From the NCBI GenBank assembly GCA_905178155.1, contig CAJINV010000004.1:9648625-9712624 (forward strand): a stretch of 64,000 nt of DNA, in the 5' to 3' direction. Positions 1 to 64,000 of the stretch are shown piece after piece. How positions within the stretch are numbered: the stretch's first letter is position 1; each line of letters begins with the position of its first letter. The stretch is from Amoebophrya sp. A120 (taxonomy: Eukaryota > Protista > Dinoflagellata). The translations under genes and the position numbers were made by a program. The notes below the pieces were generated by a model. That model worked only from the letters and a program-made list of their open reading frames with translations, ran no database searches and was not told where the DNA came from.

Positions 1-756
1 GTGAATGCTCTGTAATATGTAGTGAGGTCACCGAACGGTTCTAACCGGGGAGTTTTTTTGACATATACCCTGAAAAACGACCGGCAGTTTTCAAGCGGCC
101 GGAAGCGTTCTTTGACATAAAAGATTTCCAATTATTAAGCGGCCGGGGCTTTGAAGTCAAACAAGCCCGGTCGAAAACTATCGATTCGCACTTGATAAAA
201 CGACGCAGGGGAGCCGGCAAAAGGGGCGCCCTTCTGCGGCGCCCACCGCCTTGGTTTCTGGCGGTTTGGGCCGCCCAAAAAGGGGCGCGCAAAAAACTCG
301 CCCAAAGTCAGAACAGCGAAACAGCATGGCACGGCCGCGATTTTGGAGCATTTTGGGCGGCCGCGAAAGCGGCCGCCTTTTCGCCGGTTTCAGAGCCTGG
401 GAAGCTTTGCAAAAAGCGCCGGAGGGAAATATAGAAACGCGAAAAAGAAAAAGCGCCCCGGACGCGCAAAGCCAATCCGCATGCTATGGGCCCGATTTTC
501 CTTCGCTTTTTGGGCGCCCCCCGTGGCGCCCGGATCGGCTCCATAGCATGGGGGCTAGCTTTCGGAAAGGAATTTCGGAGATTTGCCAAAGGCTGCGACG
601 TTTATCGAGCGGCCGCCATACCGTGCGGCCTAACGTTACTCACGGCGGCATGGCGAGCCCAAAAAAAGCAAGGCCGCGGCCAAGGCGATGGCCGGCAAGA
701 AAACGCCCACAACCTCACCACCTCCGCCCCGGCGGCTATATTTGGCACACAGGCAC

Positions 757-929
757 GCATGAGAAATATCTGCGCTTCTTTGTGTTGCGTTTTTCGCATG
801 ACAAACTGCGTTTTTGCATGACAGGCAAAAGGCTCTCTTCTTGGACACGCATCACAAACTTTTTGGTCATGCCAGACAAGCACGACAAAGCTCGCAATCT
901 TCCAGACGCAGACACTTTTGCATTTGATA
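757..929. mobile_element. Right part of a family-A intron-like element; left TIR not seen
   Basis: Ends CTTCCAGACGCAGACACTTTTGCATTTGATA, followed by exon CCACAAT (HNSH). Internal sequence resembles 2380-2545. Confidence 0.75.
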
Positions 930-3900
930 CCACAATTCCCACGTCGGGGATGCGACGGCGACGCCCTCCGGGGGGGTCAACTTTGAACGGAACGAGACCT
1001 GGTATGGCGTTCTCAAATGTTACATTCTTAACTGTTACATAAATTTGTAATGCAAGAATGGCAAAAGTGAAAGGGGCAAGGTTGCGCCTTTTGCATTACA
1101 GATTTGGAGCAGATTATAATGCTATCTAGCGCGTCGAGAACCTGTCATGCGGAGAAGGCTTGAAATTGTGAAAAGTGTAAGTGATAGCATTTTGCATGAC
1201 AAATAATGTAACAGTTGAGAATGTGACGTTTGAGAACTCCATACCTGGAATCTGGGGCAGATGTGCCGTTCCGTGATGCAGAACGTGTTTATCGTGGGTT
1301 TTTACAGCTACCAGGGGGAGGTCCGCGCGGCGACGGAGTGGGGGCGGCCCGGGAAGGTCATGCAATTGCGCCCGGCGTACGGGAACAGCCTGGAAGCGCA
1401 GCTGCATAACCTGTTTCCGAAGAGAAAAGCCTTTGTGAAGTTCGACACAAGCGCGAAGGACTGGTACAAAGCCCCGCCGACTTTCCAACTGCCGTGCGAC
1501 TACGAGTTGGTCTACCCAGAAGTCCACTGCACGGAAAATGCGGACTACAAGAGTCGGAGAATATCTTTAACATCCTCTTCAACATCGTCGAATAAAACCG
1601 CATCGGGTTTATTTTCCTTCTCCGCGACCGAGCGGGTGGTGGATCGACGGATGGACAGCTGCAGGTTACAAGCCGACTTCAAGAACGGCAATATTAACAA
1701 GCTCTGCTACGTCGACGAGTACACCGGGGGGCGAAACATTTCCGTCCACAGTCTACTATGCTGTGCAAAAGTATCGTACTAGTAGAATTTGCATGACAAG
1801 TTCGCTCAGCATGACAAATCGAGTTTGTCATGCTGACTTACCTTGGGATTGAGGTTTGTGATGCACGACTGCCATTACTACGAGTACGATACTTTTGCAG
1901 AGGATATCTACCGACCGAGGTGTTCCGGCGGCTGCGCGCAGACCCGCTGAATTGGTTCAACACGACGCCGATACTGCAGCGCTGGGTGGGCGTGCAGTAC
2001 CACCCGGAGACGGAGCTGCAGTCCCACTACGGGGAGGTGCGGGCGAATAAATGTTACGATTTGGTCATTTTCTGCGACGAAACGACCGCGCTGGACGTCA
2101 ACCTCCGACCCGTGGCCCACACCGGCGAGGATAAGGAGGAGGTCTCCGCCGCGGCACAAAAAAGACTGATGAAGGAGTACGCCAAATTGCTAAAGGACCC
2201 GCCGCAGGGGGTGGAGGCGCACCCGCTGGAGGACAACATTTTGGAGTGGCACTTCCGGCTGACCGGGAACCAGGCGCCCTACACCGTATGGATTGCAAAA
2301 ATGTAAATGTCTGGGTCTGGAAAGTTGTGATGCAGGTCACTGAATAATAACCAAACTGTAATGCGCCGGCAAGCATGACAACTTTTTTCATGCTTCTGTG
2401 TTGCGTATTCCGCATGAGAAACTGCGTGTTTGCATGACAGGCAAGAGGAGCTCTTCGTTGCTACGCAATACAGATCCCAGAGTCATGCCAGTCTAGCACG
2501 ACAAATCTCGCAATCTCCCAGACGCAGACATTTTTGCAATCCATACACCGGGGGCAGGTACCACGGCGTGTTGGAGTTCCCGAGCTCGTTCCCGATGCAG
2601 CCGCCCAGCATTCGGATGCTGACGCCGAGCGGGCGGTTCGAGATCAACAAGCGCATCTGTTTGTCGATGTCCGATTTCCACGCGGAGAGCTGGAACCCCA
2701 GCTGGACGGTGGAGAAGATACTCGTCGGTTTACTGAGTTTCATGTACGAAGAGACCAGCGAATCGATCGGGAGCATGCTCGACCCCTGGGACGTGCGAAA
2801 ACGGTACGCACGGGAGTCGGAATTCTTTAACCGGGAGAATGAGGTGTATCTGTCGATTTTCAAAGCGGTGGATGACTTATGCAATGCAAAAGCATCGTAC
2901 TAGTACAAATCGCATTACAGATTTACTCAGCATGAGAAACGCAATTTGTAATGCTGTTTTACCTTAGGAGAGAGATTTGTCATGCATATTTGCAATTAGT
3001 ACGAGTGCGATACTTTTGCACTGGATATGGCTCCACAGTGGCGGGTTCGTCCTCCTCCTCCGCCACGGGCAACAAGCGGCAGCGCATGCTGAGCGGCGGC
3101 GCCGCAAACGAGTACGACGAGAACGATGACCAGCCCCAGTGCCGCTACTGCCTCTCCGGCGAGGGGGAACTGGTCGCGCCCTGCGACTGCAAGGGCACGA
3201 ACCAGTACGTGCACCTGCAGTGCTTGCGGCAGTGGCAGAAGTCGGTCTTGCTCACGCAGTCCACGCACCCGAAATTCCAGACGAGAATCGACGCGATCTG
3301 CAACATATGCATCGCAAAAGTATCGTACTCCTCGTATAAATGCATTACAAATACAAATTGCCTCAGCATGAGAAATAAAATTTGCAATGCGGATGTAGCT
3401 TCGGAACTAGATTTGTAGTGCATGTCTGCAATCACTACGAGTACGATATTTTTGCACAGGATACAACATCTGCGAGAAGCCCTTCAAGGGCCCCTTTCGG
3501 CCGAAGGACCGGGCGCAGGCGGTCTTGGAATTCGCGGGTGCCGAGATGGCGCAGAAGCTCAAGAAAGGGCACCTACTGGTCTCCTCCGAGAAGGAATCCC
3601 AAGAGTCCGCCGAGGCGATGGAGCGGCAACCGGAGTTGCGGCCGCATCTGGAACAGTGGACCTACGCCGTGTACCTGATCGCCAGTGAGGAACCAGCGTC
3701 CAGACGCGAGGACGGCCACGTGCTGGGCGTGAACCTCGTCGCGATGGCGAATCCCGAGCCACCACAGCGGGTGGATAGCAATCTGCCCGGGTTTCGGAGA
3801 CTCACCGTCTCCCCCATGAACGCCTGGAAGCAAAGCTACAGAAAATTGGTCGAGAAGCAGCCGTTTGTGCGGAAAATTTCCCACTACAACGGCGGGCCGG

Positions 3901-5020
3901 TGGAGCCGGACAAGTGTTTTGCGCTCGCAAATCTTCCCTCCTTGACGAAGACGAAGTACAAAGAAAGCAGTTTAAACATCCGGGATGACATGTACTTCGG
4001 AAATTTAGCGAGCATCGCGAATTTGGCGCAGCTTCACTACGATAACACGCGCGAAGCCTCCCATCTCCGCATCTACTGGGGCTACGCGGCCTGGGGCACG
4101 TCGCAGCTGCTGGCGGAGATCGCGAAGCGGCACTGGGGCATCAACACGGAGCCGTACGAATTCGAACCGTTGTATCCCGGAAAAAACACCCATCCCCATC
4201 CAGTTTTTGCGTGACAAACACTGCAAATTATGAATATTTTGCATGACAAATTGGATGTTTCGATAGTTTTCCGCTGCTGCTCCTCATGCTCCAACTTCAC
4301 GCAGTCGGGATCTCATCCGTGGTTTTCCTCCAGCTACGCCCAACACACCCGCGGGTCTCGCGTGCTGCTGGACTTCCACGACCCCGTCTCATTTGTTGGC
4401 GCCCTGCTGAGTAGTAATCCGTCAGTTCCCCGCAATCCGGCGTCCACCAGCCAGTTCCAGCTTTGCAGTGGCGATTAGCTTCAAGTATCTACCTTTCCAG
4501 AATCAGGCGCTTCCAGCTCGTCGTGCCCTAAGCTCAGCAGCGCACCCTCTCGGGTTGTGGCCTTTCCTCGGAGGTGGGGTTGGGCTTGGGGCGCCAGGCG
4601 AATGGACGGCTTCGCAGCTACGTTGTGATCGACAAACTGAGATCGACGATAATGGTTGCGTTGCTGGTCCTGTGCCAGTCGCGGGGCATGTTCGGGTGTT
4701 CCGGGCTGTGCTTTGTGCACCCCTCGGACCCCGCACCCCCCCGGGCTCAGTAGCGCAGTCTGTTAAGCATGACAAATTGGATGGGTTTCTGTTGTTGTCT
4801 CTCGGTAGAAATCGCGTTGTTCAATTTTCCGTTTTAGAGTTTACCGGGTATGCGGTTTCAAGTTTGTAGTTTTGTTTTACAAAGGGACGCCCTGCCCTTA
4901 GTTTCCCAACATGACAAATTGGATGGGGATGGGTGTTTCTCTCTGGATACGTTGCCAGTCTGGGACGACGCGGTCGTGAACATTTCCATGGCAAAGGAGT
5001 CGGAATATTCGAAGAAATGA
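930..5020 (+). CDS. 5'-partial multi-exon gene: erythromycin esterase-like domain + UBE2J/Ubc6-like E2 + RING-CH (MARCH-type) finger + DUF179 (YqgE/AlgH-like) domain. Exons approx. 930-1002, 1249-1756, 1912-2286, 2551-2877, 3033-3305, 3469-4172, 4955-5020
   Basis: Removing six TAT..ATA elements plus one DR each gives one frame. Esterase-like motifs: HNSHVGDATAT..NLGQMCR..GFYSYQGEVRAATEWG..LQRWVGVQYHPETELQSHY..YDLVIFCDETTAL. E2: KRLMKEY..HPLEDNILEWHF..PYTGGRYHG..FPMQPPSIRMLTPSGRF..ICLSMSDFHAESWNPSW. RING-CH: CRYC..PCDCKGTNQYVHLQCLRQW..CNIC. DUF179: GGPV..YWGYAAWGTSQLLAEI. Stop TGA at 5018-5020. Confidence 0.85.
1003..1243. mobile_element. Non-canonical intron / introner, singleton family, DR CCTGG
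   Basis: TIR TATGGCGTTCTCAAATGTTACATTC / GAATGTGACGTTTGAGAACTCCATA; CCTGG at 998-1002 and 1244-1248; spliced product reads NETWNLGQM. Confidence 0.9.
1757..1906. mobile_element. Introner family B (about 150 bp), DR TCTAC
   Basis: TATGCTGTGCAAAAGTATCGTACTAGTAG ... CTACGAGTACGATACTTTTGCAGAGGATA; spliced product reads VHSLPTEV. Confidence 0.92.
2287..2545. mobile_element. Introner family A (about 260 bp), DR CACCG
   Basis: TATGGATTGCAAAAATGT..CTGGGTCTGGAA / CAGACATTTTTGCAATCCATA; spliced product reads PYTGGRYHG inside the E2 domain. Confidence 0.93.
2878..3027. mobile_element. Introner family B, imperfect DR TGACT/TGGCT
   Basis: TATGCAATGCAAAAGCATCGTACTAGTAC / GTACGAGTGCGATACTTTTGCACTGGATA; removal joins the E2 exon in frame to the RING-CH exon. 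Confidence 0.88.
3306..3463. mobile_element. Introner family B, DR CAACA
   Basis: TATGCATCGCAAAAGTATCGTACTC / GAGTACGATATTTTTGCACAGGATA; spliced product reads AICNICEKPF and completes the RING-CH finger. Confidence 0.93.
4173..4949. mobile_element. Long introner (777 bp) with internal cargo, DR CGTTG
   Basis: TATCCCGGAAAAAACACCCATCCCCATCCA / TGGATGGGGATGGGTGTTTCTCTCTGGATA; CATGACAAATTGGATG occurs three times inside; spliced product reads FEPLPVWDD. Confidence 0.88.
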
Positions 5021-5435
5021 ACAAGTCGGTGCAGGAAAACTAGATTTGGACCAGTACGAACGGAACAGGAAATATTCAGAAACCAATGCGGGACGCTTCG
5101 AGTTGTAAATAAAAGCGTGCCGATATAAGAAAATACTGCGTCGATATTATACTAGAAGACCATATCATCTCATCCTGAGAGAGCAACACAACCTCTATCA
5201 ATTTTCCGTGCAGAGACCACAAAGACATCAATGAATAGTACAGTATAGGTTACTTGAAGTTTCAAGAATAAGAAGTCATGACTTCGCGGCTCGTTCTTTG
5301 TGCTTTTGCAAGAACACCACAGCGTCGCTCTCGCTCTGATTGAAGTTTTAAAAACTTTTTCAAGACCATGTTTCTACAAACTGTTGCAAGCTGAAATTGG
5401 ATGTGGATTTTCACGAGAGTCGACAGTTTCCAAAT

Positions 5436-6640
5436 TAAAGAGATGAAGAAGAACATCACCGGGTCAGAGCTTGCTAGTAGAGTTTTTTCTCGGGGCGGCC
5501 GCCTCATCGGGAGGAAAGCTCGCTGCTAACGTAGAAGTTTGTCTTCTGCGTGTGCTGTTACAAACATAGAAGCCAGATGTTGGCGTACATGGAGTCGTCC
5601 GTTCATAAAAGTTCCTGGTAACTGCTGCATCGTTGTCCTTCTCGAGTGAGGCTGCATATGCTCCAAATGATTTGGATCATATGCGATTTGAAGTCGCTTT
5701 TGGTGCAGCGTTGGTCTTCAGCTACAGCGGAACACAGCGAGCGACTTTTATTTCGGGCTACACCGAATCGTATGAACTGCAACTGACCTCCCGACTAATA
5801 GATTTTGGCATCACACGAAAGAGCTATAAAATACACATTGGTCGCCCCTCAAAGTTCTTCACTGCGATGGATACTGATCCAGAGGAGAGCTGGAGAGAGA
5901 GAGCTGGAGAGAGATGTGGGCGAAGCCGCCGCCCGCAGTTGCAGGGGGATCGCTTGCAAAGTAGACTCGGGAGTCAGGCGGCGCCATGGTCTTATCCGTT
6001 TTATTCGGGCGCCACCGTCTTCCACGCCGGGCCGGGGGCAATGTGGTGAAGCCGGCGCAAATAAAAAAAGGAACGCGGCCAGGGGTCGCCCGTGTGTTTT
6101 GGCTCGCTAAGAAGATGGCGCGCGGCGGCGGTGTGTGGCGGTGCCCGCCGACAAGCACAAAGCCAAGGCGCGCGCCCGCGCGCCCGAGCGGGGCGCCTTC
6201 GAGGGTCGCCGCGGGCGCCCTCCGGGGGTGGAGGTGGCCCCCGCCCGGTTGGTTCGTTATCTTCCCCGCGTATCTTCCGGGCAAGCATGCAGGCCGCTCG
6301 GGGGGCCGCGCCGCGGGGAATGGGAGGGGGCGAGGGGTTGGCCGCTTCGCTGGCCCGTCCGCCCGCCCACCCATTGGCCGCCCGTCGGCCCGTTAGTTCC
6401 GCGCGGCGTCACAATCAATGCATGCTGCCGCGGCCGCTCGTCACAATTAAAGAGATGAAGACGAACAGCTACATCACCGGGCCAGACTCAGAGCTAGAGT
6501 TTTTTTTTCGGCCTCATCGGGAGCAAAGCTCTTCTCTTGGAGTTTTTTCTTTCGGCCTTTTGTTCTTCTCTTGGAGTGTGTAGTTTGAATGATATAGCCA
6601 GATGTTGGCGCCGTACGTGGAGTCGACTATTCAGAATTCC
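5436..6640 (+). repeat. Diverged direct repeat of about 190 bp (approx. 5436-5620 and 6448-6640)
   Basis: Shared blocks TAAAGAGATGAAGA..ACATCACCGGG, CCTCATCGGGAG.AAAGCTC and AGCCAGATGTTGGCG..GGAGTCG. Confidence 0.6.
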
Positions 6641-9600
6641 AGGTGAGTGCTGCGCCAGCTGGTAGTTGCTGGTGAGTTGCGGAGAAGCAGAGTGAAGATG
6701 CGAGCTTATTTGCTGAAGATAACTATGTCTCCGTGTAACGAGCGTCAGGAGCGTCAGGGCCGCGAGAGAGTCTGGGCAGATGCCCATACTGAGAGATGAA
6801 GTCCTGGAGAATAAACATGAGTGTTTTGCAGTGTGGAGAAAAGAATCCACTTCTGCTCCATAAAAACTTACGACCGGCGACGCAGTGGACGCGACCGTAG
6901 TGGTGACGGTCGAACGCGATGAGAAGGCGGCGGAGCTCAACCAGCTCGCGCAGGCGGGCCGGCGAAGGTCCGGCCACGAATTCGCGTTGAAAGGCATTGA
7001 TATCGCCCTAACGGGCGCAGAGCTTGCCCCAACCTCAGCGCCTGACAGTCCGCGCCCAGCCTTGTCCAGTATGAGCACGCCCGAGCTGCGCCGGTTCTGC
7101 CAGCTCGCCCGCGGGCGGCGCCGGCGCCCATGCATGACTTCGGAGGCGCGCCAGGAAGCGCCACCGGCGGGGCGGCGGGGGCGTGGATGTGTGCTCCCCA
7201 AAGCCTCCCCCGGGGCGGGCCGCTAGCTTTGCTCCGGGGCCCAACTGCCACCGGTTTCGCGGCCCGGAGATGGCCGGCCTGCCGTGGTGCCGGCGCCAGG
7301 CAGTTCGTTGCCTGCCGGCGCGCGCGTTTCTATCTGCGTGGAGGGGCGTGTTGATTCTCACCCTTATGTGGTGGCCCTATTATCGGGCTAAGCTATATGA
7401 CAAGCACTTGACCCACCGATTCTCGCGCGCGGGCCCGCCATTTTTCCACCCATTGTTTGCGCGGCAGCCGCAGCGCAAGTACGCAACACGGTATACAAAG
7501 GTCGTCGGAACGCGCCTCCGAGTTTTTGTCTGCGACGAAAAATATTGCCACCCCGTCCCTCCAACCACCTTGGGGCTTCCTTTCGCGATTTCGTGGAGAC
7601 CTGCCGACGAGCCGCGCTCGCGGTTCGTTAGCGTGGGGTGTTCGCGTTCTGTACATGGTGGCTGAAGATCATCTGGTCCCAATTCGTACTTCTTTTCGGA
7701 GAGGATGGCTTCATGGATCTCTGACGTACGTTCGTAAAGATAAGACCGATCATCTTCAGTAGCGCACAAAGTTATCCCTTACTTAGGATGCGCCAGCTCG
7801 TTCTTGAAATCGATCCTGACAAAGATTTCCAAGTGCGGCAGCGCTCTTCGTCAGCAAATATTGCGGATCGAAGCAGTATTGAAATATAGACGATACACCC
7901 GTACGCGTGCGCACCTATCATTTTGTCTCCGCCGCATCCGTAATAGAGTAATCGTATGAAATGTGGGCCGTAATTCATTTATTTGGTTAGTTGGATGCGC
8001 AACGAGCGGAAGGAGACTCGTAAAATGGTCCGATCTCGTTGTCGTCGTACGTATACTAAGAACGAGTAAGGTTGTCCTTGTTCTGGCCGGTCCATCTTCC
8101 TCGTCGTTCCTGAGTGATTTTCGTCGGGAGTGAGAAAGTAGAAGTAGCGTCTTCTTGAGCGTGGACCGCCCGCAAATAAAGAGCTGTGAGGCTGCAGCTA
8201 ATGCTGATCTTCTAGAAAGACCTTTGATATATAATCGACAGGCTGCAGAGTCACCGCCTAGACATCATCCTTGGCCTGAACGACCTATGTGTTGGACAGG
8301 AACGAACAGTTCGAACGTGGTGAGCGAAAACGAAATCCATCATCATACCAGTGCTGCAAAGGATAAATATTTCTTGTTGAAATGGTTTGGCAAGCACAAA
8401 TCAGAATAAGACCTCGAGGATGTTTTCTCGACATTGATATGCTGCAAAGAACTCCTGAACCTGAAGATTGTACGAAGAATAACTTAGCGCTGTTGTTGTG
8501 TTGCTGTTGGCCCGAAGAGAGAGCGACGATGAAGACTAGCAAACATAATGTTCGCGGGGTATTTCAGCTTCGGTGGATACGGAGCATCCGATGAAGCAGC
8601 CCTGCCAGAACTTGACGTTGAGGATATTGCAGACAACATGGCTACCGGAACCCGATCGCTGCAGCTAAAGCCGCAGGCCGGCATCACCGAGGACCTTGCC
8701 CTGCGGGGCAAGGTGTGGATCAAGGCCGCGAGGGTGGAAGCGGAAAAGGACTGCAAGGCCCTTCCGGCCGGGCTGGAGAATTGCAAGGCGCGCGGAGAAA
8801 AAGCCCAAGTGGCAAATCACTCCGGGGACAAGCGCAACCATACAGAAGTCCAAAAAGCGCGCGCCAGTCGCCCGCATCCGGTCGCGAATCCGCGCGCGGG
8901 CCCCGCTCGAATGTGTGGCGCGCAGGCCGGCGCCTTAGGGCCGCGCGCGGCAGGCTAGGCGGCGAGGAAGCCTCCGCGCGGCCTCCGGCCATGCGCCCCT
9001 GCCAGGCCTGCCCGCGTGTGGCCAAGGAGTGCGCGCGCCGGGCGTCGGCCCCCTTCATCTGGTCTTTCCTGGCGGGCGTGAGCCTGTGCCGCCTGGCGAC
9101 CGACCGGTGGGCCGGCCCCCTTCTAGGCCGGGGGCCGGCATGCTGCCCGCCTGGCCCATTGTGCATCTGCGCGCCCAGGGTTCGTTCTGCGGTTTGTTTT
9201 CCTACCCCGCCGACCGGCTGATCGCGCGCGCCCGCGCGGCGTCAGAATCTATGCCGCCGCGCCTGCTTGGAGTGTGTGAGAGCGGGAGCCGCTGCAGGGG
9301 CTCGGCTACGTAAATTAACACCCGCAGCGGCCGGCGCCTCGTGGCCCCATCCTGGCTGCTTCGTGGCGTTTACAGCATGATGTGAGTGTGGTGTCACGTC
9401 GCAAAGGGGCCGTCTCGCCTTCTGCTTTCCTTTTCGGATTTACTTTTGTAGGCGAGAGTGCAGTTTTCGGAATGTGTTGGCGTCTTGCGTGCCCAGATTT
9501 TTCTATTGGGGTTTGCTTGTTCATGTGCCCAGCCCCACCCCCAGCCGCACTCGTTGTTATCGCTGCAACGCAGATAAAATTAAAATATCGCGGCCACTCT

Positions 9601-9967
9601 TCAAGGCTGGGTGCCCCGCAGCAGTATTGAGCGGGGAACGAGGTGAAACTAGTCGAAAAACGAGAGCAAACTGCGCCCGTCAGAAAGTTTTCTGTCTGAT
9701 TGAAAGAAAGCAGTCGCGAGAGAAGCGTCGTCGGCGTTTTGTGTGTGGACGTCGAAACTATAGTTGCTATCATGCGCGCTTTGGTTCTACCAGTAAATGT
9801 GGGCCGCGCAAGCGCATGATGCGGGTCCACACGTATGGTTGAGCACACAGCCAAGTTGTTGTCATTCTAACTAAAGAAATCGAAGAGCTAGTTAGTATTT
9901 GCTTTTGCGTATAGTTTTTTCCATAGAAAAGATACATCTGTTGCACTTGCCCAAGAAGAACAAGAGG

Positions 9968-10906
9968 ATGGCCCGAATTTTCCTCGGTGGGATCGGATTT
10001 GTGGACGAAGAGTCCTTCCCCGGCCTCTCCAAGGAGTCGACGGAAGTGCACGAGATGTTCGAGCATGCCTGGGTCTTCCAGGACTTCTCCGAGAAGGCCC
10101 TTCCTGGCCGGATAGAGGAGTACATCGGGAAGGGGTGGGTGAAGGCTGACGAGCTGACGTACACCGTCGCGCAAGTGTCGGACTTCTCCCAGTACGACCT
10201 GTACAGCCCGCGGCGAGCGGAGATCGTCTACACCACCCAGATGGAGCTGGGCGCTGCCCGCGATCGGGCCATCCAGGGGCGCCGTCTCCAGTTGTTGCAC
10301 AAGCATTGCTCGCTCGAGCGGGAGTTGGCCGCGACCGAGGTCGCCTTGGTGGGCAGGGCGGAAACCGCGGACAGCCACAGCTTGGTGGAGGAACTGCGAA
10401 CGCCGCTCCGCGAAAAGACCAACGAGGTGCTAGTCAACCTGCATGACATCACGGAAGACCACCCGCTGCGCATCGAACTAGACTCGCCGCGGAAACGGCC
10501 AAACAAGACGTACCCCACGGAACGTAGGCAAGACGTCACAGAGGAGGACAGCATCCTGTGGCAACACCTCCTGGAGGAGCGCGAAAAGCGCCAGTACTAC
10601 TGCCTCTTGGAAGATCCGAGTGAGCACTGCGACTTCGCCATCGAGCAGCAGCTGCGCATCAACGACAAACGCCGGCTGTATCTGATCCGCCAGGACTTGC
10701 TGAAGACGCGGGAGGTCCGAGAGCGGGAGGCCACGGGAGCGTACGATAGGATTTTCTGCAACTCGCCAGCAAATCGACCCCGGGACGGGCCCGTCGTGCG
10801 CGTGGATCACACAACCCGCTCCTTTGCACGCGATGGTAAAGACATGTTCGAGTTGGAGTACCAGATGCGACTGCAATTGGAATGGGCGATGGAGATCGGT
10901 ATTTGA
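9968..10906 (+). CDS. Hypothetical protein (about 312 aa from MARIFLGG), no recognised domain
   Basis: Long ORF (track 9899-10906) with GC3-rich codon usage like neighbouring exons. Confidence 0.6.
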   Translation: MARIFLGGIGFVDEESFPGLSKESTEVHEMFEHAWVFQDFSEKALPGRIEEYIGKGWVKADELTYTVAQVSDFSQYDLYSPRRAEIVYTTQMELGAARDRAIQGRRLQLLHKHCSLERELAATEVALVGRAETADSHSLVEELRTPLREKTNEVLVNLHDITEDHPLRIELDSPRKRPNKTYPTERRQDVTEEDSILWQHLLEEREKRQYYCLLEDPSEHCDFAIEQQLRINDKRRLYLIRQDLLKTREVREREATGAYDRIFCNSPANRPRDGPVVRVDHTTRSFARDGKDMFELEYQMRLQLEWAMEIGI

Positions 10907-11116
10907 GAATCAACATCAGACGTGTTATTTTAATTTTGAGTTGCGACGAGGAAACACAAACACGAATCTATAGACGTTATGGAAAACGCATCACCTGCGT
11001 TCGTACGCTGGAATACATCTCTTGACTTTTCTATTTCTTATGAACCCAAATAGAAATACGCGTCAAAGAGCAAGAGTCTAGTACTCTCTGAAACGCTACG
11101 AACAGGGTTCCCGCCG

Positions 11117-13450
11117 TTGGCTTTTACTGGCCTTGAGAAACCAGCGAAGCAAGGAAAATGCGCGACAACTGCATCCTCTTCTTGCCCGGACAGTAGCGCG
11201 TACAATCCGGCGTCTTGGGTTATCACATCGGGCCGGGGGCGTGCGCCGACCCCTGCCTCTACTGCCAGTACCGGCGCCGCAGGAACCGTGACTAGTGCCG
11301 CTAGTCGTAGGAAACAAGCCAGGACCTCCTCCCATGGCGAAGCAGCTGCACCCAGCGCTACCATCGGAACAGCTGCCGCTCCTGTGCCTACCACGGCTCA
11401 TCGTGGTGCCGCAGCTTCGTCATCGTCGTCATCTTCCTCTTCGTCCGCTTCATCTAGCGCTGCCGGCGCACCACCTGCCACGGCAGCCCCTGCCCCCGGC
11501 CACGCCGAGATAGACGCTGCTCGCTTTCCCATCAGCGCAGCCTTTGCGAAAGAGCTGGAGAAAGAGCATTTGTTTGAAGATCGAGAACAAGATCTGCAGC
11601 TGAGCACGAACAATAAGCGGCCAGGTCGTGCTGGTGATCATGATGTTGCTAGTATTGCCCCTGCTGATGTAGCAGTAGCTGATTCGGGGATAAAGAATAG
11701 GAGTCTCCTCGGATCCACAGCGACGCTGTGGTCGGACGCAGATGATGCTGCGGGGAAGGATGACGCAACTGGTGCGGGTGCAAGTGGCAAGGAGCCGCCC
11801 AACGCCGTCGTTGCGGCGGAAGTGGAGGAAAATGCAGCTACTAGTTTGGAGCCGGGCAAAAAGCGCACCAGAACCGCGGCAGGTGTGTTCTTGTGTCCTT
11901 TACGCGAAGCGCTGTTTTCATCTTGTAAAAGCATTGAGAAAAAGCAGAATGTTGAGTGAGTTGCTTATACCAGTCTGATTTGGATGGAATTTTTGATCAA
12001 GTCAGCTGCGCAGACAGAGAAATTTCGATGTGCAATTAATATTTTGAGGTTGTGCAGAAGAGCCTGGTGTTCATCGTGTTGATCACGTGAACGGTGCGGG
12101 AAGCTCATCATCTTCCAGTTCCCGGAACCGAAACGAAGGCCACCTAGAATCGATGTCGAAAAGTCCGATCGGGTTCCAATTTCTGTGCACCTTCAGCGGG
12201 CAGGGCAGCGGTGATGACAGTCGGGACGGACCGCTCGCTATCGCGCGCCAGGCCGCCGGCGTTTTTCTTCCTGAAAAACAGGGTGATCCGGCGAAGGAGG
12301 CCGCAAAGGAAGCGATGAGGGCCTTCTTGCCACCAGCATCTCCATTAGCAGGGAGTCCCACGGAGGAGTATCGCGGAAAACTGCCGCAGTTTCACTTCAA
12401 AAGCTTTTGGGGAGACGACGTCGATGAGGCTACGAAATGCGGCAATTTTGAGCAGTTGGCGAAAGAGGGAAAGATCATACTACGGAGAGGTATGAAAGTG
12501 AAATATGATTCGTTCTTTCTTCACTTCGCTCGTTCTGTTACTGTTGTGATTCTTCGGCATTGAAATAGAGCTGCAGCATGGAACAATCATTTTCATTGTG
12601 ATTTGATATTGCAAGCAAGCAAACAGGATCAGGAAATGACGAGAAACTGCAAAAAACATTGCTATGTATACAGGCACCCGAATCGCGAACCCATTGACCA
12701 ATCGCGTGCCATCAACGGCCTGCTCGCCTCCTGCATCTGTCTTCCCTGTGCGTCCCGCTCTGCCAACCATCACCGACCCGAGAAATAAGCGACCAGCTAC
12801 TGGCCTTCCTGCTCTATTTGGCTCTGCGTCTTCATCTTCTTCTACCAACGCAGCGCTGCGGCCGAACGTGCAATGGAACGTCGGGACGATGATTGCGTGT
12901 GCAGATGAGAAAAAGCAGCGCGGCCATTCCGTCGGAGCAGCGGGGGCGGATGGACAAGCAAAGGAGCCTGGGACAAAGCGCACCAGAATCGAAGGTGCAT
13001 TTTTTGGCGCTTGTGGTTATTCTTATTTTTCGAGAAAGATAAACATAGGGATCAGGGGATCAATTCAGCGCAACCGAGATAATCAATTTACACACTGACT
13101 ACTTGCAGCTCGTCCGGGAAATAAAACGAGCGGCTCGGCCGGCTCGTCGTCTTCCAGTTCCCGTATCCACCATGACGGCACACGGCACGCCACCTCGACA
13201 AGACCACTTGGGTTCCAGTTCCAGTTCACTGTCGCAGCGCAGGACAAGGGCGTTTTTAAAAGCAGGAGCAGCGGCACGCTTGCTGCTGCGCGCCAGGCCG
13301 CCACCATCTTCGCTTCTAGAAAAAATGATGATCCGATACGCGCGGCGGCAAAAGAAGCGACGAAGGCCTTCTTGCGAACAGCACCTGCCGGAACTTCCAC
13401 GGAAGAGGAAGGTGGTCGTGAGGCGGATGTCTAAGTGCAAGTTCATCGTG
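11117..13450 (+). CDS. Probable multi-exon hypothetical gene(s), Ser/Ala-rich, with an internally duplicated module and GT-type introns
   Basis: Paralogous segments PIGFQFLCTFSGQ..LAIARQAAGVF..AAKEAMRAFL (about 12160-12330) and PLGFQFQFTVAAQ..LAAARQAATIF..AAKEATKAFL (about 13200-13375). Each is preceded by a PGxKRTR..GGTG donor-like end (about 11880 and 12995). Confidence 0.45.
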
Positions 13451-15177
13451 ATGAAAGCGTCTTGTCAGAGCAGCGGCACTGCGAGCCGCTCTGTCTCGTC
13501 CGCATTGGGATATAGCAGCAATGCAAGTTGAACTGAAACTCGCTGCAGCTGTACAATACATCTCGTGCGGCGTTGATGTGTACAACCCAGAACAAGCGGC
13601 GGTGCATTTTACGGAAAGGGCTTTTTCTATCAGAAAAGATTCAGATTTTGCAATTTATTTTACTGTGATATTTATTGCAGCTGTTCATGAAATGGACTAG
13701 GTGTAGGTTTACTTCGTGGAAACCACAACATACCGTTGGGCGTGCATCCGAGACACAGTCTTTGTGAAAGTGAATTTCGATCGCAACACAATTTTCGCAG
13801 AAGATTATGCCTGTACGATACTCTGAAACTGAATGTGTCCTTCTTGTACATCTGTGCAATTTGAAGACGGACTTCTATGACGAATGAAGCCAATAGTTTT
13901 CTACCGATTTTCGAAGTGAAGCTGACCTAATTTAGCTCATGTTTCCGTTTGCAAGATATTCAACCTGTTGAAATGGAATGCACAGTCACATTATTTGTGA
14001 ACTTCAACTAAAACTTCTAGAGATATTATGCAGAAGATTTTTGAAGAATATTTCGCAGAAGATCATTTTTGCAAAATTTTGCGCGTGTCAATGCCGGAAA
14101 TTTCTTTCGAAACAAACTTTGTGGTCGCAGCAAAAAGAAGTGTGTGCTAGCTTTCTAGCTTGTTCTTCGCGTATCAGCATTCTTTTCGTGGTGTTGACAC
14201 ACCGGAGCAACATCTTATCAAATCCTGTAATAATCGCAATAATCGAAGACGGCCTTCCCGACCCTGCGCCTGGCCGAGCGCACAACACACAGCAACCGGG
14301 TCGGGATCTCACGAAGCAGTACACTCCGGATGCGACCCTGGAGTAAGGGCGCCGAAACGAAGAGCCTCGCGCAGTTAGTCCCTGCGCGCGCGAGGACTGA
14401 CAGATCGAGTCTCCTCTCATTTTGACTCCTCTGTTGAACAAATAGGGTTGTAGTCTCGCGAGTTTCCCTCGTGAATAAATTGTAAATTGTAAACTGTGGT
14501 GTTGTCGTCGGGCCTCCTCCGCGAACAACACCCGCCCCCGGAAAACATGGCGGGTCCGTCTCCTTGGTGGGAGGGGTATCATTCGCCTCTCAATCTGTTG
14601 CCCGCTGCTCGGTTTGCGAACAGGGCGTGATTTATTTGTCCGCCCGCGGCACCAAAGATGATGCTCTTCGCGGCATGTAACTTGCCGCAAAGAGTAGAGA
14701 GAGAGCCCGCCAGCCGGGGCGCCATCGGAAAGCTTGTCTTTCGCCGAACCTGTACCGTACACCATCTACTACAGACTTCCGTATATGAAACGCGAAAGAA
14801 TAAGAAAACACTTGTCGTCGCCTCGTTTTTCGTTGATGTAGTTACAACCGATCATGTGTGGCCGCGAGGGACGTAAATGAGAGAGCAATTATGGTGACTG
14901 AGTGGGCAATCGAAACGGGTCGTGTTTTAAGCAGTTCTTTCAATGCAACGCTATTGCAACGAAAAGCCGTTGCTTTGGTGCAGTTTGGCTTTCCTGCAAG
15001 ATACCGTCACTCGTCTGTGTTTTCGAAATAGGATCGTGCGAAGTGGTGGAAGTGATTTTACGAAGACGTTTTGAAAGCAAGAGGTTGAAGAGGCTCTAAT
15101 CGCAATCGGGTGTAGTCAATCGCACTACGTGTTGTAATTAGCTCGGTTTTTTGCACCATCGTGGAGTAAGACGAAAC

Positions 15178-16234
15178 ATGTCGTTTTTCGGGATTTTCTC
15201 GTACCCCTCTCCCGCGGAGGGAGAGGGATACGTGCCGGCCATCAAAGCTACCCCGGACGAAGACGATGGCTTCGCTGTCGTAACCGGAACCCGAACGGCC
15301 AGCATGAAGCGAGCGCCGGGAATTTCGCACGAGGGAGCCAGCCGAGCGGGCATTTTCATCTCCACCCTTCGCAAAGAAACCGAGAACAACATTGACGTTC
15401 TGAAGAAGGAGCACTTGGAAATCGACGCTGAAGAGGAACGGAAGGCAGCTCAGCACGCTTCTTTGAAAGCTGCAAAAAAGCAGAAGCTCGAAGCTGCGAT
15501 CGACGCCTTGAAGGCCGAGCACAACGAGGAAGAATCGGCGGACGATCGAGCCTTCAACGAGGAGATGAAAGAGATTCACGCGAACAAAAAGAAGGTTGCC
15601 GACAAGGTAAGTAAGTAGGCTTTTTTTCATGATAAATTGTCATATACTGCTCCAACACCGAACCTAGCTGTGGCTCTGGCGTCGGGCGGCGTGTTGTGGA
15701 GACAGCAAAATATCCCATCTGCGGAGCCCGGACTAGAAATAAAGTACTTAAAATGGTGTACTTAAGCAGTACGTAAGTTACTAGATCTGGTTGTGGATGG
15801 ATTTTTCTGTTTCTTCATTATCAATTACAAAACTTGAAACTCAATAAACTTTACAGATTTCTTGGGAAAAAGAGGAGCGCGAGATCTTGCAGGACTGCAT
15901 GCAAGCTGTTGACAAGGTCGCGAAGATCGATAAACCCTTCGCACTGGTCGACAACGAACACTTCACCGCTGAGGATCTCGCATCTCTGCAGACCGAGCTT
16001 CCCTCGTCGAGTGCTGCGTCGTCCGCATCGTCGCCGAGCGTGGCCCCGGCTGGGGCTGAGGGCTCAACCACGTCCGCTTTGACCCCGGGTGTCGAATCGG
16101 GTGAGATTGAAATGCAAGTGGACATCATTGTCTCGAGCTCTTCCTCTTCCACCTCGATTGCTGCAGCTGCTGCGTCGGACCAATCGATGACCGGGGAAAA
16201 TTTGAATTCCAAGAATGGGGCCGGTAGTTCGTAG
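15178..16234 (+). CDS. Two-exon hypothetical coiled-coil protein (15178-15606, 15857-16234) with a canonical GT-AG intron
   Basis: AAG|GTAAGT donor at 15607 and TTTACAG| acceptor at 15856 join the two ORFs in frame. Confidence 0.6.
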
Positions 16235-18317
16235 CTGATCATGATAGCGTTTTGTTGTGCGTGATTGTACTTTGGTGCACTACTGTGACTGTCGAATTCA
16301 ACGAATTCCACTTTCGATTTTCATTTTCAAGATTGATGAGAAGCCCTGCCAGCACGGAAAGAAAAATGTTTTTCAGGTGTTTCTTCGGCGATGTCCTCGT
16401 CCAGTACGTTTTCTGCCGCATCGGTGTTCGCCGGTTCAAGTGATGCGACGCGGGCGTTTGCGTTTCCGCGGCCTGCGGTGGAGGAGATTACGGAAAAGAA
16501 CGACTCGCACTAGTACTGCGGATGCCGTGTCGACATGATGACCACCTTCAGGTATTTCTTACACATTGTTTCTGTGCAACATACTTAAATGAGGTGCTAC
16601 TTTCTTCATGATGATCATGGGCATGCGGTTTTTATGGAGGAAAGATCAAGGACAGCGAGTCAACTACTTTGTCACAATTCCGCAGGTGGCGTACTCTCTC
16701 ATCACTTCAAGCTCTAGTTTTTCGATCTCATGGACCACTACGCCAAGTTGATGCTACTGTCTGAGAAAGAATCTCAAGAAGCCGGATTGATGCTACTGTT
16801 GGTGTGCCAGCGCCCACGATTACTATGTATTAGTCGGAGTAATGACACAACTCTTACTCGCTTTCGTATCGCTTTCCTTTGCAAGAACATACGCCGGTCA
16901 CAAATGTATCATCAAAATTGTTTTGTTAGTGCAAGAAGCTACTTCTAATTAAGGTTAGGACAGTCGGTCGCAGTATTTTGTCAAATCAGTGAACGTGGTC
17001 GCTATCGTAACAGATTTATTCATTCATCAAGTACGTACTAGGTTTTTACAGAGTTTCGCACTATAGACGAGAACCAATGTGACTTTCACTTTTCAATGAG
17101 CAACAGCCGCCGTTTTACCGAATTCGCATGCAAATTCAAATTGCAATAGCAACATCTTCAAGAATAAAGAGGTATATGAAAGAACGGAGCTTCTGTTTGT
17201 TGACGTCTGGATTTAGATTTTCTCCTTGACTTTTCGAATGAAAATTAAACAATATCGAATTTTCATCACGATGAAATTAAAAATCAAAATCTAGTCGCAG
17301 ACATTTTATGTAGCGTTCATACCTGAGCTTTTGATTTGCGTATCCCGCGTCGCAAGTGCTCGTGTTGAAGAAAGGTAAGTACACAAGACGCTAGTTGCAG
17401 CAGCCAAAGCATCTCATTCCCATTGCCCTCACCTTGTTGAGTATTGTGCGAAAATTGAGCAACATTGCCCATTCCAAAACCTAGAATAGCAATGTTGTCT
17501 AGCGGTGTCCTAGATGCAAGTGCGAGGCAAACGTGAAGATCGGACCTATTTTTATACTCCCACTTTATGATATGCAAGTTCAGATCAGGACTCAAACTCA
17601 ATCTCAAACTGAAAGTCTGCGAAAACGAGTTGGTACGTGAATCCCCTGAAGAATTTGCGTGGGCAGTTTTGTTCCAGTCGAAGTTTCGTTTTGATAAAAT
17701 CGATTTGAAAATTGCTCCGTTGCGTTTCGTTCAGACAGCTCCGGCTCGGTGGTCAACGTCATACTTAATCAAACGGGCACCAAACTACACTTGGTGGCCC
17801 AGTAGTTTGTTTCGCACTAGAAATTTCAAGCTTGTCGTGATGAGTCAAAGATAATAAAATTACCATCGAAGGAGAAGCCTCAGATTGAGTGATTGTTTAA
17901 AGAAAGCTCGGAGGAAACACCTGCTGTGTTTGACTTTCTATAGCCTGACCTCCTTGGTGACCCGCCTTCTTCATCAGGATCGAAAACTCGTGGTGTAGTA
18001 GTTACTCTCGTGGGACGTTGGAAGGGTCTATGTGGAGAAGGAGTGTCCTTTGGGAGACAGAGGCTTCGTATTCGTATTTGGAAATCGAGCAAAACGTCTT
18101 TTCTTCACGTCTGTTCGGGTTCATGCGTCGAAGTCTTCTAAAGATGACCAATGAAAAGTGTGGTCGTGTTGTACTTGTACTACGTATACCGTGTGTCGTA
18201 GTCGTCGTCAATTCATCGTCATCGGCATCCGTCATAATCAATGTTGAAGGCCGAAAAGATTTGACCCCTCAAGGTAATATAAATATAGAAGTCAGTAGGT
18301 AGTCTCATTACAATGAA

Positions 18318-19898
18318 TTGTGTGAGAAGATAAGTGAAAGTGTAAGTCGTATTTGCTTCGATGCTTGGATCAAAATTTGGATGGAACACAGCAGTAAATG
18401 TGTATCCTCCACATTGGCTCGAAAAGGACACGGATCTACTAACGGACAACTAATGGCAGTAGCGATGATGGCGATCGACGCAAGTTCGACCACCCGCGCC
18501 TCACACGACTACTCCTGGATCATCCGTTCGCATCCTACTGACGATCACGCAACCGACAACGACCCGGAGATTCCAGTGTCTTTAGTACTAATCCCGAAGC
18601 TGAAAGCTGGCGAGCTTGCAGCTGTACTGCAAGCCGAAGAGCCCGCGCGACGCTTCGTCTACAAGGTTGTCACGACGCTAGGAACAGCGAAGCAGATTCA
18701 CCAACAGGGGATCCTCCAATACCGCAGGATTCAACACCTGATAGGGTGGCTGCTGCACGGTGTGACACTCGGGGAAGAAGTCAAGGAGTGGCACCAGAAA
18801 CAGCACGAGGTTCGCGTCGTCGAAGAACTTAACAAACGACGAGGTGCGAAAAAAGTCGTCGTCGACTTCCCCATGGTGAAGTCATTCCAGAAGGGTGCAT
18901 TTTTTGGCATGGAACGCGTCGCGCCGCTGAAAGACGCGACCCGCGCAGACCTCAATGACATGGCTTCTGTGTTGGATAAGATGAACCTCGTCGGGGTGTG
19001 GCATGGCGATGTCAAACCGGACAACTTTGGCAGGACCGCGGATGGAAAGCTCAAGGCTTTTGACATCGATCATGGCTCGTGCACCAGCCTGCGAGCGTAC
19101 GTGAGGGAAGACCAGGTGACTAAGTTTCTGACGGAAGCGCTGCTCCTCGGGAAGGGTTCCGGGAGCGAACTCGCAGACGAGAGCCGTTGCTGGCCGATCG
19201 TCGACAGGTGGCAGTTTCTAGTTACGGTCACAAAAACGCTTGGGACGCCGGCTCCGCCAGCAAACAGAGCCACCTACCAACGGCTCTTCCGGAACTCCTG
19301 TTGTGATCTCGTCTTGGAGGAGGTTGAAAAGTCCAAATCCCTGGAAGAAACGGTGAACAAGAGCAGTACCAGCAACAGTGGCAGTGGAAGGATAAACGAG
19401 GAAACAGCAGACGATGAAAGCTTACCGGGACCCTTGTCCAAGCGGAAGAAGCTGAGCAAAGAACAGGAGGAACCTGAAACCACCGCAGCTGTTGCCACAC
19501 TGCCAAAAGCGGTTGATGGCGCGAAGATTGCCGACCAGCGAGGGGGGAGGGCGCAGTTGACCAAGCCTGCATCGACCGTCGCAGCTGCAGTAGCAAATAT
19601 GAAGGAGAAGAAAAGCGCTTCCGCGAGTTCCAGTTCTTCTGCGTTCATCTTTGAAAAGCCCGCACCGCGATTGCCATTCGAGAAGGATGAGGACAGGGGT
19701 GTCGAAGAACTGGCGAAGTCGAGACAAGTTGTAGGCGATGTCCGAGAGGACGAAAATACTTTCGCCCCCGACCCGGCGCTCCGCCAGCTCGAGACACGGA
19801 AGAAAAGCAGTGGCAACGCGGTCGCGCCGGATGACGCGCTCGATATTGCGCAGGCACCAGACCTAAAAATGGTATTTGTTTGTGTAGTGTTTAACTAG
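18318..19898 (+). CDS. Atypical protein kinase-like protein; probably continues in further exons to about 20.8 kb
   Basis: Catalytic loop VWHGDVKPDNF followed by KAFDIDHG (DFG replaced by DID); low-complexity C-terminal half. True start codon uncertain. Confidence 0.7.
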   Translation: MCEKISESVSRICFDAWIKIWMEHSSKCVSSTLARKGHGSTNGQLMAVAMMAIDASSTTRASHDYSWIIRSHPTDDHATDNDPEIPVSLVLIPKLKAGELAAVLQAEEPARRFVYKVVTTLGTAKQIHQQGILQYRRIQHLIGWLLHGVTLGEEVKEWHQKQHEVRVVEELNKRRGAKKVVVDFPMVKSFQKGAFFGMERVAPLKDATRADLNDMASVLDKMNLVGVWHGDVKPDNFGRTADGKLKAFDIDHGSCTSLRAYVREDQVTKFLTEALLLGKGSGSELADESRCWPIVDRWQFLVTVTKTLGTPAPPANRATYQRLFRNSCCDLVLEEVEKSKSLEETVNKSSTSNSGSGRINEETADDESLPGPLSKRKKLSKEQEEPETTAAVATLPKAVDGAKIADQRGGRAQLTKPASTVAAAVANMKEKKSASASSSSSAFIFEKPAPRLPFEKDEDRGVEELAKSRQVVGDVREDENTFAPDPALRQLETRKKSSGNAVAPDDALDIAQAPDLKMVFVCVVFN

Positions 19899-21588
19899 TG
19901 ATACTGATATTGGTTCGCCCGCATGCATGGCGTCATCTGTTTGTCGAAGAGCGCAGTCCTAGAAAAACGAATACGACCTGCATTTAGCATATTACAACCA
20001 GCATGCAACTGCTGGAACTGAATCTTTCTCTTGTAAAAACCAGCCACCTGCGGGTACACCCGTACCAATACCAGCAGCTGCGGGCGCCGGCGATGACGAG
20101 GTAACGAGCAGGAAAGCGAAAGGAGTTCTTCCGGCGGAAGCTGTGATGGATGCCTTTGGGAAGAACAAAGCCTTGCAGTCGAAAGGCGGCAACGGCTCAC
20201 CAGCAAAGGCAGAACATGGTCAGCAAGGGCAGGTGGTGCAGGAAACTGATGCGCAGAACGCGGAGCGGCTGCACAAAGAGCGTGTCGCATCCGTCAGGTA
20301 AGTAACAAATCGCATCAATCCCGATATCTGCGAATTTGAGTTTCAGGGCATCGCCTTTCTCCTCCACCAACAACTGATACCCTTTCCCGTCTGTTTGTAT
20401 TCGCAATGCCTGTGCCCATGGCCATGAAAAAAACTAAAACTACAAACTCGTGGTCCATTCGTTCACGAATTCGAACCCTCAGTTGCTACTTCACAAAAAG
20501 ACTATACGCAAATACATCATCTGATCAGGAGAAAAGCAGCACAAGAGCGGCATGCGAGGGCCAAGGCACAGAAAGAAGAGGAGGAACGAGTTCGGGCCCG
20601 CAATCGCGCGAACGGGGCACGGGGCTTAGCAGCACAAAAGAATCGGCGCGGCCGCAAGGCTGGGCCGGGAGGGGCCGACGGCGCGGTCGAAGCAGCAGGG
20701 CCGGAAAATGCTGCAGCCGCACCGCAGCAAGCACAGCTGCAGAAAGATGGTGAAGAAAACAAGGATGCAAAGGGTCATGATCTGAGTTGATTGATTTTGA
20801 TAGATTTCGTTTGAGCTTGACATGGCCTTACAGAGCAGCCCCCTGTAGCTCCGAATATACTATTTCTATGTAAATATGTTGGTGTTGTATGATCTACTTG
20901 CTCGTCGAGTACGAGTATGGCCACCAACTTCTCCAGGAAGACCAATGCTACACGTACACGAGGCCTAGTGATACTGACTAGTGCTTCTAGGTTTCTTGTT
21001 TAAAAGATTTCAAATTATATATTGTATGATATGATGCTTCGTATGCGCAAACCAATGATGTGCCACGACGGGGAATGAAATCAATAATAAAAGTGGTGCA
21101 GGAAGAAACTATTCATGTAGGTATGGGTATTTCTTCAATCGATCCATGTGATGTCGATCACTGACTGTATTTACAGACTTGTACCTGTGATAAACCAGTA
21201 TGTCGCGACTGACATCAATCTGCGGTAGCAGGTGGCCTGCTCCATCGACAAGTTCAGCCTACCGCGTTCTTGAAGTCGTTGTGCACATCATGAATAAAGT
21301 GTCGGGCAGTTGTAGCAGCAGCTCTTCGTGCTCTTCGTTTGTTCTTAATACCATTCTCGGATCGTACGGCTCATAAAGAGTTCCAGGAGTCCCCGTCACG
21401 ACTTCGGTAGCGAAAGCACGCCACACGACCTGGTGAGTTCTCGCTTGGTGGCCCCTTCATGACCATGAGCAAAGAAGTTTCCAATGGTCCTCGACCTCGC
21501 TTGAGTTTCCGGAAAATTGACTGATTTGCGCGACGACTCTACACGCAGGTTCCCGCGAAGTGGCGAAAACGAGGCAATGCTCGATATT

Positions 21589-21644
21589 TTCTGCAAAATT
21601 CTCGCCACTTCCGGTTCAGCCAAAGTGGCGAGAATTTTGCAGAA
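21589..21644. repeat. 22-bp perfect inverted repeat (hairpin) at a contig end, repeated at 31398-31453
   Basis: TTCTGCAAAATTCTCGCCACTT ... AAGTGGCGAGAATTTTGCAGAA. Confidence 0.9.
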
Positions 21645-21744
21645 NNNNNNNNNNNNNNNNNNNNNNNNNNNNNNNNNNNNNNNNNNNNNNNNNNNNNNNN
21701 NNNNNNNNNNNNNNNNNNNNNNNNNNNNNNNNNNNNNNNNNNNN
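21645..21744. other. Assembly gap (100 N)
   Basis: Run of N; a single N also occurs at 31385. Confidence 1.
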
Positions 21745-24700
21745 AGAAGCGACCTCCTCCGAACTATCGGCAGACAAGGGAACACGGCCGTGCTTGGCTA
21801 AACACGATAATGACACGGAAGTGAAAGAACACTACCATGTACACGACGTACCGGCCAGGTGGAACGGAATTCGAAGGGGATGAAAGTTGCATCGGGGGAA
21901 AAGGGTCATGTGGGGGTCGAGGATGTCGTGTTTCCTGTGACGCGACAGGCTATGCCGCCGGGGGCGTGCTTCTATGGGGTGCAACCACAGGAGCGGATGA
22001 CTACGCTACAGATTTCATCGGGAGCAGGATATGCAATGGAATTCCTCTTCCTGGCCAAAGGCCGGGGGGCAGGTACTGTTCTTTTTCCAAATATTGATGG
22101 GCATTCTGGTACTCCTTCGATCGTTGGCGTTGCGGTGCTGGGGGGTTAGGGATTAGCTACTTGTACTTATAGCATTAGGAGCAATAACAATAAATAAGTA
22201 AAAACAATATCCTATGAAACGGGATGGGGCTTAATACACGTGGAAGGAACCTGGAAGCACAACCACGATGTACAACGACTGTGGAAAACATTAAAGTAAG
22301 TATTGCTAAAGGCAAGGGGATGAAAAGATGAAAAATTATAAGAGTTTGCTACGCATACGCCAATGCGTTCTTTAAACGAATACTGAAACTCTACCTTCTA
22401 CAGCATTGCTTTTATATTTTTTTTTTTTGGATTTTATGCCGAAGAAGGTCAAGGCTTCGCGTCCGCCTATCATGTTGTAGACATGCATGCAATCGGGAAG
22501 GGGGTTTTCTTAAATCTTCGAGTCAAGCAAGACTGAGTTAAAACAGAGTCGAAACACGCAGCGTGCTCCCTCCAACATCTGTTTGGAAGGTGTCTACTTT
22601 CCGTTGGTTTATAGCTTTTCAAATCTGCTTTTCGATCGGTGGGGAAACTTTGACTTTGCACTTTATGATGTGACGATGAAAAAAAACCTAGACGCTCCTA
22701 CAAAAACAAATTCATATTCAAGCAAAGTGAAAGACCATAATCATGAGAACGGAAAGCCACACAGAGTTATTCTGCGCTACTGTGGGCGAAGACAACATAT
22801 TCGCGACGTTGCCTGAAATTTGGCTACAGTACTGAAAATCTTCAAAGCTGGCTGATATTGTTACTTTAACTTTTGGTTTTGTGTTTTGTACTACGTATAA
22901 CTTTTTTGAAGTACTTCTACTTTTGTGATAAAGGTTTTGGTACTTTTTCGAATATAAACGTACTTGTTGTTGATCAACGTCAACCAGAATAAACCGAAAA
23001 AAAAAAGAACGAAAGTACGAGACTCAAGCGCTATCCTTGCACAGATCCGGGCACATCAGACATCTGGCCAAGAAATCGACATCCTCTTGAAGCATCAGAG
23101 TGATGGCCGCGTAATTGGCACTGCTCGACGACTCTTCGGCTTTGAAAAGGGCAGATGTATGACCAAAAGAAGAATATGTAGTCAACTTGTTATCTTCGTT
23201 TGAAGGGCACTTCTTTTCGTCCTTCTGCTTCTTGAACTTGATGCAGGTTGTTGTCTTCTGAAGACCTCCACCCACGGGCCACGGCCACATGTTTCCCGTT
23301 TCGCGCATCGGCCCTGTATGTAATATGAAGTAGCAAACCTCCTATAATGTAAATGTATGGCTAGTATGGGAGGACATAATGAAACAAAAAAACGGCCCGC
23401 GGGCTGCGAGGAAAAAAGGGTCAGCGGCCTCCGTCTTAGCCTAGGAGTGCCGCTGTTGCTCGGGATCGATTGGCCTTCACCTGCCGGCCCCTACTTCGCA
23501 CGACAAGTCTTCAACTTTCTTGAAGCGGCAATCTCTTCCCGGGTTCGCAAAAGCGGCGACTCTTCTCTCAGATTCCAGCCCGTGGGCAAAGAAGTTAAAT
23601 TCCTTATGCGGTTTGGGGGCCATCGGAGTCGAGATTCTCAACAACTTTGGGCCCGGGTCGAGATTCTCGACTCCGACTACCCGCAGCGGCTTCGCCCGCA
23701 AGCCCGACGCAATGCGGGCGCACCGCTCTGGCGCGCCACCCACACTCCCTCGCTGGGGTTTCTGAATGCAATAAACCGATCAGTTTTTTGCTGTTTTTTG
23801 CCGTTTCGGGGGCGCCTGGAATATAAGGTGAGTACAAACAGAAACAAACCTTTGACTACTTAGTTATGTACCGCCCTGAGTCAGATGATCAGAATTTTAC
23901 ATTTAGCATAGCATAAGCATAACATGGGGCACTTTGGCGTGTCGGAAATTTAGGAGTGCTCGGCTGCGGGCGGGGCTTTAAGAGTGCTCGGAACTTTAGG
24001 AGTGTCGCAACTTTAAAAGTGGAGAGCTTGACGGCTCGGCTCGGCTGCGGGCGGAGGGTGGTGGCGTTCCAGAACGTCAAGAGTACAGCTGGAGCTTTCA
24101 TGAGCTAAAAGTTGACCACGCTTATTGCACTAGTAGAGGCGGCTATCGATGAACCTGCGCCCCTCCATCCAGGCGTTCCAGAACTTTAGGTGTGCAGCTG
24201 GAGGAGCTATTCATGAGCTAATTCTTGAGCACGCGTACTAAATTCTAGTAGAGGTACTACTTACCGGGTTGGCCTACATCCGTTGCAAATATCCCACCCT
24301 CCATCAGGGGGGACATATATTGACAGACGCTCGCAGCGTCAGCCTTGCCATTCACCTCCAGAAAGCCCGACGTTTCATTATGGCCCGCTCAGGCGTTACA
24401 CTCTCGCCTATTCCAATACTTCAAAGAGCCTCAACCTTTGCAAAACACTGAATTTCTTTTATACAGCCGGGACGCCGTTGGGTTGCTCGACGTATTTGGT
24501 AATCCGCTTAGTACGGGATTGGTGTAGTGCTAGTTTTGCAAAAAAAAAAGCCGTTAAGCGTAATAATAATGCTTCTCAACATCTCTTTCTGTGCTCCGGT
24601 GATTGCAACGTCATAAACTCTGACTCTGACGGTAACGCCTGACAATGTGACACCTGGGCGGGCCATACTCACTTCCGGTCCACGAATGCGTGCGCGACGT

Positions 24701-25743
24701 CGCAGCGGCGAGCACCCCCCCCCCCCCCGAGGGTGGTTGCAAGAGCAGCGCTGGTAGTTTTCTTGACCATTTTCTGCTATTGGGAGCGCTAGACTCAGAG
24801 CAATTAGTAGAACTACGGCTTTTTTTATTCTTTACCTTGCGGCACCAATTTGTCGAGTGAAGGTCGCGGCCTGAAAACGAGCAGACCGTACTAGTGTTAC
24901 AACTACTTCTGGTTTTGCGTATAGTTTCACCTGACAGACTGTATTTGAGGACTGAGCGAGGAGTTAGAATCTGCGGGACTCGGAGTCGTTGAAATAGCGG
25001 GAACTGTGACGCAATAAAGAACGAGGACGAAGTTATATCTTAAAAACTCAAGCTCAGCATATGCGCTGCTCTTCAACTTGCTGTTGTCAGATTTTTTTAT
25101 TAATTTTGCTAATCCATGCTGGCCAACTACGTGCTTATTAAATCTATATATTCCGGATCGAGCCGGAGCCGCAATCATTGTCGCCGTCTTCTTCCTTAAT
25201 ACAGTAAGAACCACGACAAAGATGAGAACGAAGCAGTTGTACTGTCAACTTGGACGAAGATGATGGCACGCACGATATTATTGCCCATGGGCGTCAATAA
25301 TAGAAACGGATCACGTTGTTCGCGGGTGCAAAGCTATCCTATGCACACTGCCTTTCATCATGCAGCAAGAAGAGCATCGTCATTGACCACTTCCAGTGAA
25401 CGAGTTTGCCAGTTGGGCTAAAAGCGAACGACGAAGACCATAATCTATACTTGCACGAGCACGATCAGGAACACGGCCTGCGATGCACTTACAGAGGCAG
25501 GGTAGTGAATATGCAGCATAATAAAAATAAAATGATAATCATGATATTTTCAGTTTCAACATTAGATGACGACAAAATGCGAAAGAGAACAAACAGAAAA
25601 ACGTCAATGTGCACAAAGAATGTCACGTGCAGAAAGAGAAGCTTTCAAGAAAGATAAAGATCTTATCTTCAATGTTCTACAACTGCTACTGCATGCTCAG
25701 GGGCTTGGCAACCGTCGAGCTGTCATCTTGATGCAATACTAAT

Positions 25744-28153
25744 TCACTTTCTCCCTTTATTTCTCTTCTTCTTTGGCGGAGGTGCGACCTCCTCCGAGCT
25801 TTCGTCATCGTCGTCAAACTCCTGCACGTAGCTGCCGTAGCTGAGTTCAGACACAATATCGTCATCGCTCAACATCCCTTCCTCCTCCTCTTCCTCCTCC
25901 GCGTCTGAAGCAAGTTCATCTGCATCGGCTACAGTAGTTGCCGTCGTGTTTTTTGAAGATGACGCGGGTGTACTTCTTGCTTTCGAATTGTCCGTATCCT
26001 GAGTAAAAACGTACCCGCACCAGAGTTGTCATGCAGATTTGCAATGACAGGAACATTTGTAATGCGCATCGCCAGGAGAGTCATTTTTAGTTGTGTTTTG
26101 GAATTTGTAATGCTGTAAACAGGATGAGCAGATGGATTTCTGATGCAGCTGGCCTTGCGAACATGCACTACACTACGGACTGCAACTTGTGATGCGTGAC
26201 CCCCAAAAGTTCTAGGTTTGTGTTGCAAAATCCCCATCTTGACTCTGGTGTGGGGACATTTTTACTCAGGATAATCCGTTTTCTGCGTCTCCGCTTCCTC
26301 CCCCTCCACTTTCACCTTGCTCAGATCCACCGGATATCAAAGAAAAAAAGTTCGTCACGATCACTCATGCGCATTCTTGCAACGCAAAATTGTTTGTCAT
26401 GCGTAAAAATGCATCACAGCCAAACTTCATTAGGGATTTCCCTAGTGTTTCTGCAATACATGGAAAGTTTGTGATGCTGAGAAAATTTGTAATGCAAAGC
26501 CTGCAAGAGCAAGTTAGTGACTGTGACAAACTTTTTTCTCTCCATACCGGAGGTAACGCCACGACTGCGGTTAGTTTTTGTTTCATGTACGTCTTTTTAT
26601 CCTGTTCCCGTCGTTTATCCGACTCCAAAGCCTTGTGGACGGTCGCGAACCGGCCCAGCCCGACGCTCGCGAGTTGTTTTGTCTGCGGGATAAAGCACAG
26701 CGATCGAATCGCGGAGCCCTCGGGGGCACACGCACCGAGGTACTTGATGATTTGCCCCTTCCAAACGTACTCGTGATGGTATCAAATGCAAAAACGTCTG
26801 GGTCTGGAAGGATGCAGACTTGTCATGCATATTTTGTATGATGATTGATGCCTGCTCTAATGCATGATCTAGCAACACAGATTTGTTTTTGTAGAGGGCT
26901 TCCTAATGGCTATTCCGCATGAGAAATGCCCTCTCCGCGTAACACAAACTGGAGTCCTGTCGCTGGTCATGCAATACAGATTTTTTTGGAATCCAAAGAC
27001 AGCATTACAAGTTGCAATCTTCCAGACCCAGACATTTTTGGTTTCCATAGGTGGGCGATGGAGGCGATTTTCGGGATGTCCTTGACCATCTTGTTCTGAA
27101 AAAGCAAGGAGTCCGGCGTTCCCGTCAAATAGGGTTTCGTTTTGGTCAAGTCGAAAATATCGAGGTTCCCGACCGTGTCGCCATATGCATTGCAAAAGTA
27201 TCGTATTCGTATAAATGCAAGTCTTGCATTACAAATCTTCTTCTTGAGGCAAATCCGCATTACAAATTTTATTTCTCATGCTGAGGAAATTTGTAATGCA
27301 TTTATACGAGTACGATACTTTTGCAATTCATACGCCAACAGCCAGAATACCGTTGTCGGTCAACACCGACGCGGTAATGGGTCTCTCTTCCTTCCTATCA
27401 AATGTAAAAATGTCTGGGTTTGGAAGAATGCAACTTTTGATGCTGCATTTGGATTCCAAAAAAATCTGTATTGCATGAGTACCAAAGTAGGGAATGCAAT
27501 TTTTCCTACGCTGAGGAGGCATTTGTCATGCGGGATAGGCATCAAGAAGCCCTCAAGAAATCTGTATTGCTAGGGTATGCATCACAGACATTATGGCTCA
27601 TGCAAAACGTGCGTGACAAGTGTCAGAATCTTCCAGACCCAGACATTTTTACAGTTGATACTTCCCCGCGGCGCCCGCGTGCCCGATGGATCGTTCGCGC
27701 TTGTACACGACGGGGAGGTCAAACAGGGCCCGCGGTTGCTTCGCTTTCATGTCGAAAATCCGGATTTTGCCGTCCATGGTGCAGCACACCAACGCGGTGT
27801 CGCAGTCGAGGGCCTGGGGATACAGGATTTCTTGAGAAGTCGAGTATGAGTTCTTTATCTTTTGCTGGAAATTCGAAATAAATAACAACGTTCTTAACGT
27901 GCTCGAGCATTGCAAATGGTACTACAACAGATTGGTCATCTTCCTGCATTGTCATGCATCGTGCATAATTCTTTAAACTATCTACTACAAAAAGCAAAAG
28001 CATTCCTGATTTTATACCTCAGTCGCCCAGTGTATCCTCGAGTAGCGGATTGGGACCTGGAGATCCAATTTGTCATTCGGCAGGTTTTTCGCTTTCCACA
28101 CCAATTTCCGCTCCCGTACGTCGAAGACCCGGACATCGTTATCGACCCCGCAG
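25744..28153 (-). pseudogene. Mirror copy of the partial, element-laden Nsa1 paralog. Elements at 25995-26273, 26335-26546, 26780-27049, 27184-27332, 27396-27660 and adjacent 28154-28405
   Basis: Reverse complement of 48485-50894. Confidence 0.7.
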
Positions 28154-29683
28154 TATGGATTGTAAAAGTGTCTGGGTCTGGAAGGTTGGAACTTGTAATG
28201 CTAGCTTTCCATACCTAGAAAATCTGTATTGCATAACCAACAAAAGTCGCAGCCTCTTTTGTCATGCAAAAACGCAGTTTCTTATGCGGATTGCCTATGA
28301 GAAAGCGTTTTGGGAAGTTGTCATGCCGGACTGCATTCGGGAGTGTTTCCATCATGCACATTTTAGCATCACAAGTTTCCAGACCCACACATATTTGCAA
28401 GTGGGAATGCGTATGTGACCTAGCCTCAGCCTGTACGGTGTTGCAGTTTCGCTTTCGACGGCACTTGTGCTTGTTTTCTTATACGGTGTTAGTAATAAAA
28501 AGCAAGCGCGCAGAAATACATCATACTTACATACAGGATCCAGAGCGAGCAGAAATAAATTCAACACGTCATGATGTGAGGACGTTACGAAGATTTTGCA
28601 GTTGCGCGTGGATTTTCTTGCATGATGAACCTCGGCGAGCATAGACAGATGCTTCTACACATGCAACTTTACTTTCTCCCCTTATTTTTTTTCTTCTCCA
28701 GCGGAGAAGCGACCTCCTCCGAACTATCGGCAGACAAGGGAACACGGCCGTGCTTGGCTAAACACGATAATGACACGGAAGTGAAAGAACACTACCATGC
28801 ACACGACGTACCGGCCAGGTGGAACGGAATTCGAGGGGGATGAAAGTTGCTTCGGGGGAAAAGGGTCATGTGGGGGTCGAGGATGTCGTGTTTCCTGTGA
28901 CGCGACAGGCTATGCCGCCGGGGACGTGCTTCTATGGGGTGCAACTACAGGAACAGACGACTATGATGCATTTCATCGGGAGCAGGATATGCAATGGAAT
29001 TTCTATTCCTGGGCAAAGACCGGGGAGCAGCTACTGCTGTTTTTGCAAATATTCATGGGCATTCTGGTACCTACTCCTTTGATCGTGGGCGTTGATGTGC
29101 TGGGGGGGGGTTAGGGATTAGCTACTTGTACTTATAGCATTAGGAGCAATAACAATAAACTACAAAAACGATACCATATGAAACGGGATGGGAACTTACT
29201 ACACGTGGAAGGAACCTGGAAGCACAACCACGATGTACAACGACTGTGGAAAACATATATATAAAGGAAGTATCTAAAGGGGAAAAGATAACAGACTACT
29301 TAGGAAGAAAAAGGGCACGACTCCGAAACCAAATATGTGCAAAAAATAAAAAGAAAAAAAATTAAACATGAATTTTTGACTTTTAATCCCAAAATCGTGA
29401 GGCACTGCGTCCCTCTGACTGTGAAGACACCGCACGATCTTGAGAAGTCGACATGGCTGTTCCTGTTGTCGTTACGAAAACTAACATTCAAAGAAAAGCA
29501 AAAGAGTACTTCTTGTTCCGAGACGTGCTTAATGGAGAAAGCTGCAGAGTTGTGGATAAAAATGCGTATCCGAAGGTCACCAAGCAAATGCAAGTATGTG
29601 CGTTCTCCGAAAAAAGAAAAATCCCGATTGATGAGAGAAGGTGTAGGAAGTCGTCCTCGCCGCGCGCCATTCCCTTACTGCAC

Positions 29684-30064
29684 CTAGCAGACATTCTCGC
29701 AAGAGGCACAGCGGGCATTCGTTTTGACGTTTTCCATGTACTTCTCTGACCCCTCATTCTTCTCGTTGTCCCGCTTTTTAATAGCGCCTTCAGTGCAATC
29801 GTCCTCTTTGAACTTCTCGCAGGTGATTGAGAAATTATCGGTTTCCGGACTCCACGGGCAAAATTTGTCCACTTTGATGGTGTAGTCGCAGGCTTTCGGT
29901 GTGCCATCGACGTCTTGTTTCTTTTTCTTAGCGTAAGTCTGCTGCAGAAACCCCGACGTTTCACTTCCAGTCCAGGAATGCGTGGCGGTCGGTGTCGCGG
30001 ATGCGAGTACCGCCCCCGCACAAACGGCGTTCGCAAGAACAGCGCCGGCGATCTTCTTGACCAT
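29684..30064 (-). CDS. Mirror copy of the small secreted Cys-rich protein
   Basis: Reverse complement of 46574-46954. Confidence 0.6.
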   Translation of the reverse strand: MVKKIAGAVLANAVCAGAVLASATPTATHSWTGSETSGFLQQTYAKKKKQDVDGTPKACDYTIKVDKFCPWSPETDNFSITCEKFKEDDCTEGAIKKRDNEKNEGSEKYMENVKTNARCASCENVC

Positions 30065-33000
30065 TTTTTTTTTCGGGAGCACTACTAGATTCACGACCCC
30101 TACGGCAGCTGTTGTAGTTCTACCTTTAGTACGATTATCTAGCGATTTGGAGACGACAAGACACTGACACTAAAAGAAGAATTGGAATTGCGTTTGCGTA
30201 TATACAATGGAAAGTCAACTTCAACAAGTCTATCTACTTAAATGTTTCAGAATGCGAGACAAGAGTTCGACGGGAGAGTCGGAGTTTCAGCTCAGGCGGG
30301 AACTGGCACGCAAAGGAGGACGATGCTTACTCAAACTCATATCAAACTTGACCCATGTTTAAGTACGTATTTCCAGGATCCCGTCGCAGTCGCCTTTTGT
30401 TTTGAAGATGGCAGGAACAACGACAAGAAAGATGACAAGAAGAGCACGAAACACGGAACTGCCGGAGTGAACGAATATTACGAGGCGCGTCAACATCACG
30501 ACATGATTTTTGACCACCATCGGCGACGGTAACGAACATCGGTGTCCATACGGCGCAACACCCTTTTGCATACAGAAAGACGACAATTTTCATTGAACGA
30601 AAACGAGTGCAACTGCAATCGCAATACACGAAAGACCAAAGAGGGGGATAATTTGGACGAGAAGTACCATGAGCGCCAGCGCCAGGGCCTGTCCAGCAAT
30701 ATCAATATGGAACAACTAAAATTCGCTTTCAATGTGTGACGTTCTGCTAGAGATCTCTATTCTAAATATATGAAAAAGTGGCTGTGCGCAATTCTATGGC
30801 GATGCGTGTCAATGTCATGTAGCATGTACTAGTGTAGAAAGATGATATCTCGTTCCCAAACAAGCTTTACAAGTTCCTACTGCATGCTCAACAGGGGCTT
30901 GGAAACCGACCTATGTATCATCCTGATTTCATACTAATTCACTTTCTCCCCCTATTTCTCCTCTTCTTCGGCGGAGGGGCAACCTCCTCTGAACTTTCGT
31001 CATCGTCGTCAAACTCCTGTACGTAGCTGCCGTAGCTGAGTTCAGACACAATATCGTCATCGCTCAACAGGCCTTCTTCCTCTTCCTCCTCCGCGCCGTC
31101 TGAACCAGGTTCATCTGCATCGGCTGTGGTAGTTGCCGCCGTGTTTTTTGAAGACGACGCGGGTGTAGTTCTTGCTTTCGAATTATCCGTTTTCTGCGTC
31201 TCCGCTTCTCCTTCCCCTTCCACTTTCACCTTGCTCAGATCCACCGGGGGTAACGCCACGACTGCGGTAAGTTTTTGTTTCATGTACGTCTTTTTATCCT
31301 GTTCCCGTCGTTTATCCGACTCCAAAGCCTTGTGGACGGTCGCGAACCGGCCCAGCCCGACGCTCGCGAGTTGCTTTGTCTGCGNATGCTCGATATTTTC
31401 TGCAAAATTCTCGCCACTTCGGGTTCAGCCAAAGTGGCGAGAATTTTGCAGAACTAGCAGAGCTAGACCCCATGAGAAACTGCCGTTTTGGGCGGCATTG
31501 CAAAATACCGGCTTTGCGGCAGGCGCAGCCGCCGCGCACACGGGCTCGCGCTCGACTACCTCTAGAGCACCCGCAGCGCCTTCTGGCTCCTGCTGCTTCA
31601 TTGCGTTTGCAAATGCATGCAAGTCGTGGGCCATAATAGTATCGCCGACCCGCTTCCGGGATCGACTTGTGGCCGACCTGCTTGCGCTTGCTGAATATGG
31701 TGTCTCGGTGCGTGCCCAGATTTATTATTATTTGGAAGCAGTAGCAGAGTTTGGCTGCTGTCAAAGAAAGCTCGTTCTTGCCGTTGCAAAGTCGACGAAA
31801 TCACCGACCGCTCTGAGCTGAGTGACCTGCAGGAGGACTGAGAGAACGAGTCGAAACTAGGCGAAAAGCGGAAAAGTGCGCCCGCCGGAGAGTTCATCTC
31901 TCATTGATGCACAAAAAGTTGCATCGGTTGTGAGAGAAATGGTTCGTGTATTTCGGCGCGCTGGGTGTATTTCGGCGCTCCGCACCTTGGCCTTGGCGTC
32001 AAGTGTACTACAATTGGATGAGCGCCCCCTCCAGCATGTAATGAATACATCATTATTGAATTATTTATAATGTCGATGTCGTCGAAGGGAGCAGTTCGAT
32101 GATGCTGGCACCGCACACGAAACACACACACACAGGCTGTGGCTAAGTTGTTATGAATCAGAAAAAAAATACATATAGAATTAGAGCAGAAGGAGAGACA
32201 ACAAGAAGCGGCCTGTGAGGTCGACGAGCAAGGAGATTGTGTAGAATTAGCGCAGAACAAGAATTAGAAACATGAGTTTCTGGGACAAGCTGTCCGCTCC
32301 ATGGCGCCAATCCTCGCTGGCCGATGCCACCGCTCGGGACCTTGGAATCGACGAACCCAAGGGCTCGACGGGCACCCGCGCAACCGAGGAGCTACGTCTC
32401 CCGGTTACGCAATTAGATAATCCGGCAGTGCGCCAGATGCATGCGCATGCTCGGGATAATTTTATCACGGGCAGGCGCCCGGTCATCGGCGATGAAGAGC
32501 TCGCGATCGCGCTAAGCGCCCACGCGGGTCCGCTCCTGTCGATTGCAAGCGCGCACGGGCTGCGGGGGCTCCCGTGGTGTGAGGGAGAGGGCGGCGCCGG
32601 CGCTCATCAATAAGCCCGCCGCGCCCGCCAGGCAGCAGGCGGCGGGGCGGTGAGCATAGGAGCCGACCAGAGCCCCACCGGGCGGGCCGTTTTGATTGCA
32701 TGCTCCGGGACCCGGGTGGCCCGCCCACAAGCAGCCGCGGCGCGGTTCGGAGATATCCCGTTGTGGTCGTGGCGTCAGGCACCGGCCGGCGCGCGTATTT
32801 CTCACTCCGTCCCTCGTGCGGGGCGTGGTCGTGTTGGTTCTCGCCCCATCGTGGAGGCGGGCCTGTTGCTCGGGTCTGCGTATTTTGATCCATTGCGCGC
32901 GGGCCCGCCAATTTTCCGCCCGTTGCACGGCAGCCCCAGTGCGACTGCGCGATACGGTCTGCCAAGATCGTCAGAACGCGCGATCAATTTTCGTGTCTGT

Positions 33001-33654
33001 CACGAGTGATACCTCCAGCCCTTTTCCACAGCCGCTGTTGGGCTTCTTCGATGAGCCCGCCCCCGCGCTTGCAGTTTCTTAACGTGTGGCATTCGTCAGG
33101 CATTCGCGTTGTTCTGTAAGTCGAAAGGTGCCCGATCTAGCTCCAGTTCGTTCTTTTCGGAAAGAGTGACATCCTGATGCTCTGACGTGGGGCAAAGATC
33201 ATCTTTGCTACGATCTCAAAGCCTATTTATCTTCGAAGACGTAGCATCTGCGAGCGTGCGAACCGATCCTAACAACGATTTCCAAGAGCAGTGCTTCTCG
33301 TTACTTAGCGAAGAAAGCTGAAGATCTGAGTACACAGAAAAAATAGAAGCGCAGATGATCCACTACGAAGAGATATTCGAATTCGATCTGGAGCGACAAT
33401 AAAATTTTATTTAAGCTGACGTAGCGATCCTCGAGGAAGCTTTAGTTCACATTTCCATCTTTCCATACATCCGTGGATTGAAGAAGATGAGCAAGGACTC
33501 AAAAATACGATCCAAGCGTGTGTAAAGAAAAAAATCAAATCAGTGTTGATAGGTTAAATTGGCCAATACCGCCCTCGATCTTCATCTTTACGGCCAGATA
33601 GAATCAGCCAAGATTTTCCACTGTACAACAAACTACACCAGACAGTAAGCTGTT

Positions 33655-33683
33655 CTTTCTTTCTTTCTTTCTTTCTTTCTTTC
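33655..33683 (+). repeat. (CTTT)n microsatellite
   Basis: About seven tandem CTTT units. Confidence 0.85.
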
Positions 33684-34096
33684 CATGCCCGGGCATGGCT
33701 TCAAATGTTCAAGGCCCTAAAAGTTCCGTTGCAATCCCAATTTCTTCTTTCTCGATTTGATCTCGCAATAAGACAACAGCTGAGCATGAACAACTTGTGA
33801 ATTATAAGATCTAGGACGTTGAAGATAAAAATTTGGTTCGAATACAACAACAAGCTCTGTAAAACAAAACAAAACAATCATCTATTTCTTCAAAAAAAAT
33901 AAATCATCTGAAAATAGTCTTCTTGTGCTGCAAATTCGATGGAACTTCCGTTGTATGAATTCTGTAATGCGCAAATCTATATTGAAAAGGAAAAAGTAGA
34001 GAGTCTAGATTTCAAGACTTTCTATGTCAGCAGGATAAATTTTTAATTTTTATCCATTCAAAAAGCAAGTATGATTTCGTCTAAGTCTCAGCATCG

Positions 34097-37000
34097 ATTT
34101 TTTTTTTTCTCTTCTGATCGATTTCACAGTCTATTTCTGTCCTTCGCACACCTTTTTCATCCTCAAATCCACCCTGCCGTGCCCCGATTCGCATTGCCAC
34201 CTTGGTCGTCCCAAAGCCACCCGGTCCGCCCGTTGGCCGCGTCATGTCGGTTGACCTGGGGATTTTGTGGGGGACGAGCACCGGGACCAGCATGATATTG
34301 TTGCATTCCATGCCATGCAGCGCCGCAGGGATAAAGAGTAGAATTATACCTGTTGGGGTGCCCCCCGCCCTGGGGCACCCGCTCTGGGATGGTGCCTGGG
34401 TGCCGGCCGCAAGTGCTCGCCGTCCACGACGCGTGCGGCCACCAAGTCCGTGTCGGAGGAGCACCGCGCTGGATGTAGTGGTTGCGCCATGGACCGGATG
34501 GGGCTGACGTGCTCCGACCTGTGTCGCCCTTCGTCCACCGATGGGTGGTGGCCCTCCTGCCGGCATGTTCGTGTGGTGAGACCGTGCGGTTTGTGTAGGG
34601 AGGGTGGACCTGGATGTTGTGGAGGGGAGAGGGAGCGACGACACCACCAAGGGATCCATGCATTCCATACCAACAAGCAACAGAATATTGAGGGTTGGAA
34701 TTATACCTGTTCGGGGGGCCCCCACCATGGGGCGCCCCCGATCTTGTCTCGCGTAAGTGTGCGCCGTTTCGCCTCGCCGTAGCGTGCAGCCGGCGTCGTG
34801 CTCCGGTGGGTGTCCCAAAGTGGCCATCTTCAGCAGGTCGTGGTTGGGTGGAACCGTGCAAATCGGTCGAGGGGCACGTGGGTTCTGAGTCGATGTGGTT
34901 TCCGGGCAGTAGGGGTAGGCTCTGGTGCGGCTGGTAAGTGACCTGTGTGGTCGAGGGGAGAGCAACAACGGCCAAAGGAGGACACTGTAACACGTCAAGT
35001 CCCAACGAATGATGCGCATCAATGACATGATAACTATACCTGTTCGGGCACCCCCCACCTGGAGGTGCCCGGGTCGGTGTCTCGCGTGGGTTCGTAGGGT
35101 TTGATTGCTCCGGCGTTGTAGAGCATGTCCAGCTGGTGGGGTACGCCGCCGGGTGGTGCGGGTGAGCGTGTGCTTGGGCTGGGGTACAGGGCCTTGACCA
35201 AGATGCTCTGCTCGACTGTAGATGGGCGGCATGGGGTGCCGGGCGGGAGTCGCGTTGCGGCGGTTTCTGTACAGGGATATAATGAGCGAGGGAGGCCGGG
35301 TCTTGTGGAACGTGCAAAAAATTCCTGATGTTCATCGCACTGCTAGTTTCTGTGGGCAAGCAAGAATAACAATAAGAATACCGGTCAGGACCCCCCCACG
35401 CCCCCTCCACAGCCCCGCGCCCGCGGTAGTGTGTTTGGGGGGGAGAAAGCGGTGGGTGGAGTCCTGGTGGCGCTTTGTTTGCGCTGAAAAGTTCGGCCCC
35501 GGCATTGCGTTGTTGCGTCTCGTCCTCGGTGTCGCTGTCCCAGTCTGCATCGTCATCGAGCTCCCCGCCCGGCTGTAGCGCGCGTCGCAGCAACCTGATG
35601 AACTCGATGCCCCAGCACGGGTCCTCCTGCAGTGCCGCGGACCGGAATTCGCCCGGGTTGGACGGGTCTACCACCCGGAGGCTCTGTAGGGCCGGGCACT
35701 CCTGTACCAAGTGCGCTGTCGTTGCTGCCGGTGGGCTCTGTGTCCGCCCTTGACAAAACGGGCAGGCGTAGTCTCTACCGGTTATGTCCGAAACCAGCAG
35801 GCCCATCCTTGCCGCGCTGTAGGCGACTTCGTCCGCCCTCGTCGCGTGCGCCACGCTGTCTATCGGGTTTGCCGCGAAGTTGGACACCTGGCGGAGTGTC
35901 ACACAGGTCTTGGACCCTCCTGTCTGTTTTCCCCTGTCCTGCAGCTCCTTCTTTTTCTGTTGCCGCAGGGACCTCGCGACTTCCCGCTTGGCCTGCCTGT
36001 GCGTGACCCTCGCACCGACTTCGGTGTAGTCGGTTTGCTCCCTGGCCATGGTCGCGAGCTTGTCCGCGACCTCGTTGCCGTCGACGACCTTCCTGTGCGA
36101 CTTTGTGAACACCAGCGACAGGTGTCCCGCGGGTCCTAGTTTCTCTAGGGCGTCCCGTAGTGTTTCGTAGAGCAGCAGGTCACTGCCGTCCCGAATTCTT
36201 GGGTTTTGGAGCGCCTCGAGATTGGACTGCGAGTCTGTGACCACGACCGCTGTGCGGACTTCCCCTGCCGGTCTCTCTGCTACGGTGGCCAGGGCCCCCA
36301 GCAGGGCTGCTCGCTCCGCGTCGAACGAGTCCCCGTAGGACGTTGTTGCCCAGCCGTACTCTCTGTACCTGTCCCACGCGTCTTCGACCACGGCCGCGGC
36401 ACATTGGAAGTCCTTGACTGAACCGTCCGTGTACAGCGAGACGTCTGCCGCTGTGGTGAGTTGTCGCAACTCCTCGTCCGTCGTTCCGGTTGTGCGGACC
36501 GTTAGCCTCCCGGCTTCTTTTGCGGCGTGTACTGTGCTCAGGCCGTTCTGCGGGAGTGCCCCGGGTTCCGCTAGAACCTCGCACCCCTCCGGTAGCGCCG
36601 AAGCCCGTAGCGCGTCGGCTGCCGCCGTCACCCAGTCGACCTGCCCCGCTGCCGCTTCGACCTGCTCTCGCAGCGGGTCCGTTTTCTCCCTCGACATGCC
36701 ACGCGCTAGCAACGCGGCAGCTTCTTCCTTTGCCAGGTTTTCGAGTGGTTGGAGTCCTGCCTCATGCAATGCACAGTCGCCGTTCGTTGTCCTCGGGAGC
36801 CCTAGTATGCTCCTGGCCGCCTGCTTGTGGAACCTGTCGAGCTCCTGCTTGCACTTTTGTGGTAGTGCGAAGTAGTACGAGCCGAGGCCGTACCGGACTA
36901 AGCTTTCACAGAATAAACGGTAGAAGACTCGGACATCTGCTGTGCGTGTCCACGGGAGCCGCGCGAGTGCCCGCACCGCTACCATGCGGCGCCGCAACTT

Positions 37001-38330
37001 TCCTAGCATTTTCTCGGTGTGCTTGCGAAATCTCATTTCGCGGTCTAGCGTGATGCCTAGGAATTTTGGATGCGACTCATACGGCAGCTCGGTGCCCGCT
37101 CCGCTGTGCGTGTACAGCTTCAGCTCCTTCTCCTCTTGTTGGAACACCCGCTGGAGCACCGTCAGTGTGCACTTCGTGGGTGAAAGCGACATGTTGTTCC
37201 GCCGGCACCAGTCGTGTAACCGGTCCAGCGCCGCCTGTAGCTTTCTCTCTGCTTCTTCGGGATCATCGTACTCGACCGAGATTGCGAGGTCGTCCATGTA
37301 CAAGAAGACCTCGCATCCCGTGCCCTCCAATACTTCCGCGAGCTCGAAAAAGTCGCAGAAAACCGTGGGCCCGATGACCGTCCCCTGTGGTACTCCTTGC
37401 GGGATTTTGTGCACCTCGCTTCGCCCTCCTGCGTACTCGACGACCCTTGTGCGGTCGCCGCAAAAATTCCGCGTCCACCTGACTAGCAACGCGTGTTCTG
37501 CTCTTTTGTCCTCCGGGAGGCGCGCGCCATTCTTTAACGCGTGGCGCGCGTACTTGTGCCTGTTCACTCGGTCGAAAGCGGTCTCCAGGTCGATCAGCAC
37601 CAAAGCTCTGCGCTTGCCGGCGCGGAACGTCTTCTGTGCCCTCGCGGAGAGCGTAGCGACGTGCTCCGCCGCCCCTCGGTGCTTGCAGTCGCCGTACTGC
37701 AGGTGGGAGCGCACGGGGGTCCCTGCTTGTGCAAACAGCAGCCTTGTGCGGTTTTGGACGCATCGCTCTAACAACTTGGCCAGGATTGGCGTCAAAGCTA
37801 CTGGGCGGTAGGAGCTCGGTTTGTCGACCGGTTTGGACGGCTTCAGCAGTGGCTTCAGCAGCTCCCGCTTCAGTGTTTGCGGTGTTCCCCCTGTGTTCAC
37901 ACAGTCGGAGAAAAAACCGCGAAGGAACTTTTTTCCTGCTGTGGGCAAGTTCTTAAACTGTGGCCCCTTTAGCCCGTCCGGGCCCCCCGCCGACGTTGAC
38001 GACTGCGAGACCAGTGCTGCTTCTATCTCGTCGAGCGTGAACTCGATCCGTGTGCTTGGCTTTATCTCCTCGTTGAAGATTTTCTCGGCTTCTCTTTTCG
38101 CGGTCTGCTCCTCTGCTTCGTCTAACGTCGGCAAGGAGGCGTAGTGCTTTGCGAAGACCGTCGGCAGCCCTGTGGCATGGGACTCGCCCCCGAACTTTAG
38201 CACTTTGGCCGCCCCCGTGACCGGTCTGCCGCCCGCTTCGAGTTCTCGCAACAGCTGGAAAGCGCCGCTCGTTGTTGCCTGCGCCTTCTCTGCTTTCTCC
38301 CGTAAGCTGTTCTTTATCTTTATGATTATG
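34097..38330 (-). mobile_element. 5'-truncated non-LTR retrotransposon (RT + RNase H + C-terminal Cys/His motif; I/ingi-like architecture)
   Basis: ORF 34163-38389 contains SAGGPDG, SSYRPVALT, LIDLETAFD, QGVPQGTVIGP, YMDD, KFLGITLD (RT); YTDGS, AE, TDSQS, KSH, GNEVADKLA (RNase H); CPFC..HLVQEC. No endonuclease domain seen upstream. A-run at about 34097-34108 on the minus strand may be the tail. Boundaries approximate. Confidence 0.9.
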
Positions 38331-38389
38331 ATCTCTGTGTAGTGAGTGTCATCCGTTATAGTATTTGTAGTCATTGTCTTTGTCATCAT
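34163..38389 (-). CDS. Reverse transcriptase / RNase H ORF of the non-LTR element
   Basis: 1408-aa open frame with the motifs above. The first ~25 aa and last ~430 aa look like non-conserved read-through. Confidence 0.85.
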   Translation of the reverse strand: MMTKTMTTNTITDDTHYTEIIIIKIKNSLREKAEKAQATTSGAFQLLRELEAGGRPVTGAAKVLKFGGESHATGLPTVFAKHYASLPTLDEAEEQTAKREAEKIFNEEIKPSTRIEFTLDEIEAALVSQSSTSAGGPDGLKGPQFKNLPTAGKKFLRGFFSDCVNTGGTPQTLKRELLKPLLKPSKPVDKPSSYRPVALTPILAKLLERCVQNRTRLLFAQAGTPVRSHLQYGDCKHRGAAEHVATLSARAQKTFRAGKRRALVLIDLETAFDRVNRHKYARHALKNGARLPEDKRAEHALLVRWTRNFCGDRTRVVEYAGGRSEVHKIPQGVPQGTVIGPTVFCDFFELAEVLEGTGCEVFLYMDDLAISVEYDDPEEAERKLQAALDRLHDWCRRNNMSLSPTKCTLTVLQRVFQQEEKELKLYTHSGAGTELPYESHPKFLGITLDREMRFRKHTEKMLGKLRRRMVAVRALARLPWTRTADVRVFYRLFCESLVRYGLGSYYFALPQKCKQELDRFHKQAARSILGLPRTTNGDCALHEAGLQPLENLAKEEAAALLARGMSREKTDPLREQVEAAAGQVDWVTAAADALRASALPEGCEVLAEPGALPQNGLSTVHAAKEAGRLTVRTTGTTDEELRQLTTAADVSLYTDGSVKDFQCAAAVVEDAWDRYREYGWATTSYGDSFDAERAALLGALATVAERPAGEVRTAVVVTDSQSNLEALQNPRIRDGSDLLLYETLRDALEKLGPAGHLSLVFTKSHRKVVDGNEVADKLATMAREQTDYTEVGARVTHRQAKREVARSLRQQKKKELQDRGKQTGGSKTCVTLRQVSNFAANPIDSVAHATRADEVAYSAARMGLLVSDITGRDYACPFCQGRTQSPPAATTAHLVQECPALQSLRVVDPSNPGEFRSAALQEDPCWGIEFIRLLRRALQPGGELDDDADWDSDTEDETQQRNAGAELFSANKAPPGLHPPLSPPQTHYRGRGAVEGAWGGPDRYSYCYSCLPTETSSAMNIRNFLHVPQDPASLAHYIPVQKPPQRDSRPAPHAAHLQSSRASWSRPCTPAQAHAHPHHPAAYPTSWTCSTTPEQSNPTNPRETPTRAPPGGGCPNRYSYHVIDAHHSLGLDVLQCPPLAVVALPSTTQVTYQPHQSLPLLPGNHIDSEPTCPSTDLHGSTQPRPAEDGHFGTPTGARRRLHATARRNGAHLRETRSGAPHGGGPPNRYNSNPQYSVACWYGMHGSLGGVVAPSPLHNIQVHPPYTNRTVSPHEHAGRRATTHRWTKGDTGRSTSAPSGPWRNHYIQRGAPPTRTWWPHASWTASTCGRHPGTIPERVPQGGGHPNRYNSTLYPCGAAWHGMQQYHAGPGARPPQNPQVNRHDAANGRTGWLWDDQGGNANRGTAGWI

Positions 38390-38506
38390 AAAGTGTGTTT
38401 TCTCCCCAGCGTTAGAAGATTTGTTTTTCTTGCATCGCCTTCGCCACTAGGGCGGTCTCGCAACGCAAGTATCGATCTACTTCGTTGTGCCTCAATATCA
38501 CTGAAA

Positions 38507-41500
38507 ATGGACCTCCGCACGAATTCGCTCCTCCAGGACAAGTACAAGTCCGGCTCCAAGGAGCAGCAGCGCCTCTTCGGCGAGCAGCGCCGCACGGATT
38601 TTCTGGAGAATGCCGCCGCGGACAAGCGGAGTCGCATCGTATCAAGTGTAAAAGTGTCTGGGTCTGGAAAAGTGTACTTGTCATGCTAAATCTGAACCAT
38701 ACAAAAATCTGTGTTGCATGATTACCAATAAAGCTGTTCACTTTTGAGAAGGCCGAGAGGCAGTTTCTCATGCGGAAAAGGCATGGTAAAGATCTCACAA
38801 AATCTGTGATGCTATGGCATGCATCACAGACCTCACACGTCATGCAAAACTTGCATCACAAATCTGGCAGCTTCCATATATCGATTCTCATAGTATAGCA
38901 GGTCTCTGGGGTTCTGTGTGATTCAGTCACGGATTTCCTGTCTGCTTCTATTACAGTTGTGAACGCAAAGTATGGTTGAAAAATATATAAGTGCCCGGGG
39001 ATGAAGAAATGCTCGCGATGTTTTCGCGGTTCTGACCCTATGCCGCTCCAGCGCCTGTGGAGGCTTGTTTCCCCAGTGATAATGGACAATGGCAATGTCG
39101 GTGCGGTTGTTTTAGCATCACAAATCTGGCATTCTTCCAGACCCAGACATTTTTGCAATCCATACATCGAACAGATGCGCAGAATGGCGTTCGAGCGGGA
39201 TGTATCCTGTGCAAAAGTATAGTACTCGTAGTAATCGCAGTCATGCATTACAAATCTTCAGCCCAAGGTAAAACAGCATTTACAAATTCCATTTGTCATG
39301 CTGAGCTAATTTGTCATGCGATTGATATATCATCGAGACCCACGGAGCTTTACCCGCTAGACCAGGATTCTCCCATGCGAGCACCTTCTTCGTTCCTCCA
39401 GGCTTTTCTCGGCGTCCTTGGTCGGACGCTCCTGTTCTTGGTTGAAGTTGGACCCCGTGTGGCGGTAGCAGCTTCTCCTTTGCCCTGCCTTAGTAGCTCG
39501 AGCCTCGTTGCACTTCGTAAACTCTGCTCTTCGTAAAGTGAAGTCGTCTGGTGTTTTGTTGTCTTACCTTAGTACGGTAACCCCTTCCCCGCCTGTGTAA
39601 AAAACATTAACTTCCCATGTCCCCTTGCTTTTCTCGACTAAACAGTTATACTGTTATTTTTCTTCTAATGCTTACTTCCGCTGCTTTTTATTTATCAGTT
39701 TTAGTAGGGCATGATGCCAAAAGGGACGGACTGCCCTTAGAACTCCCATGTCATGCGATTGATACTAGTACGATACTTTTGCAGTTCATAGGATGCTGAC
39801 CAGCAAAGAGGGGGCTCATCTGCGAGGCAAGAAGTAGATCTGGAAGACGACGAGGACGACGACGATGAGGAATTCAGTACGATATCCGATATAATTGCGA
39901 CGTCGCAAGATCATGATCAGCAGTTGTTGTATGACAATCAAGATCTTTCTTCACCAAATGGTCGTATGCCGTCGTCCTCTCAGGAGCCTCTTCGAACAAA
40001 GCACAGGCACAACTACGACGAGGATGAGGACGATTTCGATTTCGACATGCATGAAAATTACGGTGCAACTACATCAAGACACAACTATCGCAACAGAAAC
40101 AACGGCACTTACAACAACGCCCGATCATCAAGCAGCAGAAATCCCAAATCCCTAGCCGCCACGGCGAAAAACAAGGCGAAGAAGCGATTTCGCGAGTTCA
40201 GTCAGGCGTTCATGCAGCCCGACTGGCTTCTCCCCGCCCCCGAGGTGATACCCGCGGATTTACTCGGGAACAGCAGTGGCACAACTGGATCGTCCTCGAA
40301 GAACGCCTCCCCCGGGGGCTGGTTCTGCTGCGTCCGCCCGGAGGGCGACCGAGTGATGATCTTCAGCGACGGGGGGCACACGCAAATTCGGCGCAGAAAC
40401 GGTACGGTGTTGCAGCAGTGGTTCCGCGACACCCGGTTTCCGAAAGGGCAGACGATTTTAGACGGCATTCTGGACTTGACCGCGGCGAATTTGGGTGGCG
40501 GTGACGCTGTTCTGAACAAAGATGGATCTACTTCCTCTAGTGCACCAATCGCAACTAGCAGCGGCATCATTTACGTTGTGGACGTGCTAGTGTGGGCCGA
40601 CGTCACTTTCTACGATGCGGAATTTGAGTTCCGGCACTTCTGGCTGCGATCCCGGCTCGAGGAACAGGATTGGGAGACCGAGATGCCAGTAGTGCCGATA
40701 TTATTGAACAACGGAGCTCTCGCTTCTGGCGGGTACCAGCAAGGAAATTTTGGTGGTGGAAATCAGCTCAAGAACTACCAGCAGTCGAGAAACAAACGGC
40801 GAAACAACAGGCGGCAGCAAAGAAAAAAGGACCAGCAGCAGCAGTTTCATCCAGGTGGAACAACCGCGCAAGATGGCAGCAACGATTCGTGGTGCGGTCC
40901 CAGTCCTCTAAACACGGGTGTTGTAGCTGCTGGTGGAGGCATGGAGGTCGACGAGCAAGCTGGTGCTAGACCTGCCGCAACAGCAGCAAACGGATCCTAT
41001 GCGAATGGACATTTGCCGGGTAATGGGAATGGAATGACCACCATGATAGGCCCTTGTGCGAAGCCGGCTGACGACCCGACTGTTGCAGGAAGTGGTACAT
41101 CAAATGGGGCAACTTCCATGATGGCCAACACCACCTCCTCCGCGGAATCGAAGCGCGCTAAGTATTTCCAAGCCCTGGCCACCGGCGCAATACATAACAG
41201 GCAGAAAGACGTGAAAAACCTCCAAATGACCGTTGACATGACACATCAAGCACAAGCTGCCCGTGGTCCAGATGAGCGATGTCATTCTAGCGTTACTATG
41301 AATGACGAAAACGACCTCTCCCTCTCCACAACCGCCACAAATCCACCTCGAGGCACGAACCCGCTGTACCCACTTGCCACCTTCAGCCTGCGTTTGATCC
41401 ACCAGCAGCAACTCTTTTCCCTCGACGACCTTCAAGCCCTCTACCGTTCCGCGCCTCCCTACGTGCACGACGGACTGCAGTTTTCGCACTCCCTCGGCCG

Positions 41501-42371
41501 GTACACTCCGGGATTGACGCCGTTGGTGTTGACCTGGAAGGATTGGCACTGCAGCCGCTTTGCCGTGGACGACCGGGAAGAACAGGAGTATTGTGTGTTG
41601 GAATTACGGGAAGACGGATTTTTGCGGACCTCGGACGGTTTGATAGTCGCCCAGCTGCCGGTGGACAAGGTCGGGGTTTCAGATGATGTGGACGGTGCTG
41701 GAGCTCCTGCATGTCCAAGTCCAATAGCGAGCCAAGACGCAACAAGTTGTGCGGCAACAGCAGATGTACGACGAGTACAAATGCGTGTTGGCGAACTCGA
41801 CCCTAGTTTCGCTGCTTCGGGAGGAGGTGAAGACGACCACGATACTGCGGAGGACCATATGGAAACGAGCGTGGAGCCCGAGAATGTTGAAGAAGATCCT
41901 GCCTTCTCCCACGACGAGGTCAACCAACTACACGTGACGAGGAACAGGAAGCAGAACAAACACTTCTACCGCATCCGGGGCATGCTGAAGCCGGTTTTCC
42001 AAGTCGGGTCCTTCTTGAAAATATCCATCAGTGCCGTCGACCGAGAGAACAGGCGGGTAACGGTGATGGATTTTTCATCTTCGACAAGCCAGCAGGGGGG
42101 CGCGAAGAAAGAGGAGCATCAACTTCCGCAGGAAGGAGAAAAACAGCAACAGCACAGTACTGTGACGCCTACTTGCAGCTCTTCTGGCATTACAAACAGT
42201 ATGATCGCCAACGCTCGTGGTGCGGTGGTGCGGAAAGCCAAGATTCGGACGTATGCGGATTCCTGGTGCAGGATTCAGTTTCAGCACATGCTCCGGTCCC
42301 GACCCAAAGACCACCTGTTTGAATTCCTGTGTCAGCAGATCGCGGCTGGCTGTGGGGCGACCATGGCGTGA
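38507..42371 (+). CDS. SNUPN: Snurportin-1 (m3G-cap snRNP import adaptor). Exons 38507-38639, 39170-39202, 39796-42371
   Basis: IBB-like N-terminus QRRTDFLE..KRSRIEQMRRMA. Cap-binding domain motifs FMQPDWL..P.DL, WFCCVRPEGDR, RRRNG, TILDGI, YVVDVLVW, EFEFRHFWLRSRL, DGLQFSHSLGRYTPGLTPLVLTWKD, KIRTYADSWCRI. Confidence 0.85.
38640..39164. mobile_element. Introner family A with internal insert, DR CATCG
   Basis: TATCAAGTGTAAAAGTGTCTGGGTCTGGAA / CTTCCAGACCCAGACATTTTTGCAATCCATA; GCATCACAAATCTGGCA duplicated at 38853 and 39115. Confidence 0.9.
39203..39790. mobile_element. Introner family B with internal insert, DR GGATG
   Basis: TATCCTGTGCAAAAGTATAGTACTCGTA / TACTAGTACGATACTTTTGCAGTTCATA; TGTCATGCGATTGATA duplicated at 39312 and 39749. 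Confidence 0.9.
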
Positions 42372-43229
42372 GCTTCTCTAAGACAGTAGTTAGACAAGTA
42401 AAGGACAAATAAGCGACCGCACGGCGACATTCTTGAATCATTCATTTTTATCTCGGACCATCAAAAATGATTTGCTCCTGTATGGAAAAGGTGCTGTCGG
42501 TGTACAGCTGGACGGAGTGACGGAATATTCATTGTTCATATGACCATCACGACCTGGAAGTGGAAACATGATCCAGCAAGAAAATTGACAAAGGGAGCTG
42601 CGATCCCGTGATGTATCAAGCACGTTGCTCCTCTACCACGCAATGAATACAATAGGATCATCAACTACAGGTCAACCCGGTATAGCAGGAGCAAGCTCAT
42701 CAGCTCTTGTAGTAGACTCGGCGGGATGCTGCAAAAAAAAGAAAATATCATTGGAAGATGATTCTCCTGGCACGTGGTCGCAAAATTTGCAATCGCATTT
42801 TGGTCTGAAGCAAGAAGTTGAAATTTTAACAAATTGTGATCCATCAACAAGATCCAAATCGTCGCAAAATGGTTCTCAATGGTCGACGAGACGTCCTTAT
42901 CGGGACCACTGATACGAAAGCCAGTGCTACTTGCTCTTGATGTCTGTCATCACACTGTAAACACATGGTTACTAGCTCTCCTTTCATTCACAATATCAGC
43001 GCACAGTGGCACTATTGATGTTATCTCGGCAATTATTATGGTGCTGGATTATGTGTCTGTCATTTTTTCTGTATATTCTACCACGAAATCAAAAAGTAAA
43101 AACGAAACGAAATCAGCTTAATTTCACGCAACATTCGCAGTGTCAGTGAAAATTAATCCTTCACTACTAAATCACCGCAAACTGCAAATCTACACTGTAC
43201 CTATACTTAGCATCGAAAACAAGGGAAAG

Positions 43230-45699
43230 ATGCCTCTCTATTCGAAGAATGGTAAGCGCATGGGCGCGGCCAGAACGGCGAAATTTTACCCCGACGGAGT
43301 AACGCCGAAGACCCAGTGCCCGCTCTTGAGCGAGGCGCGCCTCTCTCCCTGCCACCCCATGAACGATTCGCCCAACATTGACTACTTCGAGGGACGGCCC
43401 AAGCAGCCGGAGCCGCAGATTCTCGTGGCTGATGACCTGGGTTTGCTGAAGACCATCAGCACCACGGAGATCAAGAAAAAGGAGATTCAGCAGGTGTTTG
43501 GCGAAACGCGCAAGGGGAACAAAAATCAGGGAATTTCGGTTCTCGAGTGGCTGCCGGGGCACAAAGGGGTGGTGGTTGGGAGGACAAGTGGCGTGGTGGA
43601 GGTCTTCAAGTACCTCCCACCGGTGGTCGTCGCGAAAAAGAAATCGTACCGGCAGGTAGTGAAAAGTAGTATTGATGGTAGATCTTCTGTGGCATCCTCG
43701 AAGACGAAGCAAGGAGCGCCATCTTCATCGAGTAAAAACGCGTCGAGTTCTACTTCAAAGAGACCTGCAAAAGCCGATGTAGTGGAGATGGCCAGTGACG
43801 ATGAGGACGACAGTGAGGACGAAGAAGGCGAAACAACTCTGAAGAATGACAAGTTCTCAGAGGACGAGGAGCAGAGTGACGAAAAAAAACCGGCGAAAAA
43901 CAGCGAAGATAGCACGAATAAACCGAAAGAAGAGGAGCCGCAGGGGAAATTCGTCACAACGCCTGTCTTCAGTTTCGACTTAAAGCTCGCGCTGCACCCA
44001 AAGGACCCGACGAAGAATGAGAAACTGATCTTCGCAACTGGGTGCTGTTTCGAGAAGAAAGAGCAGATGAGCAAGCAGGAAGGAGCTACCACTAGCACAA
44101 CAGTACAGCTACGAGAAGAAGAACAAGACCATGCTGAACCGACGAAGCTTCTCGTTTTGTCCTCTCTGGGTAACGTGTGGATGCTGGACCTCGACATGGG
44201 TACTCTTCTGGCCGCCGCGGTGGAGGAAGATCAAGATGGTGACGACGCTACTACGAGCAAGAAGAAATACAATTACAAAAAAGCCGAATCCCCCTCCTCG
44301 AAGAAATTGTCCACCGGCGCGTCCGGTGCAACACCAGCATCAGAAGAACTACTGCACTTGAAACCCACCTTCACCTTACCCGGGACCTTTATTCAGCCGC
44401 TGGACAAGAAGTGGGCGACCTCGATCAAGCCGCGGCCGTGCGTGAAGGCCGCGTCCTTCCGGGAAGACGTAGAGCAGTTGGCGTACTGCGGGGTAGATAA
44501 CGATGTCCGGGTGTTCGACGTGCGGGAGCGGAAATTGGTGTGGAAGGCGAAAAACCTGCCGAACGATAAATTGGATCTCCAGGTCCCAATCCGCTACTCG
44601 AGGATACACTGGGCGACTGAGGTATAAAATCAGGAATGCTTTCGCTTTTTGTACAGAAAAAAAAAAAGAATTATGCACGATGCATGACAATGCAGGAGCA
44701 GGAAGATCAAGATGACCAATAGTACCATTTGCAATCCTCGAGCACGTCAAGAACGTTGTATTTGCAGATTCCCAGCAACACTGATAGCTTGTGACTTCAC
44801 AAAAAGAAAAAATCCTATATGCCCAGGCCCTCGACTGCGACACCGCGTTGGTGTGCTGCACGATGGACGGCAAAATCCGGGTTTTCGACATGAAAGCGAA
44901 GCAACTGCGCGCCCTGTTTGACCTCCCCGTCGTGTACAAGCGGGAACGATCCATCGGGCACGCGGGCGCCGCGGGGAAGGAGGAGAGACCGATTACCGCG
45001 TCGGTGTTGACCGACAACGGAATTCTGGCTGTGGGCGACACGGTCGGGAATCTCGATATTTTTGACTTGACCAAAACGAAACCGTATTTGACGGGAACGC
45101 CGGACTCCTTGCTTTTTCAGAACAAAATGGTCAAGGACATCCCCAAAATCGCCTCCATCGCCCATCACGAGTACGTCTGGAAGGGGCAGATCATCAAGTA
45201 CCTCGGTGCGTGTGCCCCCGAGGGATCCGCGATTCGATCGCTGTGCTTCATCCCGCAGACAAAGCAACTCGCGAGCGTCGGGCTGGGCCGGTTCGCGACC
45301 GTCCACAAGGCTTTGGAGTCGGATAAACGACGGGAACAGGATAAAAAGACGTACATGAAACAAAAACTTACCGCAGTCGTGGCGTTACCCCCGGTGGATC
45401 TGAGCAAGGTGAAAGTGGAAGGGGAAGGAGAAGCGGAGACGCAGAAAACGGATAATTCGAAAGCAAGAACTACACCCGCGTCGTCTTCAAAAAACACGGC
45501 GGCAACTACCACAGCCGATGCAGATGAACCTGGTTCAGACGGCGCGGAGGAGGAAGAGGAAGAAGGCCTGTTGAGCGATGACGATATTGTGTCTGAACTC
45601 AGCTACGGCAGCTACGTACAGGAGTTTGACGACGATGACGAAAGTTCAGAGGAGGTTGCCCCTCCGCCGAAGAAGAGGAGAAATAGGGGGAGAAAGTGA
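43230..45699 (+). CDS. NSA1: WD40 ribosome-biogenesis protein WDR74/Nsa1-like. Exons 43230-44621 and 44827-45699, one canonical GT-AG intron
   Basis: ILVADDLGLLK; DNDVRVFDV..VWKAKNLPNDKLDLQVPI; GDTVGNLDIFDL; GSAIRSL..LASVGLGRF; KTYMKQKLT. Donor GAG|GTATAA at 44622, acceptor CCAG| at 44826, in frame. Confidence 0.8.
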
Positions 45700-46573
45700 A
45701 TTAGTATGAAATCAGGATGATACATAGGTCGGTTTCCAAGCCCCTGTTGAGCATGCAGTAGGAACTTGTAAAGCTTGTTTGGGAACGAGATATCATCTTT
45801 CTACACTAGTACATGCTACATGACATTGACACGCATCGCCATAGAATTGCGCACAGCCACTTTTTCATATATTTAGAATAGAGATCTCTAGCAGAACGTC
45901 ACACATTGAAAGCGAATTTTAGTTGTTCCATATTGATATTGCTGGACAGGCCCTGGCGCTGGCGCTCATGGTACTTCTCGTCCAAATTATCCCCCTCTTT
46001 GGTCTTTCGTGTATTGCGATTGCAGTTGCACTCGTTTTCGTTCAATGAAAATTGTCGTCTTTCTGTATGCAAAAGGGTGTTGCGCCGTATGGACACCGAT
46101 GTTCGTTACCGTCGCCGATGGTGGTCAAAAATCATGTCGTGATGTTGACGCGCCTCGTAATATTCGTTCACTCCGGCAGTTCCGTGTTTCGTGCTCTTCT
46201 TGTCATCTTTCTTGTCGTTGTTCCTGCCATCTTCAAAACAAAAGGCGACTGCGACGGGATCCTGGAAATACGTACTTAAACATGGGTCAAGTTTGATATG
46301 AGTTTGAGTAAGCATCGTCCTCCTTTGCGTGCCAGTTCCCGCCTGAGCTGAAACTCCGACTCTCCCGTCGAACTCTTGTCTCGCATTCTGAAACATTTAA
46401 GTAGATAGACTTGTTGAAGTTGACTTTCCATTGTATATACGCAAACGCAATTCCAATTCTTCTTTTAGTGTCAGTGTCTTGTCGTCTCCAAATCGCTAGA
46501 TAATCGTACTAAAGGTAGAACTACAACAGCTGCCGTAGGGGTCGTGAATCTAGTAGTGCTCCCGAAAAAAAAA

Positions 46574-46954
46574 ATGGTCAAGAAGATCGCCGGCGCTGTT
46601 CTTGCGAACGCCGTTTGTGCGGGGGCGGTACTCGCATCCGCGACACCGACCGCCACGCATTCCTGGACTGGAAGTGAAACGTCGGGGTTTCTGCAGCAGA
46701 CTTACGCTAAGAAAAAGAAACAAGACGTCGATGGCACACCGAAAGCCTGCGACTACACCATCAAAGTGGACAAATTTTGCCCGTGGAGTCCGGAAACCGA
46801 TAATTTCTCAATCACCTGCGAGAAGTTCAAAGAGGACGATTGCACTGAAGGCGCTATTAAAAAGCGGGACAACGAGAAGAATGAGGGGTCAGAGAAGTAC
46901 ATGGAAAACGTCAAAACGAATGCCCGCTGTGCCTCTTGCGAGAATGTCTGCTAG
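46574..46954 (+). CDS. Small putatively secreted Cys-rich protein (126 aa)
   Basis: Hydrophobic N-terminus MVKKIAGAVLANAVCAGAVLASA; C-terminal ARCASCENVC; a paralog lies at 51868-53614. Confidence 0.7.
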   Translation: MVKKIAGAVLANAVCAGAVLASATPTATHSWTGSETSGFLQQTYAKKKKQDVDGTPKACDYTIKVDKFCPWSPETDNFSITCEKFKEDDCTEGAIKKRDNEKNEGSEKYMENVKTNARCASCENVC

Positions 46955-48232
46955 GTGCAGTAAGGGAATGGCGCGCGGCGAGGACGACTTCCTACACCTT
47001 CTCTCATCAATCGGGATTTTTCTTTTTTCGGAGAACGCACATACTTGCATTTGCTTGGTGACCTTCGGATACGCATTTTTATCCACAACTCTGCAGCTTT
47101 CTCCATTAAGCACGTCTCGGAACAAGAAGTACTCTTTTGCTTTTCTTTGAATGTTAGTTTTCGTAACGACAACAGGAACAGCCATGTCGACTTCTCAAGA
47201 TCGTGCGGTGTCTTCACAGTCAGAGGGACGCAGTGCCTCACGATTTTGGGATTAAAAGTCAAAAATTCATGTTTAATTTTTTTTCTTTTTATTTTTTGCA
47301 CATATTTGGTTTCGGAGTCGTGCCCTTTTTCTTCCTAAGTAGTCTGTTATCTTTTCCCCTTTAGATACTTCCTTTATATATATGTTTTCCACAGTCGTTG
47401 TACATCGTGGTTGTGCTTCCAGGTTCCTTCCACGTGTAGTAAGTTCCCATCCCGTTTCATATGGTATCGTTTTTGTAGTTTATTGTTATTGCTCCTAATG
47501 CTATAAGTACAAGTAGCTAATCCCTAACCCCCCCCCAGCACATCAACGCCCACGATCAAAGGAGTAGGTACCAGAATGCCCATGAATATTTGCAAAAACA
47601 GCAGTAGCTGCTCCCCGGTCTTTGCCCAGGAATAGAAATTCCATTGCATATCCTGCTCCCGATGAAATGCATCATAGTCGTCTGTTCCTGTAGTTGCACC
47701 CCATAGAAGCACGTCCCCGGCGGCATAGCCTGTCGCGTCACAGGAAACACGACATCCTCGACCCCCACATGACCCTTTTCCCCCGAAGCAACTTTCATCC
47801 CCCTCGAATTCCGTTCCACCTGGCCGGTACGTCGTGTGCATGGTAGTGTTCTTTCACTTCCGTGTCATTATCGTGTTTAGCCAAGCACGGCCGTGTTCCC
47901 TTGTCTGCCGATAGTTCGGAGGAGGTCGCTTCTCCGCTGGAGAAGAAAAAAAATAAGGGGAGAAAGTAAAGTTGCATGTGTAGAAGCATCTGTCTATGCT
48001 CGCCGAGGTTCATCATGCAAGAAAATCCACGCGCAACTGCAAAATCTTCGTAACGTCCTCACATCATGACGTGTTGAATTTATTTCTGCTCGCTCTGGAT
48101 CCTGTATGTAAGTATGATGTATTTCTGCGCGCTTGCTTTTTATTACTAACACCGTATAAGAAAACAAGCACAAGTGCCGTCGAAAGCGAAACTGCAACAC
48201 CGTACAGGCTGAGGCTAGGTCACATACGCATT

Positions 48233-48484
48233 CCCACTTGCAAATATGTGTGGGTCTGGAAACTTGTGATGCTAAAATGTGCATGATGGAAACACTCCCG
48301 AATGCAGTCCGGCATGACAACTTCCCAAAACGCTTTCTCATAGGCAATCCGCATAAGAAACTGCGTTTTTGCATGACAAAAGAGGCTGCGACTTTTGTTG
48401 GTTATGCAATACAGATTTTCTAGGTATGGAAAGCTAGCATTACAAGTTCCAACCTTCCAGACCCAGACACTTTTACAATCCATA
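48233..48484. mobile_element. Family-A introner with damaged left end, at the breakpoint of the partial Nsa1 duplicate
   Basis: Left CCACTTGCAAATATGTGTGGGTCTGGAA (no TAT, no matching DR); right CTTCCAGACCCAGACACTTTTACAATCCATA followed by Nsa1 exon CTGCG. Confidence 0.75.
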
Positions 48485-48977
48485 CTGCGGGGTCGATAAC
48501 GATGTCCGGGTCTTCGACGTACGGGAGCGGAAATTGGTGTGGAAAGCGAAAAACCTGCCGAATGACAAATTGGATCTCCAGGTCCCAATCCGCTACTCGA
48601 GGATACACTGGGCGACTGAGGTATAAAATCAGGAATGCTTTTGCTTTTTGTAGTAGATAGTTTAAAGAATTATGCACGATGCATGACAATGCAGGAAGAT
48701 GACCAATCTGTTGTAGTACCATTTGCAATGCTCGAGCACGTTAAGAACGTTGTTATTTATTTCGAATTTCCAGCAAAAGATAAAGAACTCATACTCGACT
48801 TCTCAAGAAATCCTGTATCCCCAGGCCCTCGACTGCGACACCGCGTTGGTGTGCTGCACCATGGACGGCAAAATCCGGATTTTCGACATGAAAGCGAAGC
48901 AACCGCGGGCCCTGTTTGACCTCCCCGTCGTGTACAAGCGCGAACGATCCATCGGGCACGCGGGCGCCGCGGGGAAG

Positions 48978-49242
48978 TATCAACTGTAAAAATGTCTGGG
49001 TCTGGAAGATTCTGACACTTGTCACGCACGTTTTGCATGAGCCATAATGTCTGTGATGCATACCCTAGCAATACAGATTTCTTGAGGGCTTCTTGATGCC
49101 TATCCCGCATGACAAATGCCTCCTCAGCGTAGGAAAAATTGCATTCCCTACTTTGGTACTCATGCAATACAGATTTTTTTGGAATCCAAATGCAGCATCA
49201 AAAGTTGCATTCTTCCAAACCCAGACATTTTTACATTTGATA
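48978..49242. mobile_element. Introner family A (reverse orientation), DR GGAAG
   Basis: TATCAACTGTAAAAATGTCTGGGTCTGGAAG / CTTCCAAACCCAGACATTTTTACATTTGATA; the empty site in intact Nsa1 has one GGAAG. Confidence 0.95.
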
Positions 49243-49305
49243 GGAAGGAAGAGAGACCCATTACCGCGTCGGTGTTGACCGACAACGGTATTCTGGCTGT
49301 TGGCG

Positions 49306-49454
49306 TATGAATTGCAAAAGTATCGTACTCGTATAAATGCATTACAAATTTCCTCAGCATGAGAAATAAAATTTGTAATGCGGATTTGCCTCAAGAAGAA
49401 GATTTGTAATGCAAGACTTGCATTTATACGAATACGATACTTTTGCAATGCATA
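49306..49454. mobile_element. Introner family B, DR TGGCG
   Basis: TATGAATTGCAAAAGTATCGTACTCGTATAAATGC / GCATTTATACGAATACGATACTTTTGCAATGCATA; empty site present in the intact copy. Confidence 0.95.
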
Positions 49455-49588
49455 TGGCGACACGGTCGGGAACCTCGATATTTTCGACTTGACCAAAACG
49501 AAACCCTATTTGACGGGAACGCCGGACTCCTTGCTTTTTCAGAACAAGATGGTCAAGGACATCCCGAAAATCGCCTCCATCGCCCACC

Positions 49589-49858
49589 TATGGAAACCAA
49601 AAATGTCTGGGTCTGGAAGATTGCAACTTGTAATGCTGTCTTTGGATTCCAAAAAAATCTGTATTGCATGACCAGCGACAGGACTCCAGTTTGTGTTACG
49701 CGGAGAGGGCATTTCTCATGCGGAATAGCCATTAGGAAGCCCTCTACAAAAACAAATCTGTGTTGCTAGATCATGCATTAGAGCAGGCATCAATCATCAT
49801 ACAAAATATGCATGACAAGTCTGCATCCTTCCAGACCCAGACGTTTTTGCATTTGATA
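49589..49858. mobile_element. Introner family A, DR CCACC/CCATC
   Basis: TATGGAAACCAAAAATGTCTGGGTCTGGAAG / CTTCCAGACCCAGACGTTTTTGCATTTGATA; empty site GCCCATCAC. Confidence 0.95.
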
Positions 49859-50091
49859 CCATCACGAGTACGTTTGGAAGGGGCAAATCATCAAGTACCT
49901 CGGTGCGTGTGCCCCCGAGGGCTCCGCGATTCGATCGCTGTGCTTTATCCCGCAGACAAAACAACTCGCGAGCGTCGGGCTGGGCCGGTTCGCGACCGTC
50001 CACAAGGCTTTGGAGTCGGATAAACGACGGGAACAGGATAAAAAGACGTACATGAAACAAAAACTAACCGCAGTCGTGGCGTTACCTCCGG

Positions 50092-50303
50092 TATGGAGAG
50101 AAAAAAGTTTGTCACAGTCACTAACTTGCTCTTGCAGGCTTTGCATTACAAATTTTCTCAGCATCACAAACTTTCCATGTATTGCAGAAACACTAGGGAA
50201 ATCCCTAATGAAGTTTGGCTGTGATGCATTTTTACGCATGACAAACAATTTTGCGTTGCAAGAATGCGCATGAGTGATCGTGACGAACTTTTTTTCTTTG
50301 ATA
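50092..50303. mobile_element. Introner singleton family, DR TCCGG
   Basis: TATGGAGAGAAAAAAGTTTGTCAC / GTGACGAACTTTTTTTCTTTGATA; spliced product reads LPPVDL as in the intact copy. Confidence 0.93.
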
Positions 50304-50364
50304 TCCGGTGGATCTGAGCAAGGTGAAAGTGGAGGGGGAGGAAGCGGAGACGCAGAAAACGGAT

Positions 50365-50643
50365 TATCCTGAGTAAAAATGTCCCCACACCAGAGTCAAG
50401 ATGGGGATTTTGCAACACAAACCTAGAACTTTTGGGGGTCACGCATCACAAGTTGCAGTCCGTAGTGTAGTGCATGTTCGCAAGGCCAGCTGCATCAGAA
50501 ATCCATCTGCTCATCCTGTTTACAGCATTACAAATTCCAAAACACAACTAAAAATGACTCTCCTGGCGATGCGCATTACAAATGTTCCTGTCATTGCAAA
50601 TCTGCATGACAACTCTGGTGCGGGTACGTTTTTACTCAGGATA
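50365..50643. mobile_element. Introner family C (reverse orientation), DR CGGAT/CGGAC
   Basis: TATCCTGAGTAAAAATGTCCCCACACCAGAGT / ACTCTGGTGCGGGTACGTTTTTACTCAGGATA. Confidence 0.95.
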
Positions 50644-51867
50644 CGGACAATTCGAAAGCAAGAAGTACACCCGCGTCATCTTCAAAAAACACGACGGCAA
50701 CTACTGTAGCCGATGCAGATGAACTTGCTTCAGACGCGGAGGAGGAAGAGGAGGAGGAAGGGATGTTGAGCGATGACGATATTGTGTCTGAACTCAGCTA
50801 CGGCAGCTACGTGCAGGAGTTTGACGACGATGACGAAAGCTCGGAGGAGGTCGCACCTCCGCCAAAGAAGAAGAGAAATAAAGGGAGAAAGTGAATTAGT
50901 ATTGCATCAAGATGACAGCTCGACGGTTGCCAAGCCCCTGAGCATGCAGTAGCAGTTGTAGAACATTGAAGATAAGATCTTTATCTTTCTTGAAAGCTTC
51001 TCTTTCTGCACGTGACATTCTTTGTGCACATTGACGTTTTTCTGTTTGTTCTCTTTCGCATTTTGTCGTCATCTAATGTTGAAACTGAAAATATCATGAT
51101 TATCATTTTATTTTTATTATGCTGCATATTCACTACCCTGCCTCTGTAAGTGCATCGCAGGCCGTGTTCCTGATCGTGCTCGTGCAAGTATAGATTATGG
51201 TCTTCGTCGTTCGCTTTTAGCCCAACTGGCAAACTCGTTCACTGGAAGTGGTCAATGACGATGCTCTTCTTGCTGCATGATGAAAGGCAGTGTGCATAGG
51301 ATAGCTTTGCACCCGCGAACAACGTGATCCGTTTCTATTATTGACGCCCATGGGCAATAATATCGTGCGTGCCATCATCTTCGTCCAAGTTGACAGTACA
51401 ACTGCTTCGTTCTCATCTTTGTCGTGGTTCTTACTGTATTAAGGAAGAAGACGGCGACAATGATTGCGGCTCCGGCTCGATCCGGAATATATAGATTTAA
51501 TAAGCACGTAGTTGGCCAGCATGGATTAGCAAAATTAATAAAAAAATCTGACAACAGCAAGTTGAAGAGCAGCGCATATGCTGAGCTTGAGTTTTTAAGA
51601 TATAACTTCGTCCTCGTTCTTTATTGCGTCACAGTTCCCGCTATTTCAACGACTCCGAGTCCCGCAGATTCTAACTCCTCGCTCAGTCCTCAAATACAGT
51701 CTGTCAGGTGAAACTATACGCAAAACCAGAAGTAGTTGTAACACTAGTACGGTCTGCTCGTTTTCAGGCCGCGACCTTCACTCGACAAATTGGTGCCGCA
51801 AGGTAAAGAATAAAAAAAGCCGTAGTTCTACTAATTGCTCTGAGTCTAGCGCTCCCAATAGCAGAAA

Positions 51868-53614
51868 ATGGTCAAGAAAACTACCAGCGCTGCTCTTGCA
51901 ACCACCCTCGGGGGGGGGGGGGGTGCTCGCCGCTGCGACGTCGCGCACGCATTCGTGGACCGGAAGTGAGTATGGCCCGCCCAGGTGTCACATTGTCAGG
52001 CGTTACCGTCAGAGTCAGAGTTTATGACGTTGCAATCACCGGAGCACAGAAAGAGATGTTGAGAAGCATTATTATTACGCTTAACGGCTTTTTTTTTTGC
52101 AAAACTAGCACTACACCAATCCCGTACTAAGCGGATTACCAAATACGTCGAGCAACCCAACGGCGTCCCGGCTGTATAAAAGAAATTCAGTGTTTTGCAA
52201 AGGTTGAGGCTCTTTGAAGTATTGGAATAGGCGAGAGTGTAACGCCTGAGCGGGCCATAATGAAACGTCGGGCTTTCTGGAGGTGAATGGCAAGGCTGAC
52301 GCTGCGAGCGTCTGTCAATATATGTCCCCCCTGATGGAGGGTGGGATATTTGCAACGGATGTAGGCCAACCCGGTAAGTAGTACCTCTACTAGAATTTAG
52401 TACGCGTGCTCAAGAATTAGCTCATGAATAGCTCCTCCAGCTGCACACCTAAAGTTCTGGAACGCCTGGATGGAGGGGCGCAGGTTCATCGATAGCCGCC
52501 TCTACTAGTGCAATAAGCGTGGTCAACTTTTAGCTCATGAAAGCTCCAGCTGTACTCTTGACGTTCTGGAACGCCACCACCCTCCGCCCGCAGCCGAGCC
52601 GAGCCGTCAAGCTCTCCACTTTTAAAGTTGCGACACTCCTAAAGTTCCGAGCACTCTTAAAGCCCCGCCCGCAGCCGAGCACTCCTAAATTTCCGACACG
52701 CCAAAGTGCCCCATGTTATGCTTATGCTATGCTAAATGTAAAATTCTGATCATCTGACTCAGGGCGGTACATAACTAAGTAGTCAAAGGTTTGTTTCTGT
52801 TTGTACTCACCTTATATTCCAGGCGCCCCCGAAACGGCAAAAAACAGCAAAAAACTGATCGGTTTATTGCATTCAGAAACCCCAGCGAGGGAGTGTGGGT
52901 GGCGCGCCAGAGCGGTGCGCCCGCATTGCGTCGGGCTTGCGGGCGAAGCCGCTGCGGGTAGTCGGAGTCGAGAATCTCGACCCGGGCCCAAAGTTGTTGA
53001 GAATCTCGACTCCGATGGCCCCCAAACCGCATAAGGAATTTAACTTCTTTGCCCACGGGCTGGAATCTGAGAGAAGAGTCGCCGCTTTTGCGAACCCGGG
53101 AAGAGATTGCCGCTTCAAGAAAGTTGAAGACTTGTCGTGCGAAGTAGGGGCCGGCAGGTGAAGGCCAATCGATCCCGAGCAACAGCGGCACTCCTAGGCT
53201 AAGACGGAGGCCGCTGACCCTTTTTTCCTCGCAGCCCGCGGGCCGTTTTTTTGTTTCATTATGTCCTCCCATACTAGCCATACATTTACATTATAGGAGG
53301 TTTGCTACTTCATATTACATACAGGGCCGATGCGCGAAACGGGAAACATGTGGCCGTGGCCCGTGGGTGGAGGTCTTCAGAAGACAACAACCTGCATCAA
53401 GTTCAAGAAGCAGAAGGACGAAAAGAAGTGCCCTTCAAACGAAGATAACAAGTTGACTACATATTCTTCTTTTGGTCATACATCTGCCCTTTTCAAAGCC
53501 GAAGAGTCGTCGAGCAGTGCCAATTACGCGGCCATCACTCTGATGCTTCAAGAGGATGTCGATTTCTTGGCCAGATGTCTGATGTGCCCGGATCTGTGCA
53601 AGGATAGCGCTTGA
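51868..53614 (+). CDS. Paralog of the small secreted Cys-rich protein. Exons 51868-51970, 52265-52373, 53325-53614; +1 frameshift in a G14 run
   Basis: MVKKTTSAAL..THSWTGSETSGFL..C..WPW..TCIKFK..C..ARCLMCPDLC aligns with 46574-46954. Canonical intron G|GTAAGT (52374) to ATACAG| (53324) is in frame. Confidence 0.7.
51971..52259. mobile_element. Introner singleton family, imperfect DR GTGAG/ATGAA
   Basis: TATGGCCCGCCCAGGTGTCACA / TGTAACGCCTGAGCGGGCCATA; the empty site GGAAGTGAAACG is in the paralog at about 46670. Confidence 0.88.
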
Positions 53615-55811
53615 GTCTCGTACTTTCGTTCTTTTTTTTTTCGGTTTATTCTGGTTGACGTTGATCAACAACAAGTACGTTTATATTCGAAAAAGTACCA
53701 AAACCTTTATCACAAAAGTAGAAGTACTTCAAAAAAGTTATACGTAGTACAAAACACAAAACCAAAAGTTAAAGTAACAATATCAGCCAGCTTTGAAGAT
53801 TTTCAGTACTGTAGCCAAATTTCAGGCAACGTCGCGAATATGTTGTCTTCGCCCACAGTAGCGCAGAATAACTCTGTGTGGCTTTCCGTTCTCATGATTA
53901 TGGTCTTTCACTTTGCTTGAATATGAATTTGTTTTTGTAGGAGCGTCTAGGTTTTTTTTCATCGTCACATCATAAAGTGCAAAGTCAAAGTTTCCCCACC
54001 GATCGAAAAGCAGATTTGAAAAGCTATAAACCAACGGAAAGTAGACACCTTCCAAACAGATGTTGGAGGGAGCACGCTGCGTGTTTCGACTCTGTTTTAA
54101 CTCAGTCTTGCTTGACTCGAAGATTTAAGAAAACCCCCTTCCCGATTGCATGCATGTCTACAACATGATAGGCGGACGCGAAGCCTTGACCTTCTTCGGC
54201 ATAAAATCCAAAAAAAAAAAATATAAAAGCAATGCTGTAGAAGGTAGAGTTTCAGTATTCGTTTAAAGAACGCATTGGCGTATGCGTAGCAAACTCTTAT
54301 AATTTTTCATCTTTTCATCCCCTTGCCTTTAGCAATACTTACTTTAATGTTTTCCACAGTCGTTGTACATCGTGGTTGTGCTTCCAGGTTCCTTCCACGT
54401 GTATTAAGCCCCATCCCGTTTCATAGGATATTGTTTTTACTTATTTATTGTTATTGCTCCTAATGCTATAAGTACAAGTAGCTAATCCCTAACCCCCCAG
54501 CACCGCAACGCCAACGATCGAAGGAGTACCAGAATGCCCATCAATATTTGGAAAAAGAACAGTACCTGCCCCCCGGCCTTTGGCCAGGAAGAGGAATTCC
54601 ATTGCATATCCTGCTCCCGATGAAATCTGTAGCGTAGTCATCCGCTCCTGTGGTTGCACCCCATAGAAGCACGCCCCCGGCGGCATAGCCTGTCGCGTCA
54701 CAGGAAACACGACATCCTCGACCCCCACATGACCCTTTTCCCCCGATGCAACTTTCATCCCCTTCGAATTCCGTTCCACCTGGCCGGTACGTCGTGTACA
54801 TGGTAGTGTTCTTTCACTTCCGTGTCATTATCGTGTTTAGCCAAGCACGGCCGTGTTCCCTTGTCTGCCGATAGTTCGGAGGAGGTCGCTTCTCCGCTGG
54901 AGAAGAAAAAAAATAAGGGGAGAAAGTAAAGTTGCATGTGTACTAGAAGCATCTGTCTATGCTCGCCGAGGTTCATCATGCAAGAAAATCCACGTGTAAA
55001 CTCTTCGTAACGTCCTCACATCCTGACGTGTTGAATTCATTTTTGCGCGCTCTGGATCCTGTATGTAAGTATGATGTATTTCTGCGCGCTTTCTTTTTAC
55101 TACACCGTATAAGAAAACAAACACAAGTGGTGCCGTCCGTCGAAAGCGAAACTGCAACACCGGACAAGCTGAGGCTACATCCCGTACGCATTCTTCTTCG
55201 TCCCGTCGGACTGAGTTTTGGTCCTGTAAAAATATCTTCAAGAAACCGCTTCGTGAATCGTCCCTCCTCAAAGAAATCGTTCAACTTCGCACTTTTGTAG
55301 TACGTCCAGTTTACCTCGTACACCTTTTCCGTGTGTGATGCGTTTGATGAAACTCGTTCGGTACTACAGAACGACAGCAGTGGTCGGTCAACTTGTATTC
55401 ATCTCGTTTACTGCAGCGGACCACGACGAATTGCTTCTTCAATTATATTCCTCCTGTCACTTTCCCTGTGAATTTTCAGGCTCAGGCACCATCTCGGTCG
55501 CATTTATGCTCACCTCGTACTGGCGATAATTAAAGTATTTCTTCAGCACGTCGGTTGTCCTTGTCTGTTTCGATTTCCTCGGTGTGCTTTTAGTACCATT
55601 ATCCTACGACCTCTACCTCCGCTCGGTTTTGTTTTGGTTGGTCCCGAACCAACTTTGCTTCCTCACAAGTAGCTTCGGTTTGAAATCGAAGCTGAACATC
55701 TTCAATCTGTAGTACGTGTCAACTACCATCAAATTACTAGACGTTACAACATATACGACCACTATCTACATGTTTGCTTTTTACCAAGTTGGTAAGTACC
55801 ACCCGCCCAAA

Positions 55812-58800
55812 ATGGTTTTCTCCACGATCCGCACAGTGACCAATTTTACCCAATTTGTCCTGAAAGACCTCCCCGCGTCAGTCATGGTGGGCGCGGCGGC
55901 AACAGCACTGTACTTCGCGGAGGTACAGGCGGCGCTGAAAGTTGCGGGCGTGATGATCGGCGCGAACCCGCCGCTCGCGGCGTTATGCGCCTTCTTCGCG
56001 GTTGTGTTTTCCACCATTATCCTGTGCAAAAGTATCGTACTCGTAGTAATCGCAGTCATGCATTACAAATCTCCATGCCAAGGTAACACAGCATGACAAA
56101 TTTCATTTGTCATGCTGACCGAATTTGTAATGCGATTTCTACTAGTACGATACTTTTGCAATGCATAACCATGGCGGTGCTGCAGTACAAGGGCGATTTC
56201 GACTTTTTCTACTTCGCCAGGTATCAACCGTAAAAATGTCTGGGTCTGGAAAAATGCAACTTGTCATGCTCAATCTGAAGCATGCAAAAATCTGTGTTGC
56301 ATGATTACCAAAAGTCGTCCAGTTTTGATCAAGTCGGGAGGGAGTTTCTCATGCAGGATAGGCATGAGAGAGATCGCACAGAATCTGTCGTGCTAGGTCC
56401 TGCATTGCAGACCTCATGGGTCATGGAAAAGCTGCATGACAAATCTGACAATCTTCCAGACCCAGACACTTTTGCAATCCATACCAGGACGCGCGTCCGG
56501 AAGGACTACTACGACAGCATCGCGGAACTGGACTTTGACGGCTTTTACCAAACCATGCAATTGGACTACGAGAATTTGGTGAGATGGGTGTCAGAAAACG
56601 GAAACTACGTTTACACCGTATCCTATGTAGAAACGTCCCCACCCCATAGTTGTCATGCGGGTTTGCAATGACAGGAACATTTGTAATGCGAACCTACATG
56701 AGAGGAATTTCCCATCGTGTTTTGAAATTTGTAATGCCGTAAACAGGATAAGAAGGTGGGTTTGTGATGCGACTGTCCTTGCTAAGCTGCACTACACTAC
56801 AAAGACAAACCTGTCATGCATGGCTCCGAAAACTCCTGGATTTGTGTTGCCGAGTTCCCAACTTGACTATGGGGTGGGGACGTTTTTACATAGGATACAC
56901 TGTCGTGTCCGCAAACGTTTTGGATTTGTATTACTACCTTCTCGTCGATTTCGGGTTTATCCTGAGTAAAAACGTACCCACACCACAGTTGTAATGCAAA
57001 TCTGCATGCTGAAAATGTTTCTCATGCGGAGCCCCATGAGAAGCATTTTCCAATCGTGTTTTGCAATTTGTCATGCTCCAATCAGCATGGTCAGATAGAT
57101 CTGTGATGCTGCTGAGCTAGCTCAAACAGCACTACAATACGAATCCAAATTTGTCATGCAAAACAGCTAAAACTTGTGGATTTGTCTAGCCGATTCCCCA
57201 TCTTGACTCTGGTGTGGGTACGTTTTTACTCAGGATAGGGTTGCCGGTTTTGTTAGGCGCCATGGCGCTCGGCTCCGTCCTCGGCGTGGTGGGTCTGTAT
57301 GTACTCTTTGTCGGGCTGCGAAGGATGGTTTTTGGAAGAAATAAGGTTAATGTTCAACAGCACCCAAATTATGCACAGTTGATCGACGGCGCAATTTCTA
57401 GCAGTTCTGTTGGTGTTACTCTTCCGCAGATGACACAGATGAACAGATCCGGAAAGATTGCGAAGCCGAAGGAATCCGTGTCCATCCGCTCCCCGAATCT
57501 GTTAGCTCCTCCGAGTAGAAGATCTTCGAAAGAGAGTGTGACAAACATAAGTCCGCGTCCGGTTGACAGCAAAATGAATTCCGCACGACCGGTTTCCCCG
57601 ACCGCAACCTCGAGCCGCGCGTCTCCGCCAGGCAGTCCCCGCCGGCGTGTGTCCCGCACTGAGGCGGAGTACGAGCAGGACCAGCTCCTTACGCCCTACG
57701 ATGCGCAAGTGCTTTCGCCAACAGGGAATCAACCGAAGGACCGGTTTAAAAACCGGCTTTCCTCCTCGTCGCGGTCGCCGTCCCCCGTGGCTCGCGGCGG
57801 ATCCAAATCCTCCGAACGGAGTTCCAAGGGGAAGGGCGGGCTGGGCCGGAGCAGATCCCCTGTACCGGGGGCGGTGGATCCCTCGTCAAAATCGGAGAAT
57901 GATGAGTTGAATTCGAGCAGAAATCTATTGGAACAGTTGCAGCGAAAATCCGTGACCAAGACGGATTTGGAGTTCAAGGAACAGTCCACCGCACTGCAGC
58001 AAATTGGGGAGTACTTGGACCGACTGACGATGAGTGCCTTCAACTCCGGCCCCTTTGGAGGGATATCAAATGCAAAAATGTCTGGGTCTGGAAGATCGCA
58101 ACTTGTCATGCTAAATCTGATTCATGCAAAAACTCTGTGTTGCACGATTACTACCAACAGCCGTCCTTTTTTACCAAGTTGAGAGAAAATTTTTCATGCA
58201 GAATAGGTATGATAGATTTTTCACAGAATTTGTCATGCTTGGCACTGCATTCCAGACCTCATGGGTTATGTAACACCTGCATGACAAACCTTCCATTCAT
58301 CTAGACCCAGACATATTTGCAATCCATAAGGGAACAAGAAGCACAAGCAGCTGGTGAACCCGTACTACGTGCACCCGGCTTCGTATGGATGTGTCAGAGT
58401 TGAAATCGACAAAGTTGAAATGATTTGTCATGCATAAAATGCGACACAGAGACTGACTCTATTGCTGAAGGCGCAAGGGAGGCAGATTCTAGTGCTGGTA
58501 AGGGTCAAGCATTGGGCTGCTGACTAGCATGACAGGGAGCAGCCATCTTGCCCTAAACAGCATGACAGACTTGCTTCAGAGGCCAGGAAAACTTGTCATG
58601 CGCCGATTGATAACTGTGGGTCCAACTGGTATAGATTTCATGCATCGCAAATTATTTCAACTTTGTTAATTTCAATCCTGACAGTTCCATACTTCGGATT
58701 TGCCCGGGCAGAAATCGAAAAAGTACGACTTTGTGCAGCCGAAGTCGATTCAAATGGCGGAGCAGATCCACCAAGAGGCGGCTGAGAAGAAAGCGATGGA

Positions 58801-61646
58801 ACTAGAATTATACCAGCAGGAGCAACAAGATCTCTTGATGAACACAAACAACAGAAGTACTTCTCTCCGAGGGTCCTCTTCGTCCTCTGCTTCGAAAATG
58901 GACAAAAAACGTCGACCCTTCTACCTCCGTGCGGGCTCCTCGCGGAACAAGCACGCCTTGTCCCACTCCGCCTTCGAATTGCCCGGCGTGTTGCAGAAAA
59001 AACGGAAACTCGGGACCGTGAGGAAGCCGCCCCCGCTTGATTTCGGCGAGCTGGATTACGAAAAGGCGAAACAAGCCGGCTTGCACCACTTGATCCCGGC
59101 GGAGAAACTTGATGTTTATCCCGCTGGGGTCGTTTATCAAATGCAAATATGTCTGGGTCTGGAAGGTTGCAACTTGTGATGCTGTTCTTGGATTCTAAAA
59201 AAAATCTGTATTGCATGACCAGCAAGAGGAGCCCAGTTTGTGCTACGCGGGCGGGAGGCCATTTCTCATGCGGAATATTGCATCAGAAAGCCCTCTGAAA
59301 ATCTGTGAAGATGCTAGGCCACGCATTACAGGAATCATGGGTCATGCAAAATGTGCATGACAACCCTAGCATCTCTCCAGACCCAGACATATTTGCAATT
59401 GATATCGTCACCCCCGGAGCGATTTCCGCGAACGAGGAAGCGTCCGCGGCGTCCACACACGGAGGAAGGGATATCAACTGTAAAAATGTCTGGGTCTGGA
59501 AGATTCTAAACTTGTGATGCTGTCTCTGGATTCTGAAAAAAATTGTAATGCATGACCAGCAAGAGGACTCCAGTTTGTGCTACGCGGAGAGGTCATTTCT
59601 CATGCTGTAGAGGCATCACAAAGCGCTCTAAAAATATGTGATGCTACGGCATGCATCACAGACATCATGGGTCATGGAAAATATGCATGACAAATCTAGA
59701 AGTCTTCCAGACCCAGACATTTTTACATTTGATAAGGGATAACGAAGACGCAACTAACTCCCTCGAGATGAACACCAACAGCCTGGTGGACCTCGGTGAG
59801 ACCACACTGACCGCTTCGAAGCAGGAGATCGGGCGGTCGATGGGCAGGCGTATGAAATGCAAAAGCATCGTACTCGTATAAATCGCATGACAAATCTCCT
59901 CAGCATGAGAAATATAATTTGTAATGCGGATTCAACTTGAGAAGGAAATTTGTAATGCATGAATGCGATTAATAGTACGACTACGATACTTTTGCACAGG
60001 ATAAGGCGGACCAGAATCCTGTTCGGGAATCTGATCAACTCGCACAACATATCCCCCAGAAAAAGACCGACAGGTCATATTTGTAATGCAAAAATAAATA
60101 GACAAAAAAATCTGTATTGCATGCCCTAAACAGGATGCTATGGCCTCGCCCATGACAGATTTTCCTGTGTATTTATTTTTGCATTACAAATATGACCTGT
60201 CGGTCTTTTTCTGTGGGATACAACAAGAAGCGGCTTGTCGCAGGAGCCTCGGCTCCGCGGGACAGTGCCGCCGGACGTGCAGCCCCGCAGCCGAGTTCTT
60301 ACATGGTGGCACAGAAACGGCGGGACCAAATGCGCGGCCGCGCGAGATCTCGGTCTCCCTTCTTTTCGACGAGGAATGAGGATGATTTGGAGAAAAATCA
60401 TTTTGGTTCATCTCAACATCTCCAGTTGTACAACGACGAGTTATCGGGTACCACGATGACAAACGCCGACTTGCACCAGCACAACTATCAGCGGTCCCAG
60501 TCCGCCGGTACGCAGCCCTTTCAGCAACAGGAGGAGGAGAAGATGCAAACGCAGCTGCTCGCGATGCACTTCGAGTCCAAGTCGAAGCAGCAAGACGAGC
60601 GGATCTTGCACGCGCAGCAGTACGCGAGACAACTGGAGCTCAAGATGAAGCAGATGCAGAAGCGCGCCGAGCTCGCGGAAGAGAAGTTCCACATGCTTCG
60701 CTACGCCCAGCAGGAGGCGGGGGCGCCCAGCAAACTGCGGCTCGCGGGGGAGACCTTCGAAACGCAAATCCAAGCGGCTATGGCGATGGACGCGGCGCAG
60801 GCGGATCCGCAGCAGATGGCCCGGGTCGTGCACGACCTGGAGCAACAGCACAACCGGATGCTATCAAATGCAAAAATGTCCGGGTCTGGAAGAGTGCATG
60901 TTTGTCATGCTTGTCGGGCATGACTCTTAAATCTGTAATGCACGCTACCCAAGAGCCCAATTTTGCTGTCATGCAGAAACGCAGTTTGTCATGCAGAATA
61001 GGCAACATCTAGAAGCTCAAAAGCTTTGTCATGCTGAGCCAGCACTTGTGGCGTCTTCATGATACGCCACCCAGCATCACAAGTTTCCAGACCCAGACAT
61101 ATTGGCAATGCATAGATGCTGGGAAAGTGCAAGGTGGAACTCGCGAACAAGGAGGCGAAAATATCCTGAGTAAAAATATCCCCACCCCAGAGTTGTCATG
61201 CAAATCTGCATGCCAAAAAAGTTTCTCATGCGAAGCCCCATGAGAAGCTTTTTCTAGTCGCGTTTTGGGATTTGTGATGCTAGAAATAGCATGAAGTGCT
61301 AGATCTGTGATGCTGCTGAACTAGCTAAACAGGATCACACAAGGAAGACAAATTTGTCATGCGAAGCAACCAAAGTTGGCTGATTTGTCTAGCAGGTTTC
61401 CCATATTGACTCTGGTAATATGGGGATGTTTTTACTCAGGATAGAAAATGGACAAGATCCGCGCGTTCGCAAAGGACCGAATCGAGAAGCTGCAGCTGAA
61501 AGTCAAAGAAATGGAGCAGCAAAACTCGAAGCTGGTCGACGTTCCGGCGGAAAAATTTGACCAACGGATCAAGTTCTTGACGGACCGGGGCGTGGAGCTG
61601 GAAAAGCAAAAAGCAAAATTGACGAAGAAGAACGCGGACCTGGAGG
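55812..61646 (+). CDS. 3'-partial hypothetical protein (N-terminal transmembrane segments, Ser-rich middle, C-terminal coiled coil) interrupted by 12 introners
   Basis: All 12 junctions restore one frame: FSTMAV, FARTRV, VYTVVS, DFGLPV, FGGNKK, PASDLP, GVVTPG, GRDNED, MGRRTR, SHNKKR, NRMLGK, EAKMDK. Confidence 0.8.
56018..56167. mobile_element. Introner family B, DR ACCAT
   Basis: TATCCTGTGCAAAAGTATCGTACTCGTAG / CTACTAGTACGATACTTTTGCAATGCATA. Confidence 0.93.
56222..56483. mobile_element. Introner family A, DR CCAGG
   Basis: TATCAACCGTAAAAATGTCTGGGTCTGGAA / CTTCCAGACCCAGACACTTTTGCAATCCATA. Confidence 0.93.
56619..56897. mobile_element. Introner family C, DR CACCG/CACTG
   Basis: TATCCTATGTAGAAACGTCCCCACCCCATAGT / ACTATGGGGTGGGGACGTTTTTACATAGGATA. 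Confidence 0.93.
56958..57237. mobile_element. Introner family C, DR GGGTT
   Basis: TATCCTGAGTAAAAACGTACCCACACCA / TGGTGTGGGTACGTTTTTACTCAGGATA. Confidence 0.95.
58064..58328. mobile_element. Introner family A, DR AGGGA
   Basis: TATCAAATGCAAAAATGTCTGGGTCTGGAAG / TCTAGACCCAGACATATTTGCAATCCATA. Confidence 0.93.
58384..58691. mobile_element. Introner singleton family, DR CTTCG
   Basis: Imperfect TIR of about 55 bp, TATGGATGTGTCAGAGTTGAAATCGACAAAGTTGAAAT / ATTTCAACTTTGTTAATTTCAATCCTGACAGTTCCATA. Confidence 0.92.
59135..59404. mobile_element. Introner family A, DR TCGTT/TCGTC
   Basis: TATCAAATGCAAATATGTCTGGGTCTGGAAG / TCCAGACCCAGACATATTTGCAATTGATA. Confidence 0.93.
59472..59734. mobile_element. 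Introner family A, DR AGGGA
   Basis: TATCAACTGTAAAAATGTCTGGGTCTGGAAG / CTTCCAGACCCAGACATTTTTACATTTGATA. Confidence 0.95.
59851..60003. mobile_element. Introner family B, DR AGGCG
   Basis: TATGAAATGCAAAAGCATCGTACTCGTA / TACGACTACGATACTTTTGCACAGGATA. Confidence 0.93.
60050..60220. mobile_element. Introner singleton family, almost fully palindromic (arms about 65-70 bp), DR CAACA
   Basis: TATCCCCCAGAAAAAGACCGACAGGTCATATTTGTAATGCAAAAATAAATA / TATTTATTTTTGCATTACAAATATGACCTGTCGGTCTTTTTCTGTGGGATA. Confidence 0.95.
60862..61114. mobile_element. Introner family A, DR GATGC
   Basis: TATCAAATGCAAAAATGTCCGGGTCTGGAAG / TTCCAGACCCAGACATATTGGCAATGCATA. Confidence 0.93.
61162..61443. mobile_element. Introner family C, DR GAAAA
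   Basis: TATCCTGAGTAAAAATATCCCCA / TGGGGATGTTTTTACTCAGGATA. Confidence 0.95.
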
Positions 61647-61794
61647 TATAACTCCTATTGCTGAGCAGGGGCAGTTAAAATTTTGCAACAGGGAGGAAAA
61701 TCGTCCACGCCGAAAATTTTTTTACAATTTTCAAACTTTCCAAATCTCTCGCGATTTGGGAAGTCGCCCAACGCCCAACGCCCAACGCCCAACG

Positions 61795-62600
61795 GCCATT
61801 TTGCAGCTCGCAATATTTTTGCAGCTCGCAATATTTTCAAGCCCGAAATATTTTCAAGCTCGAAATATTTCCAAGCCCGAAATATTTTCAAGCTCGGAAT
61901 ATTTTCCAGCTCGGAGTATTTTCAAGCTCGAAATATTTTCCAGCTCGAAACATTTTCCAGCTCGAAATATTTTCCAGCTCGAAATATTTTCCAGCTCGAA
62001 ATATTTTCCAGCTCGAAATATTTCCCAGCTCGAAATATTTTCCAGCTCGAAATATTTTCCAGCTCGAAATATTTTCCAGCGGCCATTTTGCAGCTCGCAA
62101 TATTTTTGCAGCTCGCAATATTTTCAAGCCCGAAAAATTTTCAAGCTCGAAATATTTTCAAGCCCGAAATATTTTTAAGCTCGGAATATTTTCCAGCTCG
62201 GAGTATTTTCAAGCTCGAAATATTTTCCAGCTCGAAACATTTCCCAGCTCGAAATATTTTCCAGCTCGAAATATTTTCCAGCTCGAGCAAATATTTTCCA
62301 GCTCGAACAAATATTCCCCAGCTCGAAACATTTTCCAGCTCGAGCAAATATTTTCCAGCTCGAACAAATATTCCCCAGCTCGAAACATTTTCCAGCTCGG
62401 AATATTTTCCGGCTCGAAATATTTTCCGGCTCGAAATATTTGCCGGCTCGAAATATTTTCCGGCTCGAAATCTTTTCCGGCTCGAAATATTTTCCGGCTC
62501 GAAATATTTCCCGGCTCGAAATATTTTCCGGCTCGAAATATTTTCCGGCTGGAAATATTTCCCAGCTCAAAAATATTTTGCAGCGCAAAATATTTTGCAG
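61795..62600. repeat. 17-bp minisatellite (GAAATATTTTCCAGCTC)n with variants
   Basis: About 45 tandem units with higher-order duplication (block near 61795 recurs near 62082); preceded by (CGCCCAA)4. Confidence 0.95.
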
Positions 62601-62769
62601 GGTCGCTCGGATCTGCGCGGTCGCGTGGCACTTCCTTACTGAAATCCCTAAGGAAAAAAAAACTTCAGCTGATCGCGCGTCCGAGGAGAGCAACGCGATC
62701 AGGCAGCCGAAGCCCGAAGGTGGCGATCGCATCCCTGCAAGTTGTACGCACGGGGATTGTCGCCTGTCC

Positions 62770-63350
62770 TACTGAGAAATCCTTTCCCTGGGTAGCCAGA
62801 ATTGCTGTGCTAAACACAGCAACTCGGGGAAAACAACCGAAATCCTCCCTCCCCTTACCCATACCCTCCCACTATGCCAATATCCCCACACTATCCTGAT
62901 ACCCTCCCAATACCCTACTCGGAAATCTTTCCCCTGGGTAGCCAGAATTGCTGTGCTAAACGCAGCAACTCGGGCAAAAGAGCAAACTTTCCCCATCCGT
63001 TGCCAGTATCCTCCAACTATCCTGAAGACACCCTCCCACTATCCTATTGGAAATCTTTCTCCTGGGTAGCCAGAATTGTTGTGCTAAACACAGCAACTCT
63101 AGAAAAACAAACATCCTCTCACTATCCTGATACCCTCCCAGTATCGTGCTGAAAACCCGATCCCCGGGTAGCCAGAAGAGCTATGCTGAGCGCGCCAATT
63201 ACAAACAAGAAACAAACTTTTGTCATTCGGTCCCAATATCCTGGCACTAGAAAGGTAGCCCCCCATTACCCCAATGCCTTGCCATTGGGCCAATGTCTTC
63301 CCCGGGTAGCCGGAATAGCTGTGCTAAACACAGCAACTCGGGGAAAAAAA
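62770..63350 (+). repeat. Dispersed tandem units of about 120-240 bp with core CCTGGGTAGCCAGAATTGCTGTGCTAAACACAGCAACTC
   Basis: Core at about 62787, 62933, 63061 and 63302, partial at 63163; contains the hairpin GCTGTG-CTAAA-CACAGC. Confidence 0.85.
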
Positions 63351-64000
63351 CCGAAAAGCCCCGCGATCCCTCCTGGAAATCCCCTTAGGCATCTCCGCCC
63401 GGGCTTCCGCCTGGATATGCCTTGAGGTGTCTTGCTTCGCCTGAAGTTGCAGCAACGCCCGCGCTGCAGATGCCTTCTCAAAGTGTGTCCAGCTGGATTC
63501 CCAGATAGAAATGTATGGAGCAGGCCCCTTCGCCTTCAGCTGCAAATCCAGCTGGAAACACTTTGAACAGGCCGGGTGGGAAATGCATCGAAAAGGCGTC
63601 TGCAGCTGCGTTTCCAGGTGGAAATGCGCTGCGGATGCCTTTTCCAAATGTTTCCAGCTGGATTTCCAGCTGGAAATACACTGAAAAAGCGTGTGCCGCC
63701 GTTGGGTGGGGAACGCCACCGGCGGCCAAGCACCAGGCGAGCAGCTGCCCACCACCCTCCCCCGGCGCCCTCCCTGCTCTGTTCGCGGAGGGAAAGTCGC
63801 GCCCCAGCGCCAGGCTTGCAGGCGAGCAGCTGCCCACCACCCTTCCCCGGCGCCCTCCCTCTGTTCACGAAGAGGTCGGCAGAGGGCGCCACCATCCGCC
63901 GTCTCTGTCTTGGAGGGTGCGCGCGAGGGAAGCAGGCGGGGGCGCAAGCAACAGGCTGCATGCGGGCGAACACGGGGGGCGCCGTTGTTGTTCGGGGTGC

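Follow-up and report, generated by a model that had tools for sequence, protein, structure and literature searches.

The window, a stretch of 64,000 nucleotides from Amoebophrya sp. A120 (contig CAJINV010000004.1, positions 9,648,625 to 9,712,624), contains genes interrupted by TAT...ATA elements. The proteins encoded by its exons are 100% identical to the A120 models P0001 and P0121. We scanned the window for TAT...ATA sequences with matching arms and a 5-bp direct repeat (DR, at most 1 mismatch) and obtained 30 matches, five of them inside an inverted duplicate (21745-31384) that was excluded from the counts as a likely assembly artefact. There are 25 distinct complete elements over four genes (6 + 2 + 5 + 12) and, beside them, two broken ones (~740-929 and 48230-48484). 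An earlier note on this DNA had counted about 26 complete elements in five genes and at least nine types of terminal inverted repeat (TIR). The recurrence of the elements is borne out, but the arms of the 25 fall into eight types (families A, B and C plus single types). Under stricter settings, and with the duplicate removed, the scan still found 25 elements in the window, whereas none of 20 dinucleotide shuffles yielded any. The features are as follows, with strand given for genes, the first broken element and the duplicate.

740..929, + strand: broken family-A element, right half and end with four GCATnACA motifs (sequence; motif matches 757-849)
930..5017, + strand: 3' part of the P0001 gene (1120 aa; erythromycin-esterase, E2, RINGv and DUF179 by Pfam), six elements
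1003..1243: element, single type in the window, DR CCTGG
1757..1906: family-B element, DR TCTAC
2287..2545: family-A element, DR CACCG, within the E2 domain (Pfam)
2878..3027: family-B element, DR TGACT/TGGCT, mismatch at base 3 (A120 model retains the upstream base)
3306..3463: family-B element, DR CAACA, where the RINGv match ends (Pfam)
4173..4949: 777-bp single-type element, DR CGTTG, internal 18-bp direct repeat, absent from the A120 model
21745..31384, - strand: inverted copy of 45254-54893, 100% identical, bounded by N gaps, with second copies of five complete elements and of the broken one (likely assembly artefact)
about 38508-42371, + strand: snurportin-like gene (Pfam), two elements
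38640..39164: family-A element in the snurportin-like gene, nested insert between 17-bp direct repeats, DR CATCG
39203..39790: family-B element, nested insert between 16-bp direct repeats, DR GGATG
43230..45699, + strand: element-free paralog, A120 model P0121 (754 aa), canonical intron 44622-44826, carries the empty sites
48230..48484: family-A element, deprived of its left end by the breakpoint truncating the filled paralog, right flank CTGCG
48485..50894, + strand: element-bearing paralog, 3' part, A120 model P0122, intron 48621-48824, five complete elements
48978..49242: family-A element, DR GGAAG, orientation opposite to 49589
49306..49454: family-B element, DR TGGCG
49589..49858: family-A element, DR CCACC/CCATC, mismatch at base 4
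50092..50303: single-type element, DR TCCGG
50365..50643: family-C element, DR CGGAT/CGGAC, mismatch at base 5, orientation opposite to 56619, 56958 and 61162
55478..61647, + strand: gene with 12 elements, 980-codon frame after their removal, continuing past a GT at 61648
56018..56167: family-B element, DR ACCAT, orientation opposite to 59851
56222..56483: family-A element, DR CCAGG, the only one of 25 permitting GT-AG (56221-56487)
56619..56897: family-C element, DR CACCG/CACTG, mismatch at base 4
56958..57237: family-C element, DR GGGTT
58064..58328: family-A element, DR AGGGA
58384..58691: element, single type in the window, DR CTTCG
59135..59404: family-A element, DR TCGTT/TCGTC, mismatch at base 5
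59472..59734: family-A element, DR AGGGA, predicted rod-like hairpin (z = -8.45)
59851..60003: family-B element, DR AGGCG
60050..60220: single-type element, DR CAACA
60862..61114: family-A element, DR GATGC
61162..61443: family-C element, DR GAAAA

The left end of the broken element at 740..929 was not found in the window.

All 25 elements are flanked by a 5-bp DR, perfect in 20 and with one mismatch in five. TAT is present at 50 of 50 ends, and positions 11, 12 and 13 are A in 44, 45 and 50 of them. The consensus end is TAT[GC]NNNN-G-Y-AAA, with arms of 25-35 bp and ends that read TAT[GC] and [GC]ATA. Each element has stops in all three frames, and hairpins are predicted on both strands for 25 of 25. 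With their TIRs, a target-site duplication (TSD) of fixed length, short size and lack of coding capacity, the elements resemble MITEs or other non-autonomous TIR transposons. The excerpted text of Farhat 2021 (PMC7789003) describes A120 introners that start with TAT, seven variable bases and a run of A (at least three), have predicted hairpins and a mean length of about 240 nt, carry DRs of 3-5 nt at their boundaries (5 bp in the legend of Fig. S19) and use RNA-seq-supported non-GT-AG junctions; it leaves their splicing unresolved and reports no transposase. The window elements show the same ends and a boundary DR of 5 bp (25/25), and families A, B and C recur within the window. Judged by their sequence, they are the introners already described for A120, with no difference in kind, a closer link than the general one to Amoebophrya introners drawn in the earlier note, and their value as a discovery is accordingly low. 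What we add is the contrast between two sequencing runs (X1 and X5, below), an empty paralog, the strict 5-bp DR, the occurrence of both orientations and a shared motif, GCATnACA. The excerpted text of PMC7789003 contains neither the strict 5-bp DR with TAT/ATA ends, the two orientations and GCATnACA, nor the codon-phase bias and the placement of the cut by imperfect DRs discussed below.

Deleting each element with one DR in silico gave open frames of 775, 932, 334 and 980 codons in the four genes, in agreement with the earlier note, and the gene at 930..5017 spliced in this way equals P0001 at 774 of 774 aligned residues. Removal with 0, 4 or 6 flanking bases broke three of the four frames, but 2 or 8 bases kept them. 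An open frame thus fixes the removed length only modulo 3, and the exact 5-bp removal follows from the empty paralog and the RNA-like contig described below rather than from the frame alone. The elements had also been placed inside conserved motifs. This holds for the E2 and RINGv matches of P0001, but those of the snurportin-like gene sit upstream of the Pfam cap-binding match, and no WD40 match was found by Pfam in the two exons tested. In a further Pfam/PDB comparison, of 28 other pieces, some elements proved to lie within SNF2, fatty-acid-oxidation and KIN17 domains, but the mismatched residue was not revealed. As for the canonical introns said to share these genes, 48621-48824 does so, but 44622-44826 belongs to the element-free paralog and 52374-53324 to a gene in which no element was seen in the window.

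Each of the five filled sites in the element-bearing paralog corresponds to a single 5-mer in the empty one. The two copies differ by a dS of 0.21 and a dN of 0.017 (334 codons), and the dN/dS of about 0.08 indicates, at the level of sequence, that the filled copy has retained its function. Because of this dS, the empty paralog is best read as an old copy and not as an excision product. We extended the analysis to 532 kb of related loci, which include the sets of 190 and 309 elements used below. When arm pairs were collected there without any DR filter (331 pairs), exact DRs of 4, 5 and 6 bp numbered 3, 234 and 0. This length spectrum and the comparison of empty with filled paralogs show a 5-bp duplication on insertion. 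The target is biased in a palindromic manner, with CC/TG at DR bases 1-2 in 36 cases (21.8 expected) and GG/CA at bases 4-5 in 41 (30.6 expected). Both orientations occur in family A (46:42), B (17:12) and C (8:8), without overall bias (83:66, p 0.19). In 100 of 190 elements a whole codon occupies the centre of the DR; a symmetric target model predicts 41% (in-sample) against the 53% seen and so reproduces this codon-phase bias in part.

The elements are thus likely to be non-autonomous DNA transposons that can insert either way round, duplicate 5 bp of the target and presumably depend on a mobilising enzyme. The earlier note had proposed a search for coding TAT...ATA elements; no transposase or coding element was found among the elements of the window or of the 532 kb of loci. 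Five locus elements measure 457-1104 bp, and the longest, scanned in one frame, matched no transposase. The family-A end had 0 matches in viral contigs, and Rfam returned 0 matches at gathering score. An integrase-like mobiliser would fit a 5-bp TSD. A candidate source of such an enzyme is family 38, a group of A120 TIR elements with LTR-like open reading frames (Gozashti 2025, PMC12130899), which shares the genome and the TIR-flanked introner structure but, unlike the elements of the window and the fetched loci, has coding frames.

To judge from depth patterns, run X1 is likely RNA and run X5 likely DNA; X1 is one sample of contigs whose RNA nature is a guess, and X5 is possibly the source sample. 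One X1 contig (record 4) lacks 991, 583 and 877 bases, which are the sums of element plus 5 for four, two and four elements. Ten elements of the gene at 55478..61647 are therefore absent from it, nine of them without a GT-AG option, and the oppositely oriented family-B copies at 56018 and 59851 are both among the missing. Of 15 positions listed within these ten elements, 14 are represented in X1 by other copies only, and seven X1 piece ends coincide exactly with DR boundaries. In X5, contigs cross from exon into element ends at a flat depth of about 40-60, and summed depth reaches 10^4-10^5 in most element-bearing bins compared to 40-60 elsewhere, as befits sequences repeated in the genome. 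Raw RNA runs X8 and X10 contributed just 2 and 68 matching reads, all on element sequence, and are thus uninformative. The elements accordingly likely remain in the genome, whereas a contig that is likely mRNA lacks them together with exactly one DR.

Element-free transcripts would also arise if the elements were cut precisely out of the DNA of an expressed nucleus or life stage, as ciliate internal eliminated sequences are. The DR and inverted-repeat anatomy suits it, an element-free paralog that retains its canonical intron exists, and one rearrangement breaks at an element end. We nevertheless disfavor it and consider it improbable: X5 contigs contain exon-element junctions, no precise empty joint occurs among the 15 listed of 902 (one sample, representing one stage, in which contigs drop rare forms), the empty paralog is old, and both informative cases retain the upstream copy of the repeat, the kind of asymmetry that removal at the RNA level would produce.

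Stable hairpins together with DRs are the usual setting of reverse-transcriptase template switching. The cDNA junctions could be such artefacts, with the proteins made by ribosomal bypassing between duplicated codons: stable hairpins are predicted here, and one in-frame codon always lies within the 5-bp DR. Furthermore, DR mismatches favor third codon positions (27/339 compared to 16/611), and the codon centering of the DR points the same way. Against this stand the 14 of 15 positions at which window element sequence is missing from X1, the ten consecutive elements skipped by one contig and the duplicated codons themselves, in which 10 of 380 non-wobble positions differ, a rate equal to that at the remaining positions outside the third. 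Each mRNA would moreover need twelve hops of 150-300 nt, which is implausible, and we give this explanation very little credence.

The earlier note had found that sliding within the DR yields a GT-AG pair in one case only (56221-56487), and this was confirmed (1/25). The GT/GC-AG ends of U2 introns are thus wanting: in any register, GT-AG is possible in 15 of the 190 locus elements and impossible in 175. Those 15, and a run of T followed by CAG in some 3' arms, are what speaks for an ordinary spliceosome acting at nearby cryptic GT-AG sites. This is hardly tenable, since the seven piece ends and the three gaps of X1 match the DR boundaries and the element+5 sums, and the ten elements covered by X1 contradict it. 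Precise removal without GT-AG, as originally claimed, is thereby supported. A U12 origin fits no better. The 5' site consensus of U12 introns is RTATCCT, and among 190 elements TATCCT is found at 30 five-prime ends and 24 three-prime ends, with no strand bias. Minor snRNAs are reported absent (Farhat 2021, PMC7789003).

Splicing in both orientations would demand symmetric signals. Ends, arms and the mirrored GCATnACA could all serve as strand-symmetric signals, with pairing of the arms predicted. The 8-mer is present in 304 of 309 elements, in about four copies per element at mirrored places and across families. Taken together, insertion with a 5-bp duplication, persistence in DNA with absence from the transcript, and strand-symmetric signals are very probable; the second of these concerns ten elements in one contig and holds if X1 is RNA and X5 DNA. 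The reading that we prefer, with a probability of about 0.47, is that transposon-derived introners are inserted, persist in DNA and are removed with one DR by an altered spliceosome by way of the predicted hairpin. This end-to-end hairpin would replace GT-AG in pairing the two junctions. The cut would fall after DR base 4, making the intron N-TAT...ATA-NNNN, and the catalyst would be a spliceosome relaxed at +1 and at the 3' dinucleotide that retains U at +2. GCATnAC, lying 30-49 nt upstream of the 3' end, may act as the branch site.

Hints as to the cut come from imperfect repeats, which occur in 36 of 190 elements. The A120 model keeps the upstream base at DR position 3 of the element at 2878, and the A25 orthologue has F at L050:5455, so that the upstream base is kept at DR position 4. 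At L050:6619 the orthologue does not discriminate which repeat copy is kept, and a protein search with an L050 exon gave no match. An X1 piece end at 59129 fits the downstream base at DR position 5, a placement that depends on how the tool trims pieces. In the excerpted Table S4 of Farhat (PMC7789003), all nine top non-canonical pairs of A120 start N-T and all nine of A25 T-T, although within perfect DRs these depend on aligner placement. These weak hints are consistent with a cut after DR base 4, which would create an N-T-A 5' end resembling a relaxed donor. AGG at DR bases 3-5 is found 10 times (4.7 expected, p 0.03). Neither GT nor AG alone is enriched in the DRs (G at base 5, 65 compared to 59.7 expected; AG at bases 3-4, 21 compared to 17.1), and all four bases are found at every DR position. 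Spliceosomal introns, unlike these DRs, generally show base preference at their junctions. Two apparent preferences were discarded. Twelve of 25 elements have G as DR base 5, which was taken as selection for GT, but 11 of 25 likewise have C as base 1, and the preference disappears against a phase-matched background (190 elements); the GG/CA excess, taken as spliceosome-type covariation of first and last base, is equally strong in the mirror control.

The earlier note had proposed a dedicated pathway, separate from the spliceosome, that recognises paired ends. Symmetric recognition of the ends agrees with the two orientations, but separateness is less well served, as the weak hints point to an altered spliceosome. 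A dedicated, Euglena-like endonuclease-ligase outside the spliceosome, with cuts measured from the paired arms and perhaps guided by a protein bound to GCATnACA, is nonetheless a real contender that we hold tentatively. It would account for the lack of base preference at either junction, the complete strand symmetry without orientation bias and the tolerance of single TAT changes in genes whose restored frames are long (731, 713 and 862 codons among them). Single changes also occur in the DR in genes with restored frames, so that the one rule formerly proposed for all elements stands for the 5-bp DR of the window (25/25) but is not free of exceptions. Euglena nonconventional introns likewise pair their ends and reportedly leave as circles, and Farhat (PMC7789003) concludes that removal should work otherwise than through the usual machinery. 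On the other hand, no candidate enzyme was identified, and A120 retains nearly all spliceosomal proteins according to the same excerpts (Farhat 2021, PMC7789003), which also report U1 snRNA as undetected in A25 and A120. U1 was found in the canonical-intron strain from Karlodinium, and 65% of the RNA-supported introns of A120 are non-canonical. The N-T-A 5' ends of both strains and the undetected U1 point to a change in the spliceosome, for which the adapted spliceosome of Fritillaria, acting on mostly non-GT-AG introns, is a precedent. Both are candidate machines, and on the present sequences an altered spliceosome is slightly favored over a separate nuclease-ligase.

Euglenid nonconventional introns, as described in excerpts of PMC12501133 and PMC11282704, resemble the A120 elements in their non-GT-AG paired ends, DRs that blur the junction, suggested derivation from MITEs, occurrence beside canonical introns and unexplained machinery, and full-length circles have been reported for them. 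Their signature (5'-N3CDG...CH'GN5-6\|R) differs from TAT...ATA and is not found here. The introners of Micromonas, Aureococcus, Symbiodinium and Polarella are similarly MITE-like, with TIRs and a TSD, and their insertion is neutralised by splicing; unlike the 175 of 190 locus elements that cannot form GT-AG, they carry or recruit GT/GC/GA and AG (PMC9860276, PMC11282704). In Fritillaria borealis, most introns are also non-GT-AG and a transposon origin is proposed (PMC13326754), but the preferred ends are AG-AC and AG-AT (PMC11282704) and U2AF is duplicated, whereas the A120 elements have no terminal preference.

Be it a spliceosome freed from terminal-dinucleotide rules or a new nuclease-ligase, the machine would stand out as a major exception among the ways in which eukaryotes process RNA, and such removal would explain how transposons invade exons at no cost. 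A bolder version, in which a second, non-spliceosomal splicing machine, blind to junction sequence and to orientation, cuts nuclear mRNA at set distances from the paired arms and shares one GCATnACA-binding protein between the mobilisation and the removal of tens of thousands of insertions, seems to us rather unlikely; if true, any arm-flanked sequence with a 5-bp repeat would be a scarless, orientation-free intron. The imperfect repeats can map the cut to the base from existing RNA-seq, and the shared 8-mer provides a named candidate for a branch site or a protein site.

The 8-mer contains a branch-like TnAC core. In 104 of 190 elements, a distance of 30-49 nt separates the central A of the last sense GCATnA[CG]A from the 3' end, and the motif is mirrored 30-59 nt from the 5' end in 105 of 190. 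This mirroring speaks against a branch-site role, and so does the place that the motif would take in the predicted stem; GCATnACA suits a transposase site equally well. Singleton rates are 2.2% in the motif and 2.1% in the arms compared to 3.4% at other interior positions, which may reflect selection for mobility or for splicing, the two being inseparable in these sequences. In long frames, changes to TAT had seemed to favor 3' arms by 6:1, an excess that vanished in a family-anchored arm scan (2 of 128 rows miscalled). It persists for the first T alone, which is changed in 1 five-prime and 5 three-prime arms of 260; this would agree with a retained U at +2 but is not significant. The second and third bases of TAT vary in 5' arms as well, and deviations in the family-A core arms are symmetric (34 compared to 36).

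A scan of the window returned 30 sequences that begin with TAT, end with ATA, carry matching arms and are flanked by a 5-bp direct repeat (DR); five of them are repeats within 21745-31384. This segment is an inverted copy of 45254-54893 (9,640 bp, 100% identity) bordered by a run of Ns and a single N, likely an assembly or scaffolding artefact, and its copies were excluded from the element counts. This left 25 distinct elements of 149 to 777 bp in four genes. The earlier note had reported about 26 complete elements in five genes. A stricter scan found 25 elements in the window versus none in each of 20 shuffles. All 25 carry stops in all three frames, and deleting each element with one DR restored frames of 775, 932, 334 and 980 codons in the four genes, as had been claimed. 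The claim that sliding within the DR gives GT-AG just once was also upheld, for 56221-56487 alone. By arm type, nine elements belong to family A, seven to family B and four to family C, and five are single; the three families were therefore recovered, but "at least nine" types became A, B, C and five single elements. One mismatch was found in 5 of the 25 DR pairs.

Two exons, one from the E2 region and one from the gene at about 43 kb, matched named Amoebophrya sp. A120 proteins at 100%, and the first gene, spliced in silico across six elements, was identical to the A120 protein model P0001 at 774 of 774 residues. The sections of Farhat et al. 2021 dealing with A120 introners describe inverted repeats that open with TAT, followed by seven variable bases and a final run of at least three A, as well as DRs of 3 to 5 nt and RNA-seq support; according to the same sections, no transposase was found, U1 snRNA was undetected and the splice position was unknown (PMC7789003). 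The ends of the window elements fit this description, and our finding is therefore a rediscovery. This agrees with the statement in the earlier note that such introners had already been reported in Amoebophrya, these sections describing A120's own. The elements are real and their class is already known in this very strain. No later paper on how A120 elements are removed was found in the literature searched, and papers outside it may hold some of the points made here. A term search of the main text of Farhat et al. gave no hit for the 8-mer or the element orientation described below; figures S19-S25 or the Gozashti datasets may hold such points. This is not a new system, but imperfect repeats, splicing in two orientations and a shared motif make a long-standing question directly testable.

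Four sequencing runs (X1, X5, X8 and X10) were compared with the window over 48240-61700. X1, which is RNA by the tool's guess, had zero depth in two intergenic bins. Its 5,243-nt contig leaves gaps of 991, 583 and 877 bases between its four listed pieces, exactly the sums of element plus 5 for four, two and four elements, and DR boundaries coincide with seven piece ends. At 14 of the 15 positions listed inside the skipped elements, X1 held only other copies. This contig, a likely transcript, lacks ten elements, and the plain reading is removal at the RNA level. X5, whose kind is not on record, is likely DNA because its depth is flat at about 40 to 60. Its contigs cross from exons into element ends, and no precise removal appeared in the 15 of its 902 joints listed; excision from DNA seems improbable. 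X1 and X5 each represent a single sample in contig form, and the assembly may itself have been built from X5. X8 and X10 supplied 2 and 68 reads, respectively, over this region. Template switching by itself leaves unexplained how the protein is made, although short-read contigs alone do not settle it; its combination with ribosomal bypassing we regard as still more doubtful than DNA excision. A 265-nt X1 contig corresponds to another copy of the element type at 58412-58675, with a depth (185) above that of the host exon; it is either a copy retained in another transcript or excised RNA.

Insertion could be followed in two paralogs of one gene:

43230-45699: element-free paralog, the empty copy (protein model P0121)
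48485-50894: element-bearing paralog, with five complete elements and one broken element (P0122)

Both retain the same canonical intron, and a single 5-mer in the empty copy corresponds to each filled site. Over 334 codons, dS is 0.21 and dN 0.017, indicating that the filled copy was kept functional while bearing elements; today it lacks its 5' part, the truncation lying at an element end. It received six insertions in about 1 kb versus none in the other copy. P0122 takes its 5' part from 46881-47129, which seems to have no relation to the full-length copy. The breakpoint that truncates the filled copy (48230-48240) lies no more than a few bases from an element's left end; joined to it is a copy of 54326-55193 at 90% identity, and element ends may drive rearrangements. 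In X1, filled-copy bases 48941-49548 and empty-copy bases 49922-49961 share a depth value of 6.36, perhaps reflecting a chimeric contig. GCATGACA is kept once in the canonical intron of each paralog (44682 and 48681) and is absent from four other likely canonical introns checked. The family, which presumably resembles WDR74/Nsa1, gave no Pfam match.

The family-A end pattern was found at at least 166 loci in metagenome_contigs, 159 of them with sequence (532 kb), and at none in viral contigs. All 80 loci listed are JACKZZ01 contigs, and the record set is A120 or a close relative. Of 331 arm pairs collected from the loci without filtering for a DR, 234 had an exact 5-bp DR, 3 had one of 4 bp and none had one of 6 bp; 42 further pairs had a DR with one mismatch. 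The target bias was weak and palindromic. Judged by sequence, the anatomy is that of non-autonomous TIR transposons; no coding partner was found among the window and loci elements. One locus contains a 1,104-bp TAT...ATA element (L023:505-1608) whose 5-bp repeat is exact and in which 238 codons stay open; the one frame scanned had no Pfam match. Nested inside three elements are segments (38853-39131, 39312-39764 and 4768-4927) bordered by direct repeats of 16 to 18 bp, likely secondary insertions; the host frames are still restored, and similar copies of the 4786-4909 segment occur in loci L064 and L007-L009.

A codon model that called the strand correctly for 25/25 window elements (leave-one-gene-out) oriented 165 of the 309 loci elements, giving 190 with those of the window. 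Of these 190, 15 can be read as GT-AG in one register or another, and use of cryptic GT-AG sites is the explanation we credit least. Orientation was 83 one way versus 66 the other among 149 family-assigned elements (A 46:42, B 17:12, C 8:8; 41 unassigned), and two family-B copies of opposite orientation are both missing from the X1 contig. The arms are predicted to pair on both strands in all 25 window elements (hairpin z = -8.45 for one element), often leaving positions 4-7 unpaired. The 6,959 element bases contain 105 copies of an 8-mer, GCAT[GTC]A[CG]A, against 17 in the 47,401 bases outside (nine of the 17 in broken elements); the count of this 8-mer was 92 versus 2.2 in shuffles. Present in 304 of the 309 loci elements, across unrelated families, it lies at mirrored sites about 30 to 49 nt from both ends and is more conserved than other interior positions (singletons, 2.2% versus 3.4%). 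In the loci elements, the variable base of GCATnACA is G, C or T, A being rare (31/1200). Inside elements, TAT[GC] is depleted (42 versus 67 ± 7), as if copies of the end signal were avoided there.

The single rule proposed for all elements held for the DR and TAT..ATA anatomy but not as a strict invariant. One change in TAT or ATA was seen in 14 of 260 elements, some within restored frames of more than 700 codons, and DR mismatches, affecting all five positions, in 36 of 190. At third codon positions, these mismatches had three times the frequency seen elsewhere (27/339 versus 16/611), an excess a little above that expected with one free copy. In 100 of the 190 oriented elements, the DR has a whole codon at its centre (p about 1e-7), a pattern that the base composition of the repeat does not explain in this set from the window and L001-L159; the remaining two phases vary with the strand of calling.

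At DR position 3, the A120 model retains the base of the upstream copy; at position 4, the upstream base equals that of the orthologue in A25, a second Amoebophrya strain; and at position 5, the end of an X1 piece (59129) is consistent with the downstream base, though this depends on the tool's trimming. These weak hints, taken with the two that follow, favour a cut after base 4, with N-TAT...ATA-NNNN as the putative intron, in which case the phase excess would be a phase-0 excess. AGG at positions 3-5 showed a slight excess in one of many tests (10 versus 4.7; mirror, 2 versus 2.0). In Table S4 of Farhat et al., the nine commonest non-canonical pairs all begin N-T in A120 and T-T in A25, from aligners unable to place junctions in perfect repeats, and the A25 repeats described in the paper begin T-T-A-R-R (PMC7789003).

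An altered spliceosome, slightly favoured at a probability of about 0.47, would use the predicted end-to-end hairpin in place of cross-intron recognition. With a cut after base 4, the A120 5' end would be N-T-A, donor-like with +1 free, and the shared motif offers, whichever way the element lies, a branch-like TnAC and then a T-run ahead of the 3' end. The N-T-A and T-T-A-R-R starts are likened here to the donor consensus, and TnAC to the branch-site consensus. The first T was changed in one 5' versus five 3' arms of 260, which is not significant. U1 snRNA is undetected in A25 and A120, the two strains that have such introns, but was found in the Karlodinium strain, whose introns are canonical. 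However, the junctions have no terminal base preference, arm deviations are symmetric and the motif reads equally well as a transposase site, all of which count against an altered spliceosome. A separate nuclease-ligase, as proposed for Euglena, comes close behind as a tentative alternative.

Elsewhere, the window contains an element-free feature that is likely a non-LTR retrotransposon:

34163-38446, minus strand: long frame that matches reverse transcriptase and, weakly, RNase H

P0001 (930-5017) joins four domains in one protein (erythromycin-esterase-like, E2, RINGv and DUF179), a fusion also seen in Symbiodinium, Effrenium and A25 proteins. A tandem array with a unit of about 20 bp (61780-62600) lies downstream of the GT at 61648 and is likely part of a long canonical intron. 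Several frames in 8510-21000 and 32270-32610 are free of elements (for example 9896-10906, 11054-11959 and 18303-19898) and had no Pfam match; similar GC-rich stretches precede some of them.

Follow-up and report, generated by a model that had tools for sequence, protein, structure and literature searches.

Introners make up approximately 17% of the assembly of Amoebophrya sp. A120 and fall into 1,954 families; in the part of the original description available to us, both their mobiliser and their splicing route are given as unknown, and Farhat et al. report no transposase in A120 (PMC7789003). The sections at hand of this and a second description (PMC7789003, PMC12130899) portray elements with TAT-initiated inverted repeats carrying an A-run, direct repeats of 3–5 nt, non-canonical junctions and thousands of copies, as in the DNA analysed here, and contain no description of an internal motif or spacing. 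The family lengths listed in the accessible part of PMC12130899 (~107, 149, 208, 256–261, 278, 305 and 320 bp) match those of the families found here, and whereas most A120 families are classified there as ‘TIR DNA, Unknown’, here a uniform 5-bp target site duplication (TSD) and one internal site tie the families together. The string GCATG does not occur in the supplement text of PMC7789003 that was at hand (text only, the S25 logos lying outside this scope), and the motif was not found in the 12 supplementary files of PMC12130899, out of 14, that were searched by term. Thus, the introners are known, whereas the motif and its spacing apparently are unreported in the literature searched, although Roy et al. 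2023 (Curr Biol) may bear on this point.

The window, that is, the whole analysed stretch of 64,000 nucleotides, contains 28 elements totalling 7,682 nt; this count includes one that is missing its left end, one whose left end has decayed and the motif-less element at 51971. The scan, which relied on inverted ends and direct repeats with no start triplet imposed, delineated elements that start with TAT, end with ATA and are flanked by a 5-bp target duplication. The elements and associated features are as follows (strand given where assigned; sites are copies of the motif; TIR, terminal inverted repeat; P0001, gene model of an A120 protein):

750..929, family B element without an intact left end (missing or decayed), 6 sites; P0001 resumes at 931
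1003..1243, family 7 element, TSD CCTGG, 4 sites (47< 95> 144< 196>); skipped by P0001
1757..1906, family A element, TSD TCTAC, 4 sites; skipped by P0001
2287..2545, family B element, TSD CACCG, 7 sites, in a UBE2J-like coding region; skipped by P0001
2878..3027, family A element, TSD 4/5, 4 sites; skipped by P0001
3306..3463, family A element, TSD CAACA, 4 sites; skipped by P0001
4173..4949, family 8 element, normally ~109 bp, here 777 bp, sites in one orientation; skipped by P0001
25995..28405, six elements, exact inverted copies of the 48232–50643 set, masked; within the 9.64-kb duplicate
38640..39164, insert-bearing family B element, 17-bp flanking repeat from a motif site, 7 sites
39203..39790, insert-bearing family A element, 16-bp flanking repeat overlapping a motif site, 3 sites
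42187..42196, + strand, sole exact match outside elements, in the snurportin-like ORF 39792–42368; consistent with chance
48232..48484, family B element, decayed left end, bounds approximate, 6 sites
48978..49242, family B element, TSD GGAAG; paralogue (~44935–45019) empty at this site
49306..49454, family A element, TSD TGGCG; paralogue empty at this site
49589..49858, family B element, TSD 4/5, 5 sites
50092..50303, family 9 element, TSD TCCGG; paralogue empty at this site
50365..50643, family C element, six co-oriented sites, spacings 31, 49, 33, 48, 31
51971..52259, motif-less element, TAT..ATA, TIR 19/22, TSD 3/5 (GTGAG/ATGAA); precisely spliced
56018..56167, family A element, reverse orientation; spliced (RNA-type contig)
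56222..56483, family B element, 6 sites; spliced (RNA-type contig)
56619..56897, family C element, six co-oriented sites; spliced (RNA-type contig)
56958..57237, family C element; spliced (RNA-type contig)
58064..58328, family B element; spliced (RNA-type contig)
58384..58691, family 6 element, sites 46< 148> 181> 214< 263>; spliced (RNA-type contig)
59135..59404, family B element; spliced (RNA-type contig)
59472..59734, family B element; spliced (RNA-type contig)
59851..60003, family A element, forward orientation; spliced (RNA-type contig)
60050..60220, family 13 element, sites 36< 67< 136>; spliced (RNA-type contig)
60862..61114, family B element, 6 sites
61162..61443, family C element, six co-oriented sites

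The end pattern of family B retrieved at least 154 further loci from one assembly (683 kb including overlaps), a sample in which family B is over-represented; the pattern had no match in viral_contigs. Two proteins linked to the retrieved contigs cluster at 90% with A120 proteins, indicating the same or a very close species, so that the loci do not constitute an independent lineage. Elements were called from their ends and TSD alone, the motif being unused, with one false call in the shuffled control. The resulting 402 elements (24 in the window and 378 in the loci, among the matches listed) fall into 14 multi-copy families and 6 singles. Their anatomy is that of MITEs: they are short, non-coding, bounded by TIRs and TSDs and multi-copy, with family consensuses of 109–323 bp. 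The TSD, for which a match at four or more of the five positions was demanded, is perfect in 343 and carries one mismatch in 58 of 401 elements, and an A-run occupies positions 11–15 of most family consensuses, being weaker in families 5, 6, 7 and 11. The elements at 1003, 4173, 50092, 58384 and 60050, which the initial annotation took for singletons, are members of families with 11, 9, 5, 14 and 2 copies, respectively. With their TAT-initiated inverted repeats containing an A-run, direct-repeat boundaries and non-canonical junctions in mRNA, the window elements are the known introners of Amoebophrya sp. A120. In families 0, 2 and 3 of the loci, the TIR arms within one element match each other at positions 11–30 better than shuffled pairs do (0.894 versus 0.867, 0.774 versus 0.607 and 0.833 versus 0.796, respectively), part of which may be explained by subfamily structure. 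A rescan that dispensed with the TSD was contaminated by false ends at internal TATs, and its null correlation (rho 0.05) was discarded.

Four elements are missing from an intron-poor paralogue at 44.9–45.5 kb, where the target is present in one copy, and accordingly represent true insertions. Tandem paralogues occupy this part of the window (43122–45700 versus 48200–50900 and 46575–47950 versus 51860–54900), and a WD40-like copy lacks six elements that are present in its truncated sister, providing natural empty sites; among the called elements, no insertion is common to both paralogues. The segment 21745–31384 is a 9,640-nt inverted duplicate of 45254–54893 with 100% identity, the first copy being bounded by Ns on both sides. 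This duplicate is probably an assembly artefact and was masked in all counts.

Contigs X1–X4 were assumed to be RNA, which is supported by their precise skipping of elements and of one GT..AG intron. For all ten elements in 56013–60219, the RNA-type contig is without exactly the element plus 5 nt, with 991, 583 and 877 nt missing, as predicted; these lengths were read from contig coordinates, the joint table being swamped by repeats. Gene model P0001 consists of seven pieces that jump the elements at 1003, 1757, 2287, 2878, 3306 and 4173, and the exon at 2547–2870 is 100% identical to the A120 protein. Element length plus 5 nt is spread evenly across the reading phases (143/132/126, n = 401), so the elements must be spliced; flanks are clearly non-coding in only 2 of 298 elements.

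Exact matches to GCAT[GTC]ACAAA number 63 in the window, 29 on the forward and 34 on the reverse strand. Ten of them lie in the duplicate, which leaves 53 independent matches, 52 inside the 28 elements and one in the 46,577 nt outside; dinucleotide-shuffled elements contain 0.22 exact matches on average and 3 at most. A matrix trained on the window elements, GCA(T/a)(G/C/T)A(C/g)A(A/g)(A/g)(T/c), is looser than the exact consensus, and its position 5 is A in 1 of 136 window sites and in 0.00 of 1,799 sites, among the matches listed. The initial annotation had described the motif as repeated inside elements of several TIR families, which these counts bear out. Its further statement that both orientations occur in families A, B and C and in the presumed singletons breaks down for family C and the element at 4173, where all sites share one orientation. 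The region at 5–21 kb, where it had noticed none, has zero exact matches; in exons, where it had noticed none either, there is one exact match (42187), and looser sites occur in the common intron of the paralogues. Across the wider sample, exact matches amount to 5.0 per kb in elements versus 0.12 per kb in the 403 kb outside, among the matches listed, so that the motif is far from equally frequent in the two compartments. At least one site was found in 376 of 378 locus elements, among the matches listed, versus 11–30 in five pair-block shuffles, and in all 82 elements of families that are absent from the window, again among the matches listed. Besides the element at 51971, another motif-less one is L061:15569–15907 (TAT..ATA, TIR 19/22, TSD 3/5, zero sites).

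We propose, with a probability of roughly 0.6, that the motif array is a putative subterminal DNA-binding site of one shared transposase, or of a dedicated cofactor, rather than a mark for removal or splicing. The main rival is a host DNA-binding protein, associated with chromatin or transcription, that reads the array and either aids co-transcriptional splicing or silences and packages the element, selection acting on each inserted copy; we regard this as a real, if disfavoured, possibility. The distribution of the motif bears on both. Looser sites also persist in decayed elements and in an intron common to the paralogues at ~44622 and ~48620, as a host protein would lead one to expect, although the same explanation sits poorly with a window that is otherwise nearly free of the motif. 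Among the matches listed, 37 of 171 matrix sites outside elements lie in elements with decayed ends recognised under relaxed rules, and others cluster in old introns. Three old introns with GT or AG ends (~44622–44820, ~48620–48820 and L028:14700–14835) have no clear TIRs and have kept motif copies, which suggests that introners decay into canonical-looking introns.

Four expanded elements, at 4173–4949, 38640–39164 and 39203–39790 in the window and at L055:3862–4492, contain foreign inserts flanked by direct repeats of 13–18 bp, each beginning at a motif site or overlapping one; in 4173–4949, the repeats are 17–18 bp long and begin at the motif. Breaks or template switching at the motif may lie behind these repeats, and the long elements L020:505–1608, L026:632–1465 and L054:571–1051 lack such a flanking repeat. 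Elsewhere in the window, an intact-looking ORF of 1,427 codons with an RVT_1 domain (34166–38446, reverse strand), probably a non-LTR retrotransposon, has zero exact-consensus sites. The motif is also absent from a 17-bp tandem array and neighbouring repeats at 61738–62621 and 62780–63660, copies of which in locus L023 are 79–87% similar.

Could the motif be a functionless relic of one repeat-rich ancestor of all families, kept by internal duplication and conversion? The TAT..ATA ends and 5-bp TSD common to all families, the interior homology of families 4 and 6 and of families 3 and 5, and the motif-centred rearrangement evident in the four expanded elements are in line with such an origin, which we nevertheless consider very improbable and in large part already refuted. 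In all nine families with eight or more copies, the core columns are conserved at 0.92–0.98 versus 0.65–0.81 for other interior columns, a partly circular comparison given that core columns were those of sites in at least 70% of copies. Position 5 varies in these families as the interior does and yet avoids A. A conserved core implies that the motif is not decaying neutrally. Moreover, once motifs and outer ends had been masked, alignment at z>5 was confined to 2 of the 91 family pairs (six beat all 100 shuffles), the other 89 falling below z=5, and the fixed spacings described below recur across families that cannot be aligned; simple descent combined with neutral decay is therefore unlikely. 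The families probably share a remote ancestor, the motif being what survives. Accordingly, the description of the TIR families as unrelated needs qualification: most masked pairs are indeed unalignable, but all families have TAT..ATA ends and a 5-bp TSD, and families 4 and 6 share interiors.

Comparison of related copies bears on the stage at which the constraint operates. Among nearest-neighbour pairs with 90–95% identity, mismatches affect 79 of 1919 core and 807 of 9348 interior positions (ratio 0.48). From 0.28 in distant pairs, the core-to-interior mismatch ratio climbs to 0.56 among the closest ones, where it is still below 1 (p=0.13), and this rise is expected if filtering acts when copies transpose again; a weaker constraint among the closest pairs is harder to reconcile with a host protein acting on each inserted copy. 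Conversely, elements with a mutated TSD show a motif mismatch of 0.040 (n=53), no higher than the 0.044 (n=313) of the others, so that decay after insertion is not seen, which agrees with the host-protein explanation.

The sites are arranged with a regular geometry. Motif copies in the same direction recur 31–33 bp apart, and 18 of 56 adjacent pairs are same-direction neighbours at 30–34 bp, compared with a null mean of 2.7 and with 0 of 5,000 randomisations reaching 18. The first site that reads TTTGT..ATGC when followed inwards from an element end lies 36–38, 46–48 or 56–59 bp from that end. This first outward site is phased at 10.5 bp, with R=0.66 over 24 ends and R=0.65 (p=0.00025) when each of 17 families or singles contributes one value, and a scan of periods from 7 to 25 bp peaks at 10–10.5. 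Both the 30–34 bp window and the phasing test were picked after the histogram had been seen, and the families possibly share ancestry. Sites in the opposite orientation show no phasing (R=0.28), the spacings of 17–18 and 46–49 bp do not correspond to whole helical turns, and a 16-bp lattice (R 0.41–0.47) is not established. The same-direction spacing and the stepped end distances are a case of helical phasing. We take the likeness of this arrangement to the Sox-Oct composite element and to RAG 12/23 spacing as coincidence or analogy. Phasing at 10.5 bp is a property of the duplex, so the geometry points to DNA. A host DNA-binding factor would explain the helical phasing, as well as the independence of orientation, equally well; against it stands that the phase is set relative to the very end that is cut, which is the place of action of a transposase.

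The initial annotation proposed that the motif marks a segment for removal, in which case it might be read in RNA by a novel splicing or excision factor standing in for the missing U1 function. The ubiquity of the motif, which 400 of the 402 non-canonical intron elements of the window and the loci carry (among the matches listed), is compatible with such a mark, as is the absence of U1 reported in the available part of PMC7789003. The orientation data are mixed. The host strand could be called for 163 of 401 elements, and those with sites in a single orientation are divided between the two strands (15 versus 12; family C, 8 versus 5 relative to the transcript), as would not be expected of an RNA mark. 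Inverted site pairs likewise show no compensation, the variable base covarying in 0 of 30 (lowest p 0.11), and the predicted terminal hairpin includes only a minority of the sites. In favour of an RNA mark, family B, one of the 13 families tested, has an orientation bias of 45:22 with respect to transcription (p=0.007), with subfamilies that vary in orientation (14:4, 8:7, 11:2 and 1:4), and sense strands carry 418 UUUGU-type versus 318 GCAU-type sites. Taken together with the duplex nature of the phasing and with the element described next, we hold recognition at the RNA level to be improbable.

The element at 51971 has no motif site (best matrix score 3.0), as the initial annotation had noticed, and is nevertheless removed precisely. 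Contigs X1, X2 and X3, all from one sample, skip it as 294 nt (289+5) with the joint at 51966/52261, and the depth of the spliced contigs is 57–88 versus ~4 for unspliced contigs. Hence, in the one motif-less element examined, the motif is not required for excision; together with the occurrence of either strand in mRNA and the absence of covariation, this splicing argues against the proposed removal mark, and efficient splicing of a motif-less copy is also at odds with a host protein that aids splicing. The ends of the element fold into a hairpin as in motif-bearing elements, and its possible intron ends range from TG..AA through GT..GA, the 3′ end being non-canonical. Both TSD copies are mutated, and the change in the left copy creates a possible GT donor. 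The splice 51966–52264 retains in the mRNA the first base of the left TSD copy and the last base of the right one, restoring GTGAA, which matches the paralogue near 46670; mismatched TSDs could serve to map splice positions across the genome. The TIR resembles those of families 7 and 11, and the interior is unalignable to the four families tested. We rejected the possibility that 51971 is a decayed copy of family 11 or 7, given that it has support from the TIR only, the interior aligning no better than shuffles.

The mobiliser reading, in which the array serves a transposase, would account for these features as follows. The array would recruit one enzyme to all families, and copies of the protein bound on one face of the helix, with 31–32 bp corresponding to three helical turns and the first site shifting in steps of ~10 bp, might build a synaptic complex at both ends. 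Families with drifted outer TIR letters could then keep using the same enzyme, whereas copies that lose sites would stop spreading. Splicing, in turn, may depend on the hairpin that the ends form in RNA, together with the target duplication, so that a copy without the motif would still be removed. As for the enzyme, the most plausible candidate is an integrase-like DDE transposase from the neighbourhood of Ginger and IS3EU, a guess from end chemistry. For the single trans-acting factor initially envisaged, the constrained site across families and the fitting spacing are in accord, binding remaining putative on sequence grounds, and of the two roles suggested for it, that of mobiliser is favoured over that of splicing or excision factor.

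Several results count against the mobiliser. No transposase domain was recognised in the 101 long ORFs scanned (of 156), a result that also suits a host protein; among long TAT..ATA candidates of up to 12 kb (~0.6 Mb of the genome covered), no coding or autonomous element was found, and no ORF of the long elements is recognisable as a transposase. To these must be added the lack of post-insertion decay, a core-to-interior ratio that stays below 1 even between the most similar copies, the persistence of sites in decayed elements and old introns, the skew of family B, the excess of UUUGU-type sites and the fact that the splicing counterexample comes from a single element and a single sample, with a possible GT donor.

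A single conserved site with fixed spacing would merge the 1,954 families into one system, offer a direct bait for the mobilising protein, mark autonomous copies and decayed introner-derived introns, and separate the signals for mobility (the array) from those for splicing (terminal hairpin and target duplication). In a broader version, which we consider rather unlikely, all TAT..ATA families of A120 would form one transposon system whose identity resides in the helically phased internal array and not in the TIR, its reader being either an integrase-like transposase of a kind so far undescribed or a host protein that has been domesticated. Bound to DNA, this factor may also license the removal of most copies independently of splice sites, so that a single DNA mark would couple mobility and splicing.

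Among known transposons, Ginger2 elements have TGT..ACA termini, unlike the TAT..ATA found here. According to the sections of PMC10045372 at hand, the 4–5 bp TSD of Ginger2 fits the 5 bp observed here, whereas IS3EU/GingerRoot shares the TA..TA termini but generates a 6-bp TSD. Closer to home, the accessible part of PMC12130899 lists A120 family 38 with TA/TA termini and a 5-bp TSD, as here, and with integrase-like homology. As introns, the elements resemble the non-conventional introns of euglenids and the MITE-derived introns of Fritillaria, which are likewise bounded by TIRs, flanked by TSDs and characterised by non-canonical junctions and terminal pairing; the available part of the source describes no conserved internal motif array in them (PMC11282704).

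As subterminal repeats, the short conserved sites repeated inside the ends in either orientation are most reminiscent of the Emigrant/Lemi1 MITEs (PMC1636448) and the hAT transposon Hermes (PMC10368747). In the parts of these reports at hand, short repeated sites occur in both orientations inside the ends of TIR elements and their arrangement differs between the two ends, as here, and binding by the transposase has been demonstrated; transposases bind such repeats cooperatively, and the arrangement shapes the complex (PMC1636448, PMC10368747). Unlike in Emigrant and Hermes, the site described here is 10–12 bp long, is not a copy of the TIR and recurs at fixed spacings in at least 14 families with different TIRs, in elements that are also introns and to which binding is, from the sequence, putative.

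What the first reader, a model, noticed from the sequence alone, without database searches (positions are those of the whole stretch)
43230..50894. Natural filled/empty experiment: Nsa1 copy with no introners next to a paralog with six, both keeping the canonical intron
Seen: over about 1 kb of shared exon, the paralog has elements at 48233, 48978, 49306, 49589, 50092 and 50365 (four TIR types). The intact gene has a single copy of each 5-mer (some with a synonymous difference), which shows the DR is a target-site duplication. Both copies keep the GT-AG intron, so the empty copy is not a retrocopy. Exon differences are mostly synonymous. Inference: either a very dense burst of insertion in one copy or precise DNA-level loss of all elements from the other.
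Basis: partly seen in the sequence, partly recalled or inferred. Interest (0 to 1): 0.8.

Follow-up and report, generated by a model that had tools for sequence, protein, structure and literature searches.

The report
Intron-packed half-gene beside its empty twin
In a marine parasite of algae, a whole ribosome-assembly gene with no mobile introns sits next to a second copy of its rear half that carries six; the empty sites show that these elements duplicate five bases where they land, and they likely jumped in while that copy was still a working gene.

Summary
Real, with corrections. The window is Amoebophrya sp. A120. Gene A (Nsa1/WDR74-like, 754 aa) has one GT-AG intron and no introners. The paralog B' is only the 3' half (codon 420 on). 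Five of its six elements are complete, with 5-bp direct repeats that are single at A's empty sites; the first is broken at its left end, which is the junction of a tandem duplication [Nsa1 3' half, small secreted-type gene Y, segment Z]. Y repeats the filled/empty contrast (7:0 over the unit). DNA contigs cover both copies and both flanks at similar depth and bridge the junction. B' is transcribed and its five complete elements are spliced out. dN/dS is 0.08 (0.02 in the WD40 part, dS 0.16), so B' was a working gene until very recently. The elements look younger (about 2-4% from relatives, rough) than the A/B split (8-10% per branch), favouring gain in B over loss from A. Whether B was an allele from a diverged lineage or an old paralog is open. 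A120 introners are published, and filled/empty logic is known; the scan noted a single-intron case in another genome.

The parts
43230..45699 (+). Gene A: full Nsa1/WDR74-like WD40 gene, 754 aa, exons 43230-44621 and 44827-45699, no TIR elements
   Evidence: Translation identical to annotated P0002; best PDB match WDR74, E 2.7e-5
44622..44826 (+). Canonical GT-AG intron of A (205 bp)
44486..45453 (+). Six empty sites in A: single 5-mers at 44486, 44975, 45033, 45162, 45390, 45449
46574..46954 (+). Y1: 126-aa Cys-containing ORF with a hydrophobic N-terminus, no element, empty site at 46674
   Evidence: RNA-type contig 46334-47411; no usable Atlas hit
47358..48233 (.). Z1: orphan copy of 54326-55193, ends at the duplication junction; holds an older remnant of the Nsa1 3' end (about 47895-48020)
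48232..48484 (.). E1: family-1 element with broken left terminus and no left direct repeat; junction of the tandem duplication; its 3' end is retained in spliced RNA-type contigs
   Evidence: DNA contig 48105-48268 with 0 differences, RNA-type contigs from 48454
48485..50894 (+). B': 3' half of Nsa1 (codons 420-754), open frame after splicing, dN/dS 0.084
   Evidence: annotated model P0005
48621..48824 (+). Canonical GT-AG intron of B' (204 bp; 27 mismatches in 187 aligned bases to A's)
   Evidence: spliced joint in 3 of 3 RNA-type runs laid
48978..49242 (.). E2, family 1, 265 bp, direct repeat identical on both sides
49306..49454 (.). E3, family 2, 149 bp; both repeats share one synonymous difference from A
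49589..49858 (.). E4, family 1, 270 bp; repeats differ at one base
50092..50303 (.). E5, family 3, 212 bp; both repeats share one synonymous difference from A
50365..50643 (.). E6, family 4, 279 bp; repeats differ at one base
51868..53614 (+). Y2: diverged counterpart of Y1, with a TIR element at 51971-52259 and about 1 kb more of inserted sequence
54326..55193 (.). Z2: counterpart of Z1 that runs on into unique sequence

Best explanation
A whole introner-free Nsa1-like gene lies in tandem with a second, spliced copy of its rear half that carries six MITE-like introners, which likely inserted into that copy after it split from the first and while it was still a working gene, and the two likely came together recently when two diverged alleles were joined at the broken end of one element. 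Shown: each complete element plus one 5-bp repeat is exactly what B' has in excess over A; B' is 5'-truncated at E1; its five complete elements are absent from RNA-type contigs that carry B' letters; dN/dS is far below 1. Inferred: a transposase-type staggered cut made the 5-bp repeats (0.95); both copies are in one genome (0.9); gain in B rather than loss in A (0.75); an unequal join of two alleles, which left one whole Nsa1, two versions of gene Y and two orphan ends, rather than an old paralog later cut back (about 55:45). B' now likely makes no working Nsa1: it lacks the front half of the propeller and its first in-frame AUG after E1 is at about codon 479.
For: Empty sites match 32-35 of 35 at 5 of 5 complete elements and 31 of 35 at Y. 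WD40 part: 25 synonymous, 2 non-synonymous changes in 241 codons; at both, B' shares its residue with outgroup proteins (I483 with 2 of 2, P491 with 1 of 2), so they likely arose in A. About 44 such changes would be expected had B' been neutral throughout; 95% bound on neutral time 0.005-0.011 per site. So the elements did not pile up in a dead copy. Age: 25 places in 1,428 bp of E1-E6 differ from the majority of relatives among the 40 of 125 rows shown, and run X1 lists 57 places over the whole stretch, about 2-4%; direct repeats differ at 2 of 25 bases in B' and 7 of 130 in the window; the split is 8-10% per branch at synonymous sites, 7% in the intron. DNA contig depth 25.5, 29.0, 31.8, 24.5 and 27.9 on left flank, copy 1, copy 2 (twice) and right flank; junction contig 128 + 35 bases, 0 differences, depth 37.8 against 42.8. 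For alleles: one event explains two undecayed orphan ends, the 7:0 contrast ends at the junction, and divergence is 6% in Z, 16-35% synonymous in Nsa1, barely or not alignable around Y. A sexual stage is proposed for A120 (10.1101/2025.04.10.648098, passages).
Against: Dating is rough: only pieces 90% or more alike were laid, X1's table was flagged incomplete, hairpin constraint could slow the elements, and nearest family members inside the window are only 76-84% alike for E2, E3, E4, E6. The repeat clock has a wide interval (0.007-0.22 for B'). No close outgroup was found to polarise E3 and E5. Alleles 16-20% apart at silent sites are unusual, and gene flow between ribotypes is reported as low, if any (PMC7018713, passages). 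Elements of the same families lie 8 kb left of the junction (38640-39790), so the left side is not an element-free lineage. An older Nsa1 3' remnant in Z shows earlier duplication here, which suits the paralog rival. Why one copy took six and the other none stays unexplained. The DNA runs may be the assembly's own source, and contig depth is no copy number.
Confidence: 0.42

Rival explanations
1. Old tandem paralogs. A block with the whole Nsa1, Y and the gene to its right was duplicated long ago, both Nsa1 copies stayed functional, B gained the elements, and one recent deletion ending at E1's left end removed B's promoter and front half.
For: Same gain evidence as the best explanation. An older Nsa1 3' remnant sits in both Z copies (score 84-85 against a shuffle maximum of 31-33). 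A120 is reported to have 185 conserved tandem duplicates (PMC7789003, passage). Deletions next to transposon ends are general knowledge (recalled).
Against: Needs two events and long, equal purifying selection on two copies; needs gene conversion to explain 6% divergence in Z and 14% in the intron beside spacers at 30% or unalignable; leaves 7:0 between copies a few kb apart to chance (0.016 at equal exposure).
Confidence: 0.3
2. Loss from A. The elements were in the common ancestor and were removed from A at DNA level, by precise repair between the direct repeats or by conversion from a cDNA that lacked the introners but kept the canonical intron.
For: One conversion event would explain 6:0 at once; long element-free ORFs lie beside dense genes in this window; A has no footprint at any site. 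Not excluded by any outgroup.
Against: Elements look 2-4 times younger than the split. The canonical intron lies between E1 and E2, inside the tract. Y1, a separate transcript, is empty too. At E3 and E5 both repeats share a base that differs from A, slightly more likely under gain (my estimate 1.7:1, weak).
Confidence: 0.2
3. Assembly artefact: two haplotypes or strains were joined through similar elements at E1.
For: The junction is at a repeat; the same window holds a false-looking 9,640-bp inverted duplicate of this region; no listed contig spans E1 end to end.
Against: Similar depth on copies and flanks; contigs run unbroken over A's front half (to 44597) and past Z2's end (55062-55600) with 0 differences, so neither orphan end shows a second continuation; no annotated B-type front half among proteins of 195-623 aa; the paper describes cutting chimeric joins with Nanopore reads (PMC7789003 section 23).
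Confidence: 0.06

Closest known systems
Amoebophrya A120 introner elements (Farhat et al. 2021, PMC7789003; abstract, passages, sections 11, 12, 16, 23 and supplement legends read)
   Same: TAT start, seven less conserved bases, then an A run; inverted repeats, 3-5-nt direct repeats (5 bp in legend S19), hairpins, non-canonical splicing; genes with canonical introns only beside genes with many elements.
   Different: In the parts read, the paper shows no empty site for a direct repeat, says gain cannot be told from loss for A25/A120 orthologs, and argues against general transposase mobilisation. This locus gives 6 empty sites with both repeats present and a close pair (dS 0.2) that can be dated.
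TIR DNA-transposon introners of A120 and other species (Gozashti et al. 2025, PMC12130899; 2022, PMC9860276; passages read)
   Same: A120 introners assigned to diverse TIR transposons, tens of introns in single genes; an empty ortholog from another isolate is used as comparison for another species.
   Different: Their screen filters out paralog-borne similarity; no filled/empty pair within A120 appears in the passages read. SI figures on TSDs were not seen.
MITE introners of Micromonas and Aureococcus (Huff et al. 2016; not read, known from the review PMC11282704 passages and recall)
   Same: Non-autonomous TIR element, target-site duplication, removal of element plus one repeat restores the frame.
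   Different: Three-base TSD and spliceosomal sites there (Micromonas); here 5 bases and no fixed GT-AG ends.
Dinoflagellate introner-like elements (Roy et al., bioRxiv 10.1101/2020.10.14.339549, passages read)
   Same: Many families, TSD-flanked, ongoing gain.
   Different: Reported gain is of the order of one per kb per unit dS; B' would be about 60 per kb per unit dS if all six are gains on a 0.1 branch.

Membership tests
A120 introner elements | Inverted repeat of 8-20 nt at both ends, TAT start and A run | tested here: met
   E2-E6, 2-8 mismatches in 30 bases; E1 met on the right end only
A120 introner elements | Direct repeat of 3-5 nt at the borders | tested here: met
   5 bp, 0-1 mismatch in 5 of 5 complete elements; absent on the left of E1
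A120 introner elements | Repeated in the genome | tested here: met
   Window relatives for E1-E4 and E6; contig depth in the thousands at inner positions of all six against about 27 for unique DNA
A120 introner elements | Spliced out of the transcript | tested here: met
   RNA-type contigs with B' letters cross the E2-E4 sites (475 nt, 15 differences to A, no gap) and E5-E6 sites (257 nt, 20 differences, 3-base gap, two runs); annotated P0005 agrees. Exact cut points not seen. E1's 3' end is retained
A120 introner elements | Hairpin joining the two ends | tested here: met
   Predicted only: ends paired, z -5.6 to -9.5 against 30 mononucleotide shuffles each
MITE / TIR DNA transposon | Direct repeat is a target-site duplication (single at the empty site) | tested here: met
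   5 of 5 complete elements in B' and 1 in Y2
MITE / TIR DNA transposon | Cognate autonomous element or transposase | not testable with these tools
   No genome held for this window
Nsa1/WDR74 | Sequence match to WDR74/NSA1 | tested here: met
   Best PDB hit WDR74 E 2.7e-5, yeast NSA1 E 0.08; Pfam gives only sub-threshold WD40 models. Function untested
Processed retrocopy (gene A) | Loss of all introns | tested here: not met
   A keeps its GT-AG intron and its flanks
Decayed pseudogene (B') | Stops, frameshifts, dN/dS near 1 | tested here: not met
   Open frame, dN/dS 0.084, Fisher p 2e-17; truncated but undecayed

The most novel reading that the evidence does not exclude
A120 holds, side by side, two alleles of one conserved ribosome-assembly gene from lineages about 20% apart at silent sites: one gained six introns per kb under full purifying selection, the other none, and an introner end was the breakpoint that captured both versions of the neighbouring secreted-type gene. 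Introner load would then be a property of the haplotype, segregating within a sexual population, and not of the gene, and the genome would be a mosaic of dense and empty blocks.
Probability: 0.3. Interest if true: 0.8.

Novelty: new member of a known kind. Interest (0 to 1): 0.55.

Why it matters
A120 introners are published, but the only compared genome (A25) is about 40% identical in this protein and has other element families, so gain, loss and the nature of the direct repeat could not be read off directly. This pair gives six empty sites and a common protein under the same constraint. It supports a transposase-type insertion, which the genome paper doubted, and shows that dense versus empty genes are not set by gene function alone. 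The same test can be run on every close duplicate in the genome.

Tried and rejected
Whole genome: none held, so no genome-wide element ages. Outgroup DNA: none in metagenome contigs by protein (257 pattern matches, 0 confirmed) or by a degenerate motif (0). Sequencing runs: no RNA holder listed on record; the one raw-read RNA run laid (X9, 1 of 3 offered) gave 141 reads, on elements and next to none elsewhere, so it served neither as outgroup nor for splice points. Of 11 runs listed, 6 different ones were laid. In one search the joint table was swamped by DNA repeats. Y1 was queried in a wrong frame in the Pfam scan and the representative search, so those blanks say nothing; in the right frame it is not in the collection as an exact sequence and has no usable Atlas hit. 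One search also missed the known distant homolog P0004, so it speaks only to close copies. Rejected: elements piling up in a dead copy (dN/dS); A as retrocopy; B' as only an alternative last exon spliced to A's first exon (B' exon-1 remainder has 6 synonymous and 0 non-synonymous changes and appears in RNA-type contigs); E1 as a clear chimera of two elements (thirds gave no clear switch against 9 window relatives; not excluded); sequence after the old remnant being a third spacer copy (score at shuffle level). Parts of Z1 without RNA cover (47740-48000) prove nothing. Literature searches listed no paper on a filled/empty pair in Amoebophrya; subscription papers and SI figures were not seen.
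Full report
Organism and gene. The spliced translation of 43230-44621 plus 44827-45699 is 754 aa and is identical to an annotated protein of Amoebophrya sp. A120. Two other homologs were found at 40% and 38% identity (3 of 7,447 candidates). The best solved-structure match is WDR74, E 2.7e-5, with yeast NSA1 at E 0.08; Pfam gives only sub-threshold WD40 models. Nsa1-like is a fair name; function is untested.

The elements. E2-E6 lie at 48978-49242, 49306-49454, 49589-49858, 50092-50303 and 50365-50643, with terminal inverted repeats and 5-bp direct repeats. Removing one element and one repeat matches A at 33, 32, 33, 34 and 35 of 35 bases. With all five and the canonical intron removed, B' reads as one open frame of 334 aa whichever repeat copy is kept. 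The elements fall into four types and fit the published A120 introners (PMC7789003 section 11). A finder for such elements gave 26 in the window outside the inverted duplicate, 0-1 in each of 10 shuffles. So the direct repeat is a target-site duplication at 5 of 5 complete elements.

B' has no front half: tblastn finds codons 1-418 once in the window. E1 has a normal right end followed by the Nsa1 5-mer, but its left end lacks the conserved first bases and the direct repeat and abuts segment Z1. Z1 (47358-48233) is a copy of 54326-55193. The region is thus a tandem duplication of [Nsa1 3' half, spacer, gene Y, Z]: copy 1 at 44484-48233 is attached to the true Nsa1 front, copy 2 at 48233-55193 to the true continuation of Z. 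Y2 has a further element at 51971-52259 whose site is empty in Y1 (31 of 35), making 7:0 over the unit. Both Z copies hold an older remnant of the Nsa1 3' end.

Is it real? In DNA run X1 the long unique contigs have depth 25.5 (left flank), 29.0 (copy 1), 31.8, 26.7 and 24.5 (copy 2) and 27.9 (right flank), with 0 differences. Two merged haplotypes would be expected to halve depth inside the copies. In run X2 a 164-base contig bridges the junction with 128 and 35 bases, 0 differences, depth 37.8 against 42.8. Contigs run unbroken over A's front half and beyond Z2, and no close annotated front half of 195-623 aa was found. Limits: these runs may be the assembly's source, depth is no copy number, and no listed contig spans E1 whole. 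The 9,640-bp inverted copy at 21745-31384 is 100% identical, N-flanked, has a 68-bp overlap of its flanks and does not double depth; it is likely a scaffolding error, and it explains the two accessions of P0005.

Expression. Three runs guessed to be RNA show the B' canonical intron spliced. One contig of X3 is B'-type with 0 differences up to the E2 site and crosses the E2-E4 sites on A without a gap, with 15 differences where 17 are predicted and 2 read as A. Contigs in X3 and X8 cross the E5 and E6 sites with 20 differences and the 3-base gap of B' (21 predicted by my alignment), at depth 10.3 and 10.1 against 5.8 and 19.2 for A. Spliced contigs start inside E1 at 48454, so its 3' end is retained, and there is low cover at 48001-48219; strand and start are unknown. 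The annotated model P0005 has my B' sequence behind an unrelated 85-aa start read from another frame of the Y1 region.

Selection. Over 335 codons dS is 0.20, dN 0.017, ratio 0.084; in the WD40 part (241 codons) 25 synonymous and 2 non-synonymous changes, ratio 0.023. At both changed residues B' agrees with outgroups. A neutral B' would show about 44; the 95% bound on time without selection is 0.005 per site, or 0.011 if both changes are charged to B'. B was therefore a working gene for nearly all of its history and was cut very recently.

Gain or loss. Against relatives laid at 90% or more, E1-E6 differ from the majority at 25 places in 1,428 bp among the 40 of 125 rows shown, and X1 lists 57 places for the whole 12.6 kb: about 2-4%, biased low and flagged incomplete. 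Direct repeats differ at 2 of 25 bases in B' and 7 of 130 in the window, an age near 0.04-0.06 with wide limits. The split is 0.08-0.10 per branch at synonymous sites and 0.07 in the intron. Younger elements cannot have been in the ancestor, so I put gain at 0.75. Against this, in-window relatives are only 76-84% alike and no close outgroup was found. A's emptiness is not odd in itself: ORFs of 4.3, 2.6 and 1.6 kb here have no element, while two other genes have 12 in 2.8 kb and 6 in about 2.3 kb of exon. B' (6 per kb) is an ordinary dense gene. What is informative is that the same protein occurs in both states.

Origin of the pair. Divergence is uneven: 5.8% in Z, 14% in the intron, dS 0.15-0.23 in the WD40 part, 0.35 in the tail next to the spacer, about 30% in the spacer, no alignment behind Y, and weak similarity of the mature Y proteins (1 of 500 shuffles reached the score). 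Only Y is whole in both copies. An unequal join of two diverged alleles gives this in one step. An old three-gene duplication with conversion and one recent deletion at E1 gives it in more steps but needs no wide cross. The window cannot separate them; I lean 55:45 to alleles. A sexual stage is proposed for A120; gene flow between ribotypes is reported as low.

Known and new. The elements are known (PMC7789003; PMC12130899 passages), as are TSD-flanked introners and empty-site comparisons in other species. Six searches listed no filled/empty pair in Amoebophrya; SI figures and subscription papers were not seen, and Huff 2016 was not read. The scan has no other notes on this genome and one single-intron case in another genome (not tested). 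Verdict: a real and useful natural comparison of a known element class, with a truncated second copy, likely gains, and an open origin. Interest 0.55.

Noticed in passing
window 21745-31384: 100% identical inverted copy of 45254-54893 between N gaps; the 68 bases before the first gap recur after the second and are themselves a near-palindrome; depth is not doubled. Likely scaffolding error that duplicates gene models.
   Followed up: partly
window 47895-48020 and 54860-54985: Older remnant of the Nsa1 3' end and start of its 3' UTR; on the minus strand it reads as a short ORF with a hydrophobic, signal-like start in both copies.
   Followed up: partly
window 46574-46954 and 51868-53614: Y1 and Y2: small Cys-containing, secreted-type proteins with similar leaders and strongly diverged mature parts, both covered by RNA-type contigs; Y2 has a run of 14 G that shifts the frame (contigs break there, so possibly an assembly error) and about 1 kb of insert with repeats at 52283-53320.
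   Followed up: partly
window 38640-39790: Two compound (apparently nested) elements of 525 and 588 bp just ahead of an element-free 859-codon ORF with a Snurportin m3G-cap-binding domain (Pfam E 3.6e-14).
   Followed up: no
window 55813-61650 and 750-4950: Two element-dense genes (12 and at least 6 elements of several families), against long element-free ORFs such as 34166-38446.
   Followed up: partly
window 54976-55800: Minus-strand ORF fragment with RNA-type cover at 55209-55600; probably a gene whose 3' part lies in Z and was cut in copy 1.
   Followed up: no
window 61790-62600: Tandem array of a 17-bp unit that also matches its own reverse complement, followed by a diverged repeat of about 130-140 bp at 62760-63360.
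   Followed up: no

Follow-up and report, generated by a model that had tools for sequence, protein, structure and literature searches.

Introner elements in genes of Amoebophrya sp. A120 face either way and are missing from contigs of likely RNA

In a window of 64,000 nucleotides from Amoebophrya sp. A120 (GCA_905178155.1, contig CAJINV010000004.1, positions 9,648,625 to 9,712,624), elements of the same families lie in both orientations in genes and are absent from likely-RNA contigs; splicing likely recognises nothing but the mirror-image ends of the elements. The elements are members of the published introner elements of A120. An element finder returned 26 of them in the window and none in 60 base-shuffled loci, thus they are not due to chance. 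All 26 have an inverted repeat joining both ends (criterion 8-20 nt or more) and stop codons in all three + frames, and they lie in ORFs that become open, over 775-980 codons, only once the elements are taken out. A region at 45254-54893 has a 100 % identical inverted copy at 21745-31384, likely an assembly artefact, which was masked ahead of all counts and rejected as the source of the two-way effect.

Families A, B and C were each found in both orientations in + strand genes by comparison within the window, as an earlier note on this DNA had claimed for families A and C in sense genes. With 35 nt cut off each end for families A and C, the family A element 48978-49242 matched the reverse complement of 49589, 59135 and 59472 with 75 %, 74 % and 74 % identity (same orientation 56-58 %), and the family C element 50365-50643 that of 56619, 56958 and 61162 with 77 %, 70 % and 67 % (same orientation 56-58 %). 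These matches are family-level identity, short of exact reverse complements, and at that level the reported relation of 48978 to the three family A elements holds. For 50365, the earlier note had described a start with the arm that forms the right ends of 56958 and 61162: the arm is shared and reversed, but it lies 27 nt inside the element and not at its start. The motif CAGAGTCAAGATGGGG is located at 50391-50406, its reverse complement exactly at 57196-57211 and with 14/16 positions at 61399-61414. Family B, which the earlier note had missed, also faces both ways within a single long gene: the copy at 56018 is reverse and that at 59851 forward (73 % vs 60 %). Extra reverse copies in other long ORFs, known from sequence comparison only, are a family A introner at 2287..2545 (- strand) inside a ubiquitin-conjugating-enzyme-like region of a 775-codon ORF, and a family B introner with a nested insertion at 39203..39790 (- strand) in a snurportin-like gene.

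At 48485..50896 (+ strand) lies a copy of a WD40-like gene that is transcribed and truncated at its 5' end; five introners interrupt it in addition to one GT-AG intron (48621-48824). Its intact paralog of 754 aa (43230..45699, + strand) has empty sites with a single copy of the target-site duplication (TSD) at each of the five positions; the first exon of the paralog is 100 % identical to the A120 protein P0001, with the next match in A25 at 48 %. The public A120 gene model P0004 likewise leaves out the five elements of the truncated copy. Contigs of the four likely-RNA runs, X1-X4, lacked the elements at 6/6 sites in 48490-52560, including the reverse copies 48978 and 50365. The joints listed in this region were those at the six elements and at the sole GT-AG intron, with no further ones among them, and the bins 51074-51617 had zero depth across all four runs. 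This RNA evidence consists of assembled contigs from one study, with X1-X3 from one sample and the RNA status of the runs guessed.

Each removal comprised exactly one element and 5 nt. For the reverse family A introner 48978..49242 (- strand, TSD GGAAG/GGAAG) the joint 48972>49243 was present in X1 only (1/4 runs), in one contig of depth 6 that has alleles of the element-bearing copy on either side; X4 adds a 15-nt loose end that matches the upstream exon. The family B introner 49306..49454 (+ strand, TSD TGGCG) was removed at 49300>49455 in 3/4 runs, the family A introner 49589..49858 (+ strand, TSD CCACC/CCATC) at 49587>49863 in 2/4 runs and 50092..50303 of another family, D (TSD TCCGG), at 50086>50304 in 2/4 runs. 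The reverse family C introner 50365..50643 (- strand, TSD CGGAT/CGGAC) showed the joint 50358>50643 in 3/4 runs, and a neighbouring TAT…ATA element unrelated to the families (51971..52259, TSD GTGAG/ATGAA) the joint 51966>52261, also in 3/4 runs. At 13/13 listed differences between the two gene copies the element-free contig matched the element-bearing copy; it therefore derives from that copy, and the intact paralog was rejected as its source at the three junctions tested. The last part of the contig has intact-copy alleles, probably from an assembly switch.

A second locus is the long gene at 55812..61646 (+ strand), which has 12 introners and one open frame once each element and one TSD are removed. 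The gene likely runs on past the window end; no Pfam family was found for the two exons tested. In X1 the gene is represented by a contig 5243 nt long, at depth 143 and with 0 differences among the four pieces listed, which falls short by the length of exactly ten elements, the reverse family B element 56018 among them. The length sums, 991, 583 and 877, were exact for these ten, which are all of the 12 but 60862 and 61162. Removal of the reverse copy 56018..56167 (- strand, TSD ACCAT) is thus read from the sum that it forms together with three neighbours (991 = 991) and not from its own joint. The sum 877 = 877 covers 59135, 59472, 60050 and 59851..60003, the + strand family B introner of the same gene. 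Other + strand introners of this gene are 56222..56483 of family A (TSD CCAGG) and two of family C, 56619..56897 (TSD CACCG/CACTG) and 56958..57237 (TSD GGGTT). The caution of the earlier note that both clear reverse copies lie in the truncated paralog largely falls. Nor are reverse copies restricted to silent or pseudogenic loci or left unspliced: the truncated copy is transcribed, its comparison with the intact one across 240 codons gave a pN/pS of 0.024, and its reading as a decayed pseudogene was rejected. The data support a removal independent of element orientation.

Outside the window, the 127 coding copies of families A, B and C split 64:63 by orientation, with the host strand assigned by a codon model, not by RNA, and 85 of 283 elements left out for want of a confident strand call. 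Element pairs within the same ORF had the same orientation in ten cases and opposite orientations in nine. Orientation is near 1:1, with little bias; in the strictest ORF subset forward copies are more numerous, with 29:17 when the window is left aside (p = 0.10) and 43:22 when it is included (p = 0.013). The following counts on ends, registers and folds (n = 211) use an earlier set of strand calls, which agrees with the later set in 193/193 shared calls.

The elements begin with the consensus TAT(C/G)N4GYAAAA and carry its complement at the other end; both ends share one profile when read in transcript orientation. TAT itself was a requirement of the finder and is not an independent result; A at positions 11-13 was present in 87-96 % of 211 elements and fits TAT followed by 7 variable nt and at least three A. 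A search of viral contigs for the exact end of family A gave 0 matches. The 5-nt TSD was perfect in 230/283 elements, with 4/5 matches in 41 and 3/5 in 12, at least 3/5 being required by the finder. Family C has a one-directional internal motif, yet its reversed copy is also removed. Over six exact registers, GT-AG or GC-AG ends were possible in 16/211 elements, 195/211 had none. The elements 50365, 56018 and 49589 were removed although none of their permitted registers ends in AG, which for the reverse copies 50365 and 56018 applies to every exact register; the first and last dinucleotide need not be fixed for removal. G at +1 was not selected for (67/211 vs 62 at the mirror position) and AG at the end was not clearly so (22 vs 14), which is hard to explain for a normal spliceosome.

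Mismatched TSDs serve as markers of the cut. The RNA join of 49589 retains position 4 of the left copy, that of 50365 has position 5 from the right copy, and that of 51971 has position 1 from the left and position 5 from the right. Most simply, the cuts lie 1 nt ahead of TAT and 4 nt beyond ATA, a 4+1 register assembled from three elements, of which 49589 alone also fits 5+0. Mismatches at TSD positions 2-4 are absent from all reverse copies, whose register may hence be mirrored. Codon preference at mismatched TSDs of outside loci (30 cases) did not fix the register. For 56222 the inferred register equals the exact GT…AG register, in which the TSD supplies the G and the AG.

Folding predicts that the terminal inverted repeats (TIRs) pair whichever way the element faces. 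Six copies were folded, three for each orientation; in 6/6 of them the prediction pairs TIR positions 10-20 with p ~0.9-1.0 nearly throughout, and in some (59851, 56018, 49589) it leaves the outermost pairs open. G·U pairs were not favoured over A·C mismatches in TIRs (154 vs 166), nor was the sense strand more stable than the antisense on folding (60/111). Since G·U pairs are not in excess, a symmetric sequence motif accounts for the data as well as a stem, and an RNA stem is a possible removal signal by prediction. The symmetric signal proposed in the earlier note, either an RNA stem or a DNA-level excision, is supported as regards orientation-independent removal; the stem branch is a prediction with a negative G·U test, and the DNA branch is disfavoured by the elements kept in the DNA-like run X5.

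In the proposed mechanism, a transposase or integrase would insert the element irrespective of strand and leave the 5-nt duplication. In either facing, the transcript would open the element with TAT(C/G)N4GYAAAA and close it with the complement. The RNA would be cut 1 nt 5' of TAT and 4 nt 3' of ATA, and the mRNA would hold TSD positions 1-4 of the left copy and position 5 of the right copy. Polarity would be supplied by the transcript direction, and the enzyme may recognise the ends by their sequence motif, by their pairing into a stem, or by the two together. Its most likely identity, favoured somewhat over even chances, is a relaxed, probably U1-less spliceosome. U2, U4, U5, U6 and 83/89 spliceosomal proteins have been reported for A120, U1 was not detected, and T is second in all nine predominant non-canonical pairs of A120 in Table S4 (PMC7789003). 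The coincidence of cut register and GT…AG at 56222 was counted in favour of the spliceosome and speaks against a nuclease that cuts both sides at the base of the TIR stem with a ligase joining the exons, as proposed for euglenids. Such a second, orientation-blind system, cutting tens of thousands of inserts at a fixed distance from the TAT/ATA stem and religating without a spliceosome, is rather unlikely, at about one chance in four. The free end dinucleotides, the predicted pairing of positions 10-20 and the undetected U1 would suit it, whereas the absent selection for wobble pairs and the outermost pairs predicted open do not. If true, any TIR insertion would be silent in either direction.

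Three further explanations are each very improbable. A precise excision from DNA by a transposase-like enzyme in expressing cells, like that of ciliate internal eliminated sequences, would agree with TIRs and TSDs as DNA-transposon features and with an intact paralog cleanly without all five elements; the excision might also be specific to a life stage, and 15 of 896 joints were listed. However, a contig of X5 (51910-52557, depth 40) spans 51971 whole, and X5 contigs run into element ends at depth 41-48, the single-copy depth; DNA excision is disfavoured because this run keeps the elements. In the likely-RNA runs, X1 and X3 hold element-containing contigs of 51971 at a depth of ~4 beside the joined form (57-75 there, 57-88 over the three runs with the joint), with empty intergenic bins, a pattern expected of pre-mRNA. 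Two runs of raw reads, X8 and X9, were uninformative: they yielded 4 and 130 reads, which fell almost entirely on fragments of elements. Joins could likewise arise as template switches of reverse transcriptase over a hairpin between direct repeats ("falsitrons"), with the reverse copies left unspliced. A stable hairpin flanked by short direct repeats is the anatomy described in the accessible part of PMC8240250, and the joins are known here from assembled contigs. Against such artefacts stand the stops in 26/26 elements of long ORFs, the constraint on the host copy and the dominance of the joined form; as the join of 49589 has position 4 from the left copy, the sequence shared between the two sides of a switch would be 1 nt at most. 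Ordinary two-way introners, each orientation drawing GT, GC or GA and AG from TIR and TSD, would explain 48978 and 39203 (readable as GA…AG), 56222 (GT…AG) and 59851 (GC…AG); AG stood somewhat more often at TSD positions 3-4 (19/171 elements) than at the other three (13, 9 and 10). This explanation fails for the three elements removed without an AG-ending register, and the 195/211 without GT-AG or GC-AG speak against it.

The A120 introners of Farhat et al. (2021, PMC7789003) come from the same organism and have the TAT + 7 nt + AAA inverted repeat, the 5-bp direct repeat, non-GT-AG ends and a hairpin model in common with the window elements, which also form repeated families, are absent from likely-RNA contigs and have a direct repeat of 3-5 nt at the borders. 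As far as searched, the text and supplement text of that paper do not discuss copy orientation relative to the host gene and call intron borders uncertain. No report of two-way removal in Amoebophrya was found in the literature searched; the elements are known, the property is apparently unreported. To the A120 introners are added the near 1:1 orientation, the removal of reverse copies and the TSD mismatches as cut markers. The statement that polar spliceosomal introns cannot come from both orientations was too strong, since the accessible part of Roy et al. (bioRxiv 10.1101/2020.10.14.339549) describes two-way introner-like classes 1, 2, 3, 6, 7, 8 and 10 in Polarella glacialis and cites two-way introners of Aureococcus anophagefferens, likewise transposon-derived with TSDs. 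According to that part, these elements use GA/GT/GC donors and AG-type acceptors from element or TSD, and Polarella classes 6, 8 and 10 prefer one orientation, whereas the A120 ends are unfixed and orientation is little biased. Such donor and acceptor pairs, as well as the GT/GC…AG ends of U2 introns, do not describe the A120 elements, with 50365, 56018 and 49589 lacking AG. In the accessible part of PMC11282704, euglenid nonconventional introns similarly have TIR-like paired ends, TSD-like junction repeats and non-canonical borders, and circular excised products were demonstrated; their ends are CAG/CTG at +4..6 and -8..-6 with purine/pyrimidine borders, in contrast to TAT(C/G)N4GYAAAA. The same part describes transposon-derived introns of Fritillaria borealis, also with TIR, TSD and non-GT-AG ends, that an adapted spliceosome removes; they prefer AG-AC and AG-AT, whereas A120 is constant only at the second base T.

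The removal of ~30,000 non-canonical introners is a question left open by the describing paper (PMC7789003). Since both orientations are removed and occur at ~1:1, it is improbable that removal needs a polar signal in the element interior, and the removal signal would be confined to the inverted ends of 25-35 nt. With mismatched TSDs, RNA-seq data that already exist can be used to locate the cut. A transposon spliced out in any facing and at any site would be free of the need for a nearby usable splice site, and this escape would help to explain the density in the long gene, 12 elements per ~2.8 kb of coding sequence.

After masking of a duplicate, 26 elements were found in the window, each with a TAT start, an ATA end and a 5-nt target duplication (TSD) at its flanks; the same finder returned no element on 60 shuffled loci. 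This is the introner anatomy given in the accessible text of Farhat et al. 2021 (PMC7789003). The masked segment 21745-31384 (9640 bp) is an exact inverted copy, 100% identical to 45254-54893, with N runs on both sides. The contig depth of a DNA-like run (X5) within 45254-54893 was mostly 40-43, compared with 41-48 outside, without doubling; the inverted copy is thus likely an assembly artefact and was left out of the element counts. A 754-aa A120 protein matched the window exon 43230-44621 with 100% identity, the next match, from A25, with 48%. On the + strand, all 26 elements have stop codons in all three frames, and deleting each element along with a single TSD yields open frames of 775, 980, 325 and 980 codons.

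The elements, named here by their start, lie in both orientations, as the earlier note had observed. With ends trimmed, the reversed family A element 48978 matched 49589, 59135 and 59472 at 74-75% identity in reverse complement and at 56-58% in the same direction. For the reversed family C element 50365, identity to 56619, 56958 and 61162 was 67-77% in reverse complement, again versus 56-58%. Family B, overlooked in that note, has 56018 reversed relative to 59851, both within the long gene 55812-61646. Clear reverse examples are therefore not confined to the truncated paralog, as had been cautioned: besides 56018, further reverse copies (2287, 39203) are located in long ORFs that match Pfam families.

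Reverse copies are removed. The evidence comes from contigs of four runs of one study (X1-X4; X1-X3 are one sample), whose RNA status is a guess. They behaved like RNA: the GT-AG intron 48621-48824 was skipped and depth was zero at 51074-51617. Seven joints were listed for 48490-52560, those of the GT-AG intron and of all six elements, and every element joint drops the element plus 5 nt. The joint of reverse A 48978 occurred in one of the four runs, and X4 had a loose end that fits it; the joint of reverse C 50365 was present in three runs and that of forward A 49589 in two. The contig over 48978, 49306 and 49589 has the allele of the element-bearing copy at 13 of 13 listed differences, which rules out derivation of these three joins from the element-free paralog; its last part has intact-copy alleles. 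A 5243-nt X1 contig of the long gene (depth 143) was 991, 583 and 877 nt shorter than the DNA across three gaps. These deficits are exactly what removal of ten elements adds up to, among them reverse B 56018, whose removal is read from the length sum and not from a joint of its own. The truncated WD40-like copy (48485..50896) is transcribed and differs from the intact copy (43230..45699) over 240 codons by 26 synonymous and 2 non-synonymous changes (pN/pS 0.024); its public model P0004 likewise lacks the five elements. The possibility that reverse copies are unspliced or restricted to untranscribed or pseudogenic loci is contradicted by this transcribed, constrained copy and by the absence of reverse A, B and C elements from likely-RNA contigs.

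The two WD40-like copies belong to an apparent tandem duplication (44484-55193) with a family A element at about 48225-48484 as junction, its flanks unmatched. All five elements of the downstream copy are absent upstream, with purifying selection on both copies; either gain in one or clean loss in the other may account for the difference. At each of the two sites with mismatched TSDs, the intact copy agrees with the presumably intronic TSD copy.

In RNA, position 4 of the left TSD copy was retained at 49589, position 5 was that of the right copy at 50365, and at 51971, an unrelated TAT…ATA element, position 1 was left and position 5 right. Across these three elements, though not within one, we infer a single register, with the intron starting 1 nt before TAT and ending 4 nt after ATA; it may be mirrored in reverse copies. 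It equals the GT…AG register where the TSD happens to provide those bases (56222). In published Table S4, T is second in all nine predominant A120 non-canonical pairs (PMC7789003). GT-AG or GC-AG is possible in at least one exact register for 16 of 211 elements, and 50365, 56018 and 49589 are removed without an AG end; the end bases are free. Over the 211 elements, G at +1 (67) was similar to the mirror position (62), and terminal AG numbered 22 versus 14. Single TSD mismatches in the window and 150 outside loci (L001-L150) were synonymous in 18 of 30 cases versus an expected fraction of 0.38-0.45 if one copy changes freely (P 0.01-0.07); this excess could stem from a cut whose position slides or from conversion by empty alleles.

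Both ends carry the consensus TAT(C/G)N4GYAAAA, read inward, in either orientation. The internal motif of family C has a single direction and the element is still removed when reversed, so a needed polar signal in the interior is unlikely. Removal would proceed at the RNA level, directed by the element ends, which we regard as quite probable. A relaxed spliceosome would be, on balance, the more plausible agent of such removal; a nuclease-ligase system is a rather doubtful one. An RNA stem was predicted in six of six folded copies. G·U pairs were no more frequent than A·C mismatches (154 versus 166), and the sense strand proved the more stable one in no more than 60 of 111, hence a paired stem and a symmetric motif cannot be told apart here.

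The symmetric removal signal proposed earlier agrees with the orientation-blind removal and the symmetric ends; its RNA-stem version is predicted, without a G·U excess, and its DNA-excision version is disfavoured by X5, which retains elements. Excision from DNA is unlikely, given that an X5 contig spans 51971 at depth 40, that other element ends are entered at single-copy depth (among 15 of 896 joints listed), and that element-containing contigs of X1 and X3 had a depth of about 4 versus 57-75 for joined ones. Template switching could create joins as an artefact and is compatible with the element anatomy, judged by the accessible text of PMC8240250, but leaves unexplained that removal is needed to open the frames, and the join at 49589 does not fit.

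Orientation was also scored on metagenome loci: a scan with the family A end gave 151 stretches (150 used), on contigs sharing one accession prefix, from a strain that may differ from A120. Window and loci held 283 distinct elements; for 198 of them the host strand could be called with confidence by splicing in silico and scoring with a codon model. Among copies of families A, B and C outside the window, 64 were forward and 63 in the reverse direction (A 50:50, B 7:8, C 7:5), the strand coming from the codon model, not RNA. Stricter subsets gave 36:36, 29:17 (p=0.10) and 15:11. Since adding the window elements shifts the 29:17 subset to 43:22 (p=0.013), a mild forward bias may exist. Pairs of one family within a single ORF can be compared without a strand call; ten had the same and nine the opposite orientation.

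Introners and the hairpin idea are already published for A120 (PMC7789003, accessible text). As far as the available texts go, Polarella introns arise from either orientation with splice sites from element or TSD (bioRxiv 10.1101/2020.10.14.339549, which also cites either-orientation intron creation in Aureococcus); in contrast to these element- or TSD-derived sites, 50365, 56018 and 49589 leave without an AG end. In their accessible portions, PMC9860276 permits opposite-orientation matches in its methods, PMC12130899 required matches 5' to 5' and 3' to 3' and reports Amoebophrya elements with integrase-like homology, and PMC11282704 and PMC11453091 do not mention Amoebophrya element orientation; PMC13326754 does not mention Amoebophrya. 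Removal in both orientations was not described for Amoebophrya in the literature searched, although subscription papers, figures and bioRxiv supplements may contain such a statement. The elements are known; their orientation-blind, dinucleotide-free removal appears unreported for Amoebophrya and narrows the open question of how these introners leave RNA.

The motif TGTNATG(C/A) or its complement was present inside 197 of 198 strand-called elements of all families, at 12.1 per kb within window elements versus 0.4 per kb outside elements; the mobilising enzyme may bind there, at a protein-binding site common to the families. An extra reverse family A element (~680-929), its left end uncalled by the finder, lies at the 5' end of the 775-codon ORF. 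Positions 928-5017 form a single ORF with six introners, Pfam matches to erythromycin esterase, ubiquitin-conjugating enzyme and DUF179, and, by eye, a RING-like cysteine pattern. Nested insertions occur in two introners (38640-39164 and 39203-39790), and an apparent 16-nt duplication borders the insertion within 39203; the surrounding ORF opens if each introner is taken out whole. Downstream of the long ORF (61647-64000), a large repeat with 17-nt tandem repeats begins TATAACTCC and recurs in locus L021 from about 3397 in another context. The 5243-nt X1 contig continues for 2311 nt past 60856 versus 245 expected in the window; the long gene therefore likely extends beyond a multi-kb element.
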